Source: a virus
DNA: 64,000 nucleotides
Reading direction: 5' to 3' (one strand)
Virus record (IMG/VR): IMGVR_UViG_3300040771_000271
Location: 21,236-85,235 of that record
Shown here: piece by piece, positions 1 to 64,000 of the stretch
How the letters are laid out: each line of letters begins with the position of its first letter
How positions within the stretch are numbered: the first letter of the stretch is position 1
Made by a program: the position numbers and the translations under genes
The notes under the pieces: model-generated
What the model was told of the DNA's origin: nothing
Databases searched by the model: none
The model's input: only the letters and a program-made list of their open reading frames with translations

Positions 1-1
1 A

Positions 2-2713
2 CCTCCTCAAGCCATACCTGATTCTAAAAAGAATCCAAAATGGGTAGAAGCTAACTTAGATAGACTAGAACAAATAGGTTTAAGGCAGTTACGTAAAAAC
101 ATAGAGTTTGTCGATTACTATAAGATGATACGTGGAGAGATGGTGCTGTCTGATTATGGACTTTCTGATAAAACTCAAGAGTTTGTAGATTTAGTAAGTG
201 AAGTTCAAATTTCTTCCAACGTTAGGCACTATGACTTTCTAGGAATGATAGTGAATCAAATTGTAGGGGAGTATGGAAAGTTTAAAGACAATTACATAAT
301 TGACACTAGAGATACCTTTTCCCAAAATGAGTACACTAGAGATAAGACAGAAAAAGTAAAAGCTTACGCTACTCAGTTATTTGATTTAGAGTTACAGAAA
401 AAACTTGTAGAGGCTGGAGTTGATTTAGATAAACAAGATTTTCAATCAGAGGAAGAACAGCAACAATACCTACAATCTTTACAACAACAGAAAGATGCAT
501 TAATTGCTCCAGAAGTTATCGAAAAAGACATGAATAAAAATTGGAAAACTAAAGCTGCAGAATGGGCACAAAAAACCCTAGAGCAAGACAGAGACCGATT
601 TGAAATGGATGAAATGAATAATGAGGAAATAACTGATTATTTATTAACAGGTAGATGGTTTAGGCATTATCATATAGGGTATGATTTCTACAGACCTGAA
701 ACTTGGAGTCCTATGACAACATTCTTTTCTGAGGATGTGAATATAAAATACCCACAAGACGGAGAATATGTAGGTAGAATACATTATTTATCACCCTCTG
801 ATATATTAGACCGCTGGGGAAGCAAACTCACTGCAGAACAACAACAAAAACTTTCAGGATATTACAATAAAAATTTAGATAATAATTCTACAGGTAGGGA
901 AGGCAATTCATTTAGAAACCTTTTAAATAATAATTTTTCAAAACAACAATACGTACCATTTGAAGGGTATTATGAATATGACATGACTTTACAACTTCAA
1001 GATGCATTTGATGTGCCACTTGGAGAATCTACAGTTATAAACCCTGATGGAACTACAAAACAGGAAGCTACTTGGTTCTCCCCTATGAATAAAGGAGAAA
1101 ATAATAGTACTAATTATTATGCAAAACAATTAAGAGGAGATATTGATGTTAGAAGTGATTTAATTCAAATCACAGAAGGATATTGGAGAAGTTATCAAAG
1201 GATTGGCATTTTAAATTATATTACAAAAGATGGAATTCCAGATCAACAAATAGTTACTGATGATTTAATTAAAGATTTTTTAGTAGAAAATGGAATTAAA
1301 AAACTTACTAAAGTAACTCTTGAAGAAATTGAGTCAAATCCAGAGCCAAATACTATAGCTTTCACGTACATGCCTCAAATTAGATGGGGCGCAAAAATAA
1401 ATGCAGGGAACTCTTATTTATCAGAAGATTTATATATAGGTGGAGAAGCATTAGATTATCAAATCAAAGGTGATAGTAACATCTATGATATGAAACTTCC
1501 TGTCGCAGGAATAATTGGAAATTCAATAGCTAAAAAATTAAGACCTTTTATAGTAATGTATAATATTTGTATGAATCAAATATTCAACTTACTGGAAAAA
1601 GAAATTGGAACATTCTTATTATTTGACGTAAATTATTTACCATCTGAATATAAAGATAATGTAGATACTAAGCACACTTTAGAAATGCTTAGAGAAGCCG
1701 CAGTAGAAATAGGTATTGTACCTATTGACACTAAAAAACAAAACATGCAAGGGGCAGGACAAGGTATGAATACATTCATGTCTCAATCTATAACTTTTAC
1801 AGACCAAATTAATAATAGAATGAACTTAGCTGAAAGATATAAACTTTTAGCTTTAGAGCAAATAGGAATAAACCCTCAAAGAATAGGTGCAGCTAGTGAG
1901 TATTCAACAGCTGAGGGAATCAAGCAAGGTTTGACAGCCTCTTACGCCCAAACAGAGCCTTTATTTTCAGCAATGTCAACAGCAAACAAAAAAGCAACTC
2001 ACGTACACTTAGTTGTAGCGCAATATTGCCAAAAGAATTATAAAGATGTATCTTATTACTATACAAAATCGGATGGTGATAAAACCTTTATAGAACTATC
2101 TGATCCTTATTTTCCTTTAAGACATTTTGGAATTGTTTCCACAAATAATTCTAATGATAAAAAAGAGTTGGAAAACCTTAAAAATATAATGTTACAAAAC
2201 AATACTCAAGGTTCAGATATGTTAGACTTTGCTCAAATTGTTAAAGCAAAAACTATTACAGATTTACTATCTTTTGGTAATCAAAATAGAATAGAAAAAC
2301 AAAGAGACGTAGAAGCACAGAGAGCACACGAACAAGAATTAGCAGATAAAAACTTAGCCGCAATTAAAGCTGAAAAAGACGCTGATAGATTATTCACTCA
2401 AACAGAAAGTCAAAAAGATAGAGATAATGCTATAGAAAGGGAAGAGATAAATGCTTTGGGACGAGCTTCAGATAAAGACGCAAACGCAGAATCTTTTGAT
2501 AGAATACAATCTGCAGCCCAAACAGACTTACAAAACAGTATGAAATTTGAGGAGATAGAAATGAAAAAATCTTTAAGTAAATTAAAGGAAGAGGATTTTA
2601 AAACTAAAAAAGAGTTTGAGCAGAAAAAGCTTGAGCTTCAACAAGAGTCCCTACAAGTACAAAGGGATAAGATGGCTTCAGCAGAAAGAATAGCTTTGTA
2701 TAATCCAGGATAA
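2..2713 (+). CDS. Portal protein (5' truncated by window edge)
   Basis: Frame is open from nt 2 (PPQAIPDSKKNPKW...) into the 862-aa ORF; coiled-coil C-terminus; lies upstream of scaffold and MCP as in crAss-like phages. Confidence 0.85.
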   Translation, partial: PPQAIPDSKKNPKWVEANLDRLEQIGLRQLRKNIEFVDYYKMIRGEMVLSDYGLSDKTQEFVDLVSEVQISSNVRHYDFLGMIVNQIVGEYGKFKDNYIIDTRDTFSQNEYTRDKTEKVKAYATQLFDLELQKKLVEAGVDLDKQDFQSEEEQQQYLQSLQQQKDALIAPEVIEKDMNKNWKTKAAEWAQKTLEQDRDRFEMDEMNNEEITDYLLTGRWFRHYHIGYDFYRPETWSPMTTFFSEDVNIKYPQDGEYVGRIHYLSPSDILDRWGSKLTAEQQQKLSGYYNKNLDNNSTGREGNSFRNLLNNNFSKQQYVPFEGYYEYDMTLQLQDAFDVPLGESTVINPDGTTKQEATWFSPMNKGENNSTNYYAKQLRGDIDVRSDLIQITEGYWRSYQRIGILNYITKDGIPDQQIVTDDLIKDFLVENGIKKLTKVTLEEIESNPEPNTIAFTYMPQIRWGAKINAGNSYLSEDLYIGGEALDYQIKGDSNIYDMKLPVAGIIGNSIAKKLRPFIVMYNICMNQIFNLLEKEIGTFLLFDVNYLPSEYKDNVDTKHTLEMLREAAVEIGIVPIDTKKQNMQGAGQGMNTFMSQSITFTDQINNRMNLAERYKLLALEQIGINPQRIGAASEYSTAEGIKQGLTASYAQTEPLFSAMSTANKKATHVHLVVAQYCQKNYKDVSYYYTKSDGDKTFIELSDPYFPLRHFGIVSTNNSNDKKELENLKNIMLQNNTQGSDMLDFAQIVKAKTITDLLSFGNQNRIEKQRDVEAQRAHEQELADKNLAAIKAEKDADRLFTQTESQKDRDNAIEREEINALGRASDKDANAESFDRIQSAAQTDLQNSMKFEEIEMKKSLSKLKEEDFKTKKEFEQKKLELQQESLQVQRDKMASAERIALYNPG

Positions 2714-2765
2714 ATTAAATAATATTTAAGTAATTAAATATCTAATAAGGCTATAAGCCATAATA

Positions 2766-2804
2766 TAAGTAATTTTCGTATTAAAGTAAAAACCAATAAA
2801 TTTG
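2766..2804 (+). promoter_or_regulatory. Extended Bacteroidota-type promoter TAAGTAATTTT-N20-TAAATTTG
   Basis: TAnnTTTG -7 box at 2797-2804; upstream 11-mer at the same spacing as in three other sites. Confidence 0.7.
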
Positions 2805-2812
2805 TAACATAA

Positions 2813-3880
2813 ATGACAGTAGATAACATTCAAGAAGGAAGCACTAGCTTTGAATCTCTAGCCGAGTTTGATTTTGAAATACCTGAAGCAAAGGTAGAAA
2901 ATAAAGCTAAAGAAGAAACTCCTGATATTGATTTTGTCTCTAAAGAAGAAGTAGAGACAATAGAAGAAAAAAAAGAAAAGCCTGCAGAATTAGATTTAGA
3001 TAATAAACCTAATCAATATTCAAAATTAGCTCAAAAGTTAATTGAAAGAGGTGAGTGGGCAGATGCAGAAATTGTAAATGAAGACGGAAGTAAAGTAATG
3101 TTATCTGAATTGAAAGATTTAGATGAAGACAGATACTTAGAAATTCTAGAAAATCAAAAAGCTTTTAAAGACGAAGAACTTAAAGAAAAGTACACTAGTG
3201 TTGAAGGTTTAGACGACCACAAAAAAAGACTTATAAACATCATAAAAGAAGGAGGAGACTTAACTCAAATCTTTCAAGACACAAATTCTATTCAAAGACC
3301 CTTTGAACAAGTAGATTTAGATGATGAAAATACTTGCGCTAATATAGTTTATAGACAGCATTTAGCAAATGGACTAGATGAAAAAGAAGCTACAGAACTT
3401 ACCAAACTTGCACAAAAAGACTTCACTCTTGATGAAAAAGCTAAAAAAATTGTAGGATACCACCAAAGTAACTATGATAAACATTTAGAAGAAACAGAAG
3501 AAGCTCTAAAACAAGAAAAAGTAAAAGAGCAAGAACAGTTAAAAGTTTATAGAACTTCTCTTTCAAAAAGCTATAAAGATTTAGGTATTCAAGATAGTCA
3601 AGTTAAAAAATTAATTGATTTAGCCACAAGAGAAAATCAAGAAGGAGTTTTAGAAGTTGACAGTTTATATGAGAAGATGATGGAGAATCCAGAAACAGCT
3701 CAAGAACTAATATACTTTTTAGCCGACAAAGAAAACTACTTGAAATTAAAATCTTTAGATATTAAAAGAAAAGATAATATCCAAACTTACAAAACAATTA
3801 GTTTCGTACCAAAAGATAAAGTTAAAAAAGTAGCAACAACCACAGAAGATACAAATGTTCCATTTGATTTTGGAATATAA
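2813..3880 (+). CDS. Putative capsid scaffolding protein
   Basis: 355 aa, very acidic and helical, between portal and MCP. Confidence 0.55.
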   Translation: MTVDNIQEGSTSFESLAEFDFEIPEAKVENKAKEETPDIDFVSKEEVETIEEKKEKPAELDLDNKPNQYSKLAQKLIERGEWADAEIVNEDGSKVMLSELKDLDEDRYLEILENQKAFKDEELKEKYTSVEGLDDHKKRLINIIKEGGDLTQIFQDTNSIQRPFEQVDLDDENTCANIVYRQHLANGLDEKEATELTKLAQKDFTLDEKAKKIVGYHQSNYDKHLEETEEALKQEKVKEQEQLKVYRTSLSKSYKDLGIQDSQVKKLIDLATRENQEGVLEVDSLYEKMMENPETAQELIYFLADKENYLKLKSLDIKRKDNIQTYKTISFVPKDKVKKVATTTEDTNVPFDFGI

Positions 3881-3919
3881 CAACAACAATTCAATAATAA
3901 AAACAACACAACAATGAGC
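3875..3919 (+). repeat. CAA-rich leader, copy 1 (major capsid gene)
   Basis: ATATAACAACAACAATTCAA plus AATAAAAACAACACAACAATGAGC, both identical to 7368-7417. Confidence 0.85.
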
Positions 3920-5602
3920 GTTACGCAATCAAACAAGTCTCTTTTTAATGGAGACCACGTAATTAAGTTTACAGATAGAAAGACAGTCCAAAGTATTCAA
4001 GGATACCAAGACCTTTCTTCTATGGGAGCTTGGTATCAAGAAGACCCAAATAAACACCACTTAGGACTTATGTCTTTATGGGGACAGCAAGCAAGAACAA
4101 CTTACCCAATGTACAGAGAATTATTGGCTGACAAAGCAGTAATGGAAGTAAATGGCACAGATGGTTCATTCACTTATGACATTGCTATCAAAGAAACAAC
4201 AAACTGTACAACTATTAGAGATACTTCAAACCAAGATTTTCCAGGTTTAGATGAGTCTGCTTTCAAAATTGTACTTACTAAACAATTCGCTCCAGGAGAT
4301 ATTATTTCTGCTGACCCTTTATTTGGAGAGCAATTAGTTGTATCTCAAGACGATGAAGTAGTTATGCGTAATGAAGGTTTTGAACATTCAGTGAAACTAG
4401 TTTCTACATCTAAGAGAGCTTATTATGATGCTGCATTACTTGTTAAAGGTATTCAGTATTACAAAGTAGCTCACACAATGTTTGGTGAATATGCACAAAA
4501 CTACTCTAACGTAGATTTTATGGATTCTCCAACTACTATGACTTGCCAATTCCAATTAGGAAACATGTCAGGTGTTGAAGCTATGGTTACAGGATCAGCC
4601 GATAGAAAAACTATGGGTGGAGCTACAGCACACGCAAGAGCTTATGTTGATGACCTTATGAACGAAGCTATGGACTTAGGAGAATTTGCAGTAATTGCAG
4701 ATAGAGATGGAGTTACAGGTAAAGCTAAATCATCTTCTATGCGTATTGGAGCAACTATGGAATTCTTAGTTCACAGAGAGCATGAGAAATTAGTAGCTCA
4801 AGCATTACTTTTCCAAAAAGCAGGTGTAATCCGTGAGTCAAGTGGAGTAGCAAGATTAAATGAAGGATTGTGGCATCAAATTCGCCGAGGAAAACTTATC
4901 AAATATGGTAGACCAGGTGGAATCACTAGAGCACACATCAAAGAAGCAGTAGAATACGTATTTAGAGCTAATGACAAACCTGCAGAGGAAAGAGTTGTTA
5001 AATTTAAAGGTGGTAAAGAAGCTGTAGATAATATCTATCAAATCTTTAAAGAGGAAGTTGGAGCACAAGTTGCATCATTAGCGCCTTTCATGGGTTCTGA
5101 CAGAGTTTTACCAACTAATCCTGTATCAGGAAACTTGTTGAATTTAAAATTAGCTCCTGTACGTTTTACAGAAGTTTATATTCCTGGAATTGGAAATCTT
5201 CAAATTGAGGAAGACCCGTCTTTGAATAACATTCCGATGACAGACCGTTTCCAAAAAGGCATGCATTCAAACAATAGAGCACACACAGTTTACTCTCTTG
5301 TAATTTGGGACGTAGCAGATTCTTACTACTCTAACAATAAAACTATGCCAAAAGGAGCAACAGTTATTGAAGGTGGTAACACTAAAGCTAACATCTACTT
5401 GGTAAAACCAGAAGGAGAAATGACATATTGGGGTTCTGACAATGGACGTTACAATAACAAAAAAGCTTCTGACGTTATTAGTTCATACAAAACAATGGCT
5501 CAATCATTCTGGATTCACTCTTCTGTAGCATTACACGTTAGAGATTTAACTCGATTTGTAGTTATAGAATTGGACGAAGCAGCAAGAAAAGGATTTAATT
5601 AA
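3914..5602 (+). CDS. Major capsid protein (crAss-like HK97 fold)
   Basis: 562 aa; position after portal and scaffold; motifs such as EGLWHQIRRG and GNLQIEEDPSL resemble crAss-like MCPs; high-expression codon bias. Confidence 0.85.
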   Translation: MSVTQSNKSLFNGDHVIKFTDRKTVQSIQGYQDLSSMGAWYQEDPNKHHLGLMSLWGQQARTTYPMYRELLADKAVMEVNGTDGSFTYDIAIKETTNCTTIRDTSNQDFPGLDESAFKIVLTKQFAPGDIISADPLFGEQLVVSQDDEVVMRNEGFEHSVKLVSTSKRAYYDAALLVKGIQYYKVAHTMFGEYAQNYSNVDFMDSPTTMTCQFQLGNMSGVEAMVTGSADRKTMGGATAHARAYVDDLMNEAMDLGEFAVIADRDGVTGKAKSSSMRIGATMEFLVHREHEKLVAQALLFQKAGVIRESSGVARLNEGLWHQIRRGKLIKYGRPGGITRAHIKEAVEYVFRANDKPAEERVVKFKGGKEAVDNIYQIFKEEVGAQVASLAPFMGSDRVLPTNPVSGNLLNLKLAPVRFTEVYIPGIGNLQIEEDPSLNNIPMTDRFQKGMHSNNRAHTVYSLVIWDVADSYYSNNKTMPKGATVIEGGNTKANIYLVKPEGEMTYWGSDNGRYNNKKASDVISSYKTMAQSFWIHSSVALHVRDLTRFVVIELDEAARKGFN

Positions 5603-5612
5603 TTTAAAAAAT

Positions 5613-5640
5613 AAAAAAGCCCCAATGTAAAAGTTGGGGT
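5613..5640. terminator. Hairpin after MCP (weak or bidirectional terminator)
   Basis: GCCCCAA/TTGGGGT stem with an upstream A-run; no U-tract on the + strand. Confidence 0.45.
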
Positions 5641-5655
5641 AATATGTAAATCTAG

Positions 5656-5700
5656 TTTGTAAGTAATTTTATTTAGGCTTATTAATATTGTATTTTTGCA
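5656..5700 (+). promoter_or_regulatory. Extended promoter TTTGTAAGTAATTTTA-N19-TATTTTTG
   Basis: 16-mer identical to 19085-19100 with identical spacing to the -7 box. Confidence 0.75.
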
Positions 5701-5724
5701 GATAATAAACCAAAAAAAAGTAAA

Positions 5725-6702
5725 ATGGCAGCATTAAAAAATACAGACGAAAAATTTAGTATTAAAGTTCATGGATTTGATATTTCATCAGATACAATTT
5801 ATAAAGTAGTACCTAAGTTAGATACTCAAGCCCCAGATGGTTTTATAGCACATGATACTACAAAGATACTAAACCCAGAAATAGGAACTTCAGTACCTAT
5901 GGCAGTTTGGGATGGTGACAGAGGAGTTTGGGATACAGGTCTTCACGAAAATTCTAAAGTATTAGTTAGATTATATCCAGACCCAAAAGCAAGAGCAGAA
6001 GTATTAAAAGGGTTAAAAAAATACATCATAGACCCTGTTGAAGCTATTAAAGGTAGAGGAATTTTAACTCACATCCAACCTAGAGATGAAGATTCATTTT
6101 GGGACAATGCCTCCACAAATCTAGTAAAAGATTTAACTTTCTCAACTAGTAATCCTATGGATTTATTATCTTTATACTCTGCAGTGTTACATGCAAATCT
6201 AGCTCCTAAATCAATGGAGGAAGATCCAACATTTAGAACTAAAGCTCAATTTGCAGTTCAAAATATAGAACAGGTTGTAGACTTAAAACAACGAAAAGAT
6301 TTAGAAAGAAATAAAGCTATTGGATTATTCTTTACAATGTTAACTCAAAACAAAGACGACCTTATAGTTATCTTGGATTACTTAGGAATCCCTAGTACTA
6401 ATAACCCAGATGAAGCAGCATTAAACAGTGTATTTACAGAGTGGTTGAATAACAAAGAGAACGGATACCAAAATGCTTCAATATTTGTTGAAACTTACAC
6501 ATTTTTCCAAACAAAAGAAGGTAAAGAAGAATTAAAAATATTCTCAACACTTAAAGAATTACTTAGAAAAGGTTCTATTAAAAGAAAGATGGGAGCTATT
6601 TACCTAGATGATATAGATTTAGGAGCTAACTTAAAAATAGCCGCAAAAGGAGCAGTGAAATCAGAAGAAATACAAGAACTGATTTTTAATAAATTGACTT
6701 AG
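5725..6702 (+). CDS. Conserved hypothetical protein downstream of MCP
   Basis: 325-aa ORF; position typical of the crAss-like capsid module. Confidence 0.6.
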   Translation: MAALKNTDEKFSIKVHGFDISSDTIYKVVPKLDTQAPDGFIAHDTTKILNPEIGTSVPMAVWDGDRGVWDTGLHENSKVLVRLYPDPKARAEVLKGLKKYIIDPVEAIKGRGILTHIQPRDEDSFWDNASTNLVKDLTFSTSNPMDLLSLYSAVLHANLAPKSMEEDPTFRTKAQFAVQNIEQVVDLKQRKDLERNKAIGLFFTMLTQNKDDLIVILDYLGIPSTNNPDEAALNSVFTEWLNNKENGYQNASIFVETYTFFQTKEGKEELKIFSTLKELLRKGSIKRKMGAIYLDDIDLGANLKIAAKGAVKSEEIQELIFNKLT

Positions 6703-6707
6703 AATTA

Positions 6708-7373
6708 ATGGATATAAATAAAGCTTACCAAAAATTTATTATAAAGATAAATAAAAATGCTACTACAGATAGCATCTCATGTGATAAAGGTAGGTTTGCA
6801 ATAATTCTAAATGAATCTCAAAATAAGTTTCAAGAATTTATTTTAGATAAAAAAGGAGACGATGAAATCAGATATATTCAACATTTATTAGTAGAAGACT
6901 ATTTGATTTCATCTTCTAATCCTCAAAAAGATTCCCAAGATTTCCCTTTACCAAAAAATTATTTTGACCTATCAAGTGTACATGCAGAAGCCACCAAAGG
7001 TATTTGTACAAAACAAAAGATAGATTTATTTGAAATAAAAAATGATGATAGAAATAACATCTTAAGTGATGAATTTAATAAACCATCATTTAAATACCGA
7101 GAAGCACCATACAATCTCACTTCAAATAAAATCAAAGTTTATAAAGAAGACTTTGAAATAGAAAATTTAGTATTATCATACTACAGATATGCTAAACAAA
7201 TTGAACTACAAGACTCAGAAGACCCTGAAAGTGATTTTAAAAACACCTCTTTCCTAGAGTGGGATGATAAAACAGCAGACAGAGTAATTAGTTTAGCAGC
7301 TTCAGAATTTGAACTTAATAATGGTTCTGAAAAATATCAAGCAAACAAGTTAAATTCCGCACAAAAAATATAA
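6708..7373 (+). CDS. Putative ring / tail tubular (head-tail connector) protein
   Basis: 221 aa; YYRY motif near the C-terminus typical of crAss-like ring proteins; gene order. Confidence 0.55.
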   Translation: MDINKAYQKFIIKINKNATTDSISCDKGRFAIILNESQNKFQEFILDKKGDDEIRYIQHLLVEDYLISSSNPQKDSQDFPLPKNYFDLSSVHAEATKGICTKQKIDLFEIKNDDRNNILSDEFNKPSFKYREAPYNLTSNKIKVYKEDFEIENLVLSYYRYAKQIELQDSEDPESDFKNTSFLEWDDKTADRVISLAASEFELNNGSEKYQANKLNSAQKI

Positions 7374-7417
7374 CAACAACAATTCAAATATTAAATAAAA
7401 ACAACACAACAATGAGC
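7368..7417 (+). repeat. CAA-rich leader, copy 2
   Basis: 20-nt and 24-nt blocks identical to 3875-3919. Confidence 0.85.
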
Positions 7418-9373
7418 TTAAACAAAGGACAAGACAGAATATTCAACTTAATTGATGGAAATGTCTTAACATCAGGAGGTACACTAAACCTTGCAAATGG
7501 TCAATTGGCTATTTTAGATTTATCCTTACCAAACACACAGAACGGTAGACGAGCTGTAAACAAGTTTGATGGTAAACCTAAAGATACTAATTTCCAAATT
7601 AAAATGGGAGTAGCACCTCTAGCAGCTACACGTTCTATTACAGACAAACCTTTTTCTTCTCTACCTTTCAAATTATCAGAAGTAGTAGATTATAAAGTGT
7701 TTGCTCCAAAAGTAAAAGGTATTAAAAATGATTCTTTTATAATTGGGTACAACGGAAAAGCAGGAACAGAAATTAAACTTTCTCAAAACACTTCAGATGT
7801 AATTGACTTTACTTTATCAGGAGCAGCTATTGGAGCTTTAGGTTATCAAGACAACTCAGTAAAAGTTAGTCTGTATTTAGAGTATCCATACGTGGATGAA
7901 AACGGTTTAGACCTAGTAACAGGTGTTGCGCCAACAATGCAAGAAATTATTGAGAATGCAATTGATGTAGCTAAAAGAATGACTTTAATGGGTGGTGTAT
8001 CAATCCTTGATTATATTGATATTTCTCCAGTAAATTCTTTATCTCCTTCTCTTACAGCAATTACTAATGAAGTAGCTTACAAAACATTTAGCTTAACTTT
8101 AGCAGACAAAGGAGACCAAACAGCTTTAGGTAGAGTACAATCAAAATATCCTTTATTTTCTGTAGTAAAATCAGACAGATTAGAGGACACAGCAACAGTA
8201 TACACAATACTTGCTCCAGCAGCAACTGTATTAGCAGATTTTACAACTTCAACTCCATCTTACATTAAAGGATGTGAAGATTGTACAGCAGGTTACACAG
8301 AAGCACCAGAAGGATTTGTTTATTCAATTTCAATTGAAAACGATGGTGTAGATGTAACAACTACAATTGATAATGTTCCAGGATTTGTAGCAGGTTCAGT
8401 TTTAAAACAAGCTCAAAATGACGGAGTAGCAATCTACACAGTAGCAGTAACTGCAGAATTAACAGAAGCTCAAATAGCAACTTTTAAAGCTACAGATGCA
8501 ATAAGCTCTACAGCAGTATTTTCAGCATTAGGAGAAGCTTCAGCAGTATGTGAGAGCTCAGCTATAGTAGCTAAAGCTTGGGTAGCAGGTAAAACTTGTA
8601 ACGCAATCCCAGAAACTTACAACATTACTCTTGCAGATGATGATTGTGGAGATAACAAATTAGCTAAAATTCAAGCCGCTTACCCTAATTTAGTGATTAC
8701 AGCAGGTGCTTCAGCATTATGCCAAACTAGTTATGCAACAACTGTATTATCAAATATTGTTTGTGAAGATTGCTCAGATGAATTCAGAGATTTATTTGTA
8801 ACTGAAGCACCAAGTGACTTTGAAAGAATTTCTTGGACAAAGGCTGAAAAAGTTTATGATCCTTTAGCTAAAATGGGTATTAAAATCACAGGTAAAGATT
8901 TTATCATGAGTGGTTCGGAAGAGTACAGAGATGACATGCCTTTCTATGCAACTTCAACAAGAATTAGTATTGCAGGTGGTTACACTACAATGATTAGTGA
9001 AAACTTTATAGCAGGAACAGGAAGATTTGCTGTAAAAATGTTATCAATTGCAGAAGAGCCAGAAGCTTACGGAGGAATGTTGAGAGACCAAGAAGAGCGT
9101 TCAAGAATCTACTTTGATGGAACTCACAGACTAGAAGGCAACAACTATGGTAAGTGGGCAATGGGGCAAGAGACAAGATTAAAAGGTCTAGCTCAATATG
9201 TTGATTATGCTTTAACAGTTAACATCAAAACACCTGTAATGAACTTAGGTACTAGTAATGATAAAATCACTTACATTGTACGTGTAGAGGTTGGTTATCA
9301 TCAAGCAGTAGAAGCCTTATTTAATTCCTTAGCAACAGCTGCTGGTTTGCCAGCTGCACAAGCTTATTCATAA
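7412..9373 (+). CDS. Abundant structural protein (putative auxiliary capsid / decoration protein)
   Basis: 653 aa, Ala/Thr-rich with CxxC motifs; MCP-like codon bias; same leader as MCP; terminator downstream. Confidence 0.6.
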   Translation: MSLNKGQDRIFNLIDGNVLTSGGTLNLANGQLAILDLSLPNTQNGRRAVNKFDGKPKDTNFQIKMGVAPLAATRSITDKPFSSLPFKLSEVVDYKVFAPKVKGIKNDSFIIGYNGKAGTEIKLSQNTSDVIDFTLSGAAIGALGYQDNSVKVSLYLEYPYVDENGLDLVTGVAPTMQEIIENAIDVAKRMTLMGGVSILDYIDISPVNSLSPSLTAITNEVAYKTFSLTLADKGDQTALGRVQSKYPLFSVVKSDRLEDTATVYTILAPAATVLADFTTSTPSYIKGCEDCTAGYTEAPEGFVYSISIENDGVDVTTTIDNVPGFVAGSVLKQAQNDGVAIYTVAVTAELTEAQIATFKATDAISSTAVFSALGEASAVCESSAIVAKAWVAGKTCNAIPETYNITLADDDCGDNKLAKIQAAYPNLVITAGASALCQTSYATTVLSNIVCEDCSDEFRDLFVTEAPSDFERISWTKAEKVYDPLAKMGIKITGKDFIMSGSEEYRDDMPFYATSTRISIAGGYTTMISENFIAGTGRFAVKMLSIAEEPEAYGGMLRDQEERSRIYFDGTHRLEGNNYGKWAMGQETRLKGLAQYVDYALTVNIKTPVMNLGTSNDKITYIVRVEVGYHQAVEALFNSLATAAGLPAAQAYS

Positions 9374-9396
9374 TCAAATAATAATTAATACTAATT

Positions 9397-9431
9397 AGGA
9401 GAGAGAAATTAAAATCCTCTCTCCTTTTTTT
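9397..9431 (+). terminator. Rho-independent terminator
   Basis: AGGAGAGAG/CTCTCTCCT stem followed by a T-tract. Confidence 0.85.
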
Positions 9432-9446
9432 ATAAAGTAGAATTAC

Positions 9447-9875
9447 ATGTTGTTACAGGAACACTGGAAAGAATTAGGCACTTTAGTAGTAGCTATAATA
9501 GCATACTTAGGAGGAAGGAAATCTAAAAAAATACAAGATAAAAAAGAATCCGCAATAGCTGAACAAGAGCAAATTAAAATTAAAAAAGAAGAAGTTGGAT
9601 TAACTATAATGATCCAAGATGTTTATAGAAAAGGAGTTGAAGATTTTGCTAAAAGATTGCAAAATTTAGAAGAGTCAAATAAAGACTTAACAAATAAATA
9701 CGGAGAAATATTATTAAGAAACGCAATCTTAGAAGAGAGGGCTGAAACTTATGAACAAAAATATAAAGGTTTGGAGAAAGATTACATTAAATTAAAATCT
9801 GACCACGATAAAATACACAAAGAAAATAAAGAAATTAGAAAAGAATTAGACCAATTAAAAAATAAAACAGAATGA
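9447..9875 (+). CDS. Lysis-cassette membrane protein (one TM plus coiled coil; holin/antiholin-like)
   Basis: N-terminal TM ELGTLVVAIIAYLGG and long coiled coil; directly upstream of holin and endolysin. Confidence 0.5.
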   Translation: MLLQEHWKELGTLVVAIIAYLGGRKSKKIQDKKESAIAEQEQIKIKKEEVGLTIMIQDVYRKGVEDFAKRLQNLEESNKDLTNKYGEILLRNAILEERAETYEQKYKGLEKDYIKLKSDHDKIHKENKEIRKELDQLKNKTE

Positions 9876-10138
9876 GATGGTTAAATAAAATAATTAAAGA
9901 TACTCTTATGAGTAACGGGCGTTGGTCTAGAAAAAGTCTAACCACTATAACTACTTTTATTTTCGTTTTAGCTTTAGGAACATTCATAGTAATTTCAGAC
10001 AAAATATTGGACAAACCTGTCAACGTTTATGCTTTATCAGTCTTTCAATCATTGCTGGTTTTTTTAGGAACATTGATGGGAATAACTGAATTTTCTAAAA
10101 AAGTAGCTAATAAACAAGCTCCTGTAAATGAAGAATAA
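9872..10138 (+). CDS. Putative holin (two TM)
   Basis: 88 aa, two hydrophobic helices, charged C-terminus, adjacent to endolysin. Confidence 0.7.
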   Translation: MRWLNKIIKDTLMSNGRWSRKSLTTITTFIFVLALGTFIVISDKILDKPVNVYALSVFQSLLVFLGTLMGITEFSKKVANKQAPVNEE

Positions 10139-10141
10139 ATT

Positions 10142-10780
10142 ATGAGTAAAGTAATAAAATTTCAAAAAGATAATGGATTAATAGCTGATGGAAAAATAGG
10201 TAAAAAAACCTTAGCTAAAATGAAAGAGGTTTGGAAGATAAAAACAGATGAGAACTTAGCTCACTTCCTTGGACAAGGTGACCATGAGTCAATAGAATTT
10301 ACAGCAGATAAAGAAAATTTAAATTACTCGGCAAAAGCCTTAATGAGTACATTTAAAAAGTATTTTAAAACTTTACAATCAACTGTAGGATATGAGAGAA
10401 ACCCTCAAAATATTGCAGATAAAGTTTATGCAAATCGTATGGGTAATGGAGATGAAGATAGCGGTCAAGGTTTTCAACACAGAGGCGTAGGTATGATTCA
10501 ACTCACAGGAGCTGATAATTATAAAGCATTTTCTAAATGGTTAGGTTTAAATAAAGTTTTAACTACAGAAGAAATAGCTAATAACTATTTTTGGGAGACA
10601 GGTTTGTTTTATTTTATTACTAATAATTTATGGAAACTATGCGAAGAAGTAAATGATGAAACTATTTTAAAACTGAGTAGAGCTATAAATGTAGGTAATG
10701 TAAACACTAAAATAATACCTAATGGTTTACAAGATAGAATAAAAAAAACAGAGTATTATTATAATTTAATAAAAAACTAA
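10142..10780 (+). CDS. Endolysin, glycoside hydrolase family 19-like, with short N-terminal peptidoglycan-binding-like segment
   Basis: HFLGQGDHES, ENLNYSA, YANRMGNG, HRGVGMIQLTG, AINVGN and NGLQDR motifs; FQKDNGLIADGKIGKKT at the N-terminus. Confidence 0.9.
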   Translation: MSKVIKFQKDNGLIADGKIGKKTLAKMKEVWKIKTDENLAHFLGQGDHESIEFTADKENLNYSAKALMSTFKKYFKTLQSTVGYERNPQNIADKVYANRMGNGDEDSGQGFQHRGVGMIQLTGADNYKAFSKWLGLNKVLTTEEIANNYFWETGLFYFITNNLWKLCEEVNDETILKLSRAINVGNVNTKIIPNGLQDRIKKTEYYYNLIKN

Positions 10781-11416
10781 ATGACAGATTTTAAATACAA
10801 ATTAACGTTACATTTAATTATCCTAGGATTACTAGTTTTTATTTTTATAGGCTCTCAAAAAAAAGCAGAAAACACAACTAAACAAAAAGTAGTTGTACCT
10901 GAAAGAAAAGGAGAGTTTAAAAGCCCTTCAGCTATAATAAATATTAAAGGGAAAAAGGACAGTATTATTTGGAAAGATAAGATAGTAAGAACAGAGAATC
11001 CTATCAATAAAAAACTAGCTGAAGACTTCATAGCATCTCAAAAAGAAAACGACTCCTTAAAAATTCTAAAACTATACTTAGATGCAATTGAAGAAGTTGA
11101 TGGAACTTATGTTTTCAACGACAATTATTTAAAGCTTGAAGTCGCCACAAAAACTAGAGGTAAAATATTAAAAATAACTCCTAAATACACAATTAAAGAA
11201 AGAGAAGAAATTCTACAAGTAAAACAAAAAGAAACTGTATTTGCTTTATATGCAGGAGCAGGATTAAACACTACAACAACTGTAGAAAAATTAACACCAG
11301 AAGTTAATTTAGGGTTTCAAAATAGAAAGGGAAGCATATTAACTTTTAAGTATGGTATCACAGATAAGTCAATAGGAATAGGATACTCTTTAAGAATAAT
11401 AAATTATAAAAAATAA
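10781..11416 (+). CDS. Putative spanin-like lysis protein
   Basis: N-terminal TM, periplasmic-type linker, amphipathic beta-strand C-terminus; immediately after endolysin. Confidence 0.45.
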   Translation: MTDFKYKLTLHLIILGLLVFIFIGSQKKAENTTKQKVVVPERKGEFKSPSAIINIKGKKDSIIWKDKIVRTENPINKKLAEDFIASQKENDSLKILKLYLDAIEEVDGTYVFNDNYLKLEVATKTRGKILKITPKYTIKEREEILQVKQKETVFALYAGAGLNTTTTVEKLTPEVNLGFQNRKGSILTFKYGITDKSIGIGYSLRIINYKK

Positions 11417-11434
11417 CAACTAAACAAAAAAACA

Positions 11435-11728
11435 ATGCCAACAATTAAACAAGAAATAAGCGGATTAAACTGGGTAAACTTAATACTAAAGTTAAAATCT
11501 ATTTTTAATAAAATAGAATCTCAAAAAATAACAGAATCTGCTACAATTTCCGCAATGGGGAATACAACAGATTTAACAGCAATTTCAGCAGTTTACGCAG
11601 ATTTATCAGAAGCAAGAGTATCAGTAAATACATTGAGAACGGATTCAGAAGCAAGACTTGTAGCCATCGAAGCTAAGGTAGATATAATTATTTTAGCTTT
11701 AAAAACATCAGGTGTAGTAGCAGACTAA
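11435..11728 (+). CDS. Putative head fibre / small trimeric structural protein
   Basis: C-terminal KVDIIILALKTSGVVA resembles head-fibre trimerisation ends; coiled coil. Confidence 0.4.
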   Translation: MPTIKQEISGLNWVNLILKLKSIFNKIESQKITESATISAMGNTTDLTAISAVYADLSEARVSVNTLRTDSEARLVAIEAKVDIIILALKTSGVVAD

Positions 11729-11729
11729 T

Positions 11730-12272
11730 ATGGAAATATCAAATATAAATATAGATTTTGAAGTTATACCAACTAACAATCCAAAAAGACTTTGGATAAC
11801 AGATTGTAGTGATTGGAGTGTAGCAGAAAACAAAGCATCTATAATTTCCATAACTCCTCCAGGAAGCAGTACAGCCATAAACAATACTTTTATAAAACAT
11901 AACTTAAATGTTTTTCACAGTGTAAACTTATTACTGAGTTGTCTAGCAGAATGCAAGGAGCAAGAGTATCAAGATTTACCAGATGGTATCTATACAATTA
12001 AACTTTCTTCTGCATTCACAGATATAGATAAAACAAGATATTTTTTAAAAACAGATTTAACACAGTTAAGCTTAGATCAAGTTTATATAAAAGCAGGTTT
12101 AGAGTATGATAAAAGTAGTAAGAACTTTAGAGAAGATTTGCAAGATATAGAGTTTCTTTTAAGAACAGCTTCGGCACACACAAGAAACTCAGATTTATTT
12201 AAAGCTAATAGAGATTTTAGTTTATCACAAGAGTTACTTTCCAAATATATATCTTGCCAAAACTGTATATAA
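11730..12272 (+). CDS. Conserved virion protein (tail-hub-like by position)
   Basis: 180 aa; LPDGIYTI motif; C-terminal CxxC; upstream of tail fibres. Confidence 0.45.
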   Translation: MEISNINIDFEVIPTNNPKRLWITDCSDWSVAENKASIISITPPGSSTAINNTFIKHNLNVFHSVNLLLSCLAECKEQEYQDLPDGIYTIKLSSAFTDIDKTRYFLKTDLTQLSLDQVYIKAGLEYDKSSKNFREDLQDIEFLLRTASAHTRNSDLFKANRDFSLSQELLSKYISCQNCI

Positions 12273-12287
12273 AAAACTAACACTACA

Positions 12288-12644
12288 ATGTCAACACAAT
12301 CCATTTTAGAATTAAATAAAGACACCTACTTTAAAAAAACTGAGAATAGATTACTTTGTTTATCTGACAGTTATTTCTACAAAAGAAAGTTTTTATTAGG
12401 AGAAGGAGTAAATAGAGATGAACTAAGTTTCGCTATGAACTTTCACAGAATATTAAACTCAAAAGAGTGCAGTATTTATGACTTTGTAAAAAATAAAATT
12501 AAAGGTAAGTTAGAAGAGTGTGGACTTACAGTGAGTAATGATTTTCAGAAAAACTTACACCAATACAGTGAAGTGCTTAACTGTACAGAACAAGAAGCTT
12601 TAAACACAGTTTGTAAAAATATATGGGCGAATGCCGAATGGTAA
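12288..12644 (+). CDS. Hypothetical virion protein
   Basis: 118-aa ORF, Cys-containing, in the tail module. Confidence 0.5.
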   Translation: MSTQSILELNKDTYFKKTENRLLCLSDSYFYKRKFLLGEGVNRDELSFAMNFHRILNSKECSIYDFVKNKIKGKLEECGLTVSNDFQKNLHQYSEVLNCTEQEALNTVCKNIWANAEW

Positions 12645-12647
12645 AAA

Positions 12648-15600
12648 ATGAAAAAAGTAGAAATAAAGCATTTTAAAGTATTACAGTTACCAATATCTTG
12701 CGAACCTAATGCAATATACTACGTATTGGACTCTCTAAATAATAAAGTAAAAACTTTTATTACAGATTCAAGTGGAATACCTATACCTTTAATAGATTTA
12801 ACAGGTATGGGGATAGTACAGTCCGTAACAGGCACAGGGGTAAGCGGAACAATAAATAATCCAGAAATAGATATTGTAAACTTTGTAAGCTCTGAATTAG
12901 GTAACTTAGTAAAACTATCTAATCAAGATGGAAAATTAAAAGTAAATAAAATTACAAGTCCTGATTTAAGTTTAGAGATTATAAACACACCTAATGAACT
13001 GCAGATAGAAATAGCTAATAACTTATTAGAAAAAATAAATAATGCTCTTCAACCAGAAGACATTACTCAATATACAAATGAAGATGCTCAAGACGCTGTA
13101 GGTAATATATTTGTTGATACAACTACAATAGATTTAACTTATAATGATACTACACCTGAAATTTCAGCAAGTGTAAAAGCAAACTCTATAACAACTAGTG
13201 AATTAAGTGCAGGAGTTAACACATCCTTAAACTTAGCTAATACTTCAGTTCAACCAATTAACATACAAAACTTTTTTAATAAACTTTTAGACAACAGCGA
13301 CAGTATAATTGAAGGTACAACAAAAAAGTTTACAACAACTACTGAAAAAAACTTTTGGGATGCAAAGCAGGAAAATTTAGTATCTGGAACTAATATAAAA
13401 ACCATAAACGGTAACAGTGTATTAGGTGCGGGAGATATCACTTTAATTACTGACATAAGTGGCAAAGAAGATGTAGCGAATAAACAAAACAGCTTAGTAG
13501 TCGACGGAACAGGAATTAAATATCCAACAGTTGATGCAGTTAATGCTGGATTAATAACAATACCCACTTTACAAAGTGTATTAAATGCTGGTAATTATGC
13601 TGAATTAGATAACGGTCAATCTTGGATTGATGTATTAGGAGGGAATGAATATTATAGAGTGTTTAATGTAGCTCTTTATTCAGGTAATGGAGTAAATAAT
13701 AGCACTGAGTTTTATCTTACACCTACTGATATTAATTTCTACAATTCTGGGACTTTGAAAGAGGGTGGAATGAATGTTAATTCAGGAGAAATTTATTTAT
13801 TTTCAAAAAATAAAACACTAAACCAAACTACAAGTTTGCGTTTTGCTAATCCTATAGCTGGTTCAACACTTTTTTTACCTGCAAAAGCGACATCAGGGAA
13901 TTATACCTTAGCTACTTTAGATGATATACCAACCCCTTTAGATATAAGTAGCAAAGAAGATATTGCAAACAAACAAAACAGTTTAGCAGCAGACGGAACA
14001 GGAATTAAATACCCTACAGTTGACGCAGTTAATGCGGGTTTAGTTACAAAAGTTTCAATTGCGGGGGACACTATGACAGGTCATTTGCAAATAAATGCTT
14101 CTGGTACAGGTGAAAAAAGAGCCTTAATAATTCAAAACAATTTAGATGAGGATTTTAGACAAGCCATTACGGTAAAAGCAGGAAACACAACTAATCAAAG
14201 AAGATACTTTGAATTTCAAAACAATTTAGGAGTTAGAACAAATTTATTAGGTTTTAACGCCCAAAATGGATTTATAGCATTTGACAGTACATTGTCTTAT
14301 CATTTTCTTACTGCCAATAGTGGCGGAGCGAGTTCATTTAATAGTTATGGAACAAACCAAGTGCGTATTAATGCAGATGAGGGTTTGACGGGTACAAATG
14401 GAATGGCTATTTATAACGGTACTGCTAATCCTAGTGCTTCGGCAATTATGTACAATTTTAGTTCAGCACAAATGGTGCTTAATGGCGGTAGAAATATACA
14501 AATTCAAAGTCCCGATAATATTCAACATTTAAGACTTTTTGCGACAAATGCCTCTACAAATATTTTTTCAACTTTAGCTACTAGATTTTATAACACTGCT
14601 AATATTTTTAGTTTTTCAGATAGCGCATTAAATGAAAAAATACGAATTGATTTAACAGGCGGGAATACATCTTTAGTTATTGGTGCTACAACCGCAGGCG
14701 CTAGGCTAGACCTAAGGTCGCAAGGTGATTTATCTACAGATATTGTTTTTAGAGTTAGAAACAGCGCTAATACTTTAAACTTATTTAGTGTTGCGGGTAA
14801 TGGCGAAGTAATAGCAAGTAGTACAATATCTGCATCACCAGCAACACTATCAAATCAAGTTGTGGTTAAGTCTCAATTAGATTTAAAACAAGACATTATT
14901 ACAAACCCAATTACAGGTACAGGAACTTTAAATACATCTACAAGATGGACGGGAACGAATACCCAAGGTAATGGGAGTTTCATAGATGACGGATTAGGTA
15001 ATGTTTCTTTAGTTGGTGACGGTAAAAGTTTAGCCTTGCAGAATAATGGTGGTGCAAATTATGCTTTAAGATTAATAAACACAACAGCTGCTGGGTTTTC
15101 TGCTTTTTCAGTAAAGGGAGGTCCGAATGTTACCAGCGCAATGCTTGGTATATTTGGTCAGCGTGATAATGGTGAACTTCTAGTATTTAATGCCGCAAAC
15201 GCACCGATTGCATTTAGTACGAATTCAGTACAGCGGGGTCAATTTAACGCAAACGGTTTAGATGTTACAGGTAAAATTACTGCAACCGTAGCCCCTACAA
15301 ACGCAAATGATGTAGTAAGAAAAACCGAGTTAGATTTAAAAGCAAATTTAGCCTCTCCAGCACTAACAGGAACACCAACAGCCCCAACAGCCACAGCAGG
15401 AACGAATACAACTCAAATTGCAACTACTGCTTTTGTAAATACAGAATTAGCAACTAAACAAAACACAATAACAGGAACAACAAACGTAATTCCAAAGTTT
15501 GGAACGGGTGGTGTGGTTGCTAGCAGTATGACAGATACAGGAAATTCTGTAACTTTCAACTCAAGTATTAACGTCACTAGAAGCAGTAATACTAATAATC

Positions 15601-16442
15601 CTATATTATTTCCGTCTTCTGTTATGACCAACTCTTTAGCCACTATTGGTGACGGCACGACTACTTTTAACATGTCTAGACATATATTGCAATCAGGAAA
15701 TGGTACAGTAGATGTAAGGTTAAGTTCCGAATTTAATAGCACTTTTTCTGGTGGTACTATAGGGACAAACAGCGCTCACGGATTTAGAATTTTAACACAA
15801 GGTTTAACTAGAATTAATACTTTTTCAGATGGTAGAGTTGTAATTGGTAGTGGTGCTAATAATGGCGTAGACGCTTTGCAAATAAACGGGACAGCTTCGG
15901 CATCACCAGCAACACTATCAAATCAAGTTGTTGTTAAGTCGCAGTTGGATTTAAAAGCAGACTTAGCCTTAACACCTATACAACTTAAAGATTTCTTTGT
16001 AGATGCTAATAATGTTGGAATAACAGAAACAGATTTATACACTTACACCACTCTAGCAAATAGACTAAATACAACAGGTGAAAAGATAGTAGCGGTTTAC
16101 GGAGGAGAGCTTAAAGACGCAACAGCAAGTAGTCAATTAAAAGTATATTTTGCAGGACAAGTTATTGGGGATACAGGAGTTTTAACAATGAGTGTTGCAG
16201 GAGCATTTGTAATAAATGTTTCTATAATACGAACAGGAACAACAACAGCCAGGTCAATATTAAATATTTCTACTCCAGGAGCAAGCACTTCAGCATATAC
16301 AAAATATACATCACTAACAGGTTTAACTTTTAGTAACACTAACATATTGAAAATAACAGGAACAGCAGGTGGAGCTACAGGAGGTAATGACGATATAACT
16401 GCAACTTATGGAAACATTCAATGGCAACCAGCCGCAATATAA
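12648..16442 (+). CDS. Long tail fibre / receptor-binding protein
   Basis: 1264 aa, G/T/N/S-rich; classic ASPALTGTPTAPTATAGTNTTQIATTAFV fibre motif; internal repeats. Confidence 0.85.
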   Translation: MKKVEIKHFKVLQLPISCEPNAIYYVLDSLNNKVKTFITDSSGIPIPLIDLTGMGIVQSVTGTGVSGTINNPEIDIVNFVSSELGNLVKLSNQDGKLKVNKITSPDLSLEIINTPNELQIEIANNLLEKINNALQPEDITQYTNEDAQDAVGNIFVDTTTIDLTYNDTTPEISASVKANSITTSELSAGVNTSLNLANTSVQPINIQNFFNKLLDNSDSIIEGTTKKFTTTTEKNFWDAKQENLVSGTNIKTINGNSVLGAGDITLITDISGKEDVANKQNSLVVDGTGIKYPTVDAVNAGLITIPTLQSVLNAGNYAELDNGQSWIDVLGGNEYYRVFNVALYSGNGVNNSTEFYLTPTDINFYNSGTLKEGGMNVNSGEIYLFSKNKTLNQTTSLRFANPIAGSTLFLPAKATSGNYTLATLDDIPTPLDISSKEDIANKQNSLAADGTGIKYPTVDAVNAGLVTKVSIAGDTMTGHLQINASGTGEKRALIIQNNLDEDFRQAITVKAGNTTNQRRYFEFQNNLGVRTNLLGFNAQNGFIAFDSTLSYHFLTANSGGASSFNSYGTNQVRINADEGLTGTNGMAIYNGTANPSASAIMYNFSSAQMVLNGGRNIQIQSPDNIQHLRLFATNASTNIFSTLATRFYNTANIFSFSDSALNEKIRIDLTGGNTSLVIGATTAGARLDLRSQGDLSTDIVFRVRNSANTLNLFSVAGNGEVIASSTISASPATLSNQVVVKSQLDLKQDIITNPITGTGTLNTSTRWTGTNTQGNGSFIDDGLGNVSLVGDGKSLALQNNGGANYALRLINTTAAGFSAFSVKGGPNVTSAMLGIFGQRDNGELLVFNAANAPIAFSTNSVQRGQFNANGLDVTGKITATVAPTNANDVVRKTELDLKANLASPALTGTPTAPTATAGTNTTQIATTAFVNTELATKQNTITGTTNVIPKFGTGGVVASSMTDTGNSVTFNSSINVTRSSNTNNPILFPSSVMTNSLATIGDGTTTFNMSRHILQSGNGTVDVRLSSEFNSTFSGGTIGTNSAHGFRILTQGLTRINTFSDGRVVIGSGANNGVDALQINGTASASPATLSNQVVVKSQLDLKADLALTPIQLKDFFVDANNVGITETDLYTYTTLANRLNTTGEKIVAVYGGELKDATASSQLKVYFAGQVIGDTGVLTMSVAGAFVINVSIIRTGTTTARSILNISTPGASTSAYTKYTSLTGLTFSNTNILKITGTAGGATGGNDDITATYGNIQWQPAAI
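13452..14042 (+). repeat. Direct repeat A in tail fibre (13452-13553 and 13941-14042)
   Basis: DISGKEDVANKQNSLVVDGTGIKYPTVDAVNAGL versus DISSKEDIANKQNSLAADGTGIKYPTVDAVNAGL. Confidence 0.9.
14832..15956 (+). repeat. Direct repeat B in tail fibre (14832-14888 and 15900-15956)
   Basis: ASPATLSNQVVVKSQLDLK twice; 53 of 57 nt identical, first 32 nt perfect. Confidence 0.9.
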
Positions 16443-16457
16443 AACTAAAATAAAAAT

Positions 16458-16790
16458 ATGACTACAAACTGTAATAAGATAAAATATACTTGCGGAGATA
16501 TTAAAGGATTTTCAGCCTGTATAAAATATGAAAAAGAAGTTCCTCAATTCTCACCTTTATTTGGCAATGATTGTAAGGACTTAGAACAAACAACAGAAGA
16601 CCTATACAACACTGTAAGTAAGCTAAAACAAGATATAGATGTTTCAGGACTATTAAATGCATGTGTAACATTTAGCACGCCAAAAACAACTAAATCGGTT
16701 ATTGAACAAATGTATATAAAAATATGTGAAATGCAAGCACAAATAACAGCACAAGGGTTATTAATAACAGAATTACAACAAACAACATAA
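16458..16790 (+). CDS. Cys-rich tail-fibre-associated protein
   Basis: 110 aa, Cys-rich N-terminus plus coiled coil. Confidence 0.55.
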   Translation: MTTNCNKIKYTCGDIKGFSACIKYEKEVPQFSPLFGNDCKDLEQTTEDLYNTVSKLKQDIDVSGLLNACVTFSTPKTTKSVIEQMYIKICEMQAQITAQGLLITELQQTT

Positions 16791-17494
16791 TGGAAGAGTG
16801 CAACACAGGAATAACAATAATACAAACAGCTGAAGAATGTCAAAATAACTACGTAAGTACAAATTGTGTAGCTACACCAAACGCAATAACTTATCTAGAC
16901 CTTTCAGCAGGCGCAAGTCAAACTCAAATTAATGCAAACATAGTATCTGCTTTAATGAGAAAAGATGAACAGATAAGTGAAATACCAATCGCAAATGGAA
17001 GCGAAACAAAAATAGTAGCAGGAACAAATGTAACAGTTACAGGAACAGGAACAAATTTATCTAATTATGTTATATCAGCAATAGTTAATACTCCTACATT
17101 AGATTTAAAGACAATAAATGGAGAATCTCTTTTAGGCATTGGTAATTTGACTATTAGCAGTCCTGTGGTAGACTATAGACCTTACAAAGTATATACGGCT
17201 TTACTAAATCAAACAGGAACTTCAAACCCTGTCGCTAGAGTTTTAGAAAATACGTTAGGGGGGTCGATAGTATGGACAAGAAATTCAACAGGGACTTATC
17301 TAGGTACTCTTACAGGAATATTTACCACAAATAAAACAACGGTAATGATAACAAATGGAAGTGCTGGTTCAGATACAGTAGCAGGTTATGCTGAATTAGA
17401 TTACATTGTTTTATTTAGTCACTTAACTACAAATGGCTCTACATCTGACAGCGTATATGACAATGCAACAATTGAAATAAGAGTATATAACTAA
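16790..17494 (+). CDS. Short tail fibre / minor tail protein
   Basis: GSETKIVAGTNVTVTGTGT shaft and YKVYTALLNQTGT...IEIRVY C-terminal domain. Confidence 0.6.
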   Translation: MEECNTGITIIQTAEECQNNYVSTNCVATPNAITYLDLSAGASQTQINANIVSALMRKDEQISEIPIANGSETKIVAGTNVTVTGTGTNLSNYVISAIVNTPTLDLKTINGESLLGIGNLTISSPVVDYRPYKVYTALLNQTGTSNPVARVLENTLGGSIVWTRNSTGTYLGTLTGIFTTNKTTVMITNGSAGSDTVAGYAELDYIVLFSHLTTNGSTSDSVYDNATIEIRVYN

Positions 17495-17515
17495 TAAAAA
17501 TAAGAATAGTATATT

Positions 17516-18682
17516 ATGAAAAATAATAATTGTGAATGTGGAGGAGAGTTAGAAATTGATTGCACTTGTAAAACTAGACTTAGCACAGACTGTATTACCT
17601 TAAAAGAAGATTTAGTTTGTAGTAATGTTTTAAAATCACAAACTTTAACAGAGGCATTAAAACTATTAGATGCATACATCTGCGAAAGATTTGAATCTTT
17701 AGAAAATTTTTTTGACTTAATAAATGTAGGTTCAGGTTCACAGATATATAAAGGTATTTCAAATATCGGCAAAAAACAATTAAGAACACTTGTGAACAGT
17801 AATTTAATAACAATTACCCAAGGAACAGATACTATAACTATAGCTGTAGATGAAACTAACTTAATACCATTTATAAAAGCTAATCAAAAGACTTACTCCG
17901 CCACAAATTTAGGGATAGGCTCTGAAGTTTATAAAAGTACAACCATAGTAGGAGATAACACCCAACTAAACTTTAGAAAAATAAAATCTTCAAATGCTTC
18001 TGTAAATATTTCTCAAGGGACAGATGATATAGATATTACAGTGAGTGCAAGTGTAGTACCAGACGGTTCAGAAACTAAAATAAATGCAGGAACAAACGTA
18101 ACAAAGACAGGAACAGGAACAATAGCAAATCCTTATGTAATTTCTTCAGTAGATACTAATACCACTTATTCAGCAGGAACAGGAATTTCTCTAGTAGGCA
18201 CAACCTTTAATAACACATCTCCAGACCAAACAGTTATTCTATCTCAAGGTGGAGCAACTATTGTAACAGGCACTTATCCTAACTTTGTAATATCTTCTGC
18301 AGATACAAATACTACTTATTCTGCAGGTTCAGGACTATCATTAACAGGAACAGTTTTCGCCGTAGAAAATTTACAAAAAGTAATTACATACCCAACAGAT
18401 TTTACAGGTACAAATTATACACTAACCAACGCAGATTATAATTTTGAAATTATAATTGCAAATGGAGCAACAAATGTAAGTATAACAGTACCTAGTGGAC
18501 TAACTTCTAAAATAGGAGTGGGCTTCACTCAAAAAGGTACAGGAGATGTAACTTACGTAGCTTCTGGAACAATTATAAACAATCCTATAGGATTAAAAAT
18601 AAAAGGTCAGTACTATCAAACATATTTAAGTCAAGAATTATCAACAAATAATTACTTTTTAGGAGGTAATACAAAAATTTAA
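17516..18682 (+). CDS. Tail fibre protein
   Basis: Cys-rich N-terminus, DTNTTYSAG repeats, GSETKINAGTNV motif shared with the previous gene. Confidence 0.65.
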   Translation: MKNNNCECGGELEIDCTCKTRLSTDCITLKEDLVCSNVLKSQTLTEALKLLDAYICERFESLENFFDLINVGSGSQIYKGISNIGKKQLRTLVNSNLITITQGTDTITIAVDETNLIPFIKANQKTYSATNLGIGSEVYKSTTIVGDNTQLNFRKIKSSNASVNISQGTDDIDITVSASVVPDGSETKINAGTNVTKTGTGTIANPYVISSVDTNTTYSAGTGISLVGTTFNNTSPDQTVILSQGGATIVTGTYPNFVISSADTNTTYSAGSGLSLTGTVFAVENLQKVITYPTDFTGTNYTLTNADYNFEIIIANGATNVSITVPSGLTSKIGVGFTQKGTGDVTYVASGTIINNPIGLKIKGQYYQTYLSQELSTNNYFLGGNTKI

Positions 18683-18683
18683 T

Positions 18684-19004
18684 ATGAATAGTTTTAAAAG
18701 AGATATTTTCAGAACAGAACATATAACAGAAGTAACACCACCTAATAATTTACAAGAGGGGTCTATAAGCAGTACATTTCAAGTAACTAATCAAGATGTT
18801 TGTAGTTTAGTTGTAGACACTCCATGCTACATAGAGACAGTAACTACAGGTTTGGTTGTTAATGGAGATAAAGTTTTTAGTGATGCACAAGGACTAATTC
18901 CTGTAGCAGGACAAGGTAGATACTATAAATTAATATTAATAGATATTTACAATGTATCTATTGATGATAATGGTATAATAACAGTTGATTCAATTTGTTT
19001 ATAG
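18684..19004 (+). CDS. Small tail-associated protein
   Basis: 106-aa beta-rich ORF ending the fibre operon. Confidence 0.5.
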   Translation: MNSFKRDIFRTEHITEVTPPNNLQEGSISSTFQVTNQDVCSLVVDTPCYIETVTTGLVVNGDKVFSDAQGLIPVAGQGRYYKLILIDIYNVSIDDNGIITVDSICL

Positions 19005-19047
19005 TTAAAACAAAAGTTTATTGGTTTTCTTTTGTTTTAAAAAGAAG

Positions 19048-19073
19048 GAGGTGTAGAAATACATCTCTTTTTT
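19048..19073 (+). terminator. Rho-independent terminator
   Basis: GAGGTGTA-gaaa-TACATCTC hairpin plus TTTTTT. Confidence 0.85.
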
Positions 19074-19084
19074 GTATAAACCAC

Positions 19085-19130
19085 TTTGTAAGTAATTTTA
19101 AAAAATAAGTATAATATAGTATATTTGCAG
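19085..19130 (+). promoter_or_regulatory. Extended promoter TTTGTAAGTAATTTTA-N19-TATATTTG (near-leaderless transcript)
   Basis: 16-mer identical to 5656-5671; -7 box ends 4 nt before the ATG at 19132. Confidence 0.75.
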
Positions 19131-19131
19131 A

Positions 19132-19797
19132 ATGAATAATCGAGAATTTGTATCAAGAGTGTTAAACGGACTAAAGTCTTTAAGTAAGGACTCTATGATT
19201 TCACGCCGTTTTATTTTAAAAGTAGGACAAGAAAAAGCAAAGTTTTTTATATCTCAAAAAGCAGGAGAAAACTCAATATATAGAGAAGATAACTTATTGT
19301 CAAGTTTAAACTGTTTTGAATTAAAAAAAATAGATATTATTGATTGCCCTATTATAGAGTTTAGAACTTGTAAACAGTTAATGCAGTCTAAGAAAAAACT
19401 ACCTGAACTAATTTACAGTAAGTTTGGCTCAAGTATAAAAGAAGTTACTTCATTAGATGGAGAACACTTGATAAAACCTATTACTCTTGCACAATACAGA
19501 TTAAATAAACAAAGAAAAGACGCATCAAAAGACTTATATTTTTATATAAAAGATAATTATTTATATATACCAGATACAGAAGTAGAAATAGTAAATGTTT
19601 CCCTAATAACTTTAGATTTATTTGACCTTGATGAATTATCCTCGTGCAAAGAAAGTAATTGCAAATCAGCTTGGGATTACGATTTTATATGCAGTGACAA
19701 ATTAATGGAAGTTGTTATCTCAGAAACTATAAAAGAAGTAGTACTATCGAAGCAAGTGCAAGAAGATCAAAACCCTAACTTAAATGAAGGTAGCTAA
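19132..19797 (+). CDS. Putative ring / tail tubular protein
   Basis: 221 aa; YFYIKDNYLYIP motif seen in crAss-like ring proteins; gene order. Confidence 0.55.
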   Translation: MNNREFVSRVLNGLKSLSKDSMISRRFILKVGQEKAKFFISQKAGENSIYREDNLLSSLNCFELKKIDIIDCPIIEFRTCKQLMQSKKKLPELIYSKFGSSIKEVTSLDGEHLIKPITLAQYRLNKQRKDASKDLYFYIKDNYLYIPDTEVEIVNVSLITLDLFDLDELSSCKESNCKSAWDYDFICSDKLMEVVISETIKEVVLSKQVQEDQNPNLNEGS

Positions 19798-20410
19798 ATA
19801 CACGAAAGGAGAAAAGAGAGTTTTTAGACATTCAAAAAACAATCCTAAAAATGTCAATCACGTAAAAAGAAAACAACCTGACGCAGAGAACAAAGAAGTT
19901 TACAAAAAAACATTCGTAAATACTGTAGATTTAAGAGCTAATAAAAAATTAATTCAACATTTAGAAAAAACTTTAAATCTAAAAGAAAAAGGATTTACAA
20001 AAAAACAAACCTTTGAAATAATATACCAAACTCTAAAAACAATAGCAGAAAGAACAGTTAGAAATGAAGCAGGAGTTTTTATTAAGAATTTTGGATATTT
20101 CTGCATAGTAAGGTATCCGCAAAGAAGAGTAATGGAAGGGTTTGTACAAGGAAAGAAAAAAAAGTACATGAACTTTCAGACTAAAGGTTTCCCTCACAGT
20201 ATAACATTTATACCTATAAGGAAAGATACAGCACTAAAAGAGTGGGTAATGGAAAGAGCCTTTCATAAATACTACACTACAAGAATAATGTCACAATTAT
20301 TAAGTGAAGGAAAAAGATATAAAATGAATTTCTCACTGTTACATAACCTACACGGAAATAGAACATACACAGTAGACGTAATAAAAAAACAAAACATTGA
20401 CAACACGTAA
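19784..20410 (+). CDS. Basic IHF/HU-like DNA-binding protein
   Basis: Very basic; GVFIKNFGYF resembles the HU/IHF beta-arm entry; position before ring and muzzle genes. Confidence 0.45.
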   Translation: MKVAKYTKGEKRVFRHSKNNPKNVNHVKRKQPDAENKEVYKKTFVNTVDLRANKKLIQHLEKTLNLKEKGFTKKQTFEIIYQTLKTIAERTVRNEAGVFIKNFGYFCIVRYPQRRVMEGFVQGKKKKYMNFQTKGFPHSITFIPIRKDTALKEWVMERAFHKYYTTRIMSQLLSEGKRYKMNFSLLHNLHGNRTYTVDVIKKQNIDNT

Positions 20411-21284
20411 TCAACTTATAGCGGAGGTTTTAACAGATTTAAAACAATATAATGAAAGTGGGTTAATAGATACTATATCTTTAAACTTATGGACTAAGAA
20501 CGCCTTATTAAAGTTTGGAGGGAATATTATGCCAAAGGTTGACAAAGTGGTGGAAGTTAAAAATGGAATGGCTAAATTGCCTGAAAACTTTTATTCATTG
20601 TTTTTAGCGGCAAAATGCATTCCAGATAAAAGTGAAGTGTTATGTGGAGAAGAGGACGAAGACACTTTACAAAATATTTATCAATATAGAGTAAGAATAG
20701 AAGCTAAAAGAGACTGGGATAATTTAGCAGATGATTTTAAAACAGGAGAATTTACAGAAATAACAGAAAAATTATTTTTTCACGATGGAAGAACTCAAGT
20801 AGAATTTAAATACAAAAATCCTCAACTATTAAAGTTAACAAGAGGATTTAAAAAAGAAAGGCTTTGCGGAAACAACTTGAATTTGCAAAAAAACTTAACA
20901 AATTCTTGCCCCTATGAAATAAACATACTAGGAGAATATATACAAACTAATTTTAATAAGGGTTTTATTTACATTCAATACCAAGGCTTACCAACTGAAG
21001 AAGGCACAGATGACTTGATAATTCCAGAAGTAATGGGTAACTATGTTTATGAATATGTAGTGGCAGAGCTAAAGAAAAAAATATATGAAAACTTATGGAC
21101 TAATGGAGATGATCCAGATGTTCAAAATAAGTTAATGTATTGGAAACAAGAATCTGCAGATAAATTTTCAAATGCTATGACCGCCGCCAAATTTGAAGGT
21201 ATGGGAGGAAAATGGTGGAAAGAATTAGCAGCAAATCACAAAAGAAGAAACAGCATATATCAGCAATTTGCTTACGGTAAATAA
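20397..21284 (+). CDS. Tail tubular / ring protein (TTG start)
   Basis: 295 aa; IQTNFNKGFIYIQYQGLP motif; immediately upstream of muzzle gene. Confidence 0.65.
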   Translation: MTTRNQLIAEVLTDLKQYNESGLIDTISLNLWTKNALLKFGGNIMPKVDKVVEVKNGMAKLPENFYSLFLAAKCIPDKSEVLCGEEDEDTLQNIYQYRVRIEAKRDWDNLADDFKTGEFTEITEKLFFHDGRTQVEFKYKNPQLLKLTRGFKKERLCGNNLNLQKNLTNSCPYEINILGEYIQTNFNKGFIYIQYQGLPTEEGTDDLIIPEVMGNYVYEYVVAELKKKIYENLWTNGDDPDVQNKLMYWKQESADKFSNAMTAAKFEGMGGKWWKELAANHKRRNSIYQQFAYGK

Positions 21285-24200
21285 TGGAAAAACCAATAAA
21301 AAGTTTAAATATTCCTAAAAAAGGAATGTCTAGAAAAAACCCTTTAGAATTAGAAAATACAGAATACTCCTTTGCAATGAATGCCAACTTGGAAAATTCA
21401 TCAGAGGATTTTTTCAGTTTATCTAATGAGCAGAGTAATTTACTAGCAACTAGATTTAAATTAGGCTTTAAATTTATAGGGGGTAAAGTAGATATTGATT
21501 CAAGTACAACTTTTGTATTTTTAACAAATCCTATTACAGGAGAAGGAGAGTTTGGAAAACTTGAAGGATTTGAGAATAACATACAAATAGCTCAACCTCT
21601 TGAAAATACAGTACAACAACCATTACAAACTTACACCACGTTACTTAATGACGCTTGCAACAATGGATTTAATTTTAATATTAATTTCCCAATAAAAAAG
21701 TGCGCAATAAAAAATGAAAAAGGAGTAAAAATAATATATTTTACAGATAATAGAAATGAACCACGTTACATTGAAATAAACAAACTATCTCAATACATAA
21801 ATAGTCAAACTATAAGTTGTGGAGAACCTGTAGAAGAAGTTAAATGCTTCAATGCAGACAAGATGAGGATCTTTAAAAAGCACGCTATACCTGACTTAAC
21901 GCCAACATCAATAGATCAAGGAGGGAGTCTAACAGAAGGAAATTATCAATTCCTAATAGCTTATTCAGATGAAGCAGGAAATGAGTTATCTCAATATTAC
22001 TCACTAACTCAACAAGTATCAATATTTGATGAGAACAATACAGTTCAGGAAGCTTCAAGTGAAGTATCTGAAAGAACAAACTTTGCTATAAAATTAAAAG
22101 TAGAAGGTTTGGACAAACAATACACTCACTATAAGATTGCAGTTATACAGAATACAAATAACGCTCAAACTTATTTTATAGAGGGTTTACATACTATTGA
22201 CGACAACAGTGTAGTTTATACAACTCAACAAAATAAAAAGGCAACCACTCTAGTTGAACTTTTAAAAGTAAACACAGAAGTAAAAAAAGCCGAAGCATTG
22301 GCAGTGTCTAATAATGCTTTATTTTTATATGGACTAGAATCAGAAAAGGAGTGGAATTTACAACCTGTAGTAAACTTTATAGGACAATTTGCTAAATGGC
22401 AAACTTCTATAGCTTCTGAAAATTTCTACGAAAGTGGAGTAAACAACGGCAAAAAAGGATATAACAGAGATGAAGTATATCCTCTAGCAATACAGTTCCA
22501 AACAAATACAGGGTATAAAACACCCGTATATCCTTTAATAGGAAGACAAGCTACAGAAGAAGACTTAACAGAAGTAGCAAGTAATAATAAAGATAGGTTA
22601 TCCATAGAAGCAAACAAAGTAAATTGTACAACTACAGATAGATTAAAAAGATGGCAGTTTTATAATGATGCAAAAGAGACGGGTGTATGTTTAAATGAAA
22701 ATGTTCCTACTACAACTATAATAGAATCAATTGAAAAAACTTCAACTATTGAAAATGTTGTAACTATTCTAGGAGCGACTTTTTCACTTTTTGACACACA
22801 AGAATATGAAAACCTTTCAGAACTTATTGAAGACAGTTTTGAAGAATGTTTTGAATATCCTTTTTGTGAATATCTAGATATTACAGACTATACAAATCAA
22901 AACAGTGTGCCTATATTTGATTCAGAATGTTCTGCACCAATATTATTATCTGAAAAATTATCTTTAAAAACAATTACAGGAGAAAATTCAGAAAAAATAC
23001 CGAGTATATTCCCTTTAGATTATGCTAAAATAATACCTTTAAATTATTGTCAGGTCTCCGCTACAAGTCAAGTTGATGGAGCTCTAGTAAAAGATGAAGA
23101 GTTTAGGGAGTTGTACACTAAAGACATAGCATTTATTAATAAATTTGTATATAAAAGAGAGTCTGTATTCTCAAACACTATATGTAATACTCCAGAAGAT
23201 ATACAAAACATATCTGCAAATACACCTCCCCTATCTAGTCAGTACTTTATGTACTATGGAGCAAACACTTCAAGCGAATTACAGACAACAAAAAATGCAA
23301 CGTCTTTATCATCAGAATTTACAAATAAAATACATAAAGGGGCTTTATGGTACAAGGGAAACTTTGTAACTAAACAAGAATTAATTTTAGAAGTAACAAA
23401 ACAAAAATTACCAGAAACACCAACAGATAGCATTTCTTCAGGAACTTTAGTAAGATTATCCCTTTATAATAACTGTGGAACAGCAGCACCATTATATAGT
23501 CAAATTGTAGATTTATCAGAAGGAGAACAATACAAATTAAGGTTATCGGCAGGAAGCTTATTTATAAAAGTAGGTGATAATGCAGAAACTAATTTAGGAG
23601 TATATAATAGTACAACTTTTATAGTAGCTATTGATTGTCCTATAAGACAAGTCACAGGGCAAGATGATGTAACTAGATTTATAGTAGCTCCAACTAAAGG
23701 TTGTTTTTCTGTAGTGACTAGAGATATAACTTACAGCAGAGTTGATGTTACGTACACATCAATAGTTTTAAACAAAAGACAAACTTATACTTCAGAATGT
23801 AGTTTTGAATTACCACAAGTTCAAAATTGTATATCTTTACCTTATAAGAAAGGAACTTTTGCTTACGTAGAAAGTTTAGAGACCTATCCAGACAATATAG
23901 AATTGTATAATTCTAAAGTATTAAATATACAACCTCAAGATTTTTCAGATTTAAATGAGAGGTTAGAATTTGAAGATTACTTTACCAATGGAACTATTTC
24001 AGGTAATTATAATTTAGTAGATAGTACAGATTTTAGATGTGAGCCTATAAGACATTTTAAGTTTCCAGATAATAAGGTAGCACCTTTTATGTGGGATAAC
24101 CCACTTTCTAGTTTTTCAGCAAGTACTATATTTCCTTTAGGTATAACTATTGATGAGAAAGTTATTAACACTTTTTTAAAAATTGCGGTAAAAAATAAAT

Positions 24201-26968
24201 TAATAACTCAAGAACAAAAAGATAGTGTAGTTAGTTATGAAATATTTAGAGGAGATAGAACAGCTAATAAAAGTATAGAAGCCTCAGGGTATCTATTTGA
24301 TATGAGAAAGTATCAAGAAGATAACAAAGATATATTATACTCTAACTATCCTTATAATGATTTAGGTGCAGATAAGTTAAACTTAAATGATAATAATTCT
24401 TTAATATCACACAATAGTCAAAGTAACTATAACTTCACATTTCACTCACCAGAAACAGATTTTAAGAAATTAACAGTACCTTCTGAATTAAAAGTGGAAG
24501 GATATATTTTTGGAAAATCCAGTGGTAATTTTGTGGACGTACACGATCATCCTAAATGGGTAATATTAGGCAGAAAGGCAAAATCAACAGCAACAACTTT
24601 AGCAATAATAGAAGCTGCTTCTGAATTAGCTATACGTATAGCAGAATCTGGAGAAAATTTTAGAGTTACTTTTGGACTTTCTAACAGTGTTAATGTTGGA
24701 GGTATAATATTAGCTACAATAGCAGCCACAACTACAGCCTTAAGATCAGTTTCTCAAATAGGTAGATACAGATATGAGTGGCTAAAAACGTTTAAAGATT
24801 TAGGAAGCCCTAAAAACTTTGCTTATAAGTACTCTTCTAAAGGACACTATAACTACATTAAAACACTGCAAGAAGAAGGAGATGTTTTAAGAAGTATAAA
24901 TATTGGTAAAAATTTAAAATCAGGTAATTACACCACAGTTAATGAAACAGATGGAGAAAAGTTAGAAATAAATAATTTAGACAGAGAACACAGCACATTT
25001 ATATCTTTAGGAAAAGATTTCCCCTTAACTTGGGAAGAAGAGTACAGAGGATATGATAACGGAAACTTAAATAGAAATCTTTCTAGCTTGACTTACGGCA
25101 GTGAATCTAATTCAGAAATTGAAGGTAGGAGTAATGACATAATCAAAAATATTGCTTCACCTTACGTAAAATTAAAAAATTATAATCCTGCACAATATGG
25201 GAGTATAAATAGCATTTCTTGGATTAATACAGGATACAGAGGAGATTTAAAAAATCCTTCTAGTAACTGTATAAGTATTCTTGGAGGAGATACTTTTATA
25301 ACAAGGTATCACTTAAAAAGAAAAATGCCGTTATTTGTAACTGACGCTATGGGAATAGCTTCCCTAACACCATTCGACTACAGAAAATATACAAACATAG
25401 GAAGAAAAGCAAGATTTTTTGGTGATTATGAAATAACAGGAGATTTTAGCAGAGGTAATATTATATTTCCAGATTTTGACAGTAGTTATAATTTTGATAG
25501 TTTAGCAGGTAATAGAGATATGTATGTAAAACCACCAAGTAAGTTTTATTTATATTACTACGGAATACCTGGAATGCTTACAGAAACAGAAATTAATACT
25601 AACTATAGAGCCGCAAGGAAAGAGCCTGAAAATGATTTCTACCCTAACATAGGGGATCATGTAGATTGGACTCAAGAGAATAATGTATCAATAAAAAAAC
25701 CAAATACATTTTTTTACAACGAACAATATAAAAAACAGGCAGTACAACTATTTTATAAAACAACTCCAAATAATTATACAACTTTTGAAGCAGAAAGACA
25801 GTCAAAAAGTCCTAATGGGGTAAGATATAGTTTGCAAGACAATTCAGAAACAGGTCAAGCTGATCCGTGGCTAGTTTTTAGAGCAAATGATTTCTACGAG
25901 TTTCCTACACCGTATGGTAAATTAAAGGAGTTAAAAGGGATAGAAAACGAAGTAATACTAGGTAGGTTTGAAAATACTGTAGCATATTTTAATTCAACCG
26001 ATATAGCAGTACAAGGAGTTTTTCAAAATGACAATGTTTTTGGAAATACTGGTATTTTCACTAGAAATAAGCCTAGAACCTATTTTCAAACAGAATTAGG
26101 ATTTGGAGGGACTCAAAGTTCAGAAAGTGTATCTTCAGAGTATGGGCATTTCCATGTGGATGCAAAAAGAGGGCAAGTTATGCAAACAGTTGGTGGTAAA
26201 ACTCCAGTTGAAATATCAGGTTATGAAAGTAATCTAAGAAATTGGTTTAAGGAGCACTTACCATTTAAGATAGGAATAAAGGGAGTAGACACAGATAATG
26301 CTTGTAATGGTATAGGTATCACTATGGGATGGGACAGTAGGTTTAATAGAATGTTCTTAACTAAGAAAGACTACCTACCATTAAATGATTGTATAGAATA
26401 CTCTAAAGAAGAGGGATTTTTATTTAATCAATCTAAGTGTGGAATTATTCCAGCAGTAATAGAGTGCCCTTCAGATTACATATATAACTCACAAACACAA
26501 ATGTGTGAAAAAGTAGTTGTTAGTGGTAGCTTATGTCCTAGTGGTTACATATATGATGAACAAAATCAAACATGTACCTTATTAACAACTACATTAGCTG
26601 ATTGCTCAGTAAATCTTAATTTTATAACAGGTTTATCAGAAGGCTCTTCTCTAGTTACCACTAGCTTTTTAGATAAAACTACTCAAGAAATAAAGTGTAT
26701 AATGCAAAATTCAGAAGCGAAAGCTATTACTAATACATCATTTGAAATAAATTCATTACCTTTACAAGTAGGGCAACAATTATATTTTGGATTAAGTCCA
26801 ATAACTTTAACAGGAATTGTATATACTTCAGATATAAATGGAATTCAAAATACAACTGTGATAGGTGGTGGAGGAGGAATATCATTGCCTAGTACTTCTG
26901 TAGCTGTAACGTTAAATTTAGGAGTAGTTCAATCAATAACTTTATTTAGTAATTTATCACCCTGTTAA
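21284..26968 (+). CDS. Tail stabilisation / muzzle protein, N-terminal part
   Basis: 1894 aa; YSFAMNA, IIYFTDNRNEPRYIEI, GGDTFI and GWDSRFNRMFLTKKDY motifs of crAss-like stabilisation proteins. Confidence 0.75.
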   Translation: MEKPIKSLNIPKKGMSRKNPLELENTEYSFAMNANLENSSEDFFSLSNEQSNLLATRFKLGFKFIGGKVDIDSSTTFVFLTNPITGEGEFGKLEGFENNIQIAQPLENTVQQPLQTYTTLLNDACNNGFNFNINFPIKKCAIKNEKGVKIIYFTDNRNEPRYIEINKLSQYINSQTISCGEPVEEVKCFNADKMRIFKKHAIPDLTPTSIDQGGSLTEGNYQFLIAYSDEAGNELSQYYSLTQQVSIFDENNTVQEASSEVSERTNFAIKLKVEGLDKQYTHYKIAVIQNTNNAQTYFIEGLHTIDDNSVVYTTQQNKKATTLVELLKVNTEVKKAEALAVSNNALFLYGLESEKEWNLQPVVNFIGQFAKWQTSIASENFYESGVNNGKKGYNRDEVYPLAIQFQTNTGYKTPVYPLIGRQATEEDLTEVASNNKDRLSIEANKVNCTTTDRLKRWQFYNDAKETGVCLNENVPTTTIIESIEKTSTIENVVTILGATFSLFDTQEYENLSELIEDSFEECFEYPFCEYLDITDYTNQNSVPIFDSECSAPILLSEKLSLKTITGENSEKIPSIFPLDYAKIIPLNYCQVSATSQVDGALVKDEEFRELYTKDIAFINKFVYKRESVFSNTICNTPEDIQNISANTPPLSSQYFMYYGANTSSELQTTKNATSLSSEFTNKIHKGALWYKGNFVTKQELILEVTKQKLPETPTDSISSGTLVRLSLYNNCGTAAPLYSQIVDLSEGEQYKLRLSAGSLFIKVGDNAETNLGVYNSTTFIVAIDCPIRQVTGQDDVTRFIVAPTKGCFSVVTRDITYSRVDVTYTSIVLNKRQTYTSECSFELPQVQNCISLPYKKGTFAYVESLETYPDNIELYNSKVLNIQPQDFSDLNERLEFEDYFTNGTISGNYNLVDSTDFRCEPIRHFKFPDNKVAPFMWDNPLSSFSASTIFPLGITIDEKVINTFLKIAVKNKLITQEQKDSVVSYEIFRGDRTANKSIEASGYLFDMRKYQEDNKDILYSNYPYNDLGADKLNLNDNNSLISHNSQSNYNFTFHSPETDFKKLTVPSELKVEGYIFGKSSGNFVDVHDHPKWVILGRKAKSTATTLAIIEAASELAIRIAESGENFRVTFGLSNSVNVGGIILATIAATTTALRSVSQIGRYRYEWLKTFKDLGSPKNFAYKYSSKGHYNYIKTLQEEGDVLRSINIGKNLKSGNYTTVNETDGEKLEINNLDREHSTFISLGKDFPLTWEEEYRGYDNGNLNRNLSSLTYGSESNSEIEGRSNDIIKNIASPYVKLKNYNPAQYGSINSISWINTGYRGDLKNPSSNCISILGGDTFITRYHLKRKMPLFVTDAMGIASLTPFDYRKYTNIGRKARFFGDYEITGDFSRGNIIFPDFDSSYNFDSLAGNRDMYVKPPSKFYLYYYGIPGMLTETEINTNYRAARKEPENDFYPNIGDHVDWTQENNVSIKKPNTFFYNEQYKKQAVQLFYKTTPNNYTTFEAERQSKSPNGVRYSLQDNSETGQADPWLVFRANDFYEFPTPYGKLKELKGIENEVILGRFENTVAYFNSTDIAVQGVFQNDNVFGNTGIFTRNKPRTYFQTELGFGGTQSSESVSSEYGHFHVDAKRGQVMQTVGGKTPVEISGYESNLRNWFKEHLPFKIGIKGVDTDNACNGIGITMGWDSRFNRMFLTKKDYLPLNDCIEYSKEEGFLFNQSKCGIIPAVIECPSDYIYNSQTQMCEKVVVSGSLCPSGYIYDEQNQTCTLLTTTLADCSVNLNFITGLSEGSSLVTTSFLDKTTQEIKCIMQNSEAKAITNTSFEINSLPLQVGQQLYFGLSPITLTGIVYTSDINGIQNTTVIGGGGGISLPSTSVAVTLNLGVVQSITLFSNLSPC

Positions 26969-26977
26969 AAAGTAACT

Positions 26978-27913
26978 ATGGCTTGTAACTGCCCCAATAT
27001 AAATTGTACTCAAGAAACTATAAATAGTATAGTATACTGTAATTGCACAACTACTATACAAAATATATCTTGTCCAGAAGGTTGTGACACAGTGATACTA
27101 CCTAACGGAAACGCTGTATGTGAATGCATAGAAAGTGTTGAACCTACAGTAACTGAAATAAAAATACCAATAGAACTTACAAATCCTATATATTTTAAGG
27201 ATGTAAGTTTTACAGTAGCTTATAGTCCTGTATTAGAAAAGTGGATAAGTTATTATAGCTTTGCTCCAAACTATTATCTAAATCATCAAAACTATTTCCA
27301 AACAGGAATAAACAATTCAAACACTTCTTTTGAAAAAGGGTTGTGGAGTCACTTACTAACAAATCAATCTTATCAAGTTTTCTATGGTAAAAAGTATCCT
27401 TTCATAATAGATTACACAACAAAAACAGCATTAACTTCAAAAGTTGTAAACTCTATAAACTTTAATCTAAATACTAGAAGATACCACGATGAACATGATT
27501 GGGCAGAAATAGAAAATAAACCTATGTCAGCTATAACAATATATAATAATTTAGCTAACAGTGGTGAGTTAAGACTTGTAAATAATACAGGACAAACAAG
27601 TCTTATAAACAAGTATCCCAAAACCGCAATAAATGGTAAAAGTCAAGAAATATTAACAACTCATAAAGAAGAGCAATGGTTTGTAAATTACTTTTATAAT
27701 AGAGTTGTAGACAATAATCAAAACAAGCCATTGTGGCTATGGGATGAAAATCAAATAAATAAAACTATAAATACAAATGTAGTAAAGTTTAAAGGAAAAT
27801 CGGTACTTGAGAACATAAAAGGTATGTTTGCAAATGTAAGATTAACTCAAGATGTAGAAACACAATTCCAATACGTTTACAGGTTTGGAGTAGCTAATGA
27901 AAAACCAGAATAA
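26978..27913 (+). CDS. Muzzle protein C-terminal part as a separate in-frame ORF
   Basis: Cys-rich N-terminus then SFTVAYSP..KWISYYSFAPNYY; same frame as the upstream ORF, separated by one TAA plus 3 codons. Confidence 0.65.
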   Translation: MACNCPNINCTQETINSIVYCNCTTTIQNISCPEGCDTVILPNGNAVCECIESVEPTVTEIKIPIELTNPIYFKDVSFTVAYSPVLEKWISYYSFAPNYYLNHQNYFQTGINNSNTSFEKGLWSHLLTNQSYQVFYGKKYPFIIDYTTKTALTSKVVNSINFNLNTRRYHDEHDWAEIENKPMSAITIYNNLANSGELRLVNNTGQTSLINKYPKTAINGKSQEILTTHKEEQWFVNYFYNRVVDNNQNKPLWLWDENQINKTINTNVVKFKGKSVLENIKGMFANVRLTQDVETQFQYVYRFGVANEKPE

Positions 27914-28095
27914 TGAGGTACAAAGAATATAAAGAGGGAGGAAAAACTTCAGGAGATAAAAAAGTATATGCTTACAACTATTATCTTAAAAAAGGAGTGC
28001 CTGCAATACAAGCTGCAGGTATTGTTGGGAACTTAGCTGCGGAATCAGCCTTTGACACAACAGTTGTAGGTAAGGCTGATAGCAAGCAAATATAA
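27913..28095 (+). pseudogene. Truncated phage-tail-lysozyme gene fragment
   Basis: YLKKGVPAIQAAGIVGNLAAESAF matches the N-terminal half of the phage tail lysozyme domain; stops 1 nt before the endonuclease ATG. Confidence 0.7.
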
Positions 28096-28096
28096 A

Positions 28097-28927
28097 ATGG
28101 TAGTAGTTTATAGACATATTAGATTAGATACTAATGAAGTTTTTTACATTGGTATAGGAGCAAAGGAAATAAGAGCTTATGCAACAAAAGATAGGAGTAA
28201 TTGGTGGAATAATATAATATCAAAAACTCTTTATGAAGTTGAAATAATTTTTGAACATGAAGACTATGAATTTATCAAAGAAAAGGAGAAAGAGTTTATA
28301 AAATTATATGGTAGAAGAGATTTAGGATTAGGCACTTTAGTAAATATGACAAATGGTGGAGAAGGAACAATAGGTGTAGAGATAACTGAAGATCAAAGAG
28401 CAGTTAGGAGAGATCAAATGATGGGTTGTAAAAATCCTTTTTATGGTAAAAAACATACTGAAGAGACCAAAAAGAAAATAAGTGATGTAAATTCTAATGT
28501 AATAGTTTCACAAGAAACAAGAAGTAAATTGAGTAAAGCTTTAAAAGGACGAGAAGTTACATTAGAAGAGATGGAAAAGCGATACTCTAAAAATAATCAT
28601 ATTACTAGAGGTTGTTATCATATTATTACAGGGCAGTATTTTAAAAGTTTAGCGGAAGGATGTAGATATTTTAAAATAGGATACAGAGTTGAAAAAAATA
28701 GAGTATTGCAAAAAGGTAGATATAGGTCTTTTGATTACGCTGAAAAAGATATTCGTAGTTCAGAGTTTACTTGCTTTGATGAAATTACCAATAGGAAGTT
28801 TAAGTCTTTAGCCGAAGCATGTAGAGAGTTAGGCTTAAACTATAATCAAACCCGAAAAAAATATAAAAGTGGTTTAATAAGAATTAAAAGTATATCTGAA
28901 ATAAAACAAAATAAAAATGAGGTTTAA
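28097..28927 (+). mobile_element. Free-standing GIY-YIG homing endonuclease with NUMOD3 motif
   Basis: VYRH..FYIG, LVNMTNGGEG, NPFYGKKHTEETKKKIS, C-terminal FKSLAEA repeats. Confidence 0.85.
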
Positions 28928-31817
28928 AGAGTATAAAAATGGAGGAAGCATAGACCCAAATTATTACACAAGGCTTTCTGAAATAGAGAGTAATAATAAT
29001 TCACAAGCAAGAAGTAAAACTTCAAGTGCTAGTGGCAAGTTTCAGTTTATAAAATCTACTTGGGAAGGGCTTACTAAAAAGTATAATTTATCTTATAATT
29101 TAGAGGATAGATTTGACCCAGAAAAATCAAGAAAAGTAGCTGAACTTTATACTCAGGAAAATGCAAATTATTTAAAAAATAATTTAGGTATTACACCAAA
29201 TAATACAGATTTATACGCTGCACATTTTATGGGAGTTGGAGGAGCATCTAAATTATTATCAACTTTAAGAAATAATCCAAACGCATCCGCTTATGAAGTA
29301 GCTACAACTGCTCAGATAAATGCTAATAAACCTATTTTTTTAAGAAAAGATGGAACAGTTAAAACGGCAAAAGAAGTTTATGACACGTTGAACTATAAAG
29401 TCACTAAAAATAGCGCTCCTACACAAAACACTCAAGAAGAAACACAACAGAATGACCCTTATAGATTCAGCGAATACAAAAAAACAGACTACTACGCTCC
29501 ACAAGTAAGTGAAAATATAAGTAGTTTGGATAATACACAAGAAACCACTAATTTAGCAGAAGATAAAGCAACAGAAATTAAAAACAGGTTAGAGCAGAAA
29601 AAAACAGAAAAAGCTTTACTACAACAAATGATTTTAGCTACACAGGTAGCTTACGTAAATCCTGCTGATTATCAATCACAACCTACATTTGAAGAGCCTC
29701 AAGAAGGACAAATGTTTCAAAGAGGCGGTGTTTCACAATTTAAGAAAAAACCTTTTCAATTACAAGACGAAAGGAGTAACATTGCAACAGAAAACACTAA
29801 GGTAAATAATTATAACAACTCAAGACTGTTTAATCCAAATGTAAGGAATAAAACAGATAAAGAAATTGCACAAGAAAGAGAAGTAAAAATACAAACAAGT
29901 GTAGAAGCGCAAAAAACACCCTACACAAAAGAAAATTGGAGAAAGCAATTAGCAGCAGAAACAAATGCAACAGGAGATAAATTAAGAGTTTCAAATGAAC
30001 CTAATTTTTTTGATGATTATTTAAATCCCGCTGTAATGATAGGAAGTATGGCAAGTAATTTAGGACAAGCTCCTTTACAAGCAGAACAATCAGATTCTGT
30101 ATTACCTTATGTAACATCAATTGGAGCTCCATTAACAGTAGGAGCTTTAGCAGGGTTAGGTACACAAACAACAGGACAATTTGTAAATAACTTGGCAAAT
30201 CCTTTAGCAGGAACAGGGGATTTAGTAAATAATTTAGGTAATAAATACTTACCTAATGCTTATAAGTTAAATCCTAAAGCCTTCAAACCTTCTGCAGATA
30301 AATTTTATAGACAAGTTGATAATACAACTTATAATGAAGGATTAGAAAGTGGTATAATAAGAGGAAAACAAGATGTAGATATGACTCAAGGGGAGGGAAT
30401 TATTAATTTAAATAGGTCGTTTGGAGATGACGCTTATTATAATAAAAGTTCTTTATACTATAAAGATAATAAAGACTTACCTTATTTATTTGAAGCTAAT
30501 TTACCAGAAGAAATGTTCATTCCTAAATTAAACGGCAGAACAAGAAAGCTAACAACTGAAAACACTTCTGTTAGAGTGTCTAAAGAACCTTTATCTATAA
30601 ATGATCCTAATATTACAACATACAAAAAAGATTGGCTACAAGGTTATAAAAAAATGCCAACACAACAAGGAGATAATACAGTTTTAGGATTAGGAAAAAT
30701 AGGTATTTCAGACACAGATACTTTTAAATCAGAAATAAATTGGAGTCAATGGAATAAAGAAATTCCAGATAATCCCCAATTAATGCAAGAGTATAATGCA
30801 ATAGAACAAACTTCTAAAGCAAATAAAACTTGGATGAAAAATCCTGATGGTTCAAAGTTTCAAGGAACTCCCGAACAATTTGTACAGCAGAATAGTGAAA
30901 ACTTTAAAAAAGCTTTTCCTAGAGGGGTTGATAAAACATATAGAGGGAGTTGGTCTCAAAAATCTTATAAGGGAAGATTAAATGAAGATAATACAAAAGG
31001 AGCTGTTTTTACAGGAGATGAAGAAAGTATTAAAAAAAGTTATGCGCCAGAAAAAATTTTCAAAAGCGCATCAGAAAAATATAGAAGAGGTTTGCACGAG
31101 CTTTACTATCCAAAAAGTGAAAATAGTTTCCTACTTGACGCACAAAATAGCAATTGGAGAAATATTGATAAAAAATTATTACCAGAAAACGTTCAAGATA
31201 TAAGTAGTAAATCAAGAGTTAGTACCGATGATATTGCAAAATACGTAGAGAAAAATGATATTGCCTACGCTAAAATAAAAAATGTCGATGACGCAGGGCT
31301 TATAAAAGAAGAAATTATTTTTAATCATAAACCTAATAACTATCTAAAGTCTGTTTGGGGAAACAACGGAATGTTTGACATGACAAATCCTAATATATAC
31401 AAATCAATAGTTCCAATAGCAGGAGCATCATATTTAGCAACACAGCAAGAAGAATTTAAAAACGGAGGAGAAAAAAACTCACTCTGGAAAAACATAAGAG
31501 CCAACAGAGGTTCAGGCAAAAAGCCAACAAAAGAAATGTTGAAACAGGAGAGAAAGATAAACCGTAAAGAAGATGGTGGGGCAATACCAATAAGCTCACA
31601 AGGAATGTACGAATACCAAAATCAAGAGGTTATTGTACCTACTAATGGATCAATAACAATGAAAAATATTCCTCATGATATATTAGGAATATCACAAGAA
31701 ACAGGTCAACAAATTTTAATGAAACCTGAAAAAGAGTACTTCTTTCCAAATACTCAAAATGTACTTGAAATCCCACAAACAAAATCGAGAATAAAAACAA
31801 AAAGATTTTCAAAATAA
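28917..31817 (+). CDS. Virion cargo protein: lytic transglycosylase plus ART-like domains (polyvalent)
   Basis: IES...SSASGKFQFIKSTW...LYAAHFMG lysozyme-like domain; PEQFVQQNSENFKKAF...YRG...KSVWGNNGMFDMTNPNIY resembles ART-PolyVal. Confidence 0.7.
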   Translation: MRFKEYKNGGSIDPNYYTRLSEIESNNNSQARSKTSSASGKFQFIKSTWEGLTKKYNLSYNLEDRFDPEKSRKVAELYTQENANYLKNNLGITPNNTDLYAAHFMGVGGASKLLSTLRNNPNASAYEVATTAQINANKPIFLRKDGTVKTAKEVYDTLNYKVTKNSAPTQNTQEETQQNDPYRFSEYKKTDYYAPQVSENISSLDNTQETTNLAEDKATEIKNRLEQKKTEKALLQQMILATQVAYVNPADYQSQPTFEEPQEGQMFQRGGVSQFKKKPFQLQDERSNIATENTKVNNYNNSRLFNPNVRNKTDKEIAQEREVKIQTSVEAQKTPYTKENWRKQLAAETNATGDKLRVSNEPNFFDDYLNPAVMIGSMASNLGQAPLQAEQSDSVLPYVTSIGAPLTVGALAGLGTQTTGQFVNNLANPLAGTGDLVNNLGNKYLPNAYKLNPKAFKPSADKFYRQVDNTTYNEGLESGIIRGKQDVDMTQGEGIINLNRSFGDDAYYNKSSLYYKDNKDLPYLFEANLPEEMFIPKLNGRTRKLTTENTSVRVSKEPLSINDPNITTYKKDWLQGYKKMPTQQGDNTVLGLGKIGISDTDTFKSEINWSQWNKEIPDNPQLMQEYNAIEQTSKANKTWMKNPDGSKFQGTPEQFVQQNSENFKKAFPRGVDKTYRGSWSQKSYKGRLNEDNTKGAVFTGDEESIKKSYAPEKIFKSASEKYRRGLHELYYPKSENSFLLDAQNSNWRNIDKKLLPENVQDISSKSRVSTDDIAKYVEKNDIAYAKIKNVDDAGLIKEEIIFNHKPNNYLKSVWGNNGMFDMTNPNIYKSIVPIAGASYLATQQEEFKNGGEKNSLWKNIRANRGSGKKPTKEMLKQERKINRKEDGGAIPISSQGMYEYQNQEVIVPTNGSITMKNIPHDILGISQETGQQILMKPEKEYFFPNTQNVLEIPQTKSRIKTKRFSK

Positions 31818-31819
31818 TT

Positions 31820-34771
31820 ATGAAAAAAAAACTAAATAGAAAACCTGCATATAAAAAAGGAGGAGAAAGTTGGGTAAGTGATAAAATGGCTAATCTACCT
31901 ATGTATCAAATGGGAACACAAACCACTTTATCATCTACACTAGGATTTAAACAATCTCCTATGAACTTACAAGCTCAAGAAAATAAATTAGACCCAAACA
32001 GTTTAAATTATGGAGAAAATTGGGCTAACAACAATCCATTACCACAAATGGGCATGAATGGTTTTAGCTATAGTCCAAACGCTGTAGGCAACTTGAACGA
32101 AGTTCCATCAGACATACTAAAACAAAACCAAGAGCAGTCCTCTTCAAACAATACAATTAGTGAAGATACAACGCAACCACAACAATTTATGAACAATTAT
32201 GGTGGGGTTGATATAGAATCAAGACTTGCTTATGGAGCTAATCAATTAGGTAAAGGAAATACAGCTCAAGGTATTCTAGGTATTGCTTCTGGAGCTTTAG
32301 GAATAGCTAGAACAGGAGTGGGAGCATATGCTGCAGGAAATAGAGAAAAATATATTATGAATGAATATAATGATAAAGTAAACAAATCAATGACTCCAAG
32401 AACAATGTCCCTAGAAGACGGAGGAATGATTGACTTTATGCAAAAGGGAGGGTACAATTATAACAAGACAGGTAATATAGATCTTAACAATAATGATGTA
32501 AAACAAGTTAATAAGAACTTACAAGGATTAGGCTTACAATTTGATGAGGAGTTTGCCAAAGCTTATTTTTCAACAGAACTTACACCACCAACACAAACAG
32601 TTAATTCTCAACCAAAAATACAAAACACAAACGTGTTGGACATTACTTCAGACGGACAGTTTACAGATAGAAAAGTCTGGAGAAATCAAAAGCCAGAATG
32701 GTACGTAGGTAAACAAGAAGCTATAGAAGGTAGAGATTACACAACAGTTCCTTATAAGCAATGGGAGAATTACAAGATGACCCCTGAATATAATAAATTT
32801 CAGAATAGAGATACTAGAGTAGCAGAATTTCAAGAAGGAGGACAAGCAGTTCAAGACCAAGTTATGCAAATAATTCAAATGTATGCTCAAATGGCTCAAC
32901 AAGACCCTCAAGCTATAATGGAACAATTACAACAAATGTCTCCAGAAGAACAGCAACAAGCTATTCAACAAATGGCTCAATCTTTACAACAACCTCAACA
33001 GGAACAGCAGTTTCAGAAGGGAGGCGAATTCGCAAAAAAGCTTACGGGGGAATACACAACCCCCTTAGATGAGAATGACCCTACTATAAACGCCGAAGTT
33101 GAAAAAGATGAATACTTACAATCACCTGATGGTGAAATTACACGTGCACTAGGGGAAACTCATGAGAAAAATGGCACAAAAGTAAATTTAGAAGGAGGAA
33201 CACGCATAGTATCTGACCACTTAAAACTAGGCGGAGTAAATGCAAAACACTATAAAGAAAATTTTGACTTAGAAGTAAAAGCTACTGACACTTATGCAAA
33301 AGTACTAGATAGATTTACAAAAAAATCAGGTTTACAAAAAATTGTTGACGAGCAAGAAAAAGTTATAGAGCAATTGAAAAAATCAGAGGAATCTGTTCAA
33401 GGAAGTAGTATATCTGAATCTACAAATAATCTTAATAAAATGTTTCTCTCAGAAAAATTATCTGAATTAGAACAAGAAAAATCACCATTATTAGAAGCTA
33501 GAAAAGCCCTAATGGATGATGTGTTTCAAAGACAAGAGGCTTCAAAACCTGCGGAAGAAAGTTCACAAGAACAATTCCAGATAGGAGGAACATCAAAACC
33601 TTATGGAGAAAATTGGACAAATGAAGATAAGAAACAAAGATATTTAGGATTTCTACAACAAGCCAGATTTTCGGGATATGAAGGTAATCTTACAGGTAAA
33701 GAATCAAATATAGATAAATCTTGGGGAGAGTTGCAAGCTTATATGAGGAGCAACAAACCTGAAGAGACAGAAGCTTACGCTAAAAGTGCAAGAATGACAG
33801 CAAAAGGGGTAACTATGTTAAAACAGTCTAGACCCGATTTATTTAAGTCTTTAAACATACCATTAAATAAAAAAGATTCAGAATACTCACAAGAAGAAAC
33901 AGATAAATTAAAAACAGCTTTAGTAGAGACAGGAACAACACCTCAAGGATTTTGGTTAGAGCAATTTAATGATAATTTAGGAGCTTATAGATTCCCAGTG
34001 TTACCAACAGATTTAAAAGCAGTAGGTGCAAATATTCAACAAATATCTGCTCCACAATTACCAAACTTTTATAAAGAACCTGAAAAGTCACCAACAACAG
34101 AAAATACAGAAGTAGGTAAAATTAAAGATCAGCAAGAAGATACAAGAAAGAGTTTAAATCTTATGACGCTTCCAAACCAATCGCCTATGATGCCTGATAG
34201 CTTAGAAGGAGCTTTAAAAATCACTAGAAGGTATGATAGAGTAGACCCTATGCAATTTTCTCCAGAACAACAATTAGGAGCAATTAAAGGACAAGAGGCT
34301 CAAGCTATGGAGCAAATAAATCAATTACCTGAATCTCAAAGAGCAGGAGCTTTAGCTAATTTATCAGCTATAACTCAAGAGAACTTAGCAAAAGTATATT
34401 CTGACGTAAATAGAACAAATTTAGTAGCGGACAATCAAGCTCAACAATTTAACGCTCAAACTCAAGCTCAAGAAGAGAATGCAAGAGGAGTAGACTTACA
34501 AAGTTATGAGAATAAAATTATGAGAGCTAAAGCAACAACTGATGCAGATAGAAGAGGCTACTATAACCAATTGCAGGCGATTGATTTGGCAAATTATAAT
34601 GCAGTAAATAATACAAACTTGTTAAATCAAATGTATGAAAACTACGGTTATAATGGAAGTAGTGTAGAACAAACACAAGGAGCGCCAAAATTTAACTATG
34701 CACCAAATGGTATTCCTCTAACAAATACAAAGAAGAAAACAACTAAAAAAAGATTTGGAGGTAAAATATAA
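31820..34771 (+). CDS. Virion cargo / ejection protein
   Basis: 983 aa, Q-rich, Gly/Ala TM-like segment, EVEKDEYL and GETHEKNGT motif; follows the muzzle module. Confidence 0.6.
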   Translation: MKKKLNRKPAYKKGGESWVSDKMANLPMYQMGTQTTLSSTLGFKQSPMNLQAQENKLDPNSLNYGENWANNNPLPQMGMNGFSYSPNAVGNLNEVPSDILKQNQEQSSSNNTISEDTTQPQQFMNNYGGVDIESRLAYGANQLGKGNTAQGILGIASGALGIARTGVGAYAAGNREKYIMNEYNDKVNKSMTPRTMSLEDGGMIDFMQKGGYNYNKTGNIDLNNNDVKQVNKNLQGLGLQFDEEFAKAYFSTELTPPTQTVNSQPKIQNTNVLDITSDGQFTDRKVWRNQKPEWYVGKQEAIEGRDYTTVPYKQWENYKMTPEYNKFQNRDTRVAEFQEGGQAVQDQVMQIIQMYAQMAQQDPQAIMEQLQQMSPEEQQQAIQQMAQSLQQPQQEQQFQKGGEFAKKLTGEYTTPLDENDPTINAEVEKDEYLQSPDGEITRALGETHEKNGTKVNLEGGTRIVSDHLKLGGVNAKHYKENFDLEVKATDTYAKVLDRFTKKSGLQKIVDEQEKVIEQLKKSEESVQGSSISESTNNLNKMFLSEKLSELEQEKSPLLEARKALMDDVFQRQEASKPAEESSQEQFQIGGTSKPYGENWTNEDKKQRYLGFLQQARFSGYEGNLTGKESNIDKSWGELQAYMRSNKPEETEAYAKSARMTAKGVTMLKQSRPDLFKSLNIPLNKKDSEYSQEETDKLKTALVETGTTPQGFWLEQFNDNLGAYRFPVLPTDLKAVGANIQQISAPQLPNFYKEPEKSPTTENTEVGKIKDQQEDTRKSLNLMTLPNQSPMMPDSLEGALKITRRYDRVDPMQFSPEQQLGAIKGQEAQAMEQINQLPESQRAGALANLSAITQENLAKVYSDVNRTNLVADNQAQQFNAQTQAQEENARGVDLQSYENKIMRAKATTDADRRGYYNQLQAIDLANYNAVNNTNLLNQMYENYGYNGSSVEQTQGAPKFNYAPNGIPLTNTKKKTTKKRFGGKI

Positions 34772-34781
34772 TCTCTCAATT

Positions 34782-34820
34782 TAAGCAATTTTTATATACC
34801 ACAGAAATGTGGTATTTTTG
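34782..34820 (+). promoter_or_regulatory. Extended promoter TAAGCAATTTT-N20-TATTTTTG
   Basis: Same bipartite motif and spacing as the sites at 2766, 5656 and 19085. Confidence 0.7.
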
Positions 34821-34840
34821 CATTTAAATAACTCAAAGAA

Positions 34841-37723
34841 ATGGCAAACTTTCTATCAGAAAAGCAACAATATAATAAAATAATCGACCCTGTTAACATT
34901 AATTTGGTCAATACAGTACTTTCGGCAAAACAAGGAAAATTTGACCAAGGAGTTGCTGCAATTGACTCTGCTCTAGGAGAACTAGGACGTATTGATGGAA
35001 TGCTTTTAAGGGACAAAGATAGAGAGTATTTAGCTAACAATGTTAAGAGTTTATTAGATGTAGTTAATAACAGCGGTAAATTAGATTTATCTAAATCAGG
35101 GGTAACTAGAAACATTCAAAGTCAAATAAAATCAGCTTTAGATTCAACAGTTATAAATGCAGTATCTCAAAGTAGTAAAGTTTCAAAATATAACTCTGAA
35201 GTTAGTGCTATAAAAGAGAAAGAAAAAGGATTATATTCTGACATAAATTATAACTATGGTATGTATAAAGCTGGCTATCAAGATTGGATAGAAGGTAAAA
35301 CAGATACTATGGGAAATTTAAGTTATACTCCATATAAAGATATTGATAAAAAAGTCAGTGATTTTGTATTAGATTTAGAGGCTAAAAAGAAAGATGAGAA
35401 AGTTCAGTATAGAGATAATCAGGGAGGTATTCAAGAAGTAACAATAAGTGGACTCTCTCCAAATCAACTTAGACAAGTAGCCTACGGAATGCTTGACGTT
35501 AATGATTTAAAACAGATTGAAATAAATGGCTATTCAAATACAGGAGGATACCAAGACGGAGAAAAAATAAGTAGAGAAGTAGGGTCATTAATGGATTCAA
35601 GAATAGAGTCAAACTCTCAAAGTATCCTCGAAATTGAAGCAGATCTTAAAAAGGGAGGGTTAACAGAATCTCAAAAAGAAAAGAAAAATAAAGAAAAAGA
35701 TGATTTAAGTGCCCAAGTATCTAGCTTTAAAAAAAATAAAGATGTACTTATGTCAAATAAAGTGTCTGCAGCAACATACTTAGAGCAAGAAAATTTTTTA
35801 GATAAGTCTGTAGCTAAGTTTGCCCCTCTGTATACTCAAAGTACTGAGTATAAAGCGGACGATATATTCTGGAAGAAAAGGGCTGATATGAGAGCAGAAG
35901 CATCTCAAGAGTTAGAACTTGAAAAGTTTGAATATACAAAAAACAAAGATAAAGGACTTATATCAGGAGCAGGAGAGTTTATATCAGGTAAAGTCCCCAC
36001 TGTAGGAGAAGAAAATATTGACCAAGAGTTAGAGATAGATAAAACAATAAGTACTTTAAGCGAAAACTTAAAAGCTGTAACTACGCCATATAAATCAAAA
36101 ATAGAAGATTTAGCAGGACAAGGTAACCCAGAAGCTAAAGTAGTTATAGCAGAATATCAAAAAAATATAAAAGCAGGAAAAAGTGAAGAAGAAGCTTTTC
36201 AAAATGCAGTGTTATCGAAAGTATCAACAAATAGTAATATTGCAATACTAGATAATAAGAACTACAGGGCTGATATAAAAGAAATTTCAGGAAAAAGAGA
36301 CACTTACTTAATAGGAAGAGCAGAAGCTATTAAAAAAGGAACTGTAGAGCATGTAAATAAAACTTTAAACAATCAAGAAACATTCTCTGCATTTTTTAAC
36401 AATCCTAATACAAAAATGTTATGGGTAGGAAAGAGTGGAAAAGAGGGTGCATTTAGTGTTAGAGATGTTTTAATCAATAACGGCTTAATGGATAGACAAG
36501 GCAATAAAATTGGAGACATTACCCAAGCAAAAACAGCAAGCGTATTAAAGGCACTTCAACAATCTTATTATGCAGATGATGCTCTTTCAAACAATTTAAA
36601 AAAAGACAGTGTATCTAAGTTAGCTAGAATGTTTAATGAAAATCCAGATGATGTTGTTACAACTTACACTACTGCATCTACAGGGGCTGGATCTGTAATA
36701 GGAGCTCCAGGAACAACTACAACATCTAGTAAAATAAATCCAAATACAAAAACAGGGCAATATTTAATAAAAGCAAGAGATAATAAAGTATATGATACTG
36801 TCAGTTGGTCTGATAATTCTTTAAGTGGAGATGATAATACAATATCAAAATTTATAAAAGGAAGTGATTATAAAAACTCAGAAACTTATAAAAGTTCAAT
36901 AGGTAAATTATTTGGAAAATTACCTCAAAATCAATCTGTGGGAGTAGTACCAACTGATAAAGTAAATTACCAAAGATTAAAATCTTTATCTGCTAGCGAG
37001 TTTGTAACTAATCCTCAAGGAGCTTTTAACGAAGCCAATCCTATGAATATAAAATTAGATTCAACAGGTAAGAATGTAATAATTTCTCAGTACTCTAAAA
37101 GTAAAGAGGGAACAATAGTTTCAGCATCTTCAACTTTAGATATTGAAACTTTTAATGCAAATATGCCAGATTTAGCAAAAAAGCTTAACTTCGATGCAAA
37201 TCAAGCTCACTACACAATAGATAGAGTTAAAAAAGAGGATTTAATATCAGAAAAAGTTAAGTTTTTTACTGAAGAAACTAGAGAAGAAAATTTAAGATGG
37301 AACGCTAAAGTACTATTAAAAAATCAACCTCAATTTGTACCTTATTTAACAAATGTAGATACAAAAGCTTTTTTAGGTCAAGGAGTAGTAAGCACTTTTG
37401 GAAAAGACAGTGAAGAATTCAAAGTTTTAAATAGAGCTATAGATAATTCAAATGATTTTACAATTAATGGAGAAGTTACTCAAGATGTAGATAACTCTTA
37501 CTATTTAACACTCACTATGAAAAACGATAATAATGAAACAATTTATAAAAAAATTGTTAATAACGTAGCTGATGTAGATAATTATAAAACAGTTATTGAT
37601 AACGCTCCTCAAGTTTACTACGCAGACATGGTTAAAGACATATTTCAAGCACAAGCTAAGAGTAAACAATCTACAGGAGAAAACTCTCCTTATTATACTA
37701 AACTAGTTAAAAATTTACAGTAA
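34841..37723 (+). CDS. Virion cargo / ejection protein
   Basis: 960-aa helical ORF without Cys in the cargo cluster. Confidence 0.55.
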   Translation: MANFLSEKQQYNKIIDPVNINLVNTVLSAKQGKFDQGVAAIDSALGELGRIDGMLLRDKDREYLANNVKSLLDVVNNSGKLDLSKSGVTRNIQSQIKSALDSTVINAVSQSSKVSKYNSEVSAIKEKEKGLYSDINYNYGMYKAGYQDWIEGKTDTMGNLSYTPYKDIDKKVSDFVLDLEAKKKDEKVQYRDNQGGIQEVTISGLSPNQLRQVAYGMLDVNDLKQIEINGYSNTGGYQDGEKISREVGSLMDSRIESNSQSILEIEADLKKGGLTESQKEKKNKEKDDLSAQVSSFKKNKDVLMSNKVSAATYLEQENFLDKSVAKFAPLYTQSTEYKADDIFWKKRADMRAEASQELELEKFEYTKNKDKGLISGAGEFISGKVPTVGEENIDQELEIDKTISTLSENLKAVTTPYKSKIEDLAGQGNPEAKVVIAEYQKNIKAGKSEEEAFQNAVLSKVSTNSNIAILDNKNYRADIKEISGKRDTYLIGRAEAIKKGTVEHVNKTLNNQETFSAFFNNPNTKMLWVGKSGKEGAFSVRDVLINNGLMDRQGNKIGDITQAKTASVLKALQQSYYADDALSNNLKKDSVSKLARMFNENPDDVVTTYTTASTGAGSVIGAPGTTTTSSKINPNTKTGQYLIKARDNKVYDTVSWSDNSLSGDDNTISKFIKGSDYKNSETYKSSIGKLFGKLPQNQSVGVVPTDKVNYQRLKSLSASEFVTNPQGAFNEANPMNIKLDSTGKNVIISQYSKSKEGTIVSASSTLDIETFNANMPDLAKKLNFDANQAHYTIDRVKKEDLISEKVKFFTEETREENLRWNAKVLLKNQPQFVPYLTNVDTKAFLGQGVVSTFGKDSEEFKVLNRAIDNSNDFTINGEVTQDVDNSYYLTLTMKNDNNETIYKKIVNNVADVDNYKTVIDNAPQVYYADMVKDIFQAQAKSKQSTGENSPYYTKLVKNLQ

Positions 37724-40700
37724 ATGCTAGATAATACAAACCCCCTTTCAGGACTCTCAAATCCAAGACAAACTAACTTTTTAACTAGCGATACTAATGC
37801 TCAACCCATACCTACTCAGCAAATTGCGGAGGATATAAGATTAAAAAGTAGCCCTAGGTATTCAGACTTTTTAACTTCCTTTCAACAAGAAAATCAACCT
37901 AACAGTTTAGATGCATTTAAAGATAATAGGTTAAAATTAAAAGAGTTCTCTGTAAATATAGAAGACACATATATTAGATTAAATGATAATACTTATCAAT
38001 CTAAATTTGAAAATTATATAGAAGGAACTAATAATGAAGAGCGTCTAGCACAAGGGCAATCCACTTCTGATAAATGGATAAATGGACTTGAAAAATTAGT
38101 TTTAAAAACAGGTAATGTTGTATTAGGAAATACAGTGGGCTTTGTTAATGGTTTTATAGAAGCAGCTAAACAAGGAAGTATTTCAGCAGTTTATGATAAT
38201 GATTTTACTAAAACTCTTGATGATTGGAACACTAAATTAGACTATAAACTACCAAATTACTATACTCAACAAGAAAAAGATGCAGGGTTTGTAAATAGTT
38301 TAGGTAGTGCTAACTTCTGGGCTAATGATGTATTAGCAGGAACAGCATTTACTTTAGGTACGGTAGCTTCTGAAGCAATATGGGCTTATGCTACAGGTGG
38401 AGCAAGTTTGGCTCTAAAAGGAGCTAGAATAGGATCTAAGTTAGGTACAGCTGCTAGAGTAGGAGAAGAGGCTATAGTTGCAGAAAGGACTCTTTCGGGA
38501 ATAGAAAAAATGAAGCAGTTTATAAAACAACCTTTAAAATCAACAGCTAGTAAGGGAGTAATAAACAGAGAAGGAGCTATATTAGGAAGCAAGGCAGGAG
38601 AAATATTAAACACTGTAAGATTTGGATTAACATCTGCTTCTGGAGAAGCCTCTATAGAAGCTTGGCACTATAAAAAAGAAGCAAAAGAAAATTTCTACAA
38701 TAACTTTGAAACATTAAATGGTAGAAAGCCTACAGATGATGAAATTAGTAAGTTTGAAGAGGATTTAGCTAATTCTGCTAATGCAGTTTTTGCTACAAAC
38801 TATTTGTTGGTAGGTGGAGCTAACTTAGCATTTTTTGGAGGACAATTTGGAATAAAAAATCCTTTAAAATCACTATCTAAAGATGTAAATAAAGGGTTGT
38901 TTGGAATAGGTACACAAACAGTTGAAATAGGTGGTAAGAAAGTTGTACAAGCCTTAAAAGCTACCAAATTTCAAAATTTTGCGGGGAAAGCTTATGGAGT
39001 AAGTAGCAATTTATTTAATGAAGTTATACTTGAAGAAGGACTACAAGGAGTAACTACAAAAACAGCTAACAAATGGTTAGATAGTACTTACGATCCAAAA
39101 AAGACAGCAGAAAATCTAGACATGATGGGTATGGTGTATGAGTCTATGGGAGAAACTTATGGCACTAAAGAAGGGTGGAAAGAGTTAGGAACTGCAGCTT
39201 TAACAACACTTATAGGTGGAGCAGCAACAGGAAACTTATTCGGGGGAGCTAAAGATATTGACAACAAAAGAAAAGATATGGAATACAATGCAAGTGGATT
39301 AAACACATTTGCAGGAGATATATTTGTTAAGAGATTAGCTATGACTAATCAAATACAGGGAGCTAATGAACGTAAAGCAGAGGCAGACGCTAAAGGAGAT
39401 ATAGTAGGCGGAGAAATAGCTAGAAATGATAGTATGTTTTCCCGACTCAACTTCAACTATAACATTAAGAGAGACTCTAAAGATGATATTTCAGACTTGC
39501 AAGACTCTATCAATTTAATGTCTGTAGAGCAGTTTAAAGAGGCAGGAATAGAAGAGGAAAACATAGAACAGTTCAAAACAAATACTGTTGAAGAATATAA
39601 AACACTATCTGAATCCTTTGAAAAAAACAGGCAGTTTGCCGAAGCTATTATAGGTAAAGGAACTTTTGTAGGAGCTAACGAAGCAGGGTTAACAAATAAA
39701 TCAGTACTTATTGAAGCTTTAACTTATAACCTCACAATGGGAGAAGTTACAGGCGGATTACAAACTGATTTATTGACAAGTATTAAAAAAGAAATACTTG
39801 GAAACTTTACTCAAAGTAATGAACTGGTAGATGCTTTAGATATAGATAGAGTGCTCTTAAATTCAAGTGAGAAAACAAAGAAAACTTATCAAAATGTAAG
39901 TAGAAGAATAAAAACTTCAAATACTAAAAGGGAAGCTTTAAATAAAGAACTTTTAAGCTTAGAAAGAAATAAAAATAGTAAAGAGGATAATACAACATAT
40001 AATCAAAGATATACTAAAGTATCAAGTAGATTATTAGAATTAGAAGAAGAGTATGCTCAGCTTAAGCAAGAAAGAGATGTTTTATTCAAAGCAGCTAAAG
40101 TAGAAAATCCTTTTATAAAAGATGATACATCTGTATCTTCTATAGATTTAGATAGTACAGAGAAAAGATTATCTGATTTAAATGATTTAGTAGAAAACTT
40201 AAAAGAAACTAATTTACCAGCACACTTAAAAATTAGCAAGTTAATCTCGGAGTACAACCGTTCAGTAGAGCAGTTTAAAGAGTTTGACAATACAGCTAAA
40301 AAACTTTCTGACCCTAAGTACAAACCTAAAGATCAAAGTAGTTTTCTTTCAAAAATTATTAATGGTAAAAAGTCTATGGACGAATTTACTAAAGAGTTTT
40401 TTATAGACACTATTAAAAATTATAATGACGTAAAAAATGCATACTTAAAAGAGCAAGCAGACGAAATAAATGCTGACATTTCTAATGAAGAATATCAGAG
40501 TTTTAAAGATAATAAAGAAGTATCAGAGGAACTTTTAACTAAAATTTCGCAAAAAGTTAAAAGTAATGAAACTTTATTACCTAGAGAAAAAGAAGTCTAT
40601 GACAGTAATAAAGAGGAGATTGACGCAATAAAGGATACTATAGAAGTTACACCTCCAAAATCTGAAGAACCTATATTATCTTCTACAGAACAGCTTGTAA

Positions 40701-42868
40701 AAAGAATAGAAGATGCTATAGAAGCTAACAGTATCTCTATGACTTATGTAGGAGAAAGTTATGACGACATTGTTAATGCTCAACCCAATCAAGAAGAATT
40801 AGAAGAGTATGAAGAATATTTAGAAAAAATTAATAATAGCAAAAGAAAAGATAAAGATTTTGCTACAAGAGTAAACCCTAATTTTTCTTCAAATACTAAA
40901 GTTGAAATAGGTTTAACAAAAGAAGAACTTGTAAAATTTCAAAACTTAAATCTAAAACTTTCTCAATGGAGAATGCTTGACGGAGCAGTAAGTGGAGAAA
41001 GTGAAAGTATAGCGGATTTAATTGAAATATTAAATCAAATGAAAATTTCAATTGAACAAGAAGACACTAAAAATAATATTACTAGTCAAGAATTTGTAAC
41101 TATAAATGAGACAGATGAAGTACAAGCTTCTAACGATGTAACTCAAAATAGTTTCACTCAAGTTCATGATAATGTTACTGCTAAAATAGTAACTATAAAT
41201 AAAGAAAATGCTGTAAGATTTAGTGATTTAAACATAGGAACAGTTATAGACAGATTACAAGTACTACCTATTATAATAACAGTAGATGGACAAAGTAGAC
41301 AAGCTACAGAAGCCTTAGTACAAGAGTTTGGAAAAGTTAAAGGAACACAATTTAATTTTGGAGAAGCAACATTTACTATAGAAGATAGAGGTAGAATATC
41401 TATAAAAGAAACTGATTACAACATTGTAAAAGAAACTTTAAATTTAATACCATTGTCTTCAAATTTAACTTATAGCACTTACTCACCTGTATATCAAAAA
41501 GCAGGAGAAGAAGTAGTTCAAGTACCTTCCGATTTTACCCCATCATCTCCAATATCTTACAATCAAGAAGCAAATTATGAAGTTTCAGAAGGCGAAAATG
41601 TAGAGTTAGAAGTTAGATTTGACGACCCATATAATGCATCATTAATAGAAGAGCTTAGAAAATCAGGTAAAAAAATAAGTAAAGAGTTAGCTGAAAAAGT
41701 AGAAAAATCTTTAGTTATCTTTACAACTTTAAAAGGAGATCAAATTTCAGGATCTTTGAAAGCAACTCATAGCACTATAGGAGAGGGAGTAACAGATAAC
41801 AAATTCTTAGAAGTTAGAAAGAATGCATATTTAGCAGTTCTAGAAAATCTTAATAATGGTTCTATAGGATTTAAGTTAAATTCAAAAGTACAAGTTAAAA
41901 ATATAGTTTTAGGGTTTCCAAATATGAATACTCAACAAACAGATCAGGGTTATGAACCTCTAAATGTAGGCTTTACAGAAGAAAGTCTAGGAGTGGTGGT
42001 AAATACAGGTTATGTTTTAAATGGTAAAAGCTTTCTTTCAAAAGATGAAAAAGGGGTAAGATTTGATTTTACTACAAAATTGTCTAAAAAGAATAAAACT
42101 ACTAAAATACCTGTAATTGTATTTGAGTACAAAGGTGTTAAAGTAGCATATCCTATAAGTTTAGTAACAACTACATTAGAAAAAAGTAGTGAGGTAGAGG
42201 ATATATTTAATAATCAGCAGTTGTCTGAAGCGGAAAAAATAAAAAAAATTAACGCAAAACTTGTAGAGAATAACATAGAACCTAAACTATTTCAATTAAC
42301 AAGCTTAGACCCTGTAAAACTAAGAAGTATTGCAGAAGCTATGAATAGTATTCAAGACTTTATAAATGTTGAAACTTTGGCTGATAAAGATTATGATAAA
42401 AATTCACTAATATCTCAAGCACAAATAGCTATAAATTTAATATATAGACCTATAACTGCACCTAAATTAGTTTTAGACTTTTCAAACTATTCAGGTGAAG
42501 GGTTTATAGCTCCAGAAGTAGAAGTTGTGGATGAAAGTGTAAATCAAGAAGTTGAAAAATACAATAAGGAAATAGCTAAAATCTTAAAAAAACAGGAGAC
42601 CATTGACAAAAAAATTGATAAAATAGAAAAGATATATCAAAGTCAAGTAAAGGTGTTGCAAAACAAAAGAGCAAAGGCTTCTGAGTATTATAGAATAGAG
42701 AAGTCTAGAGACTTAGCTTTAGCTAAATTAGACGCAGAAACTGAAATTCTTGACGATGAAATAGTTGAATTACAAAATAAAATAGACGATTTGATAGAGG
42801 GAGATGAAAATTACAATATCCCCGCAGAAGATTTGGAAGAAGTAGAAAATATAACAGATTGTGATTAA
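37724..42868 (+). CDS. Giant ejection protein with membrane-type segments
   Basis: 1714 aa; Gly/Ala hydrophobic stretches (LAGTAFTLGTVASEAIWAYATGG, GTAALTTLIGGAATG); long coiled coils; single Cys, penultimate residue. Confidence 0.65.
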   Translation: MLDNTNPLSGLSNPRQTNFLTSDTNAQPIPTQQIAEDIRLKSSPRYSDFLTSFQQENQPNSLDAFKDNRLKLKEFSVNIEDTYIRLNDNTYQSKFENYIEGTNNEERLAQGQSTSDKWINGLEKLVLKTGNVVLGNTVGFVNGFIEAAKQGSISAVYDNDFTKTLDDWNTKLDYKLPNYYTQQEKDAGFVNSLGSANFWANDVLAGTAFTLGTVASEAIWAYATGGASLALKGARIGSKLGTAARVGEEAIVAERTLSGIEKMKQFIKQPLKSTASKGVINREGAILGSKAGEILNTVRFGLTSASGEASIEAWHYKKEAKENFYNNFETLNGRKPTDDEISKFEEDLANSANAVFATNYLLVGGANLAFFGGQFGIKNPLKSLSKDVNKGLFGIGTQTVEIGGKKVVQALKATKFQNFAGKAYGVSSNLFNEVILEEGLQGVTTKTANKWLDSTYDPKKTAENLDMMGMVYESMGETYGTKEGWKELGTAALTTLIGGAATGNLFGGAKDIDNKRKDMEYNASGLNTFAGDIFVKRLAMTNQIQGANERKAEADAKGDIVGGEIARNDSMFSRLNFNYNIKRDSKDDISDLQDSINLMSVEQFKEAGIEEENIEQFKTNTVEEYKTLSESFEKNRQFAEAIIGKGTFVGANEAGLTNKSVLIEALTYNLTMGEVTGGLQTDLLTSIKKEILGNFTQSNELVDALDIDRVLLNSSEKTKKTYQNVSRRIKTSNTKREALNKELLSLERNKNSKEDNTTYNQRYTKVSSRLLELEEEYAQLKQERDVLFKAAKVENPFIKDDTSVSSIDLDSTEKRLSDLNDLVENLKETNLPAHLKISKLISEYNRSVEQFKEFDNTAKKLSDPKYKPKDQSSFLSKIINGKKSMDEFTKEFFIDTIKNYNDVKNAYLKEQADEINADISNEEYQSFKDNKEVSEELLTKISQKVKSNETLLPREKEVYDSNKEEIDAIKDTIEVTPPKSEEPILSSTEQLVKRIEDAIEANSISMTYVGESYDDIVNAQPNQEELEEYEEYLEKINNSKRKDKDFATRVNPNFSSNTKVEIGLTKEELVKFQNLNLKLSQWRMLDGAVSGESESIADLIEILNQMKISIEQEDTKNNITSQEFVTINETDEVQASNDVTQNSFTQVHDNVTAKIVTINKENAVRFSDLNIGTVIDRLQVLPIIITVDGQSRQATEALVQEFGKVKGTQFNFGEATFTIEDRGRISIKETDYNIVKETLNLIPLSSNLTYSTYSPVYQKAGEEVVQVPSDFTPSSPISYNQEANYEVSEGENVELEVRFDDPYNASLIEELRKSGKKISKELAEKVEKSLVIFTTLKGDQISGSLKATHSTIGEGVTDNKFLEVRKNAYLAVLENLNNGSIGFKLNSKVQVKNIVLGFPNMNTQQTDQGYEPLNVGFTEESLGVVVNTGYVLNGKSFLSKDEKGVRFDFTTKLSKKNKTTKIPVIVFEYKGVKVAYPISLVTTTLEKSSEVEDIFNNQQLSEAEKIKKINAKLVENNIEPKLFQLTSLDPVKLRSIAEAMNSIQDFINVETLADKDYDKNSLISQAQIAINLIYRPITAPKLVLDFSNYSGEGFIAPEVEVVDESVNQEVEKYNKEIAKILKKQETIDKKIDKIEKIYQSQVKVLQNKRAKASEYYRIEKSRDLALAKLDAETEILDDEIVELQNKIDDLIEGDENYNIPAEDLEEVENITDCD

Positions 42869-42904
42869 TTAATTTGCAACAGTTAAAAATTAATTATATA
42901 TTTG
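42866..42904 (+). promoter_or_regulatory. Promoter TAATTAATTTG-N20-TATATTTG
   Basis: Canonical Bacteroidota TTTG-N20-TAnnTTTG; upstream part resembles the extended motif. Confidence 0.7.
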
Positions 42905-42920
42905 TAAAAAATAGCAGTAG

Positions 42921-44354
42921 ATGAGTTGTATAGTAATATATGGAGATAATGGAAGTATAGTTGGGACGCAAACTCCGAAAGAAGAAACGTCTAAATTATT
43001 TCCAGAAGTTCTAAATAAAGTAAGAAATGAGAAAAGAGCTGCTGATTTAGTAGCTCTTACTTATACAGAAAAATTTGTAGAACAAGTTATATCACCTCTA
43101 AAAAGTAAATACAAAACAGCTATAAAAAGAAATTTAGATACTTTACAACCAAGTAACAGTATTATAAACCTTTTACATAAGGGTAAAGAGTATTCTGCAG
43201 ACATTAAAAACCTACTTTACAAAACAGTAGAAGTCAATGGATTTACTACTATACAAGCTTTTGTTAAAGCAGGAGAAGAAAATGTAATGTTAGGTAAAGT
43301 AAGAATGAAACCTTACAAAAATGGTTTAGCTATAGAGAGCACTAATTTAAGTACAGCTCAAGTTTATAATCAGGGAAATATAGAAGGTTTACAAGGTAAA
43401 GGTATTGGTACAGAAATGTATAAATACGCAATATTAAAAGTTATTAGTCAAAACAAACCTTTCTATTCAGATGCAAACCAAACACCTGCCGCAAACGGAG
43501 TGTGGGATAAGTTAAAGTCTACTAAAATTGTAAAAAGAGAAGATGGTAGGAATAAAATAGAAAGTACTCCAAGCAGTCACTTCGATAGCAATGGGGAAGT
43601 TTTACCTCAAGTATTATTTAATTATTTAAGAGGGGAGCAAGCTAAAGGTAAAAAACTAAGTTTTGAGCAAAAACAAGATATAAAAAACTCACTATTATCT
43701 TTACCTTTTGAAGACTCTCAAGAAATGGCAGACGCTTTGGAAAAATCTTTCTATGATGAAAATGGAGAGTTTAAAGTCGAAGAAAAAAAGTTAAAAGATT
43801 TTTACACAAGTTATGAAATCTTAAACATAAAAACAGATAGAGAATTACAAAAAAGCATAAAAAATATAATTGAATCTCTAAGAAACATAGATGAAGTATT
43901 TACAAAAGAAACTTATTTTTCAAATGACTTTCTAGTAAAACGATCAACAATTAATAGTTTAGGAAAGCTTGTAAATAATAATCCTTTAGCAACAGAAAAA
44001 AACGTAATACAAGAATTAGGAGGGGTTAAAGATAGAGAAGAGTTCATAAGTAAAGCAGAATCTTTAGAATTACCACAAGTTTTAAAACAAGCTACAGTTG
44101 AATCTAAAGAAGTAGAAGCTCCAAAAAAAGAATTACCTAAAAAAATTGTAAAAGAAATTAGGATAATTGAAGAAGAAGTATTACCTTTGCCAGAAGTAAG
44201 TAAATTAGAACTTATTAAGTTACCTTTAATATCTGTATCTGAAATAACAAACGCAAAAACTTCTAAAGATATGACAAGAATAAAATTAGCTCAAGAAAAG
44301 TTAAAAAAAGAGTGGCAAGATTTAGAAGAATTAAATAATTGCGCATGGAGTTAG
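42921..44354 (+). CDS. Ejection-protein-like ORF with embedded GNAT-like domain
   Basis: N-terminus similar to that of the 53770 ORF; QGKGIG..MY...YSD..QT..A.GVW.KL GNAT signature. Confidence 0.6.
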   Translation: MSCIVIYGDNGSIVGTQTPKEETSKLFPEVLNKVRNEKRAADLVALTYTEKFVEQVISPLKSKYKTAIKRNLDTLQPSNSIINLLHKGKEYSADIKNLLYKTVEVNGFTTIQAFVKAGEENVMLGKVRMKPYKNGLAIESTNLSTAQVYNQGNIEGLQGKGIGTEMYKYAILKVISQNKPFYSDANQTPAANGVWDKLKSTKIVKREDGRNKIESTPSSHFDSNGEVLPQVLFNYLRGEQAKGKKLSFEQKQDIKNSLLSLPFEDSQEMADALEKSFYDENGEFKVEEKKLKDFYTSYEILNIKTDRELQKSIKNIIESLRNIDEVFTKETYFSNDFLVKRSTINSLGKLVNNNPLATEKNVIQELGGVKDREEFISKAESLELPQVLKQATVESKEVEAPKKELPKKIVKEIRIIEEEVLPLPEVSKLELIKLPLISVSEITNAKTSKDMTRIKLAQEKLKKEWQDLEELNNCAWS

Positions 44355-44749
44355 ATGATTTTAAACAAGCACTTGACGATAAAAGACATCAAGAGATACT
44401 GACATTACTTTCAAATACAAATACAGTAAATAAAGGTATAGTTGAAATAGTTGATGCTAACACAAAAACACTTGAAAAGTTTATAGAAAAACTTCAAGAG
44501 ATAAATAAAGAAGTTCCTGCAGATATAATAGTAGAAGTCAATCAAGATTTAGTTATTAGAGAACTAGCAAAATTAACTCAAGAGTTTAAAACAAACCTTA
44601 CAGAATTAAAAAATAATTTAAATAGTCCTGTAACTTTAGACGTAGAAGAATTAAAACCTCTCTTAAAAAAAGAAGAGCAAAAAAAGAATTGGGTTTTTGA
44701 CATAAAAAGAGACACTCAAGGATTTATAGAAACAGTCACAGCAAGATAA
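44345..44749 (+). CDS. Hypothetical coiled-coil protein, first gene of the inserted cassette
   Basis: ATG at 44345 preferred over TTG at 44339; C-terminal WVFDIKRDTQGFIETVTA. Confidence 0.6.
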   Translation: MELDDFKQALDDKRHQEILTLLSNTNTVNKGIVEIVDANTKTLEKFIEKLQEINKEVPADIIVEVNQDLVIRELAKLTQEFKTNLTELKNNLNSPVTLDVEELKPLLKKEEQKKNWVFDIKRDTQGFIETVTAR

Positions 44750-44772
44750 AATAATCTAAAACCAATAACCTT

Positions 44773-47325
44773 ATCGCAGCATTTACAGTAACTACGGCAC
44801 AAAACATAGATCAAATTACAGGAAAAACTGGTGGTGATACCTATGCAATAAATGGAGGTACATTAACTATAGATAATGACAGTAGAACAGGTTTAAACCA
44901 AACGACTTCTACAAGTTTAGGGAGTATAACTCTATCTGCTTCTTTGGGTGGAGTGGTAAATATTGACGGTACTGCTATATGGATGATTCCGTTTACAGCA
45001 GGAACAGGAAACGTACCCGCATTTAATACAGTTATTAGTAATGGTTCTGGAAGTGGTAAATTAATTGGAGTTCATGCTACACTTGCTTCGGCTTCTACGG
45101 CTTCGGGTGCTGTAATGCCCGCAACAGGCTTTTTAAGAGTTAAGCAAAAAACAGGAACGTACATAGCAGGAGCTTTAACAGGTATAGGAGCTACTGCAGG
45201 TGATGCAGGGCGTATTGGATGGATAGAAATCGTTGGTGACGAAGCAAGTACTATAAACGCTAACCGTTTAGGAGTTTATAATTCTAATGGTGCTTGGTAT
45301 GAAGTAGGTACGACTTCGGGAGTTTCTAACCAAACTATGCAAATTCCTAACAACGGTTTGCAAAGATATTGTGGTGGAGTTTACATAGAAAAAACTGTAG
45401 GTAGTAATGATTTTGAATTCTATCCGAATAACGGGACAAACACAACAACAGGTACAGAAGCTACTAGAGGAAAGCTAGTTTGGATTGACGCCACGGGACT
45501 TGTGAGAATAGGAAACTCTGGTGCTGCTACAAACGGCTTTACTCCAATAGCAGGGTTAAAAGTAGTTGTTGGGAATATATTTTTTGAGAATTGCACCGTT
45601 GCCGCAAGAACAGCGAACGTAATACCTAGTGCTACATTAGCTACAAGATATGATTTTACTACTACAGGTGGAGGAGTTGTGAATATTACAAAATCAACCT
45701 ACGCTTGGTATTTATCATGCGCTCAAGCTTATGCCGTAAATATTTCAGACTCTTCATTTATAGACTCAATATTTCTATCAGAAATAGCAACCGCTATGAC
45801 TTTTAGCAAAGTTGGAGTTGGGAACAAACCAACGACTCCATTACTTACATCACCACTAACAATGACTTTTTGCTTTGCAGGAGGAACATTTACAGACTGT
45901 GTTTGGCAAAGAGTTTCTATGGCTGCTTCAGGTGCGCACACAAACACTTTATCAGATTGCTCAGGATTTGATTTTGTAAGAGATAAAATAGTTGCGGGAG
46001 TTATTAGAGCAAATGCAACAACGTTTTCTGTAAATGCCACACGTATTAAAAATTGTACTTGGACGACTCCTACGATTATACAAGGAGCTATGACATTTAC
46101 TACTTGTGACAATATACAAATAACAAACACAATATACTGTGAAGCGATTTCGGGAACCACATTGGCAACTCAAGCAGGTTACGTATGGAGTTTAAGTACG
46201 AATACAATAAACTGTAAAATATCTGGATTAACAATGCCTGTTTTGAACACGCAACCTTTTACGGGACTTTTGCAATTGACAACAGGTTGTTCAAATAACA
46301 AGCTTAGAAGTATCGGTACAAGAGCTGTGCCAATAAGTATGGGAACAGTAAATAACTGTGGTTTAATTTACACAATAGTTTCAGCTTGTTTTGACACTAA
46401 AATTCAACGAGTTTACGTAAGTAACACAAGAACAGGTATTATGACAGGGGATAACTCTTCAAAAGGTCTTGTAGAAGAAAATGTATTTGGAGATTACGCA
46501 GATGCCGTCGACGTTATGGCGGTTCTGAACATGGAGCGTAAAGGAATGGGAGGTACGGGTGCATTAAGTGGACAAGTATCTGTTTATGGAACACATTGGT
46601 TAAATTGTTTTACTTCAGCAACAGCAGGTAGAATAGCGGTTCTTATGAACGAACCTACGGCAGAAACAGCTACACAAGTTACACTAACAAATGGAGCAGC
46701 GTTCACTTCTGGGGGAAGTTTGTACATGCCTATTATTGGACATAAAGTGTTATTTGAAACTCCTAGTTACATAATTGGTCACAACTCCTTTACGAATACT
46801 GCTTTAATAATGGCAGGAGGAACAGCAACAAACTATACATATAGGTATCAAATAGATAAAGGAGCAGGTTTTGGAGCGTTCAGTGCAGTTTTAACAGCGA
46901 CAACGTTAGCTACGGCGTTAAGCGGAGAAACAGCAATAAACCCTAGTGTAGGAATTAAATTAAGGTTAGAAATTACCACTTCTGTTACCAATGCAACCGC
47001 AATAACAAGTGTGTTTTTAACAACAGTAAGTTCAACAACTTCTCAAGATTTTCAATACCCTTTAGATACATTTAAGCTAACGTTTAGTGGAATAGTTAAC
47101 GGTTCAGACGTGGTTATACTGCAAGCAGGTACGGATACGGTTTTAGGACAAGTCGACCAAAATAGCGTAAGTACTTGGGATTACATTTATGAAACGCCAA
47201 CCAACGTAGATATTTTTGTATCAAAAGCAGGATTTGTTCCATTTTACATTAGAAATTTTACACTACAATCTTCAAACGCAACTTTACCAATAGCACAAAT
47301 AATAGATAGAAATTATATAACTTAA
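44773..47325 (+). CDS. Beta-helix-rich structural / spike-like protein with probable ATC start (850 aa)
   Basis: Frame is open from 44755; ATC GCA GCA TTT ACA follows an A-rich leader; 57 extra coding-like codons precede the track's TTG start; T/G/S-rich repeats. Confidence 0.6.
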   Translation: MAAFTVTTAQNIDQITGKTGGDTYAINGGTLTIDNDSRTGLNQTTSTSLGSITLSASLGGVVNIDGTAIWMIPFTAGTGNVPAFNTVISNGSGSGKLIGVHATLASASTASGAVMPATGFLRVKQKTGTYIAGALTGIGATAGDAGRIGWIEIVGDEASTINANRLGVYNSNGAWYEVGTTSGVSNQTMQIPNNGLQRYCGGVYIEKTVGSNDFEFYPNNGTNTTTGTEATRGKLVWIDATGLVRIGNSGAATNGFTPIAGLKVVVGNIFFENCTVAARTANVIPSATLATRYDFTTTGGGVVNITKSTYAWYLSCAQAYAVNISDSSFIDSIFLSEIATAMTFSKVGVGNKPTTPLLTSPLTMTFCFAGGTFTDCVWQRVSMAASGAHTNTLSDCSGFDFVRDKIVAGVIRANATTFSVNATRIKNCTWTTPTIIQGAMTFTTCDNIQITNTIYCEAISGTTLATQAGYVWSLSTNTINCKISGLTMPVLNTQPFTGLLQLTTGCSNNKLRSIGTRAVPISMGTVNNCGLIYTIVSACFDTKIQRVYVSNTRTGIMTGDNSSKGLVEENVFGDYADAVDVMAVLNMERKGMGGTGALSGQVSVYGTHWLNCFTSATAGRIAVLMNEPTAETATQVTLTNGAAFTSGGSLYMPIIGHKVLFETPSYIIGHNSFTNTALIMAGGTATNYTYRYQIDKGAGFGAFSAVLTATTLATALSGETAINPSVGIKLRLEITTSVTNATAITSVFLTTVSSTTSQDFQYPLDTFKLTFSGIVNGSDVVILQAGTDTVLGQVDQNSVSTWDYIYETPTNVDIFVSKAGFVPFYIRNFTLQSSNATLPIAQIIDRNYIT

Positions 47326-47327
47326 TA

Positions 47328-47981
47328 ATGGTAATATATAAAATTACAAATAAAACAAACAATAAATCTTATATTGGGCAAACCATACAAAAAGTCGAGC
47401 AAAGATGGAGAGAGCATTGTAAGAAATCAAAGAAAAACGTATCAGCAATATCTTTTGCAATTCAAAAATATAAAAAAGAAAACTTTACTTTTGAGATAAT
47501 TGATGAAAATATTATAGATATTGAAGATTTAAACAGGCTTGAAAAATATTACATAGAGTTATTAAACACGATGAGCCCTAATGGTTATAATTTAACATGT
47601 GGAGGTTTAAACTATATTGTATCTGATACTACAAAACAAAAAATGCGTCTTGCTAATTTAGTTCAAAAACGTTCTGTGGAGACTATTAATGCAATAATAG
47701 CATCCAAAAAAAATTTAAAACTCTCTCAAAGTTCGATTTATAAGCAAAAATTAGGAAAATTGTTACATAACTTATATGTAAACACTAAAAAAGGCGTTCG
47801 TTTTAATAAAAAAGACAATGCTTTTCAAGCTTTTATATATGTTGATGGTAAGATAAAAACTAAAACCTTTACAATAAGTATTTTAGGAGGTATGGCTGAA
47901 AAATTAGCAGGAGAATGCAGAGTAGAATTTGAAAAAGAGACAATTGAATATTATAAAACAAAAATAAATAAAAATGCCTAA
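47328..47981 (+). mobile_element. Free-standing GIY-YIG homing endonuclease with C-terminal AP2-like domain
   Basis: VIYKITNKTNNKSYIGQT, RWREH, NGYNLTCGG; KGVRFNKKDNAFQAFIYVDGK is AP2-like. Confidence 0.85.
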
Positions 47982-49326
47982 AATAATTAGCCCTTCGCAA
48001 CTAAATGTTGGAACAGAATTAACAATTGACACAACAGCAAAAACATTTACTTTAAATGTAGCTGGAAATCTTGTAGCAAAAGATGGTGTATCTTTTCAAG
48101 CACTTTACTCAAAATTTATACAACTTTGGGAAACAACAGCCTATAATAAATTTGAATTTGGATTTTACGCCATTGATGCATTATCAGGACAATTCCAAAT
48201 AGGTACAAATGGTCAAACATTTAACGGATGGAAACCATCTAATGATGCAACTAGACAAATGATTAGAGATGGTGGTTGGTCTGAATTTTCAGCTTCAGGT
48301 TCTTTACTTAGACAATATGTAGGTATTGTATCTTTGGGAGAAGTAAGTACAGGAGCTCAACTATACTATCAAAAAATTTTAAATGGAACATCTTCTAATT
48401 TTACTTTTGTAGATGAAGTAAATGAAGGTATTCAAGTTTTTGGAGATATTACTAATGGTAATTTTGATAATCGTACTTTTTTTAAGGGGTATGTAAGAGA
48501 ACAAGGTAAAAAGTATAAAGACTCTGTTCTTGCAGACACGGGTAAAACAAGTACAGGAGCTAATATTGTAAATTTACTTCTATCTAATGAAGATGATTTA
48601 AAAATACAAGCTTCGGATGCGACAGTAATTGCTAACACACCTTACACCACGATTAATGTTGAATATTTTGCAACAGACCAAAATAGAACAATTGGAGGAG
48701 TATCTTACCCTTTTAGAACTATTATTAATGGTGCAAATGCAACAGCAGAACAAATATATACTAAAATACAGTATCTACTAAGACAATCAGGGGATATAGA
48801 TAATGGAGTTGGATCAGTTACAGGTAAAACAGCAAGTTTGCTGTTAAACTTTGTCGGAGATACTTTAATAACTACAACAGGTGTTTATATTGATAACTAC
48901 AACACTAACGATGTAAACAGACTTGTATTTAAAGATAAAAATGGAATAGAAAGAACTGAGCCTTTTACAGCAACAGGAACGTTAAACTTTAATTCTTTTC
49001 TTACATTAGGTGGTACAGGATATTACAGAATGTATTTTACAGATTTAGCAGGTGTCGCAGATTACGGGTTGTCTGGAGCAATTACAGTTAATAACGCTTT
49101 AGGAGCAGGTATATTTGGAACTATTTCAAGCTCTTCAATACCTTTTAGTTTTGCTTATGATTCAAATATACAAGGAGGTCGTACAGCAGCAACAGATGCA
49201 CAAGTAACAGTAGTTGCAGGTAATGCAGGAAGTGCAAAACCAGTTGTAACAAATTATACTATAACTAGAGCAACAGGTCAAGGTATCTCTTTAGTTGCAG
49301 AAAATGATCGTGCATTTTTAGCTTAA
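47974..49326 (+). CDS. Structural-type hypothetical protein of the cassette
   Basis: 450 aa, beta-rich, T/G-rich composition. Confidence 0.55.
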   Translation: MPKIISPSQLNVGTELTIDTTAKTFTLNVAGNLVAKDGVSFQALYSKFIQLWETTAYNKFEFGFYAIDALSGQFQIGTNGQTFNGWKPSNDATRQMIRDGGWSEFSASGSLLRQYVGIVSLGEVSTGAQLYYQKILNGTSSNFTFVDEVNEGIQVFGDITNGNFDNRTFFKGYVREQGKKYKDSVLADTGKTSTGANIVNLLLSNEDDLKIQASDATVIANTPYTTINVEYFATDQNRTIGGVSYPFRTIINGANATAEQIYTKIQYLLRQSGDIDNGVGSVTGKTASLLLNFVGDTLITTTGVYIDNYNTNDVNRLVFKDKNGIERTEPFTATGTLNFNSFLTLGGTGYYRMYFTDLAGVADYGLSGAITVNNALGAGIFGTISSSSIPFSFAYDSNIQGGRTAATDAQVTVVAGNAGSAKPVVTNYTITRATGQGISLVAENDRAFLA

Positions 49327-49334
49327 AATAAATC

Positions 49335-49357
49335 AAGGGGTGTTAGCCCACCCCTTT
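49335..49357 (+). terminator. Hairpin / putative terminator
   Basis: AAGGGGTG/CACCCCTT stem, short U tail. Confidence 0.55.
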
Positions 49358-49372
49358 AATAAAACCAAATAA

Positions 49373-50677
49373 ATGGCGTATATCTTTAATGGAATAACTA
49401 AAATAATAACTTTTGATGTAAGCACAATAACTGTTGATGTTAGAGATTTGTGGAGCAGATATATTGAATGGTTATTAACTTCAGATAATTCTAAATACTT
49501 ATTAGCTATGAGGAACGTTGGAGGAGACCCACTGCCAGGAGCTAAAGAATTAGGAATTAGTTATTTTATGATTAATGGTTGGAAAATAAAACCTTTTGAA
49601 GAAAGTCAAGTTTTAACAGTTAATGGTAATCTATATTCGGAAGATGGGTCAAGCCCTTACGCACCTGTTTTAGGAGCTTTTAATGTAACTATTTTAAGTT
49701 CAGTTTCAAATTTAGTAGATAGTACTGTACAACAATTACCTGAAATAGAGTACGCTTCTTACAATGGAGGAGTTACTATAGATGCAGTAAATGGTACAAA
49801 TAGTTCGACATATCCATTTGGAACACCTTTATACCCTTGTAAAACAACTTCAAATTCTTATGCTATAAGACTTGCTAGGGGATTTAAGAAGATATATTTA
49901 CGTAGTGATCTAAATTTAGTTGGAATTCCAGATGGGATACTTAATGGATTAGATATTATAGGAGAAACGGGAAATAGAAAATACACACTTACATTTAATA
50001 ATGTACTAGTAACAGATTGTAAAGCTACTAACTTAGCAGTAACTGGTGTTTTTAAACAAGGGTCTACAGCACAAGCTGTGGATTGTGAGATATACGATTC
50101 TGTGGACGTGGATTTAAGAGCAACTAACAGTAGTTTAAAATCAGGAGTTTATGCAAATACTAATCTCACAAATTGTATATTAGAGGGAGATATTAGTATA
50201 AAACCTGGAGGAAATATGAGTGGTACAGGCATTGTTTTTGAAGGAGATTTAACAACTATAAATATGTTAAGTCAACCATCAACTGTTTCATTAGATGTAG
50301 ATTCAGGATATTTTAAATTAAAAAATGCTATTGTAGGATCTCTAGCTGAATTTAATCTAAGAGGTGGGGAAGTAGAAATTGATACTACTTGTACAGGAGG
50401 AGAGTATTATTTAGAAGGATATGGAACTTTATATAATAATGGAACAATGACTGAAAAAGGTAATCATTTACTAGCTTTAGAAACTATACCAATTAATGTT
50501 TGGAGTAATCAAAACGCCATAGATCAAACAACTAAAATAGATGAACTTCATAAAGTAGGAGGACTTGATTCAGAAAATCCAGCCACAACTACAGCTAATG
50601 AAATTTCAGTAGGAAGTATCACTATAGACATTACAGGAGACGGAGAAACTTCAACAACATTTACAAGAAATGATTAG
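49373..50677 (+). CDS. Structural-type hypothetical protein with beta-helix-like centre
   Basis: 434 aa; VRDLWSRYIEW...MRNVGGDPL...YFMINGWKIKP N-terminal domain. Confidence 0.55.
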   Translation: MAYIFNGITKIITFDVSTITVDVRDLWSRYIEWLLTSDNSKYLLAMRNVGGDPLPGAKELGISYFMINGWKIKPFEESQVLTVNGNLYSEDGSSPYAPVLGAFNVTILSSVSNLVDSTVQQLPEIEYASYNGGVTIDAVNGTNSSTYPFGTPLYPCKTTSNSYAIRLARGFKKIYLRSDLNLVGIPDGILNGLDIIGETGNRKYTLTFNNVLVTDCKATNLAVTGVFKQGSTAQAVDCEIYDSVDVDLRATNSSLKSGVYANTNLTNCILEGDISIKPGGNMSGTGIVFEGDLTTINMLSQPSTVSLDVDSGYFKLKNAIVGSLAEFNLRGGEVEIDTTCTGGEYYLEGYGTLYNNGTMTEKGNHLLALETIPINVWSNQNAIDQTTKIDELHKVGGLDSENPATTTANEISVGSITIDITGDGETSTTFTRND

Positions 50678-50927
50678 TCCCATATCCATAGCCACAAGAG
50701 GTAGAATAAGTAAGAGTGTTAAAAAGGCTTTAACTTATTCTACTTTAGGTTTAATGGTTATTATGGCTCAGGGAATTCCTGTAAAACCAACTGTAATAAA
50801 AGGTTCTACCACTCACAGTAAAAAGTTTGTACAGAACATAGAAAAAAACATCTTATATGAAAAAATAATTCGAGAAGATGATGAAATGTTAACAATGATA
50901 AAAATATTTTTACAATGTCAAAAATAA
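50670..50927 (+). CDS. Small hypothetical protein ending the cassette
   Basis: 85 aa, overlaps both neighbours; C-terminal FLQCQK. Confidence 0.55.
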   Translation: MISPISIATRGRISKSVKKALTYSTLGLMVIMAQGIPVKPTVIKGSTTHSKKFVQNIEKNILYEKIIREDDEMLTMIKIFLQCQK

Positions 50928-53293
50928 AATGTTTTCAAGGAACATCTTTACAGGATGAATTTGAATTAAAGGTATCTCAAGGTATAGAGGAGGCACAATC
51001 TGTAAAAGAAGTTATAACAGAACAAGCAAATAAAATAATTGATAAAGTTAATAGGTTAAGAGCAGAATTAGAACTACCTTTACTAGAAAAAATAATCTTA
51101 GAAATTCCAGAAATACTACAAAAAGAAACTGTTGTAGAGGAAGTTTTTGATAACGATTTAGATTCAGTCTATGAAAAAGCAAAACAAAATTCTGATTTTG
51201 AAAATTTTGTAGAAGTTATGTCTGATTTCAGAGATGGACATTCAGCACCAAGTAAAGATGAGGGGTTAACAAAAGAAAAGCTAGAAACAGGAGGTGACTT
51301 CTCATTAATGGAAGTAGCTAATGGATTCCATAACCAACCTTCTGATTATTTTGAGCCTAAAGTAGGGGCGAGATACTATGGTTATGACAACAACGAGGGT
51401 ATGCAGTCTTTTACAGCTATAAGCAATGTAATAAGAGCTTTAAAAGCAGGTAAAGATAATGTAACTATTACATCATATAGAGCTATCCCTTTAGACATTG
51501 ATTTAGATAGTCTTAAAGATTATGATTGGGTGACTTTTTCAAAAGGGTACGCTGAAAATCATGGAGAAGCAAGATTTGGAGAGAAAACTTACAAAATAAT
51601 TGAGCAAGAGGTAAAATTAAATGACTTATGGTGGGATGGTAATGACATAAACGAATGGGGATATGATACAGGAAACACTAAAAAATATAGCAGAAGAGAG
51701 TTAAAAGATATACATGATAAAGTAAATGCATTACCTCAAGAAAATTTAAATAGTTCTTCAGAAAGTAAAACACTATTTGAAAAAATGCAAGAGTTTAAAC
51801 GAATGTCCCAAATGAAAATAGAAGGTGATACTTTAACTGCTGTTAATCAAAATGACATAAGAGTACAACTAGAACAGACTTTAAATTTAAGTGATAACCT
51901 TTCTATATCTTCTGACATAATTTACCTTAATGAATTAGGTCAAGATTTATACTATGAAAATATTGAAGATGTAAAAGAATTAATTAAAGAAATAGAGGTT
52001 AAATCTGCTAAACAAGGAGTTGATATAGTAGGGCTTTCAAGTAAAGTGTTTTCAAAAAGTAGGGATGAAATATATGACCTTTTAGAAAGTCTAAACACAT
52101 TGCTTTTAGAGCCTTCAGAGCAGTCTTTCAACGACTTCATAGGGCAACATCAAATAGTATTTGAAACAGAAGTAATTCCTATAACAAAGGTTGAAGTAGT
52201 TTCTGAAAATAATTTAAATAAAAGCTTAATATCTCTAAAAACTAAACTTTCAGAGTACACTCTTTTTAATGATTTTGGATTATTAAAGGTATCAGAAAAT
52301 ATATATCAACAAATTGAAAAAGAAGATTTAGACACATTATATAATAAACTTTATGCTATTTCTCAATACAATGAAAATATATTACCTAAAGAGGCATTTC
52401 CTTTAGCAAATCAAGCAGGAGAGCTAAATCTTGAAACTTTAAGAAATATTGAAAATAGAGAATTAATAGTTGCCGACATAAAAAGATTTATAGAGAATGA
52501 AGTGTCAAAATTAGACGTACCCTCAGTATCTTTAGATAATACTGTTTTACAACAAATGGTTATTAATAAATATGCTTTTGGACATCCTATGACTTTTAAA
52601 AAGAACGTAGATTTTCAAGAAGAGTTTAACAGTTTTGAAGCTTTTGATGGGAACGAAGAGTATTTAAAAACAGATTTTATAGCTGACTTCTATTCAGAAT
52701 TTTTGCAAGAAAAAATAAAAGACAGTGAAAAATATAAAGAGTTCTATAGTAACTTTTCAATAAATGAGAGAGGAATAGTACTTGTAAATGATGACGCAAT
52801 AACAGTTCAGAAAATTAAGGACTATTTAGCCGAAAAAAACATTAAGCAAGCTAAAGATTTAGAGAACTATTCATTATTAACAGACCAAATACCAAACTTA
52901 AAAACTTTAGAAAAACCTAGTTCCGATTACACTAGAGATTTCTATAGAACAAATTATATTAACAACCCAATGAGTTTGGACAAAGTAAAGGGAGAATATA
53001 AGTTTATAACAGACACTACAATAGTAAAAAACAACAGTATAGATAATTTTATAAGAGTTAAAGACAGAGTGTTTGAACTTGTAGATACAAAGGGGGGTAA
53101 TAGTTTTTATGAAGAAGTTCCTGTAAACACATCTGAGTATAAAACTTTTAATGTATCTCAACCTGTTTTAAGTGTAAACTTAGACAACTATGGAGCAGAA
53201 AGATTAGATGAAGTTCCACCAGTAAAAATTGAAAAATACTACTCCAAAGCGGAGGAACAAAAAATAAATGAAGAAAGTTTTGAATGTTTGTAA
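50915..53293 (+). CDS. Ejection-protein-like ORF with embedded ADP-ribosyltransferase-like domain
   Basis: YRAIP...DWVTFSKGYA..HG...EWGYD gives an R-S-E-type spacing. Confidence 0.55.
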   Translation: MSKIKCFQGTSLQDEFELKVSQGIEEAQSVKEVITEQANKIIDKVNRLRAELELPLLEKIILEIPEILQKETVVEEVFDNDLDSVYEKAKQNSDFENFVEVMSDFRDGHSAPSKDEGLTKEKLETGGDFSLMEVANGFHNQPSDYFEPKVGARYYGYDNNEGMQSFTAISNVIRALKAGKDNVTITSYRAIPLDIDLDSLKDYDWVTFSKGYAENHGEARFGEKTYKIIEQEVKLNDLWWDGNDINEWGYDTGNTKKYSRRELKDIHDKVNALPQENLNSSSESKTLFEKMQEFKRMSQMKIEGDTLTAVNQNDIRVQLEQTLNLSDNLSISSDIIYLNELGQDLYYENIEDVKELIKEIEVKSAKQGVDIVGLSSKVFSKSRDEIYDLLESLNTLLLEPSEQSFNDFIGQHQIVFETEVIPITKVEVVSENNLNKSLISLKTKLSEYTLFNDFGLLKVSENIYQQIEKEDLDTLYNKLYAISQYNENILPKEAFPLANQAGELNLETLRNIENRELIVADIKRFIENEVSKLDVPSVSLDNTVLQQMVINKYAFGHPMTFKKNVDFQEEFNSFEAFDGNEEYLKTDFIADFYSEFLQEKIKDSEKYKEFYSNFSINERGIVLVNDDAITVQKIKDYLAEKNIKQAKDLENYSLLTDQIPNLKTLEKPSSDYTRDFYRTNYINNPMSLDKVKGEYKFITDTTIVKNNSIDNFIRVKDRVFELVDTKGGNSFYEEVPVNTSEYKTFNVSQPVLSVNLDNYGAERLDEVPPVKIEKYYSKAEEQKINEESFECL

Positions 53294-53310
53294 TTTTCTT
53301 TCTATATTTG
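53279..53310 (+). promoter_or_regulatory. Host-type promoter TTTG-N20-TATATTTG
   Basis: Exact Bacteroidota primary sigma consensus upstream of the ORF at 53328. Confidence 0.7.
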
Positions 53311-53327
53311 TAAAAAAATAAATATAT

Positions 53328-53762
53328 ATGGAAGAGCAATTAATAAGTTTCGAGACAGCTAAGGTAGCTAAAGAAAAAGGATTTAATATTGAATGTAAAA
53401 ATAAATATGTAGAGACTTTAGAGCATACTCTTGAAATGGGCAGAGGCGGAGATTGTACTTTTGCCTATCAATCCCCAAGGGTACTTTCTAGTCGCAGTTA
53501 TGATAAATGGGATATAATCCATTGTAATGCACCAACACAGTCTTTACTTCAAAAATGGTTGAGAGAGGTTCAGAATATTCATGTAAAATTACATTCTTCT
53601 AATACAGATATTTTTTCTTTTGAAATATACTTTATGATTTACAAAAATGTAGATTTAAATAAAAAAAACTTACAAAATCATAAGTATAGTAAAATAAATT
53701 ATAGCACTTACGAAGAAGCTTTAGAAGCAGGATTACAAGTAGCATTAAAATTAATAAAATAA
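53328..53762 (+). CDS. Moron-like hypothetical protein common in Bacteroidota phages
   Basis: MEEQLISFETAK.AKEKGF...APTQSLLQKWLRE...TYEEALEAGL; has its own promoter. Confidence 0.65.
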   Translation: MEEQLISFETAKVAKEKGFNIECKNKYVETLEHTLEMGRGGDCTFAYQSPRVLSSRSYDKWDIIHCNAPTQSLLQKWLREVQNIHVKLHSSNTDIFSFEIYFMIYKNVDLNKKNLQNHKYSKINYSTYEEALEAGLQVALKLIK

Positions 53763-53769
53763 AAGATAA

Positions 53770-56700
53770 ATGAGCTGTATACTAGAATATAATGCACAAA
53801 ATAAAATAACAGGGGTAAAAGATGCAGAGGGTAAAACTTCTGCATTATTTAATTCTATAGTTTCCAACCCTCACTTGTCCGTTGAACAAGCAGTAGATAT
53901 CTATAAAAACAGCTTCTCTAAAAAATTTAAAGGTGAGCAACTTCCAATAGAATATAGAAACGTTAATGGAGAAGTATTTCAAAATTTTAAAGACGCTTTA
54001 GATAGCACCTCGTCAGGAGATATTCAAGGTTATAGTGGAGATAATTTAATGTTTTCTATAGACAGTGGTTCTAATCCTGAATCACTTTCTGGTTTTTTAA
54101 ACTCTATGATTAAGGAAGATGTAATTTTAGGAGAGACTTTATTTGACAACGGACAAAAAGTAATTCAAGTTTCTGGAGCTTCGGAAGTTATGAGAGCTAT
54201 AAAATCTCAACTTTTTCAAGATAGTTCTTATGGTTATATTGGAATTAATAAAATTAAGAGGTTGAGTAATGGTAATTTTATAATTCTTGAAGAGGGACAA
54301 AAAGAATTGCCAAAAGATTACAAAACTTTTGAAGAAGAGTTGAGTGCAGATCCTATGTATAGACCTTATGGAGATTCTAAAGTTATTCAAGACGAAGTAG
54401 AACTTCCCAATGAAGACAATCTAAAGGTTCAATTATTATCCTTACTTAATAAATTAGGGGTTAAAACTATGGGTATTTCTGAATATATTTCAAAATATAA
54501 TATTAAAAACGGAGTAGAGCCTACAGCACAAGCTTTAGTTGATATAGCTAATAGAGTAGTAGCTTTTCAAGGAGGTCAAATAGAGGTTGAAGATTTAACA
54601 GAAGAAACAGCTCACTTAATAGTTGAAGGTTGGAATTCAGAAGAAATAGAAAACTTACTTAGGAATATACATAGAACAGAAGAGTGGGCGGAGTTAAGTG
54701 AAAATTATAGAGATATATATTCTAAAACTTATAGTGGAGAAGAGTTAGATAAAGTTTTAAGAAAAGAAATTTTAGGTAAAGTATTAAAAAACGCAATACA
54801 AAGTAATTTCCAAACAGAAAATAAAACAGAAACTCAACAAAACTTTATTGAGAGAGTTAGAAAACTTTTTCAAAACTTTTTTACTAAAGTACAAGCTTTA
54901 TTTAAACCTCAATATATTTCAGATCTACAAAGTTTTAATAACCAAGTAGTTCAATTATTACAGCAGGATGAGCTACAAAACTATTTATCAAACGAACAGT
55001 TATCAACTAGTAAGTTAACTTTATACAGTGTACCAAACAGCTCAAAAGACCCTATGGCACTACAAGTGGCTGTAGCTAAGAAAGCTATAGAGATATTAGA
55101 AATAACTCAAAACCAACTTTCAAAGGTTAGTGGAATTACTTCAAGTAAAGAGGCTGTTTTAAGATTAAAACGAAATTTAGATGATATTGACGAACAAAAT
55201 AAAATAGCATCCTTTGCAGGGATCACAGCTTCTGTAAAAACCCAAATTAAATATTTAAATAAAGCTTTAAAAAATAATGATAAAAGTAAACACCCTTTCT
55301 CAACAGAAGAGAATGTAGTTTACATGACATTATTAAACCAAATGAGACCTATACTAAGTGAAGTAGGAGGTTTACTAGAACTTTCAAAATACAATGATAG
55401 ACTTATTAAGGCAGAAATAGATCAAGCTATAGTAGGTATTCAAGATTTATATGGAGAAGTTAGTAAAATTGACAATTATCAAGTACTTGAAAATCTAGTT
55501 GACGATTTAGCCATAAAACACAACTGGTCAGAAGATTCAAAAATTAATTATCTTAAAGTAGCTAAAGCAGCAAAGAAAGACACTAATTGGGCACATGCTT
55601 ATTTTGGAAGTTTAAATCATGCTGAAAACCCTCTCTTAAATCTTTTTGGCGAAAACATTAAAAAAGTAACTTTACAGACTTACAGATACCATGCTAATCC
55701 AACAACAGATTTGTTATTAACCTTAGAATCTTTAGGTGTTAGTCAAAAAGAAGTAAACTCTTTAAGGAGAGGTAGTTTTTTAATAGATGAAGTAGACCAC
55801 CAAAAAGTAGAAGATAAGGTAAATGAAATAGAACTTAAAGCTTACAATCAATTCTCTGGACAAGCTACTTTAGATATTAAAGAATATTTAATTAAAAAAA
55901 GAGAGGGAGTTTTACCAGATGTTCCAAACGATAAATTTCAAGAATATAGAGAAGAAGTTAAAGACGAACTTAATCAGTATTTAGAGAGACCTTTTAAAGA
56001 TGAATACTATACTAAAAAAGAAGCTCTTTACGAACAAGAAAATATTTCTTTAGAGACTAGAAAGTGGTTAAGTACTATATCTAGTGATGTAGCTTCAATA
56101 TATCAAAGAGCTAAAGATGAAAGTGGAACTATAGTTTTAACAGAAGATTTAAAATTTAATTTAGAGCAAATAGCTAAAGAAAGAGCCTTTGCAAAAAGTC
56201 CTTACACAACAGATGGTAGTTATAAAAGAGGTCTTAGTGGAGTTATAGATTCTGAGGGTAATTTAGAAATAGTTATAGTTGGAGACACTTCAGAAGAAGC
56301 TTCAAGAGCTTATGAACTTGCAAAACTTGATAAAATTTTCTTGAAAGATCTGCAAGACAATAAAAAAGATAAACAAGGTATTCCAACTAAGTTTATAGAA
56401 GAAATAGAAAAATTAGAAGCCCAAGGAGATTTTAAAGGAGCTTTTGACTACTTGAAACTAAACTCTTATTTAGGGTTTAATAGAGAATTTTGGGATAGTT
56501 TGGGGGGTAAAGAAAGCTTAATGGACAGACTGTCAAATGTTGAAGGAGATAATCAGCAAAGAGCAGAAGAATTAATTTTTTCTATTAAAGAGTTACAAAG
56601 TAAGAGAAATAATATAATTAAAGGTAATAGAGTTTTAAACCAACCTTCAGAGACAGACGTAGAGAGAATGTCAACATCTGAAAAAGAATACATAAAAGAG

Positions 56701-59316
56701 TATACAGAGAAGTTACAACTGCTATATCAAGAAGCCTCAACATTTTTTAAGAAAGAAAAAAACGAGGAAGAAGTTGAAGAAACAACAGAGAATACAGTTA
56801 ATCAAGCTTATAGAGATTCTTTAAAAGATTTAGGAATAAGAGGTATACAGGAACTTGATTTTATTAGAGAACATACAACTTCAAATGGCAAAGCAGACAT
56901 AGATTCAGCTAAAACATTTGTAAATATGTTACTTAAAGGTCAATTGGTGAATATACCTAAAAAATTTGAAAAACATTTTAGTTCTAACTACCCTAAAGAT
57001 TTAGAGGAAAGACAAATAGCTGTTTATAAAGATTTAGTAAAATATTCTCAAACAAAATTATTACCCTACTACACTAAATTTTCACCTGTAGGTTATGACA
57101 GTTTAATTCAAGAACTAGGAGAAGGGACTAAAAAAGTTTCTCAACTATTACAGGAAGTTTCAAATGGAGAATCTCCTTTAACTGTAACTCCAAATTATAG
57201 TTTCTTTGAAGCAGAGGAAAGAACAGATTTAAATGAGAAATACATTAAAAATTATGAAGGAGGAAGGTATCAATTTAAGGGAAATGATTTTAAAAGTTCA
57301 GAGTATGTAAATCTTTTTGCGCCAGATAAAAATAGAAACGCAACAAAAAATGAAAAACTATTTAAAGCTAGACAAGCCTTATTAGATTATCATAAAGAGT
57401 CCTTACAAGCAACAGACACTTTAAATCAACACAACTTATTTAAGCTACCTCAACAGAGTAAGTCAAGCCTTAGAAAAGTGGAAGCCTTTGCAAAACAACC
57501 TTCTTTTGGTAAAATTAGAGAGGGAATAAAAGATTCAGTAGGTTATAGAGAGGAAGACATAGCAACAGGTGAAGTTATAGAGGGAAGCGAAAAGTTTAAG
57601 GTCCAAGATATGAAAATTATACCTAAATACGGCTTTAGAGATTTAGCCAATCAGGATGACTTATCAGATGAACTTCTAACAAGCTACAGTTGGATGCATG
57701 AGCAAGGTATGTTATATAGAGCAAGGAAAGAGCATATAGGACAAGCTTTAATGTTGCAAAGTTCTGTTTTGAATGATACTTATTCAAATAAAGAAGCTGC
57801 AGCTACAGCAACTTTAAAGATGTTTAATTCTCACATGGATGAAGCCTATTTTGGAGTTAAGGAAGATATTGATTACAATATAAACTTTTTTAAGAATTAC
57901 AATATAAATGTTTCAAAACTTTTAAGAATATTTTCAACATTTGTAAGATTTAGAAACTTAGGTTTTGCAGTTATTTCTCCAGCAACATCCTGGATAACAG
58001 CTCAAAGTCAGTTTTATTTGGAGAATAAAGTAGGAGAGCATGTAGATATGACCTCCACTAAGATGGCTAATAAAGAGTTTAGAAAGTTAGCAGGAAAAGC
58101 TATAGCAGAAACGGGCGAAATAAATTCAAAAGCAAGGTTAAATATACTATTGGAAAATTTCTTAGTTTATAATAAAGCAGAGAGATTGAAAAACTCATCC
58201 TTTGGAAAGGTTATGAGAAATATGGTAAAACTACCTTATGCTACACACTCTATGGGTAACTTTCCAGTTATTCCTAGAATAGCTTTAAGCGTAATGTATG
58301 ATTACAGAATTGTAAATGGGAGTATTCAAAACTTTAACGAGTTTAAAAAAGCTAACCCAACATTATCAAGTCTAGAGCTTAAAAACACTTGGAATGCAAA
58401 TGAGCAAAATACCATGTATAATTTTATGCTTACAGATGATGGAAAGTTTAATTATGACAAAGCTAAAATGGAGGGCTTATTAAACAGATCTGGAGAAGAC
58501 TTAGAAAAGTATTTAAAGCTTAAAAACGAAGCAATCTATCAAAGAATTAGTTATGCAGTTCAGAATATAGATGGTCAAATGCCTGAAGAAGAGAAGAGCA
58601 TTTCGGCTCGTAACCTATTTTTACAGTTACTTACCGTTCACAGATCCTTCATTCCGATAGCCACAGCAAGGAGATTTAAAAATAAACATACTTCTTTAAT
58701 GTCAGGACAAGTTGAAGAAGGCTCTTACAGAACTTTAGGGAGATTTGTTAAAGGTTATTTTGAACAGTTTACTAAGGACGACGTAAAGAATTTAGGTAAG
58801 GATATAAAAACCTATTGGGCAGAATTTACTCAAGATGATGTTAATGCTAAAATGAACATGCAACGTAATGGTAAAGATTTTATAATGTTAAACCTTATAG
58901 CAGGGTTAAGTATTTTACTAGCTAAATTAGCTGATGACGAAGAAAATAAAGACGTTTTTTTAATACAGGCTGCAAATTATCTAATGCTCAGATTAACAAA
59001 TGAAACGGCATCTGTAGGTGTAGCTTTACCAGCAACATATTACGAAGTTGTGGAATCAAGTTTTGTTGGCTTAAATGTTATCCCTGATGTATTAGCTGTA
59101 ACAGATATCGGAAGCGATGAAATAGTTTCAAGTGGTAAATGGACTGGAGCTACAAAAAATCTTAGGTATTGGGGACGCAATACGGGATTGGTCAAGGAAT
59201 ATTTTAACCTCAAAAACGTGCAACGAGTAAAAGATCAATACATTTTAAATTCAGGTACATTTATGTATTTCACTCCAGCTTACCTATTATCAGAAGACAA
59301 GGAAGATAAGAAATAG
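53770..59316 (+). CDS. Giant ejection / cargo protein
   Basis: 1848 aa, helical, hydrophobic C-terminal segment; last gene of the virion block; single Cys at residue 3. Confidence 0.65.
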   Translation: MSCILEYNAQNKITGVKDAEGKTSALFNSIVSNPHLSVEQAVDIYKNSFSKKFKGEQLPIEYRNVNGEVFQNFKDALDSTSSGDIQGYSGDNLMFSIDSGSNPESLSGFLNSMIKEDVILGETLFDNGQKVIQVSGASEVMRAIKSQLFQDSSYGYIGINKIKRLSNGNFIILEEGQKELPKDYKTFEEELSADPMYRPYGDSKVIQDEVELPNEDNLKVQLLSLLNKLGVKTMGISEYISKYNIKNGVEPTAQALVDIANRVVAFQGGQIEVEDLTEETAHLIVEGWNSEEIENLLRNIHRTEEWAELSENYRDIYSKTYSGEELDKVLRKEILGKVLKNAIQSNFQTENKTETQQNFIERVRKLFQNFFTKVQALFKPQYISDLQSFNNQVVQLLQQDELQNYLSNEQLSTSKLTLYSVPNSSKDPMALQVAVAKKAIEILEITQNQLSKVSGITSSKEAVLRLKRNLDDIDEQNKIASFAGITASVKTQIKYLNKALKNNDKSKHPFSTEENVVYMTLLNQMRPILSEVGGLLELSKYNDRLIKAEIDQAIVGIQDLYGEVSKIDNYQVLENLVDDLAIKHNWSEDSKINYLKVAKAAKKDTNWAHAYFGSLNHAENPLLNLFGENIKKVTLQTYRYHANPTTDLLLTLESLGVSQKEVNSLRRGSFLIDEVDHQKVEDKVNEIELKAYNQFSGQATLDIKEYLIKKREGVLPDVPNDKFQEYREEVKDELNQYLERPFKDEYYTKKEALYEQENISLETRKWLSTISSDVASIYQRAKDESGTIVLTEDLKFNLEQIAKERAFAKSPYTTDGSYKRGLSGVIDSEGNLEIVIVGDTSEEASRAYELAKLDKIFLKDLQDNKKDKQGIPTKFIEEIEKLEAQGDFKGAFDYLKLNSYLGFNREFWDSLGGKESLMDRLSNVEGDNQQRAEELIFSIKELQSKRNNIIKGNRVLNQPSETDVERMSTSEKEYIKEYTEKLQLLYQEASTFFKKEKNEEEVEETTENTVNQAYRDSLKDLGIRGIQELDFIREHTTSNGKADIDSAKTFVNMLLKGQLVNIPKKFEKHFSSNYPKDLEERQIAVYKDLVKYSQTKLLPYYTKFSPVGYDSLIQELGEGTKKVSQLLQEVSNGESPLTVTPNYSFFEAEERTDLNEKYIKNYEGGRYQFKGNDFKSSEYVNLFAPDKNRNATKNEKLFKARQALLDYHKESLQATDTLNQHNLFKLPQQSKSSLRKVEAFAKQPSFGKIREGIKDSVGYREEDIATGEVIEGSEKFKVQDMKIIPKYGFRDLANQDDLSDELLTSYSWMHEQGMLYRARKEHIGQALMLQSSVLNDTYSNKEAAATATLKMFNSHMDEAYFGVKEDIDYNINFFKNYNINVSKLLRIFSTFVRFRNLGFAVISPATSWITAQSQFYLENKVGEHVDMTSTKMANKEFRKLAGKAIAETGEINSKARLNILLENFLVYNKAERLKNSSFGKVMRNMVKLPYATHSMGNFPVIPRIALSVMYDYRIVNGSIQNFNEFKKANPTLSSLELKNTWNANEQNTMYNFMLTDDGKFNYDKAKMEGLLNRSGEDLEKYLKLKNEAIYQRISYAVQNIDGQMPEEEKSISARNLFLQLLTVHRSFIPIATARRFKNKHTSLMSGQVEEGSYRTLGRFVKGYFEQFTKDDVKNLGKDIKTYWAEFTQDDVNAKMNMQRNGKDFIMLNLIAGLSILLAKLADDEENKDVFLIQAANYLMLRLTNETASVGVALPATYYEVVESSFVGLNVIPDVLAVTDIGSDEIVSSGKWTGATKNLRYWGRNTGLVKEYFNLKNVQRVKDQYILNSGTFMYFTPAYLLSEDKEDKK

Positions 59317-59337
59317 AATTTAAATCTTAAAATAATT

Positions 59338-59377
59338 AGCCTGTAAAAAGCCTCTTTGGTAATTTACAGGCTTTTTT
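59338..59377 (+). terminator. Rho-independent terminator ending the structural block
   Basis: AGCCTGTAAA/TTTACAGGCT 10-bp stem plus TTTTT. Confidence 0.85.
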
Positions 59378-59378
59378 C

Positions 59379-59409
59379 TTGTTTAATAGATTTATTATTG
59401 TTATCTTTG
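59379..59409 (+). promoter_or_regulatory. Host-type promoter TTG-N20-TATCTTTG
   Basis: Bacteroidota consensus directly after the terminator and before the small-ORF cluster. Confidence 0.7.
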
Positions 59410-59458
59410 TGTTTGAAAAGGCTGTTTTAATTTTATTCCCGCCAAAAAAACTAAAAAT

Positions 59459-60049
59459 ATGAAAGAGACAATATTAAAGAAAGCTTGGAAAATAACTGCA
59501 AAAGACTTGTTTGAACCTTGGTATTATGACGAAATTATAGTTTTGGCAGAAACAAGAGGAGAAGCCAGAAGTAAAGGATTATCCGAATTAATATATCAAG
59601 GGGCAACTATAGATGCAATTCATAAGTATCAAGATAACGAAATTAAATATATAGATGTAATAGCAACTCGAGATAAATATTCTGATGTAATACTATATGA
59701 AGGTAAAGAACTCAGACGTAGAGATTTAAAAAGCTATTTATGGTGTAAAGAAAGAGATGAAAGTGCAAGATTATTAACTATTTCTAATCCTCAAGATTTA
59801 GCTGTAGTTTACGCAGGTTGTTACGGACAATATTGGGGTGCAAATCATAGTGGCTATTCTTCAAACATATCATTTGCAGGAAAGTATACCACAGAAGAAG
59901 CTTACAAAATTGTGAGAGGAAGTAGCTATGATAGACAAGAGGCAGTCAGACTTTTAGATATAAAACAATTTAATTCAGAAATAGATTTAAAAATTTCCGC
60001 AAAAGAAACAGAAATAGAAAGATTAAAAACTTATAGACTCAATGGATAA
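59459..60049 (+). CDS. Hypothetical protein
   Basis: 196-aa ORF; YWGANHSGYS..AGKYTTEEA motif typical of small phage proteins. Confidence 0.7.
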   Translation: MKETILKKAWKITAKDLFEPWYYDEIIVLAETRGEARSKGLSELIYQGATIDAIHKYQDNEIKYIDVIATRDKYSDVILYEGKELRRRDLKSYLWCKERDESARLLTISNPQDLAVVYAGCYGQYWGANHSGYSSNISFAGKYTTEEAYKIVRGSSYDRQEAVRLLDIKQFNSEIDLKISAKETEIERLKTYRLNG

Positions 60050-60218
60050 ACAACAGATACAAAAACTAAAAAGACTTGGTATAAATACTGATAAAACTAC
60101 CATAGAAATATTTCAAGACTTAATCAACGTAGCTAGTCATTTATTTGATGAACTAGAAGTAAGAGAGAAAGAAAGATTTAAGATTGAGTTGTTTAGACAC
60201 AAAAAACCAACTAATTAA
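60042..60218 (+). CDS. Small hypothetical protein (58 aa, not in ORF track)
   Basis: MDKQQIQKLKRLGINT...KPTN; overlaps the previous stop and abuts the next ATG (TAAATG). Confidence 0.65.
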   Translation: MDKQQIQKLKRLGINTDKTTIEIFQDLINVASHLFDELEVREKERFKIELFRHKKPTN

Positions 60219-60566
60219 ATGAAAAAATATAAAAACTACATCTTTGTAGAATTACCAAACAGTCAAGAAGGAGTTAATGCGGATACTTCAGATGGATATT
60301 TAACTTCCACAAGTGGTGAAAGAGTAAAACTACCACATAAAAATTATACTCTACTAGGAATAGCAGATGAATGTATAAACGCACCTTATGCTGAAGCATT
60401 TTCTAAGGATATTGTAAGTGAAGGTAAAAATAGACTATACATGGATTATGAGCTAGGGGAACATCACTATGATTCAGCTAGTGACAGTTTTCAAACTTTG
60501 GCACGCAAATTAAATTTAAAACCAACAGATTATATTTTAAGAGATGAAAGTAGAGATAATATATGA
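60219..60566 (+). CDS. Hypothetical protein
   Basis: 115-aa ORF in a coupled operon. Confidence 0.65.
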   Translation: MKKYKNYIFVELPNSQEGVNADTSDGYLTSTSGERVKLPHKNYTLLGIADECINAPYAEAFSKDIVSEGKNRLYMDYELGEHHYDSASDSFQTLARKLNLKPTDYILRDESRDNI

Positions 60567-60693
60567 AGCGAAGTGTAAACATTGTAAGTGGTTTGATTAC
60601 CATTATAAAGGAAAAAGAAAACAACATAAATGTAACTTAACAGAAGAACCTTTAACTTTAAAAAGTAAAATCTGTGATAAATTTGAATTATAA
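60544..60693 (+). CDS. Small Cys-rich, possibly zinc-binding protein (49 aa, not in ORF track)
   Basis: MKVEIIYEAKCKHCKWF...KCNL...KICDKFEL; stop overlaps the next ATG. Confidence 0.65.
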   Translation: MKVEIIYEAKCKHCKWFDYHYKGKRKQHKCNLTEEPLTLKSKICDKFEL

Positions 60694-61112
60694 TGACAGT
60701 AGAGTTAAAAAAGACAAAAGTGACTAAATCGATTGTAATGCAATCGTTAAGAGCCAAAGACGAAAGATATTATAATCACTTTAATTATGATGTCTTAGGG
60801 TGGTGCTTAATTAGTGGTAAAAGACCCGAAAGATTAATTTTACTGTATAACAGAATTAAAAATAATATTCTTACTTTACCTTATACTAATAAACTCTCAG
60901 AAGATGAAATTACAAGTAGAGGTGAGCAAAGAGATGATGGAAAAGGAGGTTATATTTTTCCAATCATTTACCGTTTAAATATCTACCTTCCTGATTTACA
61001 TAAAAATAACTGTATTTTATGGAGTGATGATGAGAAAGAAGTAATTACTAAAAAAGATGAATTACACAATTTTTTAAGAGAAGTAGAAATTAAAGGGCAA
61101 ATCTATTTATGA
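60693..61112 (+). CDS. Hypothetical protein
   Basis: 139-aa ORF, coupled stop/start. Confidence 0.65.
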   Translation: MTVELKKTKVTKSIVMQSLRAKDERYYNHFNYDVLGWCLISGKRPERLILLYNRIKNNILTLPYTNKLSEDEITSRGEQRDDGKGGYIFPIIYRLNIYLPDLHKNNCILWSDDEKEVITKKDELHNFLREVEIKGQIYL

Positions 61113-61477
61113 GAACAGTTAGAATAGGAGTCTCAGGTTCACGTACAATCACAGATAAAGATTTTGTTTTTCAACAACTTGATTTTTATTTGAGCCGCCT
61201 TTTAAAAGATAACGAATGTATAATAGTTCACGGAGGAGCTAAAGGGTTTGATAGTTTATGTGAGCTATGGGCGCAAGAAAAAGGAATAAAGACAGAGATA
61301 TATTTACCCGATTATAAAAATAATAATCCAAAAGTAGCACCTATCTTAAGAAATCAAACCATAGTAGATAACTCAGACTATTTTATAGCAATGCAACAGT
61401 ACAACTCAAGAGGTACGCAAAACGCAATAAACAAAGCAATTAAAAGAGGATTACCAATTAAAATAATTACTATATGA
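61109..61477 (+). CDS. SLOG-superfamily protein (DUF2493 / YspA-like)
   Basis: IGVSGSR, IVHGGAKGFDSL, APILRNQTIV and SRGT motifs. Confidence 0.8.
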   Translation: MRTVRIGVSGSRTITDKDFVFQQLDFYLSRLLKDNECIIVHGGAKGFDSLCELWAQEKGIKTEIYLPDYKNNNPKVAPILRNQTIVDNSDYFIAMQQYNSRGTQNAINKAIKRGLPIKIITI

Positions 61478-61761
61478 AAGTAAAATGCAAAGTTAGAGAA
61501 ATAACAGAAAAAGAATTAGACTTAGAATACCCTTATTACTTATATTTTCAAGATGAGTTATGTCAAGATGAGCTTGTAAAAGTATATCCTAAATATCAAG
61601 TGATAGTTAAGTACGACTCTTTTGGTTTTAAAATTGAGTGTAACAGTAATACTTTTTACGAAGAGTATCAAATAATAAGTAATCTTACAAGTGAACAGCA
61701 TTTTGATGAAGTATTTGAGGAAGCTTTACAACAACTAGTAAAAATAAAAGCAGAACTTTGA
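61474..61761 (+). CDS. Hypothetical protein
   Basis: 95-aa ORF, coupled. Confidence 0.6.
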   Translation: MKVKCKVREITEKELDLEYPYYLYFQDELCQDELVKVYPKYQVIVKYDSFGFKIECNSNTFYEEYQIISNLTSEQHFDEVFEEALQQLVKIKAEL

Positions 61762-61845
61762 AAGAAAAACCGCCACAAGAAAAAACTAAAACAGAGTGCT
61801 TTAAATATCACTACAAAAAATGGATACATAACGGATACATAGAAA

Positions 61846-62112
61846 ATGAAAACAATAGCAACACATTACGCAAAATACAGAAGTAGAAGTATAGATGACG
61901 AGTCTTCCTTTAATGATTTTGAAGCAGGTTTTTTAGCCGCCAAAAAAGAATTCAATCGAATAGTACTAGACAGTCTAAATAAGTACAAATCTGAGCTCTC
62001 TCAAGAACAAACTCCTAAACTAGGACGTACAGATAACTTTGAAAAACAAGTGTATTACAAAGCTTGTATAGAGGTATTATTAAAACTAAAAAATAAATTA
62101 AATAAGTTATGA
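61846..62112 (+). CDS. Hypothetical protein
   Basis: 88-aa ORF; DFEAGF motif common in phage small proteins. Confidence 0.6.
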   Translation: MKTIATHYAKYRSRSIDDESSFNDFEAGFLAAKKEFNRIVLDSLNKYKSELSQEQTPKLGRTDNFEKQVYYKACIEVLLKLKNKLNKL

Positions 62113-62315
62113 GATGGACAAAAGTAAATGAAGAAGAATTTTATAACTTTTTAAAAGATAAAAATTACAGGGTAGCGCAAGGTGTATGGTTTCACGCAAC
62201 ATTTTATATAGATGCAGAAACAAAAGAGAGAATTGCATTTAAAGAGACAAGTGGTTATAATATGGACACAATATATGAAATAAAAAGAAACCCTCTAAAG
62301 ACTAACAATCTCTAG
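62109..62315 (+). CDS. Hypothetical protein
   Basis: 68-aa ORF, last of the + strand block. Confidence 0.6.
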   Translation: MRWTKVNEEEFYNFLKDKNYRVAQGVWFHATFYIDAETKERIAFKETSGYNMDTIYEIKRNPLKTNNL

Positions 62316-62325
62316 GGGGTTTTTT
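62284..62325. terminator. Bidirectional terminator at the strand convergence
   Basis: AAACCCTCTA/TAGGGGGTTT stem flanked by an A-run and a T-run where + and - ORFs meet. Confidence 0.75.
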
Positions 62326-62501
62326 AAATCAATAAGTAAATCATATCTCTCTCTTTTTAAGAGCTCTCTTTCTATGTCATCTTCAAATTGAATTGTATTT
62401 TGTAAGTTACCATGTTCATCTAAAAACTTCCAAGTCTTAAAATTTTCTAAAGATATTTCATCTAAAACCTTTTCTCTAATTTGTAAATATTCTATCTCCA
62501 T
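62295..62501 (-). CDS. Hypothetical protein
   Basis: 68-aa ORF, last of the - strand block. Confidence 0.6.
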   Translation of the reverse strand: MEIEYLQIREKVLDEISLENFKTWKFLDEHGNLQNTIQFEDDIERELLKRERYDLLIDLKNPLEIVSL

Positions 62502-62502
62502 T

Positions 62503-62820
62503 TTACCTTAATTCTTCATTTATATTAATTAAAAGACACAAAGCAAACCAAAACAAATGTACTCTCCAAGCTATAAGGTTAAAAAGATGACCATCATAAA
62601 AATAATTAACTGTAAAATTAGGTACATTAGAAATAAAATCTGTAAATCCACCAAAAAGAATAGAAAGCAGAGTACCAATAAAAACAGCAGTTAAATAAGG
62701 TACTAATACAAGACTATAAAGTTTTAAGCTCCACAATAATACATTATTTATTTTTTCCCAAGGTAAATCTTTGTAAGGTTCAAATAATATTGACCCTATA
62801 TTTTCAATTAATTTTTTCAT
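62503..62820 (-). CDS. Hypothetical membrane protein
   Basis: Two hydrophobic segments. Confidence 0.65.
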   Translation of the reverse strand: MKKLIENIGSILFEPYKDLPWEKINNVLLWSLKLYSLVLVPYLTAVFIGTLLSILFGGFTDFISNVPNFTVNYFYDGHLFNLIAWRVHLFWFALCLLININEELR

Positions 62821-63044
62821 TTCAAATCATCTTTTAAGTCATACCATCCAATTACATTTTCTAGTTGAAAAGACTCCCAATCTTGCCACTCTTTTTTACA
62901 AGGAATATACGTAGCTTTGGCAAAGAAAGTGTAATTCCCAACTCTGTATTTAACTAAAAGAGGTTTGCTACAAATTACTTCTCTTTCATCGTAGTAAGTT
63001 AACCCGCTTCTATCAGTGGGTTTTGTTGTTTTCCATTTTATCAT
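62817..63044 (-). CDS. Hypothetical protein (start at MIKWK preferred)
   Basis: ATG at 63044 sits 2 nt from the upstream stop. Confidence 0.55.
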   Translation of the reverse strand: MIKWKTTKPTDRSGLTYYDEREVICSKPLLVKYRVGNYTFFAKATYIPCKKEWQDWESFQLENVIGWYDLKDDLK

Positions 63045-63046
63045 AA

Positions 63047-63301
63047 TTAATAAGTTTTTATGTCTGCCGCCCAAAATAAATCATTTATATCACTTGAAGA
63101 TAATTCATTTGAGAATTCAAATAACATGTCAAATTCCTGTTGCATAGCTTCTTCACTGTGAAGCCTTAACATCATCCAACCTGAATCTATTTCAAGTTTA
63201 AATAAAGTAGGATTTTGTTTTATAAGTAATAATTTACCTAAGAACTTTTTCTCGTTAAATCTTTTAGCCAGTTCTTTCCATTCATCTTTAGTAAAATTCA
63301 T
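63047..63301 (-). CDS. Hypothetical protein
   Basis: 84-aa ORF in a tightly packed operon. Confidence 0.6.
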   Translation of the reverse strand: MNFTKDEWKELAKRFNEKKFLGKLLLIKQNPTLFKLEIDSGWMMLRLHSEEAMQQEFDMLFEFSNELSSSDINDLFWAADIKTY

Positions 63302-63303
63302 AA

Positions 63304-63531
63304 TTAATCTTTCACTTCAAAAGTTACAAAATCTACTCCAGCATCTTCTAATCTGTGTTCATTTCTAATTTTCCACAAAAAATAAGACTTAAAATCCTCC
63401 TCTAAATTATCAAGAACATTTTTAATATCTTCTTCTGATAAATTATAATAATTACTAATATGATTTACTTTAACTTTAAAATTTAGAGTAATATCATAAT
63501 CCCTGTCTACTGCGTAATGTCTGTTTGCCAT
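63304..63531 (-). CDS. Hypothetical protein
   Basis: 75-aa ORF in a tightly packed operon. Confidence 0.6.
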   Translation of the reverse strand: MANRHYAVDRDYDITLNFKVKVNHISNYYNLSEEDIKNVLDNLEEDFKSYFLWKIRNEHRLEDAGVDFVTFEVKD

Positions 63532-63533
63532 TA

Positions 63534-63842
63534 TTATTTTATTTCATTTTTAGTATCTAAAACTAACCAATAGTCTCCATCTCCAAAATCACTAGTAACT
63601 AAAGCTAATGTAATTTCTTCTCCTCTATGTATACCTCTTGTATCAGAGTGATAAATATCTCCTGTATCTTCTAATATGTCTTCTTTGGTTTCTGCCCAAT
63701 AAATACTATCATCATTTGAACAAGATTGCCAAAAATTATTAATATTAGATGTGTCAAGAGAATGATTCTCTACGTATCCATCATAACCTACGTGTTTTCC
63801 AATCTTATTACAAATCTCGTCAAATTCTTCTATTAATTTCAT
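63534..63842 (-). CDS. Hypothetical acidic protein
   Basis: 102-aa ORF. Confidence 0.6.
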   Translation of the reverse strand: MKLIEEFDEICNKIGKHVGYDGYVENHSLDTSNINNFWQSCSNDDSIYWAETKEDILEDTGDIYHSDTRGIHRGEEITLALVTSDFGDGDYWLVLDTKNEIK

Positions 63843-64000
63843 AAATATAATTTTTTAAAGGTTTCCAAAGGTATTATAGATACAATATCATGGTCAGTAT
63901 CTAAATGTTTATTTTTAAATACAGTTCCATCATTATTTCTAGTACCACTACCAAGTTGACCTTCATTTAAAACTCCATCTAAACACAAATATTCTATTCT
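63839..64000 (-). CDS. Partial hypothetical protein (runs off the window)
   Basis: Open frame ...RIEYLCLDGVLNEG...FKKLYL* with ATGA overlap into the next gene. Confidence 0.55.
   Translation of the reverse strand, partial: RIEYLCLDGVLNEGQLGSGTRNNDGTVFKNKHLDTDHDIVSIIPLETFKKLYL

Follow-up and report, generated by a model that had tools for sequence, protein, structure and literature searches.

INTRODUCTION

In the crassviruses proper, three cargo proteins are thought to act together as an injected RNA polymerase module, and disulfides have been seen by cryo-EM in the tail of crAss001 and in its gp57, where they are homotypic links between subunits in the virion (PMC10172136). Disulfides can thus form within crassvirus particles. 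When reduced and non-reduced samples of crAss001 virions were run by mass spectrometry, no linkage of gp47, gp49 and gp50 was reported (PMC10172136). N4-like phages also eject giant virion proteins, such as N4 gp50 and DEV gp71, gp72 and gp73, which contain almost no cysteine; this scarcity has been explained as avoiding disulfides during passage through the periplasm (PMC11445570). In the Schitoviridae the purge has been reported as complete, conserved cysteines are absent, any cysteine is put down to annotation errors, and the polymerase is one polypeptide. The protein families described here share the near-total absence of cysteine with ejection proteins of the N4 gp50 type, but single cysteines are strictly kept at the facing termini of pieces encoded by separate genes, and no other positions are as well conserved. 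Terminal cysteines are mentioned neither in PMC10172136 nor in the bioRxiv preprint 10.1101/2020.03.07.982082, and a literature search, which most subscription journals lay outside, found no published description of the terminal-cysteine rule.

We analysed a 64,000-nucleotide stretch (referred to below as the window) of the genome of a crAss-related phage (129,922 bp, 92% complete). A sequence-only reading of the window had proposed that four large ejection-type proteins are chained end to end through cysteines at their termini.

RESULTS

Cysteines in the cargo proteins of the window. All genes of the window described here lie on the plus strand. The cargo region starts with a 966-aa protein (28917..31817) that has an N-terminal lytic transglycosylase domain (PF01464 SLT, residues 3-89, E = 5.6e-8; also phrog_4067), followed by a 983-aa virion protein (31820..34771; phrog_36695, virion structural protein, E = 3e-67) and a 960-aa virion protein (34841..37723; phrog_32131). 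These three were said to be free of cysteine, and indeed, the count was zero in each. The counterpart of the 983-aa protein in phi17:2, gp041, also lacks cysteine, and the position of the 960-aa protein is taken by a cysteine-free protein in every related locus examined. Directly downstream lies the gene for a 1,714-aa protein (protein A, 37724..42868), whose sole cysteine is the penultimate residue, Cys1713 (codon 42860-42862). After a gap of 52 nt follow a 477-aa protein (42921..44354) with Cys3 and Cys474, a 792-aa protein (50915..53293; phrog_29175 and phrog_2579) with Cys6 and Cys791, and an 1,848-aa protein (protein C, 53770..59316), whose sole cysteine, Cys3 (codon 53776-53778), is found on the edge of a compact module at the N terminus.

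A computed count gave 6 cysteines in the 4,831 residues of the 1,714-, 477-, 792- and 1,848-aa proteins, at the C-terminal end only in the first, at both ends in the second and third and at the N-terminal end only in the last, exactly as had been counted by eye. About 53 would be expected (Poisson P of about 4e-16), and the cysteine frequency was 0.078% in the seven cargo ORFs versus 1.09% in the other plus-strand ORFs of the window. If six cysteines are taken as given, they would all fall within 6 residues of a terminus with a probability of about 1e-12. Internal cysteines, which would have spoken against a chain, were looked for in the four proteins and not found. The four ORFs had been called successive, but they are not adjacent: six ORFs part the 477- and 792-aa genes and one 144-aa ORF (53328..53762; phrog_12005, E = 2e-29) parts the 792- and 1,848-aa genes, and several of these intervening ORFs hold internal cysteines. 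The 144-aa ORF has three internal cysteines and is outside the proposed chain. Small ORFs also occupy its position in phi17:2 (gp037), L041 and L042. An 85-aa ORF upstream of the 792-aa gene does end in LQCQK, as noted earlier, but its cysteine, which had been offered as an alternative partner, is probably incidental, since its TGT codon overlaps the ATG of the 792-aa gene.

The middle protein is encoded by a split gene. The 477-aa protein matched positions 2-300 of the profile of a third family, B (E = 4e-76), and over residues 1-395 it is 62% identical to the same residues of an unsplit member, P0207. Its Cys3 is part of the canonical N-module motif (MSCIV), and its Cys474 lies on a new tail of about 80 residues. 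The 792-aa protein consists of a new N-terminal leader carrying Cys6, a ParB-C-like domain and, with Cys791 near its end, the C-terminal half of B; its residues 268-792 are 61% identical to residues 377-897 of P0207. The inserted ParB-C-like domain (about residues 85-280) is mobile and common to the unrelated contigs L004-L015. Sequence comparison identifies the two genes as the halves of one B gene, split by a cassette (44339..50927) that includes a homing endonuclease and has ORFs of 136, 793, 217, 450, 434 and 85 aa. The 217-aa ORF (47328-47981) encodes a GIY-YIG homing endonuclease (PF01541, E = 2.6e-11; phrog_314, E = 2e-28); the 793-aa ORF holds 14 cysteines and the 450-aa ORF none. A close relative, L018, has the same split and keeps most of the cassette ORFs but not the endonuclease. 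Unsplit B is the widespread state and split B is found in the clade of the window.

Two other readings of this region were rejected. The 477-aa protein could have been a detached C-terminal part of A, but it gave no BLASTP match to the A homologues of phi17:2 (1,957 aa) and csAssE-Sib (2,208 aa), and, being the N-terminal half of B, it is not a fragment of A. The 6.5-kb stretch between the two B halves could have been an intron within one gene, but it contains several conserved ORFs, and the intron reading is also ruled out by the 477-aa protein's own tail and stop codon and by the 792-aa protein's own start and leader. Neither Hint/intein nor other Pfam domains were found in the 477-, 792-, 1,714- and 1,848-aa proteins. 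At the break in B, a new C-terminal tail with a cysteine and a new N-terminal leader with a cysteine are present on the two facing ends. This gene is a direct example of what had been suggested, a chain that gains pieces when genes are split or inserted.

Conservation of the terminal cysteines. Homologues of B were easily missed: a word-based search found only 10 and an exhaustive profile search 578, and a scan of IMG/VR with the 477-aa protein returned one close relative only. The homologue set comprised 360 proteins (120 of A, 159 of B and 81 of C) with 549,355 residues, and 498 of their 533 cysteines are terminal. Family A (207,825 residues) has 119 C-terminal, no N-terminal and 2 internal cysteines; a cysteine is found among the last 8 residues in 119 of the 120 proteins and is the sole one in 117. 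Family B has 145 N-terminal, 158 C-terminal and 14 internal cysteines, and family C 76 N-terminal, no C-terminal and 19 internal ones, the cysteine being at position 3-6 in 76 of the 81 C proteins, mostly as the only one. The frequency of internal cysteines was 0.001-0.011% across the three families. In an alignment of 58 N-modules, the cysteine is the sole invariant column apart from the initiator methionine, and the other near-invariant positions are G21, S24, L26 and F27 only. The C-terminal cysteine is likewise the sole invariant column in an alignment of 59 C-terminal domains of B. Conservation in homologues, a point on which the chain could have failed, extends down to about 22% identity. 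The exact position of the cysteine varies (3 to 6 at the N-terminal end, -1 to -9 at the C-terminal end), obvious covariation of its position between partners was not seen, and acidic residues are common beside the C-terminal cysteine.

All exceptions that were checked are contig-edge or stop-codon artefacts. Contig ends truncate P0050 and P0058, two apparent exceptions; in P0139 a single in-frame TAA breaks the gene, and the canonical cysteine tail follows downstream in the same frame. The annotated start of crAss002 gp33 lies 32 codons upstream of an in-frame MSC and is probably mis-set. In some crassviruses, extra cargo proteins carry a single terminal cysteine and have no obvious partner (an 861-aa protein of LMMB, -2; crAss002 gp30, -8; FpV4 gp30, Cys5; cr8_1 gp90, Cys5); they are unexplained by a strictly linear chain.

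Gene fusions remove the facing cysteines. If the terminal cysteines join separately encoded proteins, they should be lost where genes are fused. Indeed, in the A-B fusions P0327 (L042), L026 and L027 only one cysteine is present, at the C-terminal end, and the C protein that comes next has Cys3. Cys3 is the one cysteine of the B-C fusion P0326 (L041), and the A protein upstream has its sole cysteine as the final residue. In P0326 and P0327, the C-terminal tail and the N-module were deleted at the junction. In all four fusions the pair at the junction is gone and the distal partner keeps its cysteine, as the sequence-only reading had anticipated. There are two terminal cysteines per junction of pieces that are encoded by separate genes: six for four pieces (the window and L018), four for three pieces (L019-L024, L028, L035 and L036) and two for two pieces (L026, L027, L041 and L042). 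This count held in all 12 loci with both partners visible, in which chain order is also gene order, but balanced counts are also expected if each cysteine is conserved separately, so that pairing is deduced mainly from the fusions and the fission. A complete A-B-C fusion in a single gene, for which the chain predicts no terminal cysteine, was not found among the records listed. Partner genes are not always neighbours; a distance of 9 kb separates them in csAssE-Sib, and in crAss001 and DAC15 they lie on opposite strands.

Relation to the cargo of known crassviruses. The terminal-cysteine rule also holds in phi14:2, crAss001, DAC15, crAss002, the p-crAssphage-like LMMB, cr8_1, cr50_1, cr6_1, FpV4 and phi17:2, with the gene layouts (A)(B)(C), (A)(BC) and (AB)(C). 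The cargo triads of the Crassvirales resemble that of the window in that they are giant virion proteins encoded in the same order after the muzzle and cargo genes, and phi14:2 gp67/gp66/gp65, with 4 cysteines in 5,398 residues, and crAss001 gp47/gp50/gp49 obey a rule identical to that of the window. FpV4 gp32 has one cysteine, at -2, in 4,287 residues. The A profile matched crAss001 gp47 (E = 1.8e-29), the C profile matched gp49 in three stretches (E = 1.3e-73), and tblastn with the 1,714-aa protein matched genes annotated as "RNA-polymerase subunit" in several crassviruses. An N-terminal motif, M-[SA]-C-[KR]-[IV], is shared as well; phi14:2 gp66 starts with MACKIE. However, gp66 is a virion RNA polymerase (PDB 6VR4) and the middle protein of the window is not: B is a family of 500-900 aa, split in the window and unrelated to crAss001 gp50 by profile. 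The motif of two-barrel RNA polymerases, [AGSN]D[FY]DxD, is absent from every frame of the window, and no match to gp66 was found in the 129,922-bp genome. The homologues in phi17:2 (gp036, gp038 and gp039) are annotated as structural through similarity to phi4:1 proteins, and the annotation of phi14:2 g065-g067 comes from MS/MS proteomics; A, B and C of the phage studied here are predicted to be packaged in the virion.

Fold models. The N-module of protein C was modelled with a pLDDT of 91, with Cys3 just ahead of strand 1; the C-terminal cysteine comes after a short helix, in a tail of about 40 residues that was modelled with low confidence (P0210 and P0211 were left out of structure prediction). 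The N-module fold had no Foldseek match in the PDB and no match in a profile search of PDB sequences. With an exhaustive aligner, residues 2-95 of phi14:2 gp66 (6VR4) gave a Z score of only 3.9, and a possible homology of the modelled N-module to the N-terminal domain of gp66 is a lead only.

DISCUSSION

The rule is present in hundreds of relatives and tracks gene fusions and splits, which argues that the separate proteins are probably tied into one injection thread. We consider it rather probable that the three cysteine-purged giant protein families A, B and C are joined head to tail in the particle through their only cysteines. The C-terminal cysteine of A would pair with the N-terminal cysteine of B and the C-terminal cysteine of B with the N-terminal cysteine of C, and the phage studied here would have a further joint that links the two halves of B. 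Conservation, the fusions and the fission all support the proposed head-to-tail chain, and none of the sequence-level findings that the sequence-only reading had named as speaking against it turned up. The link would most likely be a disulfide between a cysteine on a flexible C-terminal tail and one at the edge of a compact N-module of about 100-150 residues. Links at the ends only would keep a linear thread of about 4,800 residues that could travel unfolded, in a fixed order, along the portal and tail channel; cysteines at internal positions, which are purged, would make branches or loops. In the host, the reducing cytoplasm would reduce the links and free the pieces. The cytoplasm in which virions assemble is, however, reducing too, and the anaerobic gut is home to many of these phages, so that oxidation would have to follow packaging or release. 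Tryptic end peptides such as (M)SCK or ...CK would probably escape detection because they are so short, and such links may have been overlooked for this reason.

In another arrangement, the facing termini dock but no disulfide forms: the cysteine pair could, together with other ligands, clamp a metal ion (Zn or Fe) or merely steady a non-covalent contact of the tail with the module. Such a clamp would need no oxidation and would suit cytoplasmic assembly and anaerobic habitats; the acidic residues frequent beside the C-terminal cysteine would fit it, and the fusions, the fission and the balanced counts fit it as well as they fit a disulfide. However, two thiolates alone make a weak site, no column of conserved His, Cys or Asp ligands accompanies the cysteine, and its variable position is easier to reconcile with a flexible disulfide than with a defined metal site. 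We regard this arrangement as unlikely. To the same degree unlikely is that each terminal cysteine acts alone and no chain exists, either in homotypic dimers (A-A through the C-terminal ends, C-C through the N-terminal ends) or in anchoring to the portal, the capsid interior or other cargo. The partnerless cysteines of LMMB, crAss002, FpV4 and cr8_1 and the homotypic gp57 disulfides of crAss001 virions would agree with this, but cysteines acting alone give no reason why 0 of 120 A proteins have an N-terminal and 0 of 81 C proteins a C-terminal cysteine, why fusion removes both facing cysteines while the distal partner retains its own, or why fission created two new cysteines at the break.

The cysteines might also act after ejection, as a redox switch or control of the injected complex, with no link in the virion; terminal cysteines could, for example, guide re-association of the injected RNA polymerase module. 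We consider this quite improbable, since the reducing host cytoplasm is a poor place for link formation and the genome studied here obeys the rule without a detectable polymerase of the gp66 type, so that the rule is not tied to polymerase function. There is still less to recommend another covalent chemistry, such as a thioester or ligation-type reaction giving a peptide or thioester bond, or a lipid or other terminal modification. A C-terminal X-Cys and a cysteine near the N terminus are what acyl-shift chemistry needs, and no known domain accounts for the N-module. But the N-terminal cysteine is at position 3-6 rather than 1, its position varies, no processing site is evident, no intein (Hint) or other Pfam domain was found in the proteins, and there is no signal peptide or lipobox context. 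A chance effect or a by-product of nucleotide signals at gene boundaries, for example, overlapping start and stop codons, is true of the 85-aa ORF only and is otherwise refuted by the conservation data, the probability of about 1e-12 in the window alone and the presence of the rule in hundreds of clusters with differing intergenic layouts, leaving it practically no weight.

The proposed head-to-tail links have partial parallels elsewhere. In AB-type toxins, an interchain disulfide holds two chains while one of them crosses a membrane unfolded, and reduction in the cytosol then releases them. The analogy is functional and not one of homology; the toxin chains are usually cleaved from one precursor, have one link and involve no virion. 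Split inteins, like the links proposed here, reunite the pieces encoded by a gene that mobile DNA has split, but here the cysteines lie 1-6 residues from the ends, there is no intein sequence, and the pieces are probably still separate polypeptides that a link between side chains holds together. The chainmail of the HK97 capsid and the crAss001 disulfides are examples of covalent stabilisation of a virion, and they too connect virion proteins that are translated separately. Such links fix the shell and tail lattice, whereas the links proposed here would join cargo that leaves the particle.

More tentatively, at a little under even odds in our estimate, the C-terminal tail and the N-module may form a portable, redox-cleavable connector that makes a "virtual polyprotein" of 5,000-6,000 residues across the Crassvirales and related podophages of Bacteroidota, with or without an RNA polymerase among the cargo. 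It would set the order of ejection and would let genomes fuse, split and insert cargo genes without losing delivery, and the tolerated splits would include those caused by mobile DNA. In practice, the rule is already of use in annotation; it flags the start of crAss002 gp33 and rejoins the parts of an L044 gene that a stop codon interrupts. The finding touches the question of how these phages pass several megadaltons of protein, including an RNA polymerase, through a narrow tail. If true, the end-to-end link would explain in concrete terms how the proteins are ejected in order and then released in the host, and it would account both for the purge of cysteine alongside cysteines always kept at defined ends and for the tolerance of this module to frequent gene fusions and splits across the order.

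Cysteine content of the cargo proteins

The viral record that holds the window is 129,922 bp long; the window has a G+C content of about 30%, and nearly all of its genes share one strand. The nearest named relatives are the Cellulophaga phages phi17:2 and phi4:1 (Lightbulbvirus) and phage csAssE-Sib, with protein identities of about 25 to 30%, and Crassvirales "RNA-polymerase subunit" genes are weaker matches of the window proteins. Encoded are the portal (125-2713), a major-capsid-type protein (3914-5602) and a giant protein family at the crassvirus muzzle position (21284-27913), after which the very large virion-type proteins form a block. Four plus-strand cargo genes encode proteins of 1714 aa (family A; 37724-42868), 477 and 792 aa (two parts of one split family B gene; 42921-44354 and 50915-53293) and 1848 aa (family C; 53770-59316).

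The sequence-only reading had proposed, from cysteines counted by eye, that terminal cysteines join these separately made proteins head-to-tail into one chain. Indeed, a script count gave exactly the same residues in all seven cargo ORFs: the sole cysteine of the 1714-aa protein is residue 1713, the 477-aa protein has only Cys3 and Cys474, the 792-aa protein only Cys6 and Cys791 and the 1848-aa protein only Cys3, and the upstream 966-, 983- and 960-aa ORFs have none. Cysteine accounts for 0.078% of these seven proteins, compared with 1.09% in the other proteins of the window, and the four proteins have 6 cysteines instead of about 53 expected. With six cysteines given, the probability of finding every one of them within six residues of an end is about 1e-12. 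Contrary to what had been stated, however, the four genes are not successive: the 477- and 792-aa genes have six ORFs between them, and the 792- and 1848-aa genes have one. An 85-aa ORF (50670-50927) had been put forward as an alternative partner, but its sole cysteine is probably incidental, since the codon overlaps the start codon (ATG) of the 792-aa gene. This ORF is 96% identical in the close relative L018, compared with 87 to 91% for its neighbors.

Conservation of the terminal cysteines in homologues

The terminal cysteines proved to be conserved. The 120 family A proteins (207,825 residues) have no N-terminal, 119 C-terminal and 2 internal cysteines; the C-terminal one is the last or second-to-last residue in 110 of 119 and the only cysteine in 117 proteins. 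Family B (159 proteins, 169,681 residues) has 145 N-terminal, 158 C-terminal and 14 internal cysteines, and family C (81 proteins, 171,849 residues) has 76 N-terminal, no C-terminal and 19 internal ones. In family C, the cysteine is found at positions 3 to 6 down to 22% identity and is usually the only one in 1,800 to 3,100 residues. An exhaustive profile search with family B gave 578 representative clusters, of which the best 150 were taken; 149 of these representatives were new, and 131 of the 149 have exactly one cysteine near each end and none inside. When 58 N-terminal modules of B and C were aligned, the cysteine was the sole invariant column apart from the initiator methionine, and both families have the motif [SA]-C-[KR]-[IV]-x-[YR]-N-x-x-G-x-I. 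It was also the sole invariant column in 59 aligned C-terminal domains of B.

The apparent exceptions that were checked are artefacts. Two C proteins without the N-terminal cysteine start at contig edges, and the gene of the sole cysteine-less A protein is broken by a single in-frame TAA (L044:12254-12256), with the canonical cysteine tail downstream in the same frame. In this metagenomic contig, the TAA may stem from a sequencing error or a nonsense mutation, or it may be read through.

Gene fusion and gene fission

The sequence-only reading had asked whether junction cysteines are lost where adjacent genes are fused, and this was observed. P0327, an A-B fusion of 2,173 aa, lacks at its joint ~70 profile positions from the end of A and ~240 from the start of B, and its sole cysteine is second from the end; after it, on the same contig (L042), comes a C protein with residue 3 as its sole cysteine. 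Further A-B fusions with the same cysteine pattern are found in L026 and L027, the former only ~25% identical to P0327. P0326, a B-C fusion of 2,380 aa, lacks at its joint ~30 positions from the end of B and ~120 from the start of C and has Cys3 only; the A protein that precedes it (L041) has its sole cysteine as the last residue. Thus, the distal partners checked (L042 and L041) keep their cysteines. In 12 of 12 loci with both partners visible, the number of terminal cysteines is twice the number of junctions (six for four pieces, four for three, two for two), and the chain order is the gene order.

Chain growth by fission, also suggested earlier, is seen in the window's own B gene. The B profile is matched at positions 2 to 300 by the 477-aa protein and at 296 to 826 by the 792-aa protein. 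P0207 is an unsplit B protein of 897 aa with cysteines at 3 and 896 only; it is 62% identical to residues 1 to 395 of the former and 61% identical to residues 268 to 792 of the latter. More distant members of family B are likewise encoded in one piece, and therefore the split is derived. At the break lies a 6.5-kb cassette with a GIY-YIG homing endonuclease gene (217 aa; 47328-47981); L018 has the same split without this gene. Both new ends carry a new cysteine: Cys474 at the end of an ~80-residue tail and Cys6 in a leader of the 792-aa protein. The latter protein also contains an inserted domain resembling the ParB C-terminal domain (residues ~85 to 280; 51170-51750; phrog_2579). Proteins from a dozen viral contigs that are otherwise unrelated (L004 to L015) share it at 35 to 56% identity, which suggests a mobile cargo domain.

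The giant gene at 21284-27913 seems to be split too, with a 9-nt gap, because its 1894-aa (21284-26968) and 311-aa (26978-27913) ORFs match one giant virion family (phrog_37948, positions 7 to 1741 and 2047 to 2287). The 1894-aa piece ends in cysteine, and the 311-aa piece starts with MACNC and has nine cysteines within its first 50 residues; both proteins are cysteine rich, so these facing cysteines may be chance. A homing endonuclease gene (276 aa; 28097-28927; phrog_314) adjoins the split gene and, like the one in the B cassette, falls within the structural module.

Distribution in named phages

The same pattern is present in phi14:2, where gp67 has a cysteine as the last residue only, gp66 (the crystallized virion RNA polymerase) has Cys3 and Cys2179 only and gp65 has Cys3 only, i.e., four cysteines in 5,398 residues. 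In crAss001, gp47 has a cysteine at -3 only, gp50 at 5 and -9 plus one internal, and gp49 at 5 only; DAC15 shows this three-piece pattern too, along with a few internal cysteines, which are tolerated in gut crassviruses. The layout is (A)(BC) in crAss002, LMMB (p-crAssphage-like) and cr8_1, with A ending in cysteine and the fused BC having a starting but no C-terminal cysteine, and (AB)(C) in cr50_1, cr6_1 and FpV4, whose gp32 has one cysteine, at -2, in 4,287 residues. The true start of crAss002 gp33 is probably an in-frame MSC with the conserved N-terminal motif, 32 codons downstream of the annotated start (L038:13088-13190). In csAssE-Sib, a separate ORF of 281 aa (L002:33086-33931) encodes the N-terminal module of C with Cys5 and overlaps the annotated 1885-aa gene (L002:33831-39488), which points to a frameshift or an error in the annotated start. 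Extra upstream cargo proteins without an obvious partner have one terminal cysteine in LMMB (861 aa, -2; L039:1576-4161), crAss002 (gp30, -8; L038:2393-4066) and FpV4 (gp30, Cys5; L040:4054-5850), and Cys5 plus four internal cysteines in cr8_1 (gp90; L047:354-3902).

Predicted structures

Residues 1 to 150 of C are confidently predicted as a compact alpha/beta module (mean pLDDT, 91), in which Cys3 immediately precedes the first strand. Structure and PDB-sequence profile comparisons found no significant known fold for this module; the best structural match, to residues 2 to 95 of phi14:2 gp66, is weak (Z 3.9), and the likeness counts only as a lead. For B, the C-terminal domain is predicted to be well folded (mean pLDDT, 88), with its cysteine modeled after a short helix at the end of an ~40-residue low-confidence tail. 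In these models, a cysteine on a flexible tether would face one at a domain edge.

Proposed head-to-tail linkage of the cargo proteins

Cysteine suppression is already known for N4-like ejection proteins (PMC11445570); the literature searched made no mention of retained terminal cysteines in cargo proteins. Specific links that join each protein head-to-tail to the next are the best explanation of the pattern, because A never has an N-terminal and C never a C-terminal cysteine, because fusion removes both facing cysteines with the surrounding tail and module while distal partners keep theirs, and because fission creates a new pair. A complete A-B-C single-gene fusion, of which none was found among the records listed, is predicted to be without terminal cysteines. 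The simplest putative chemistry is a disulfide, and cryo-EM has revealed disulfides in virions of crAss001 (PMC10172136). In cr8_1, the phage itself encodes a thioredoxin near the cargo module (L047:28230-28499), which could matter if disulfides form the links.

In the 129,922-bp genome, no counterpart of the crAss-type virion RNA polymerase (phi14:2 gp66 type) was detected, though gp47-like and gp49-like partners are present. Therefore, the proposed linkage is a property of the A/B/C cargo set and not of the polymerase. With links at the ends only, the assembly would stay linear and could thus be threaded through the tail; in the cytoplasm, its parts would then come free by reduction.
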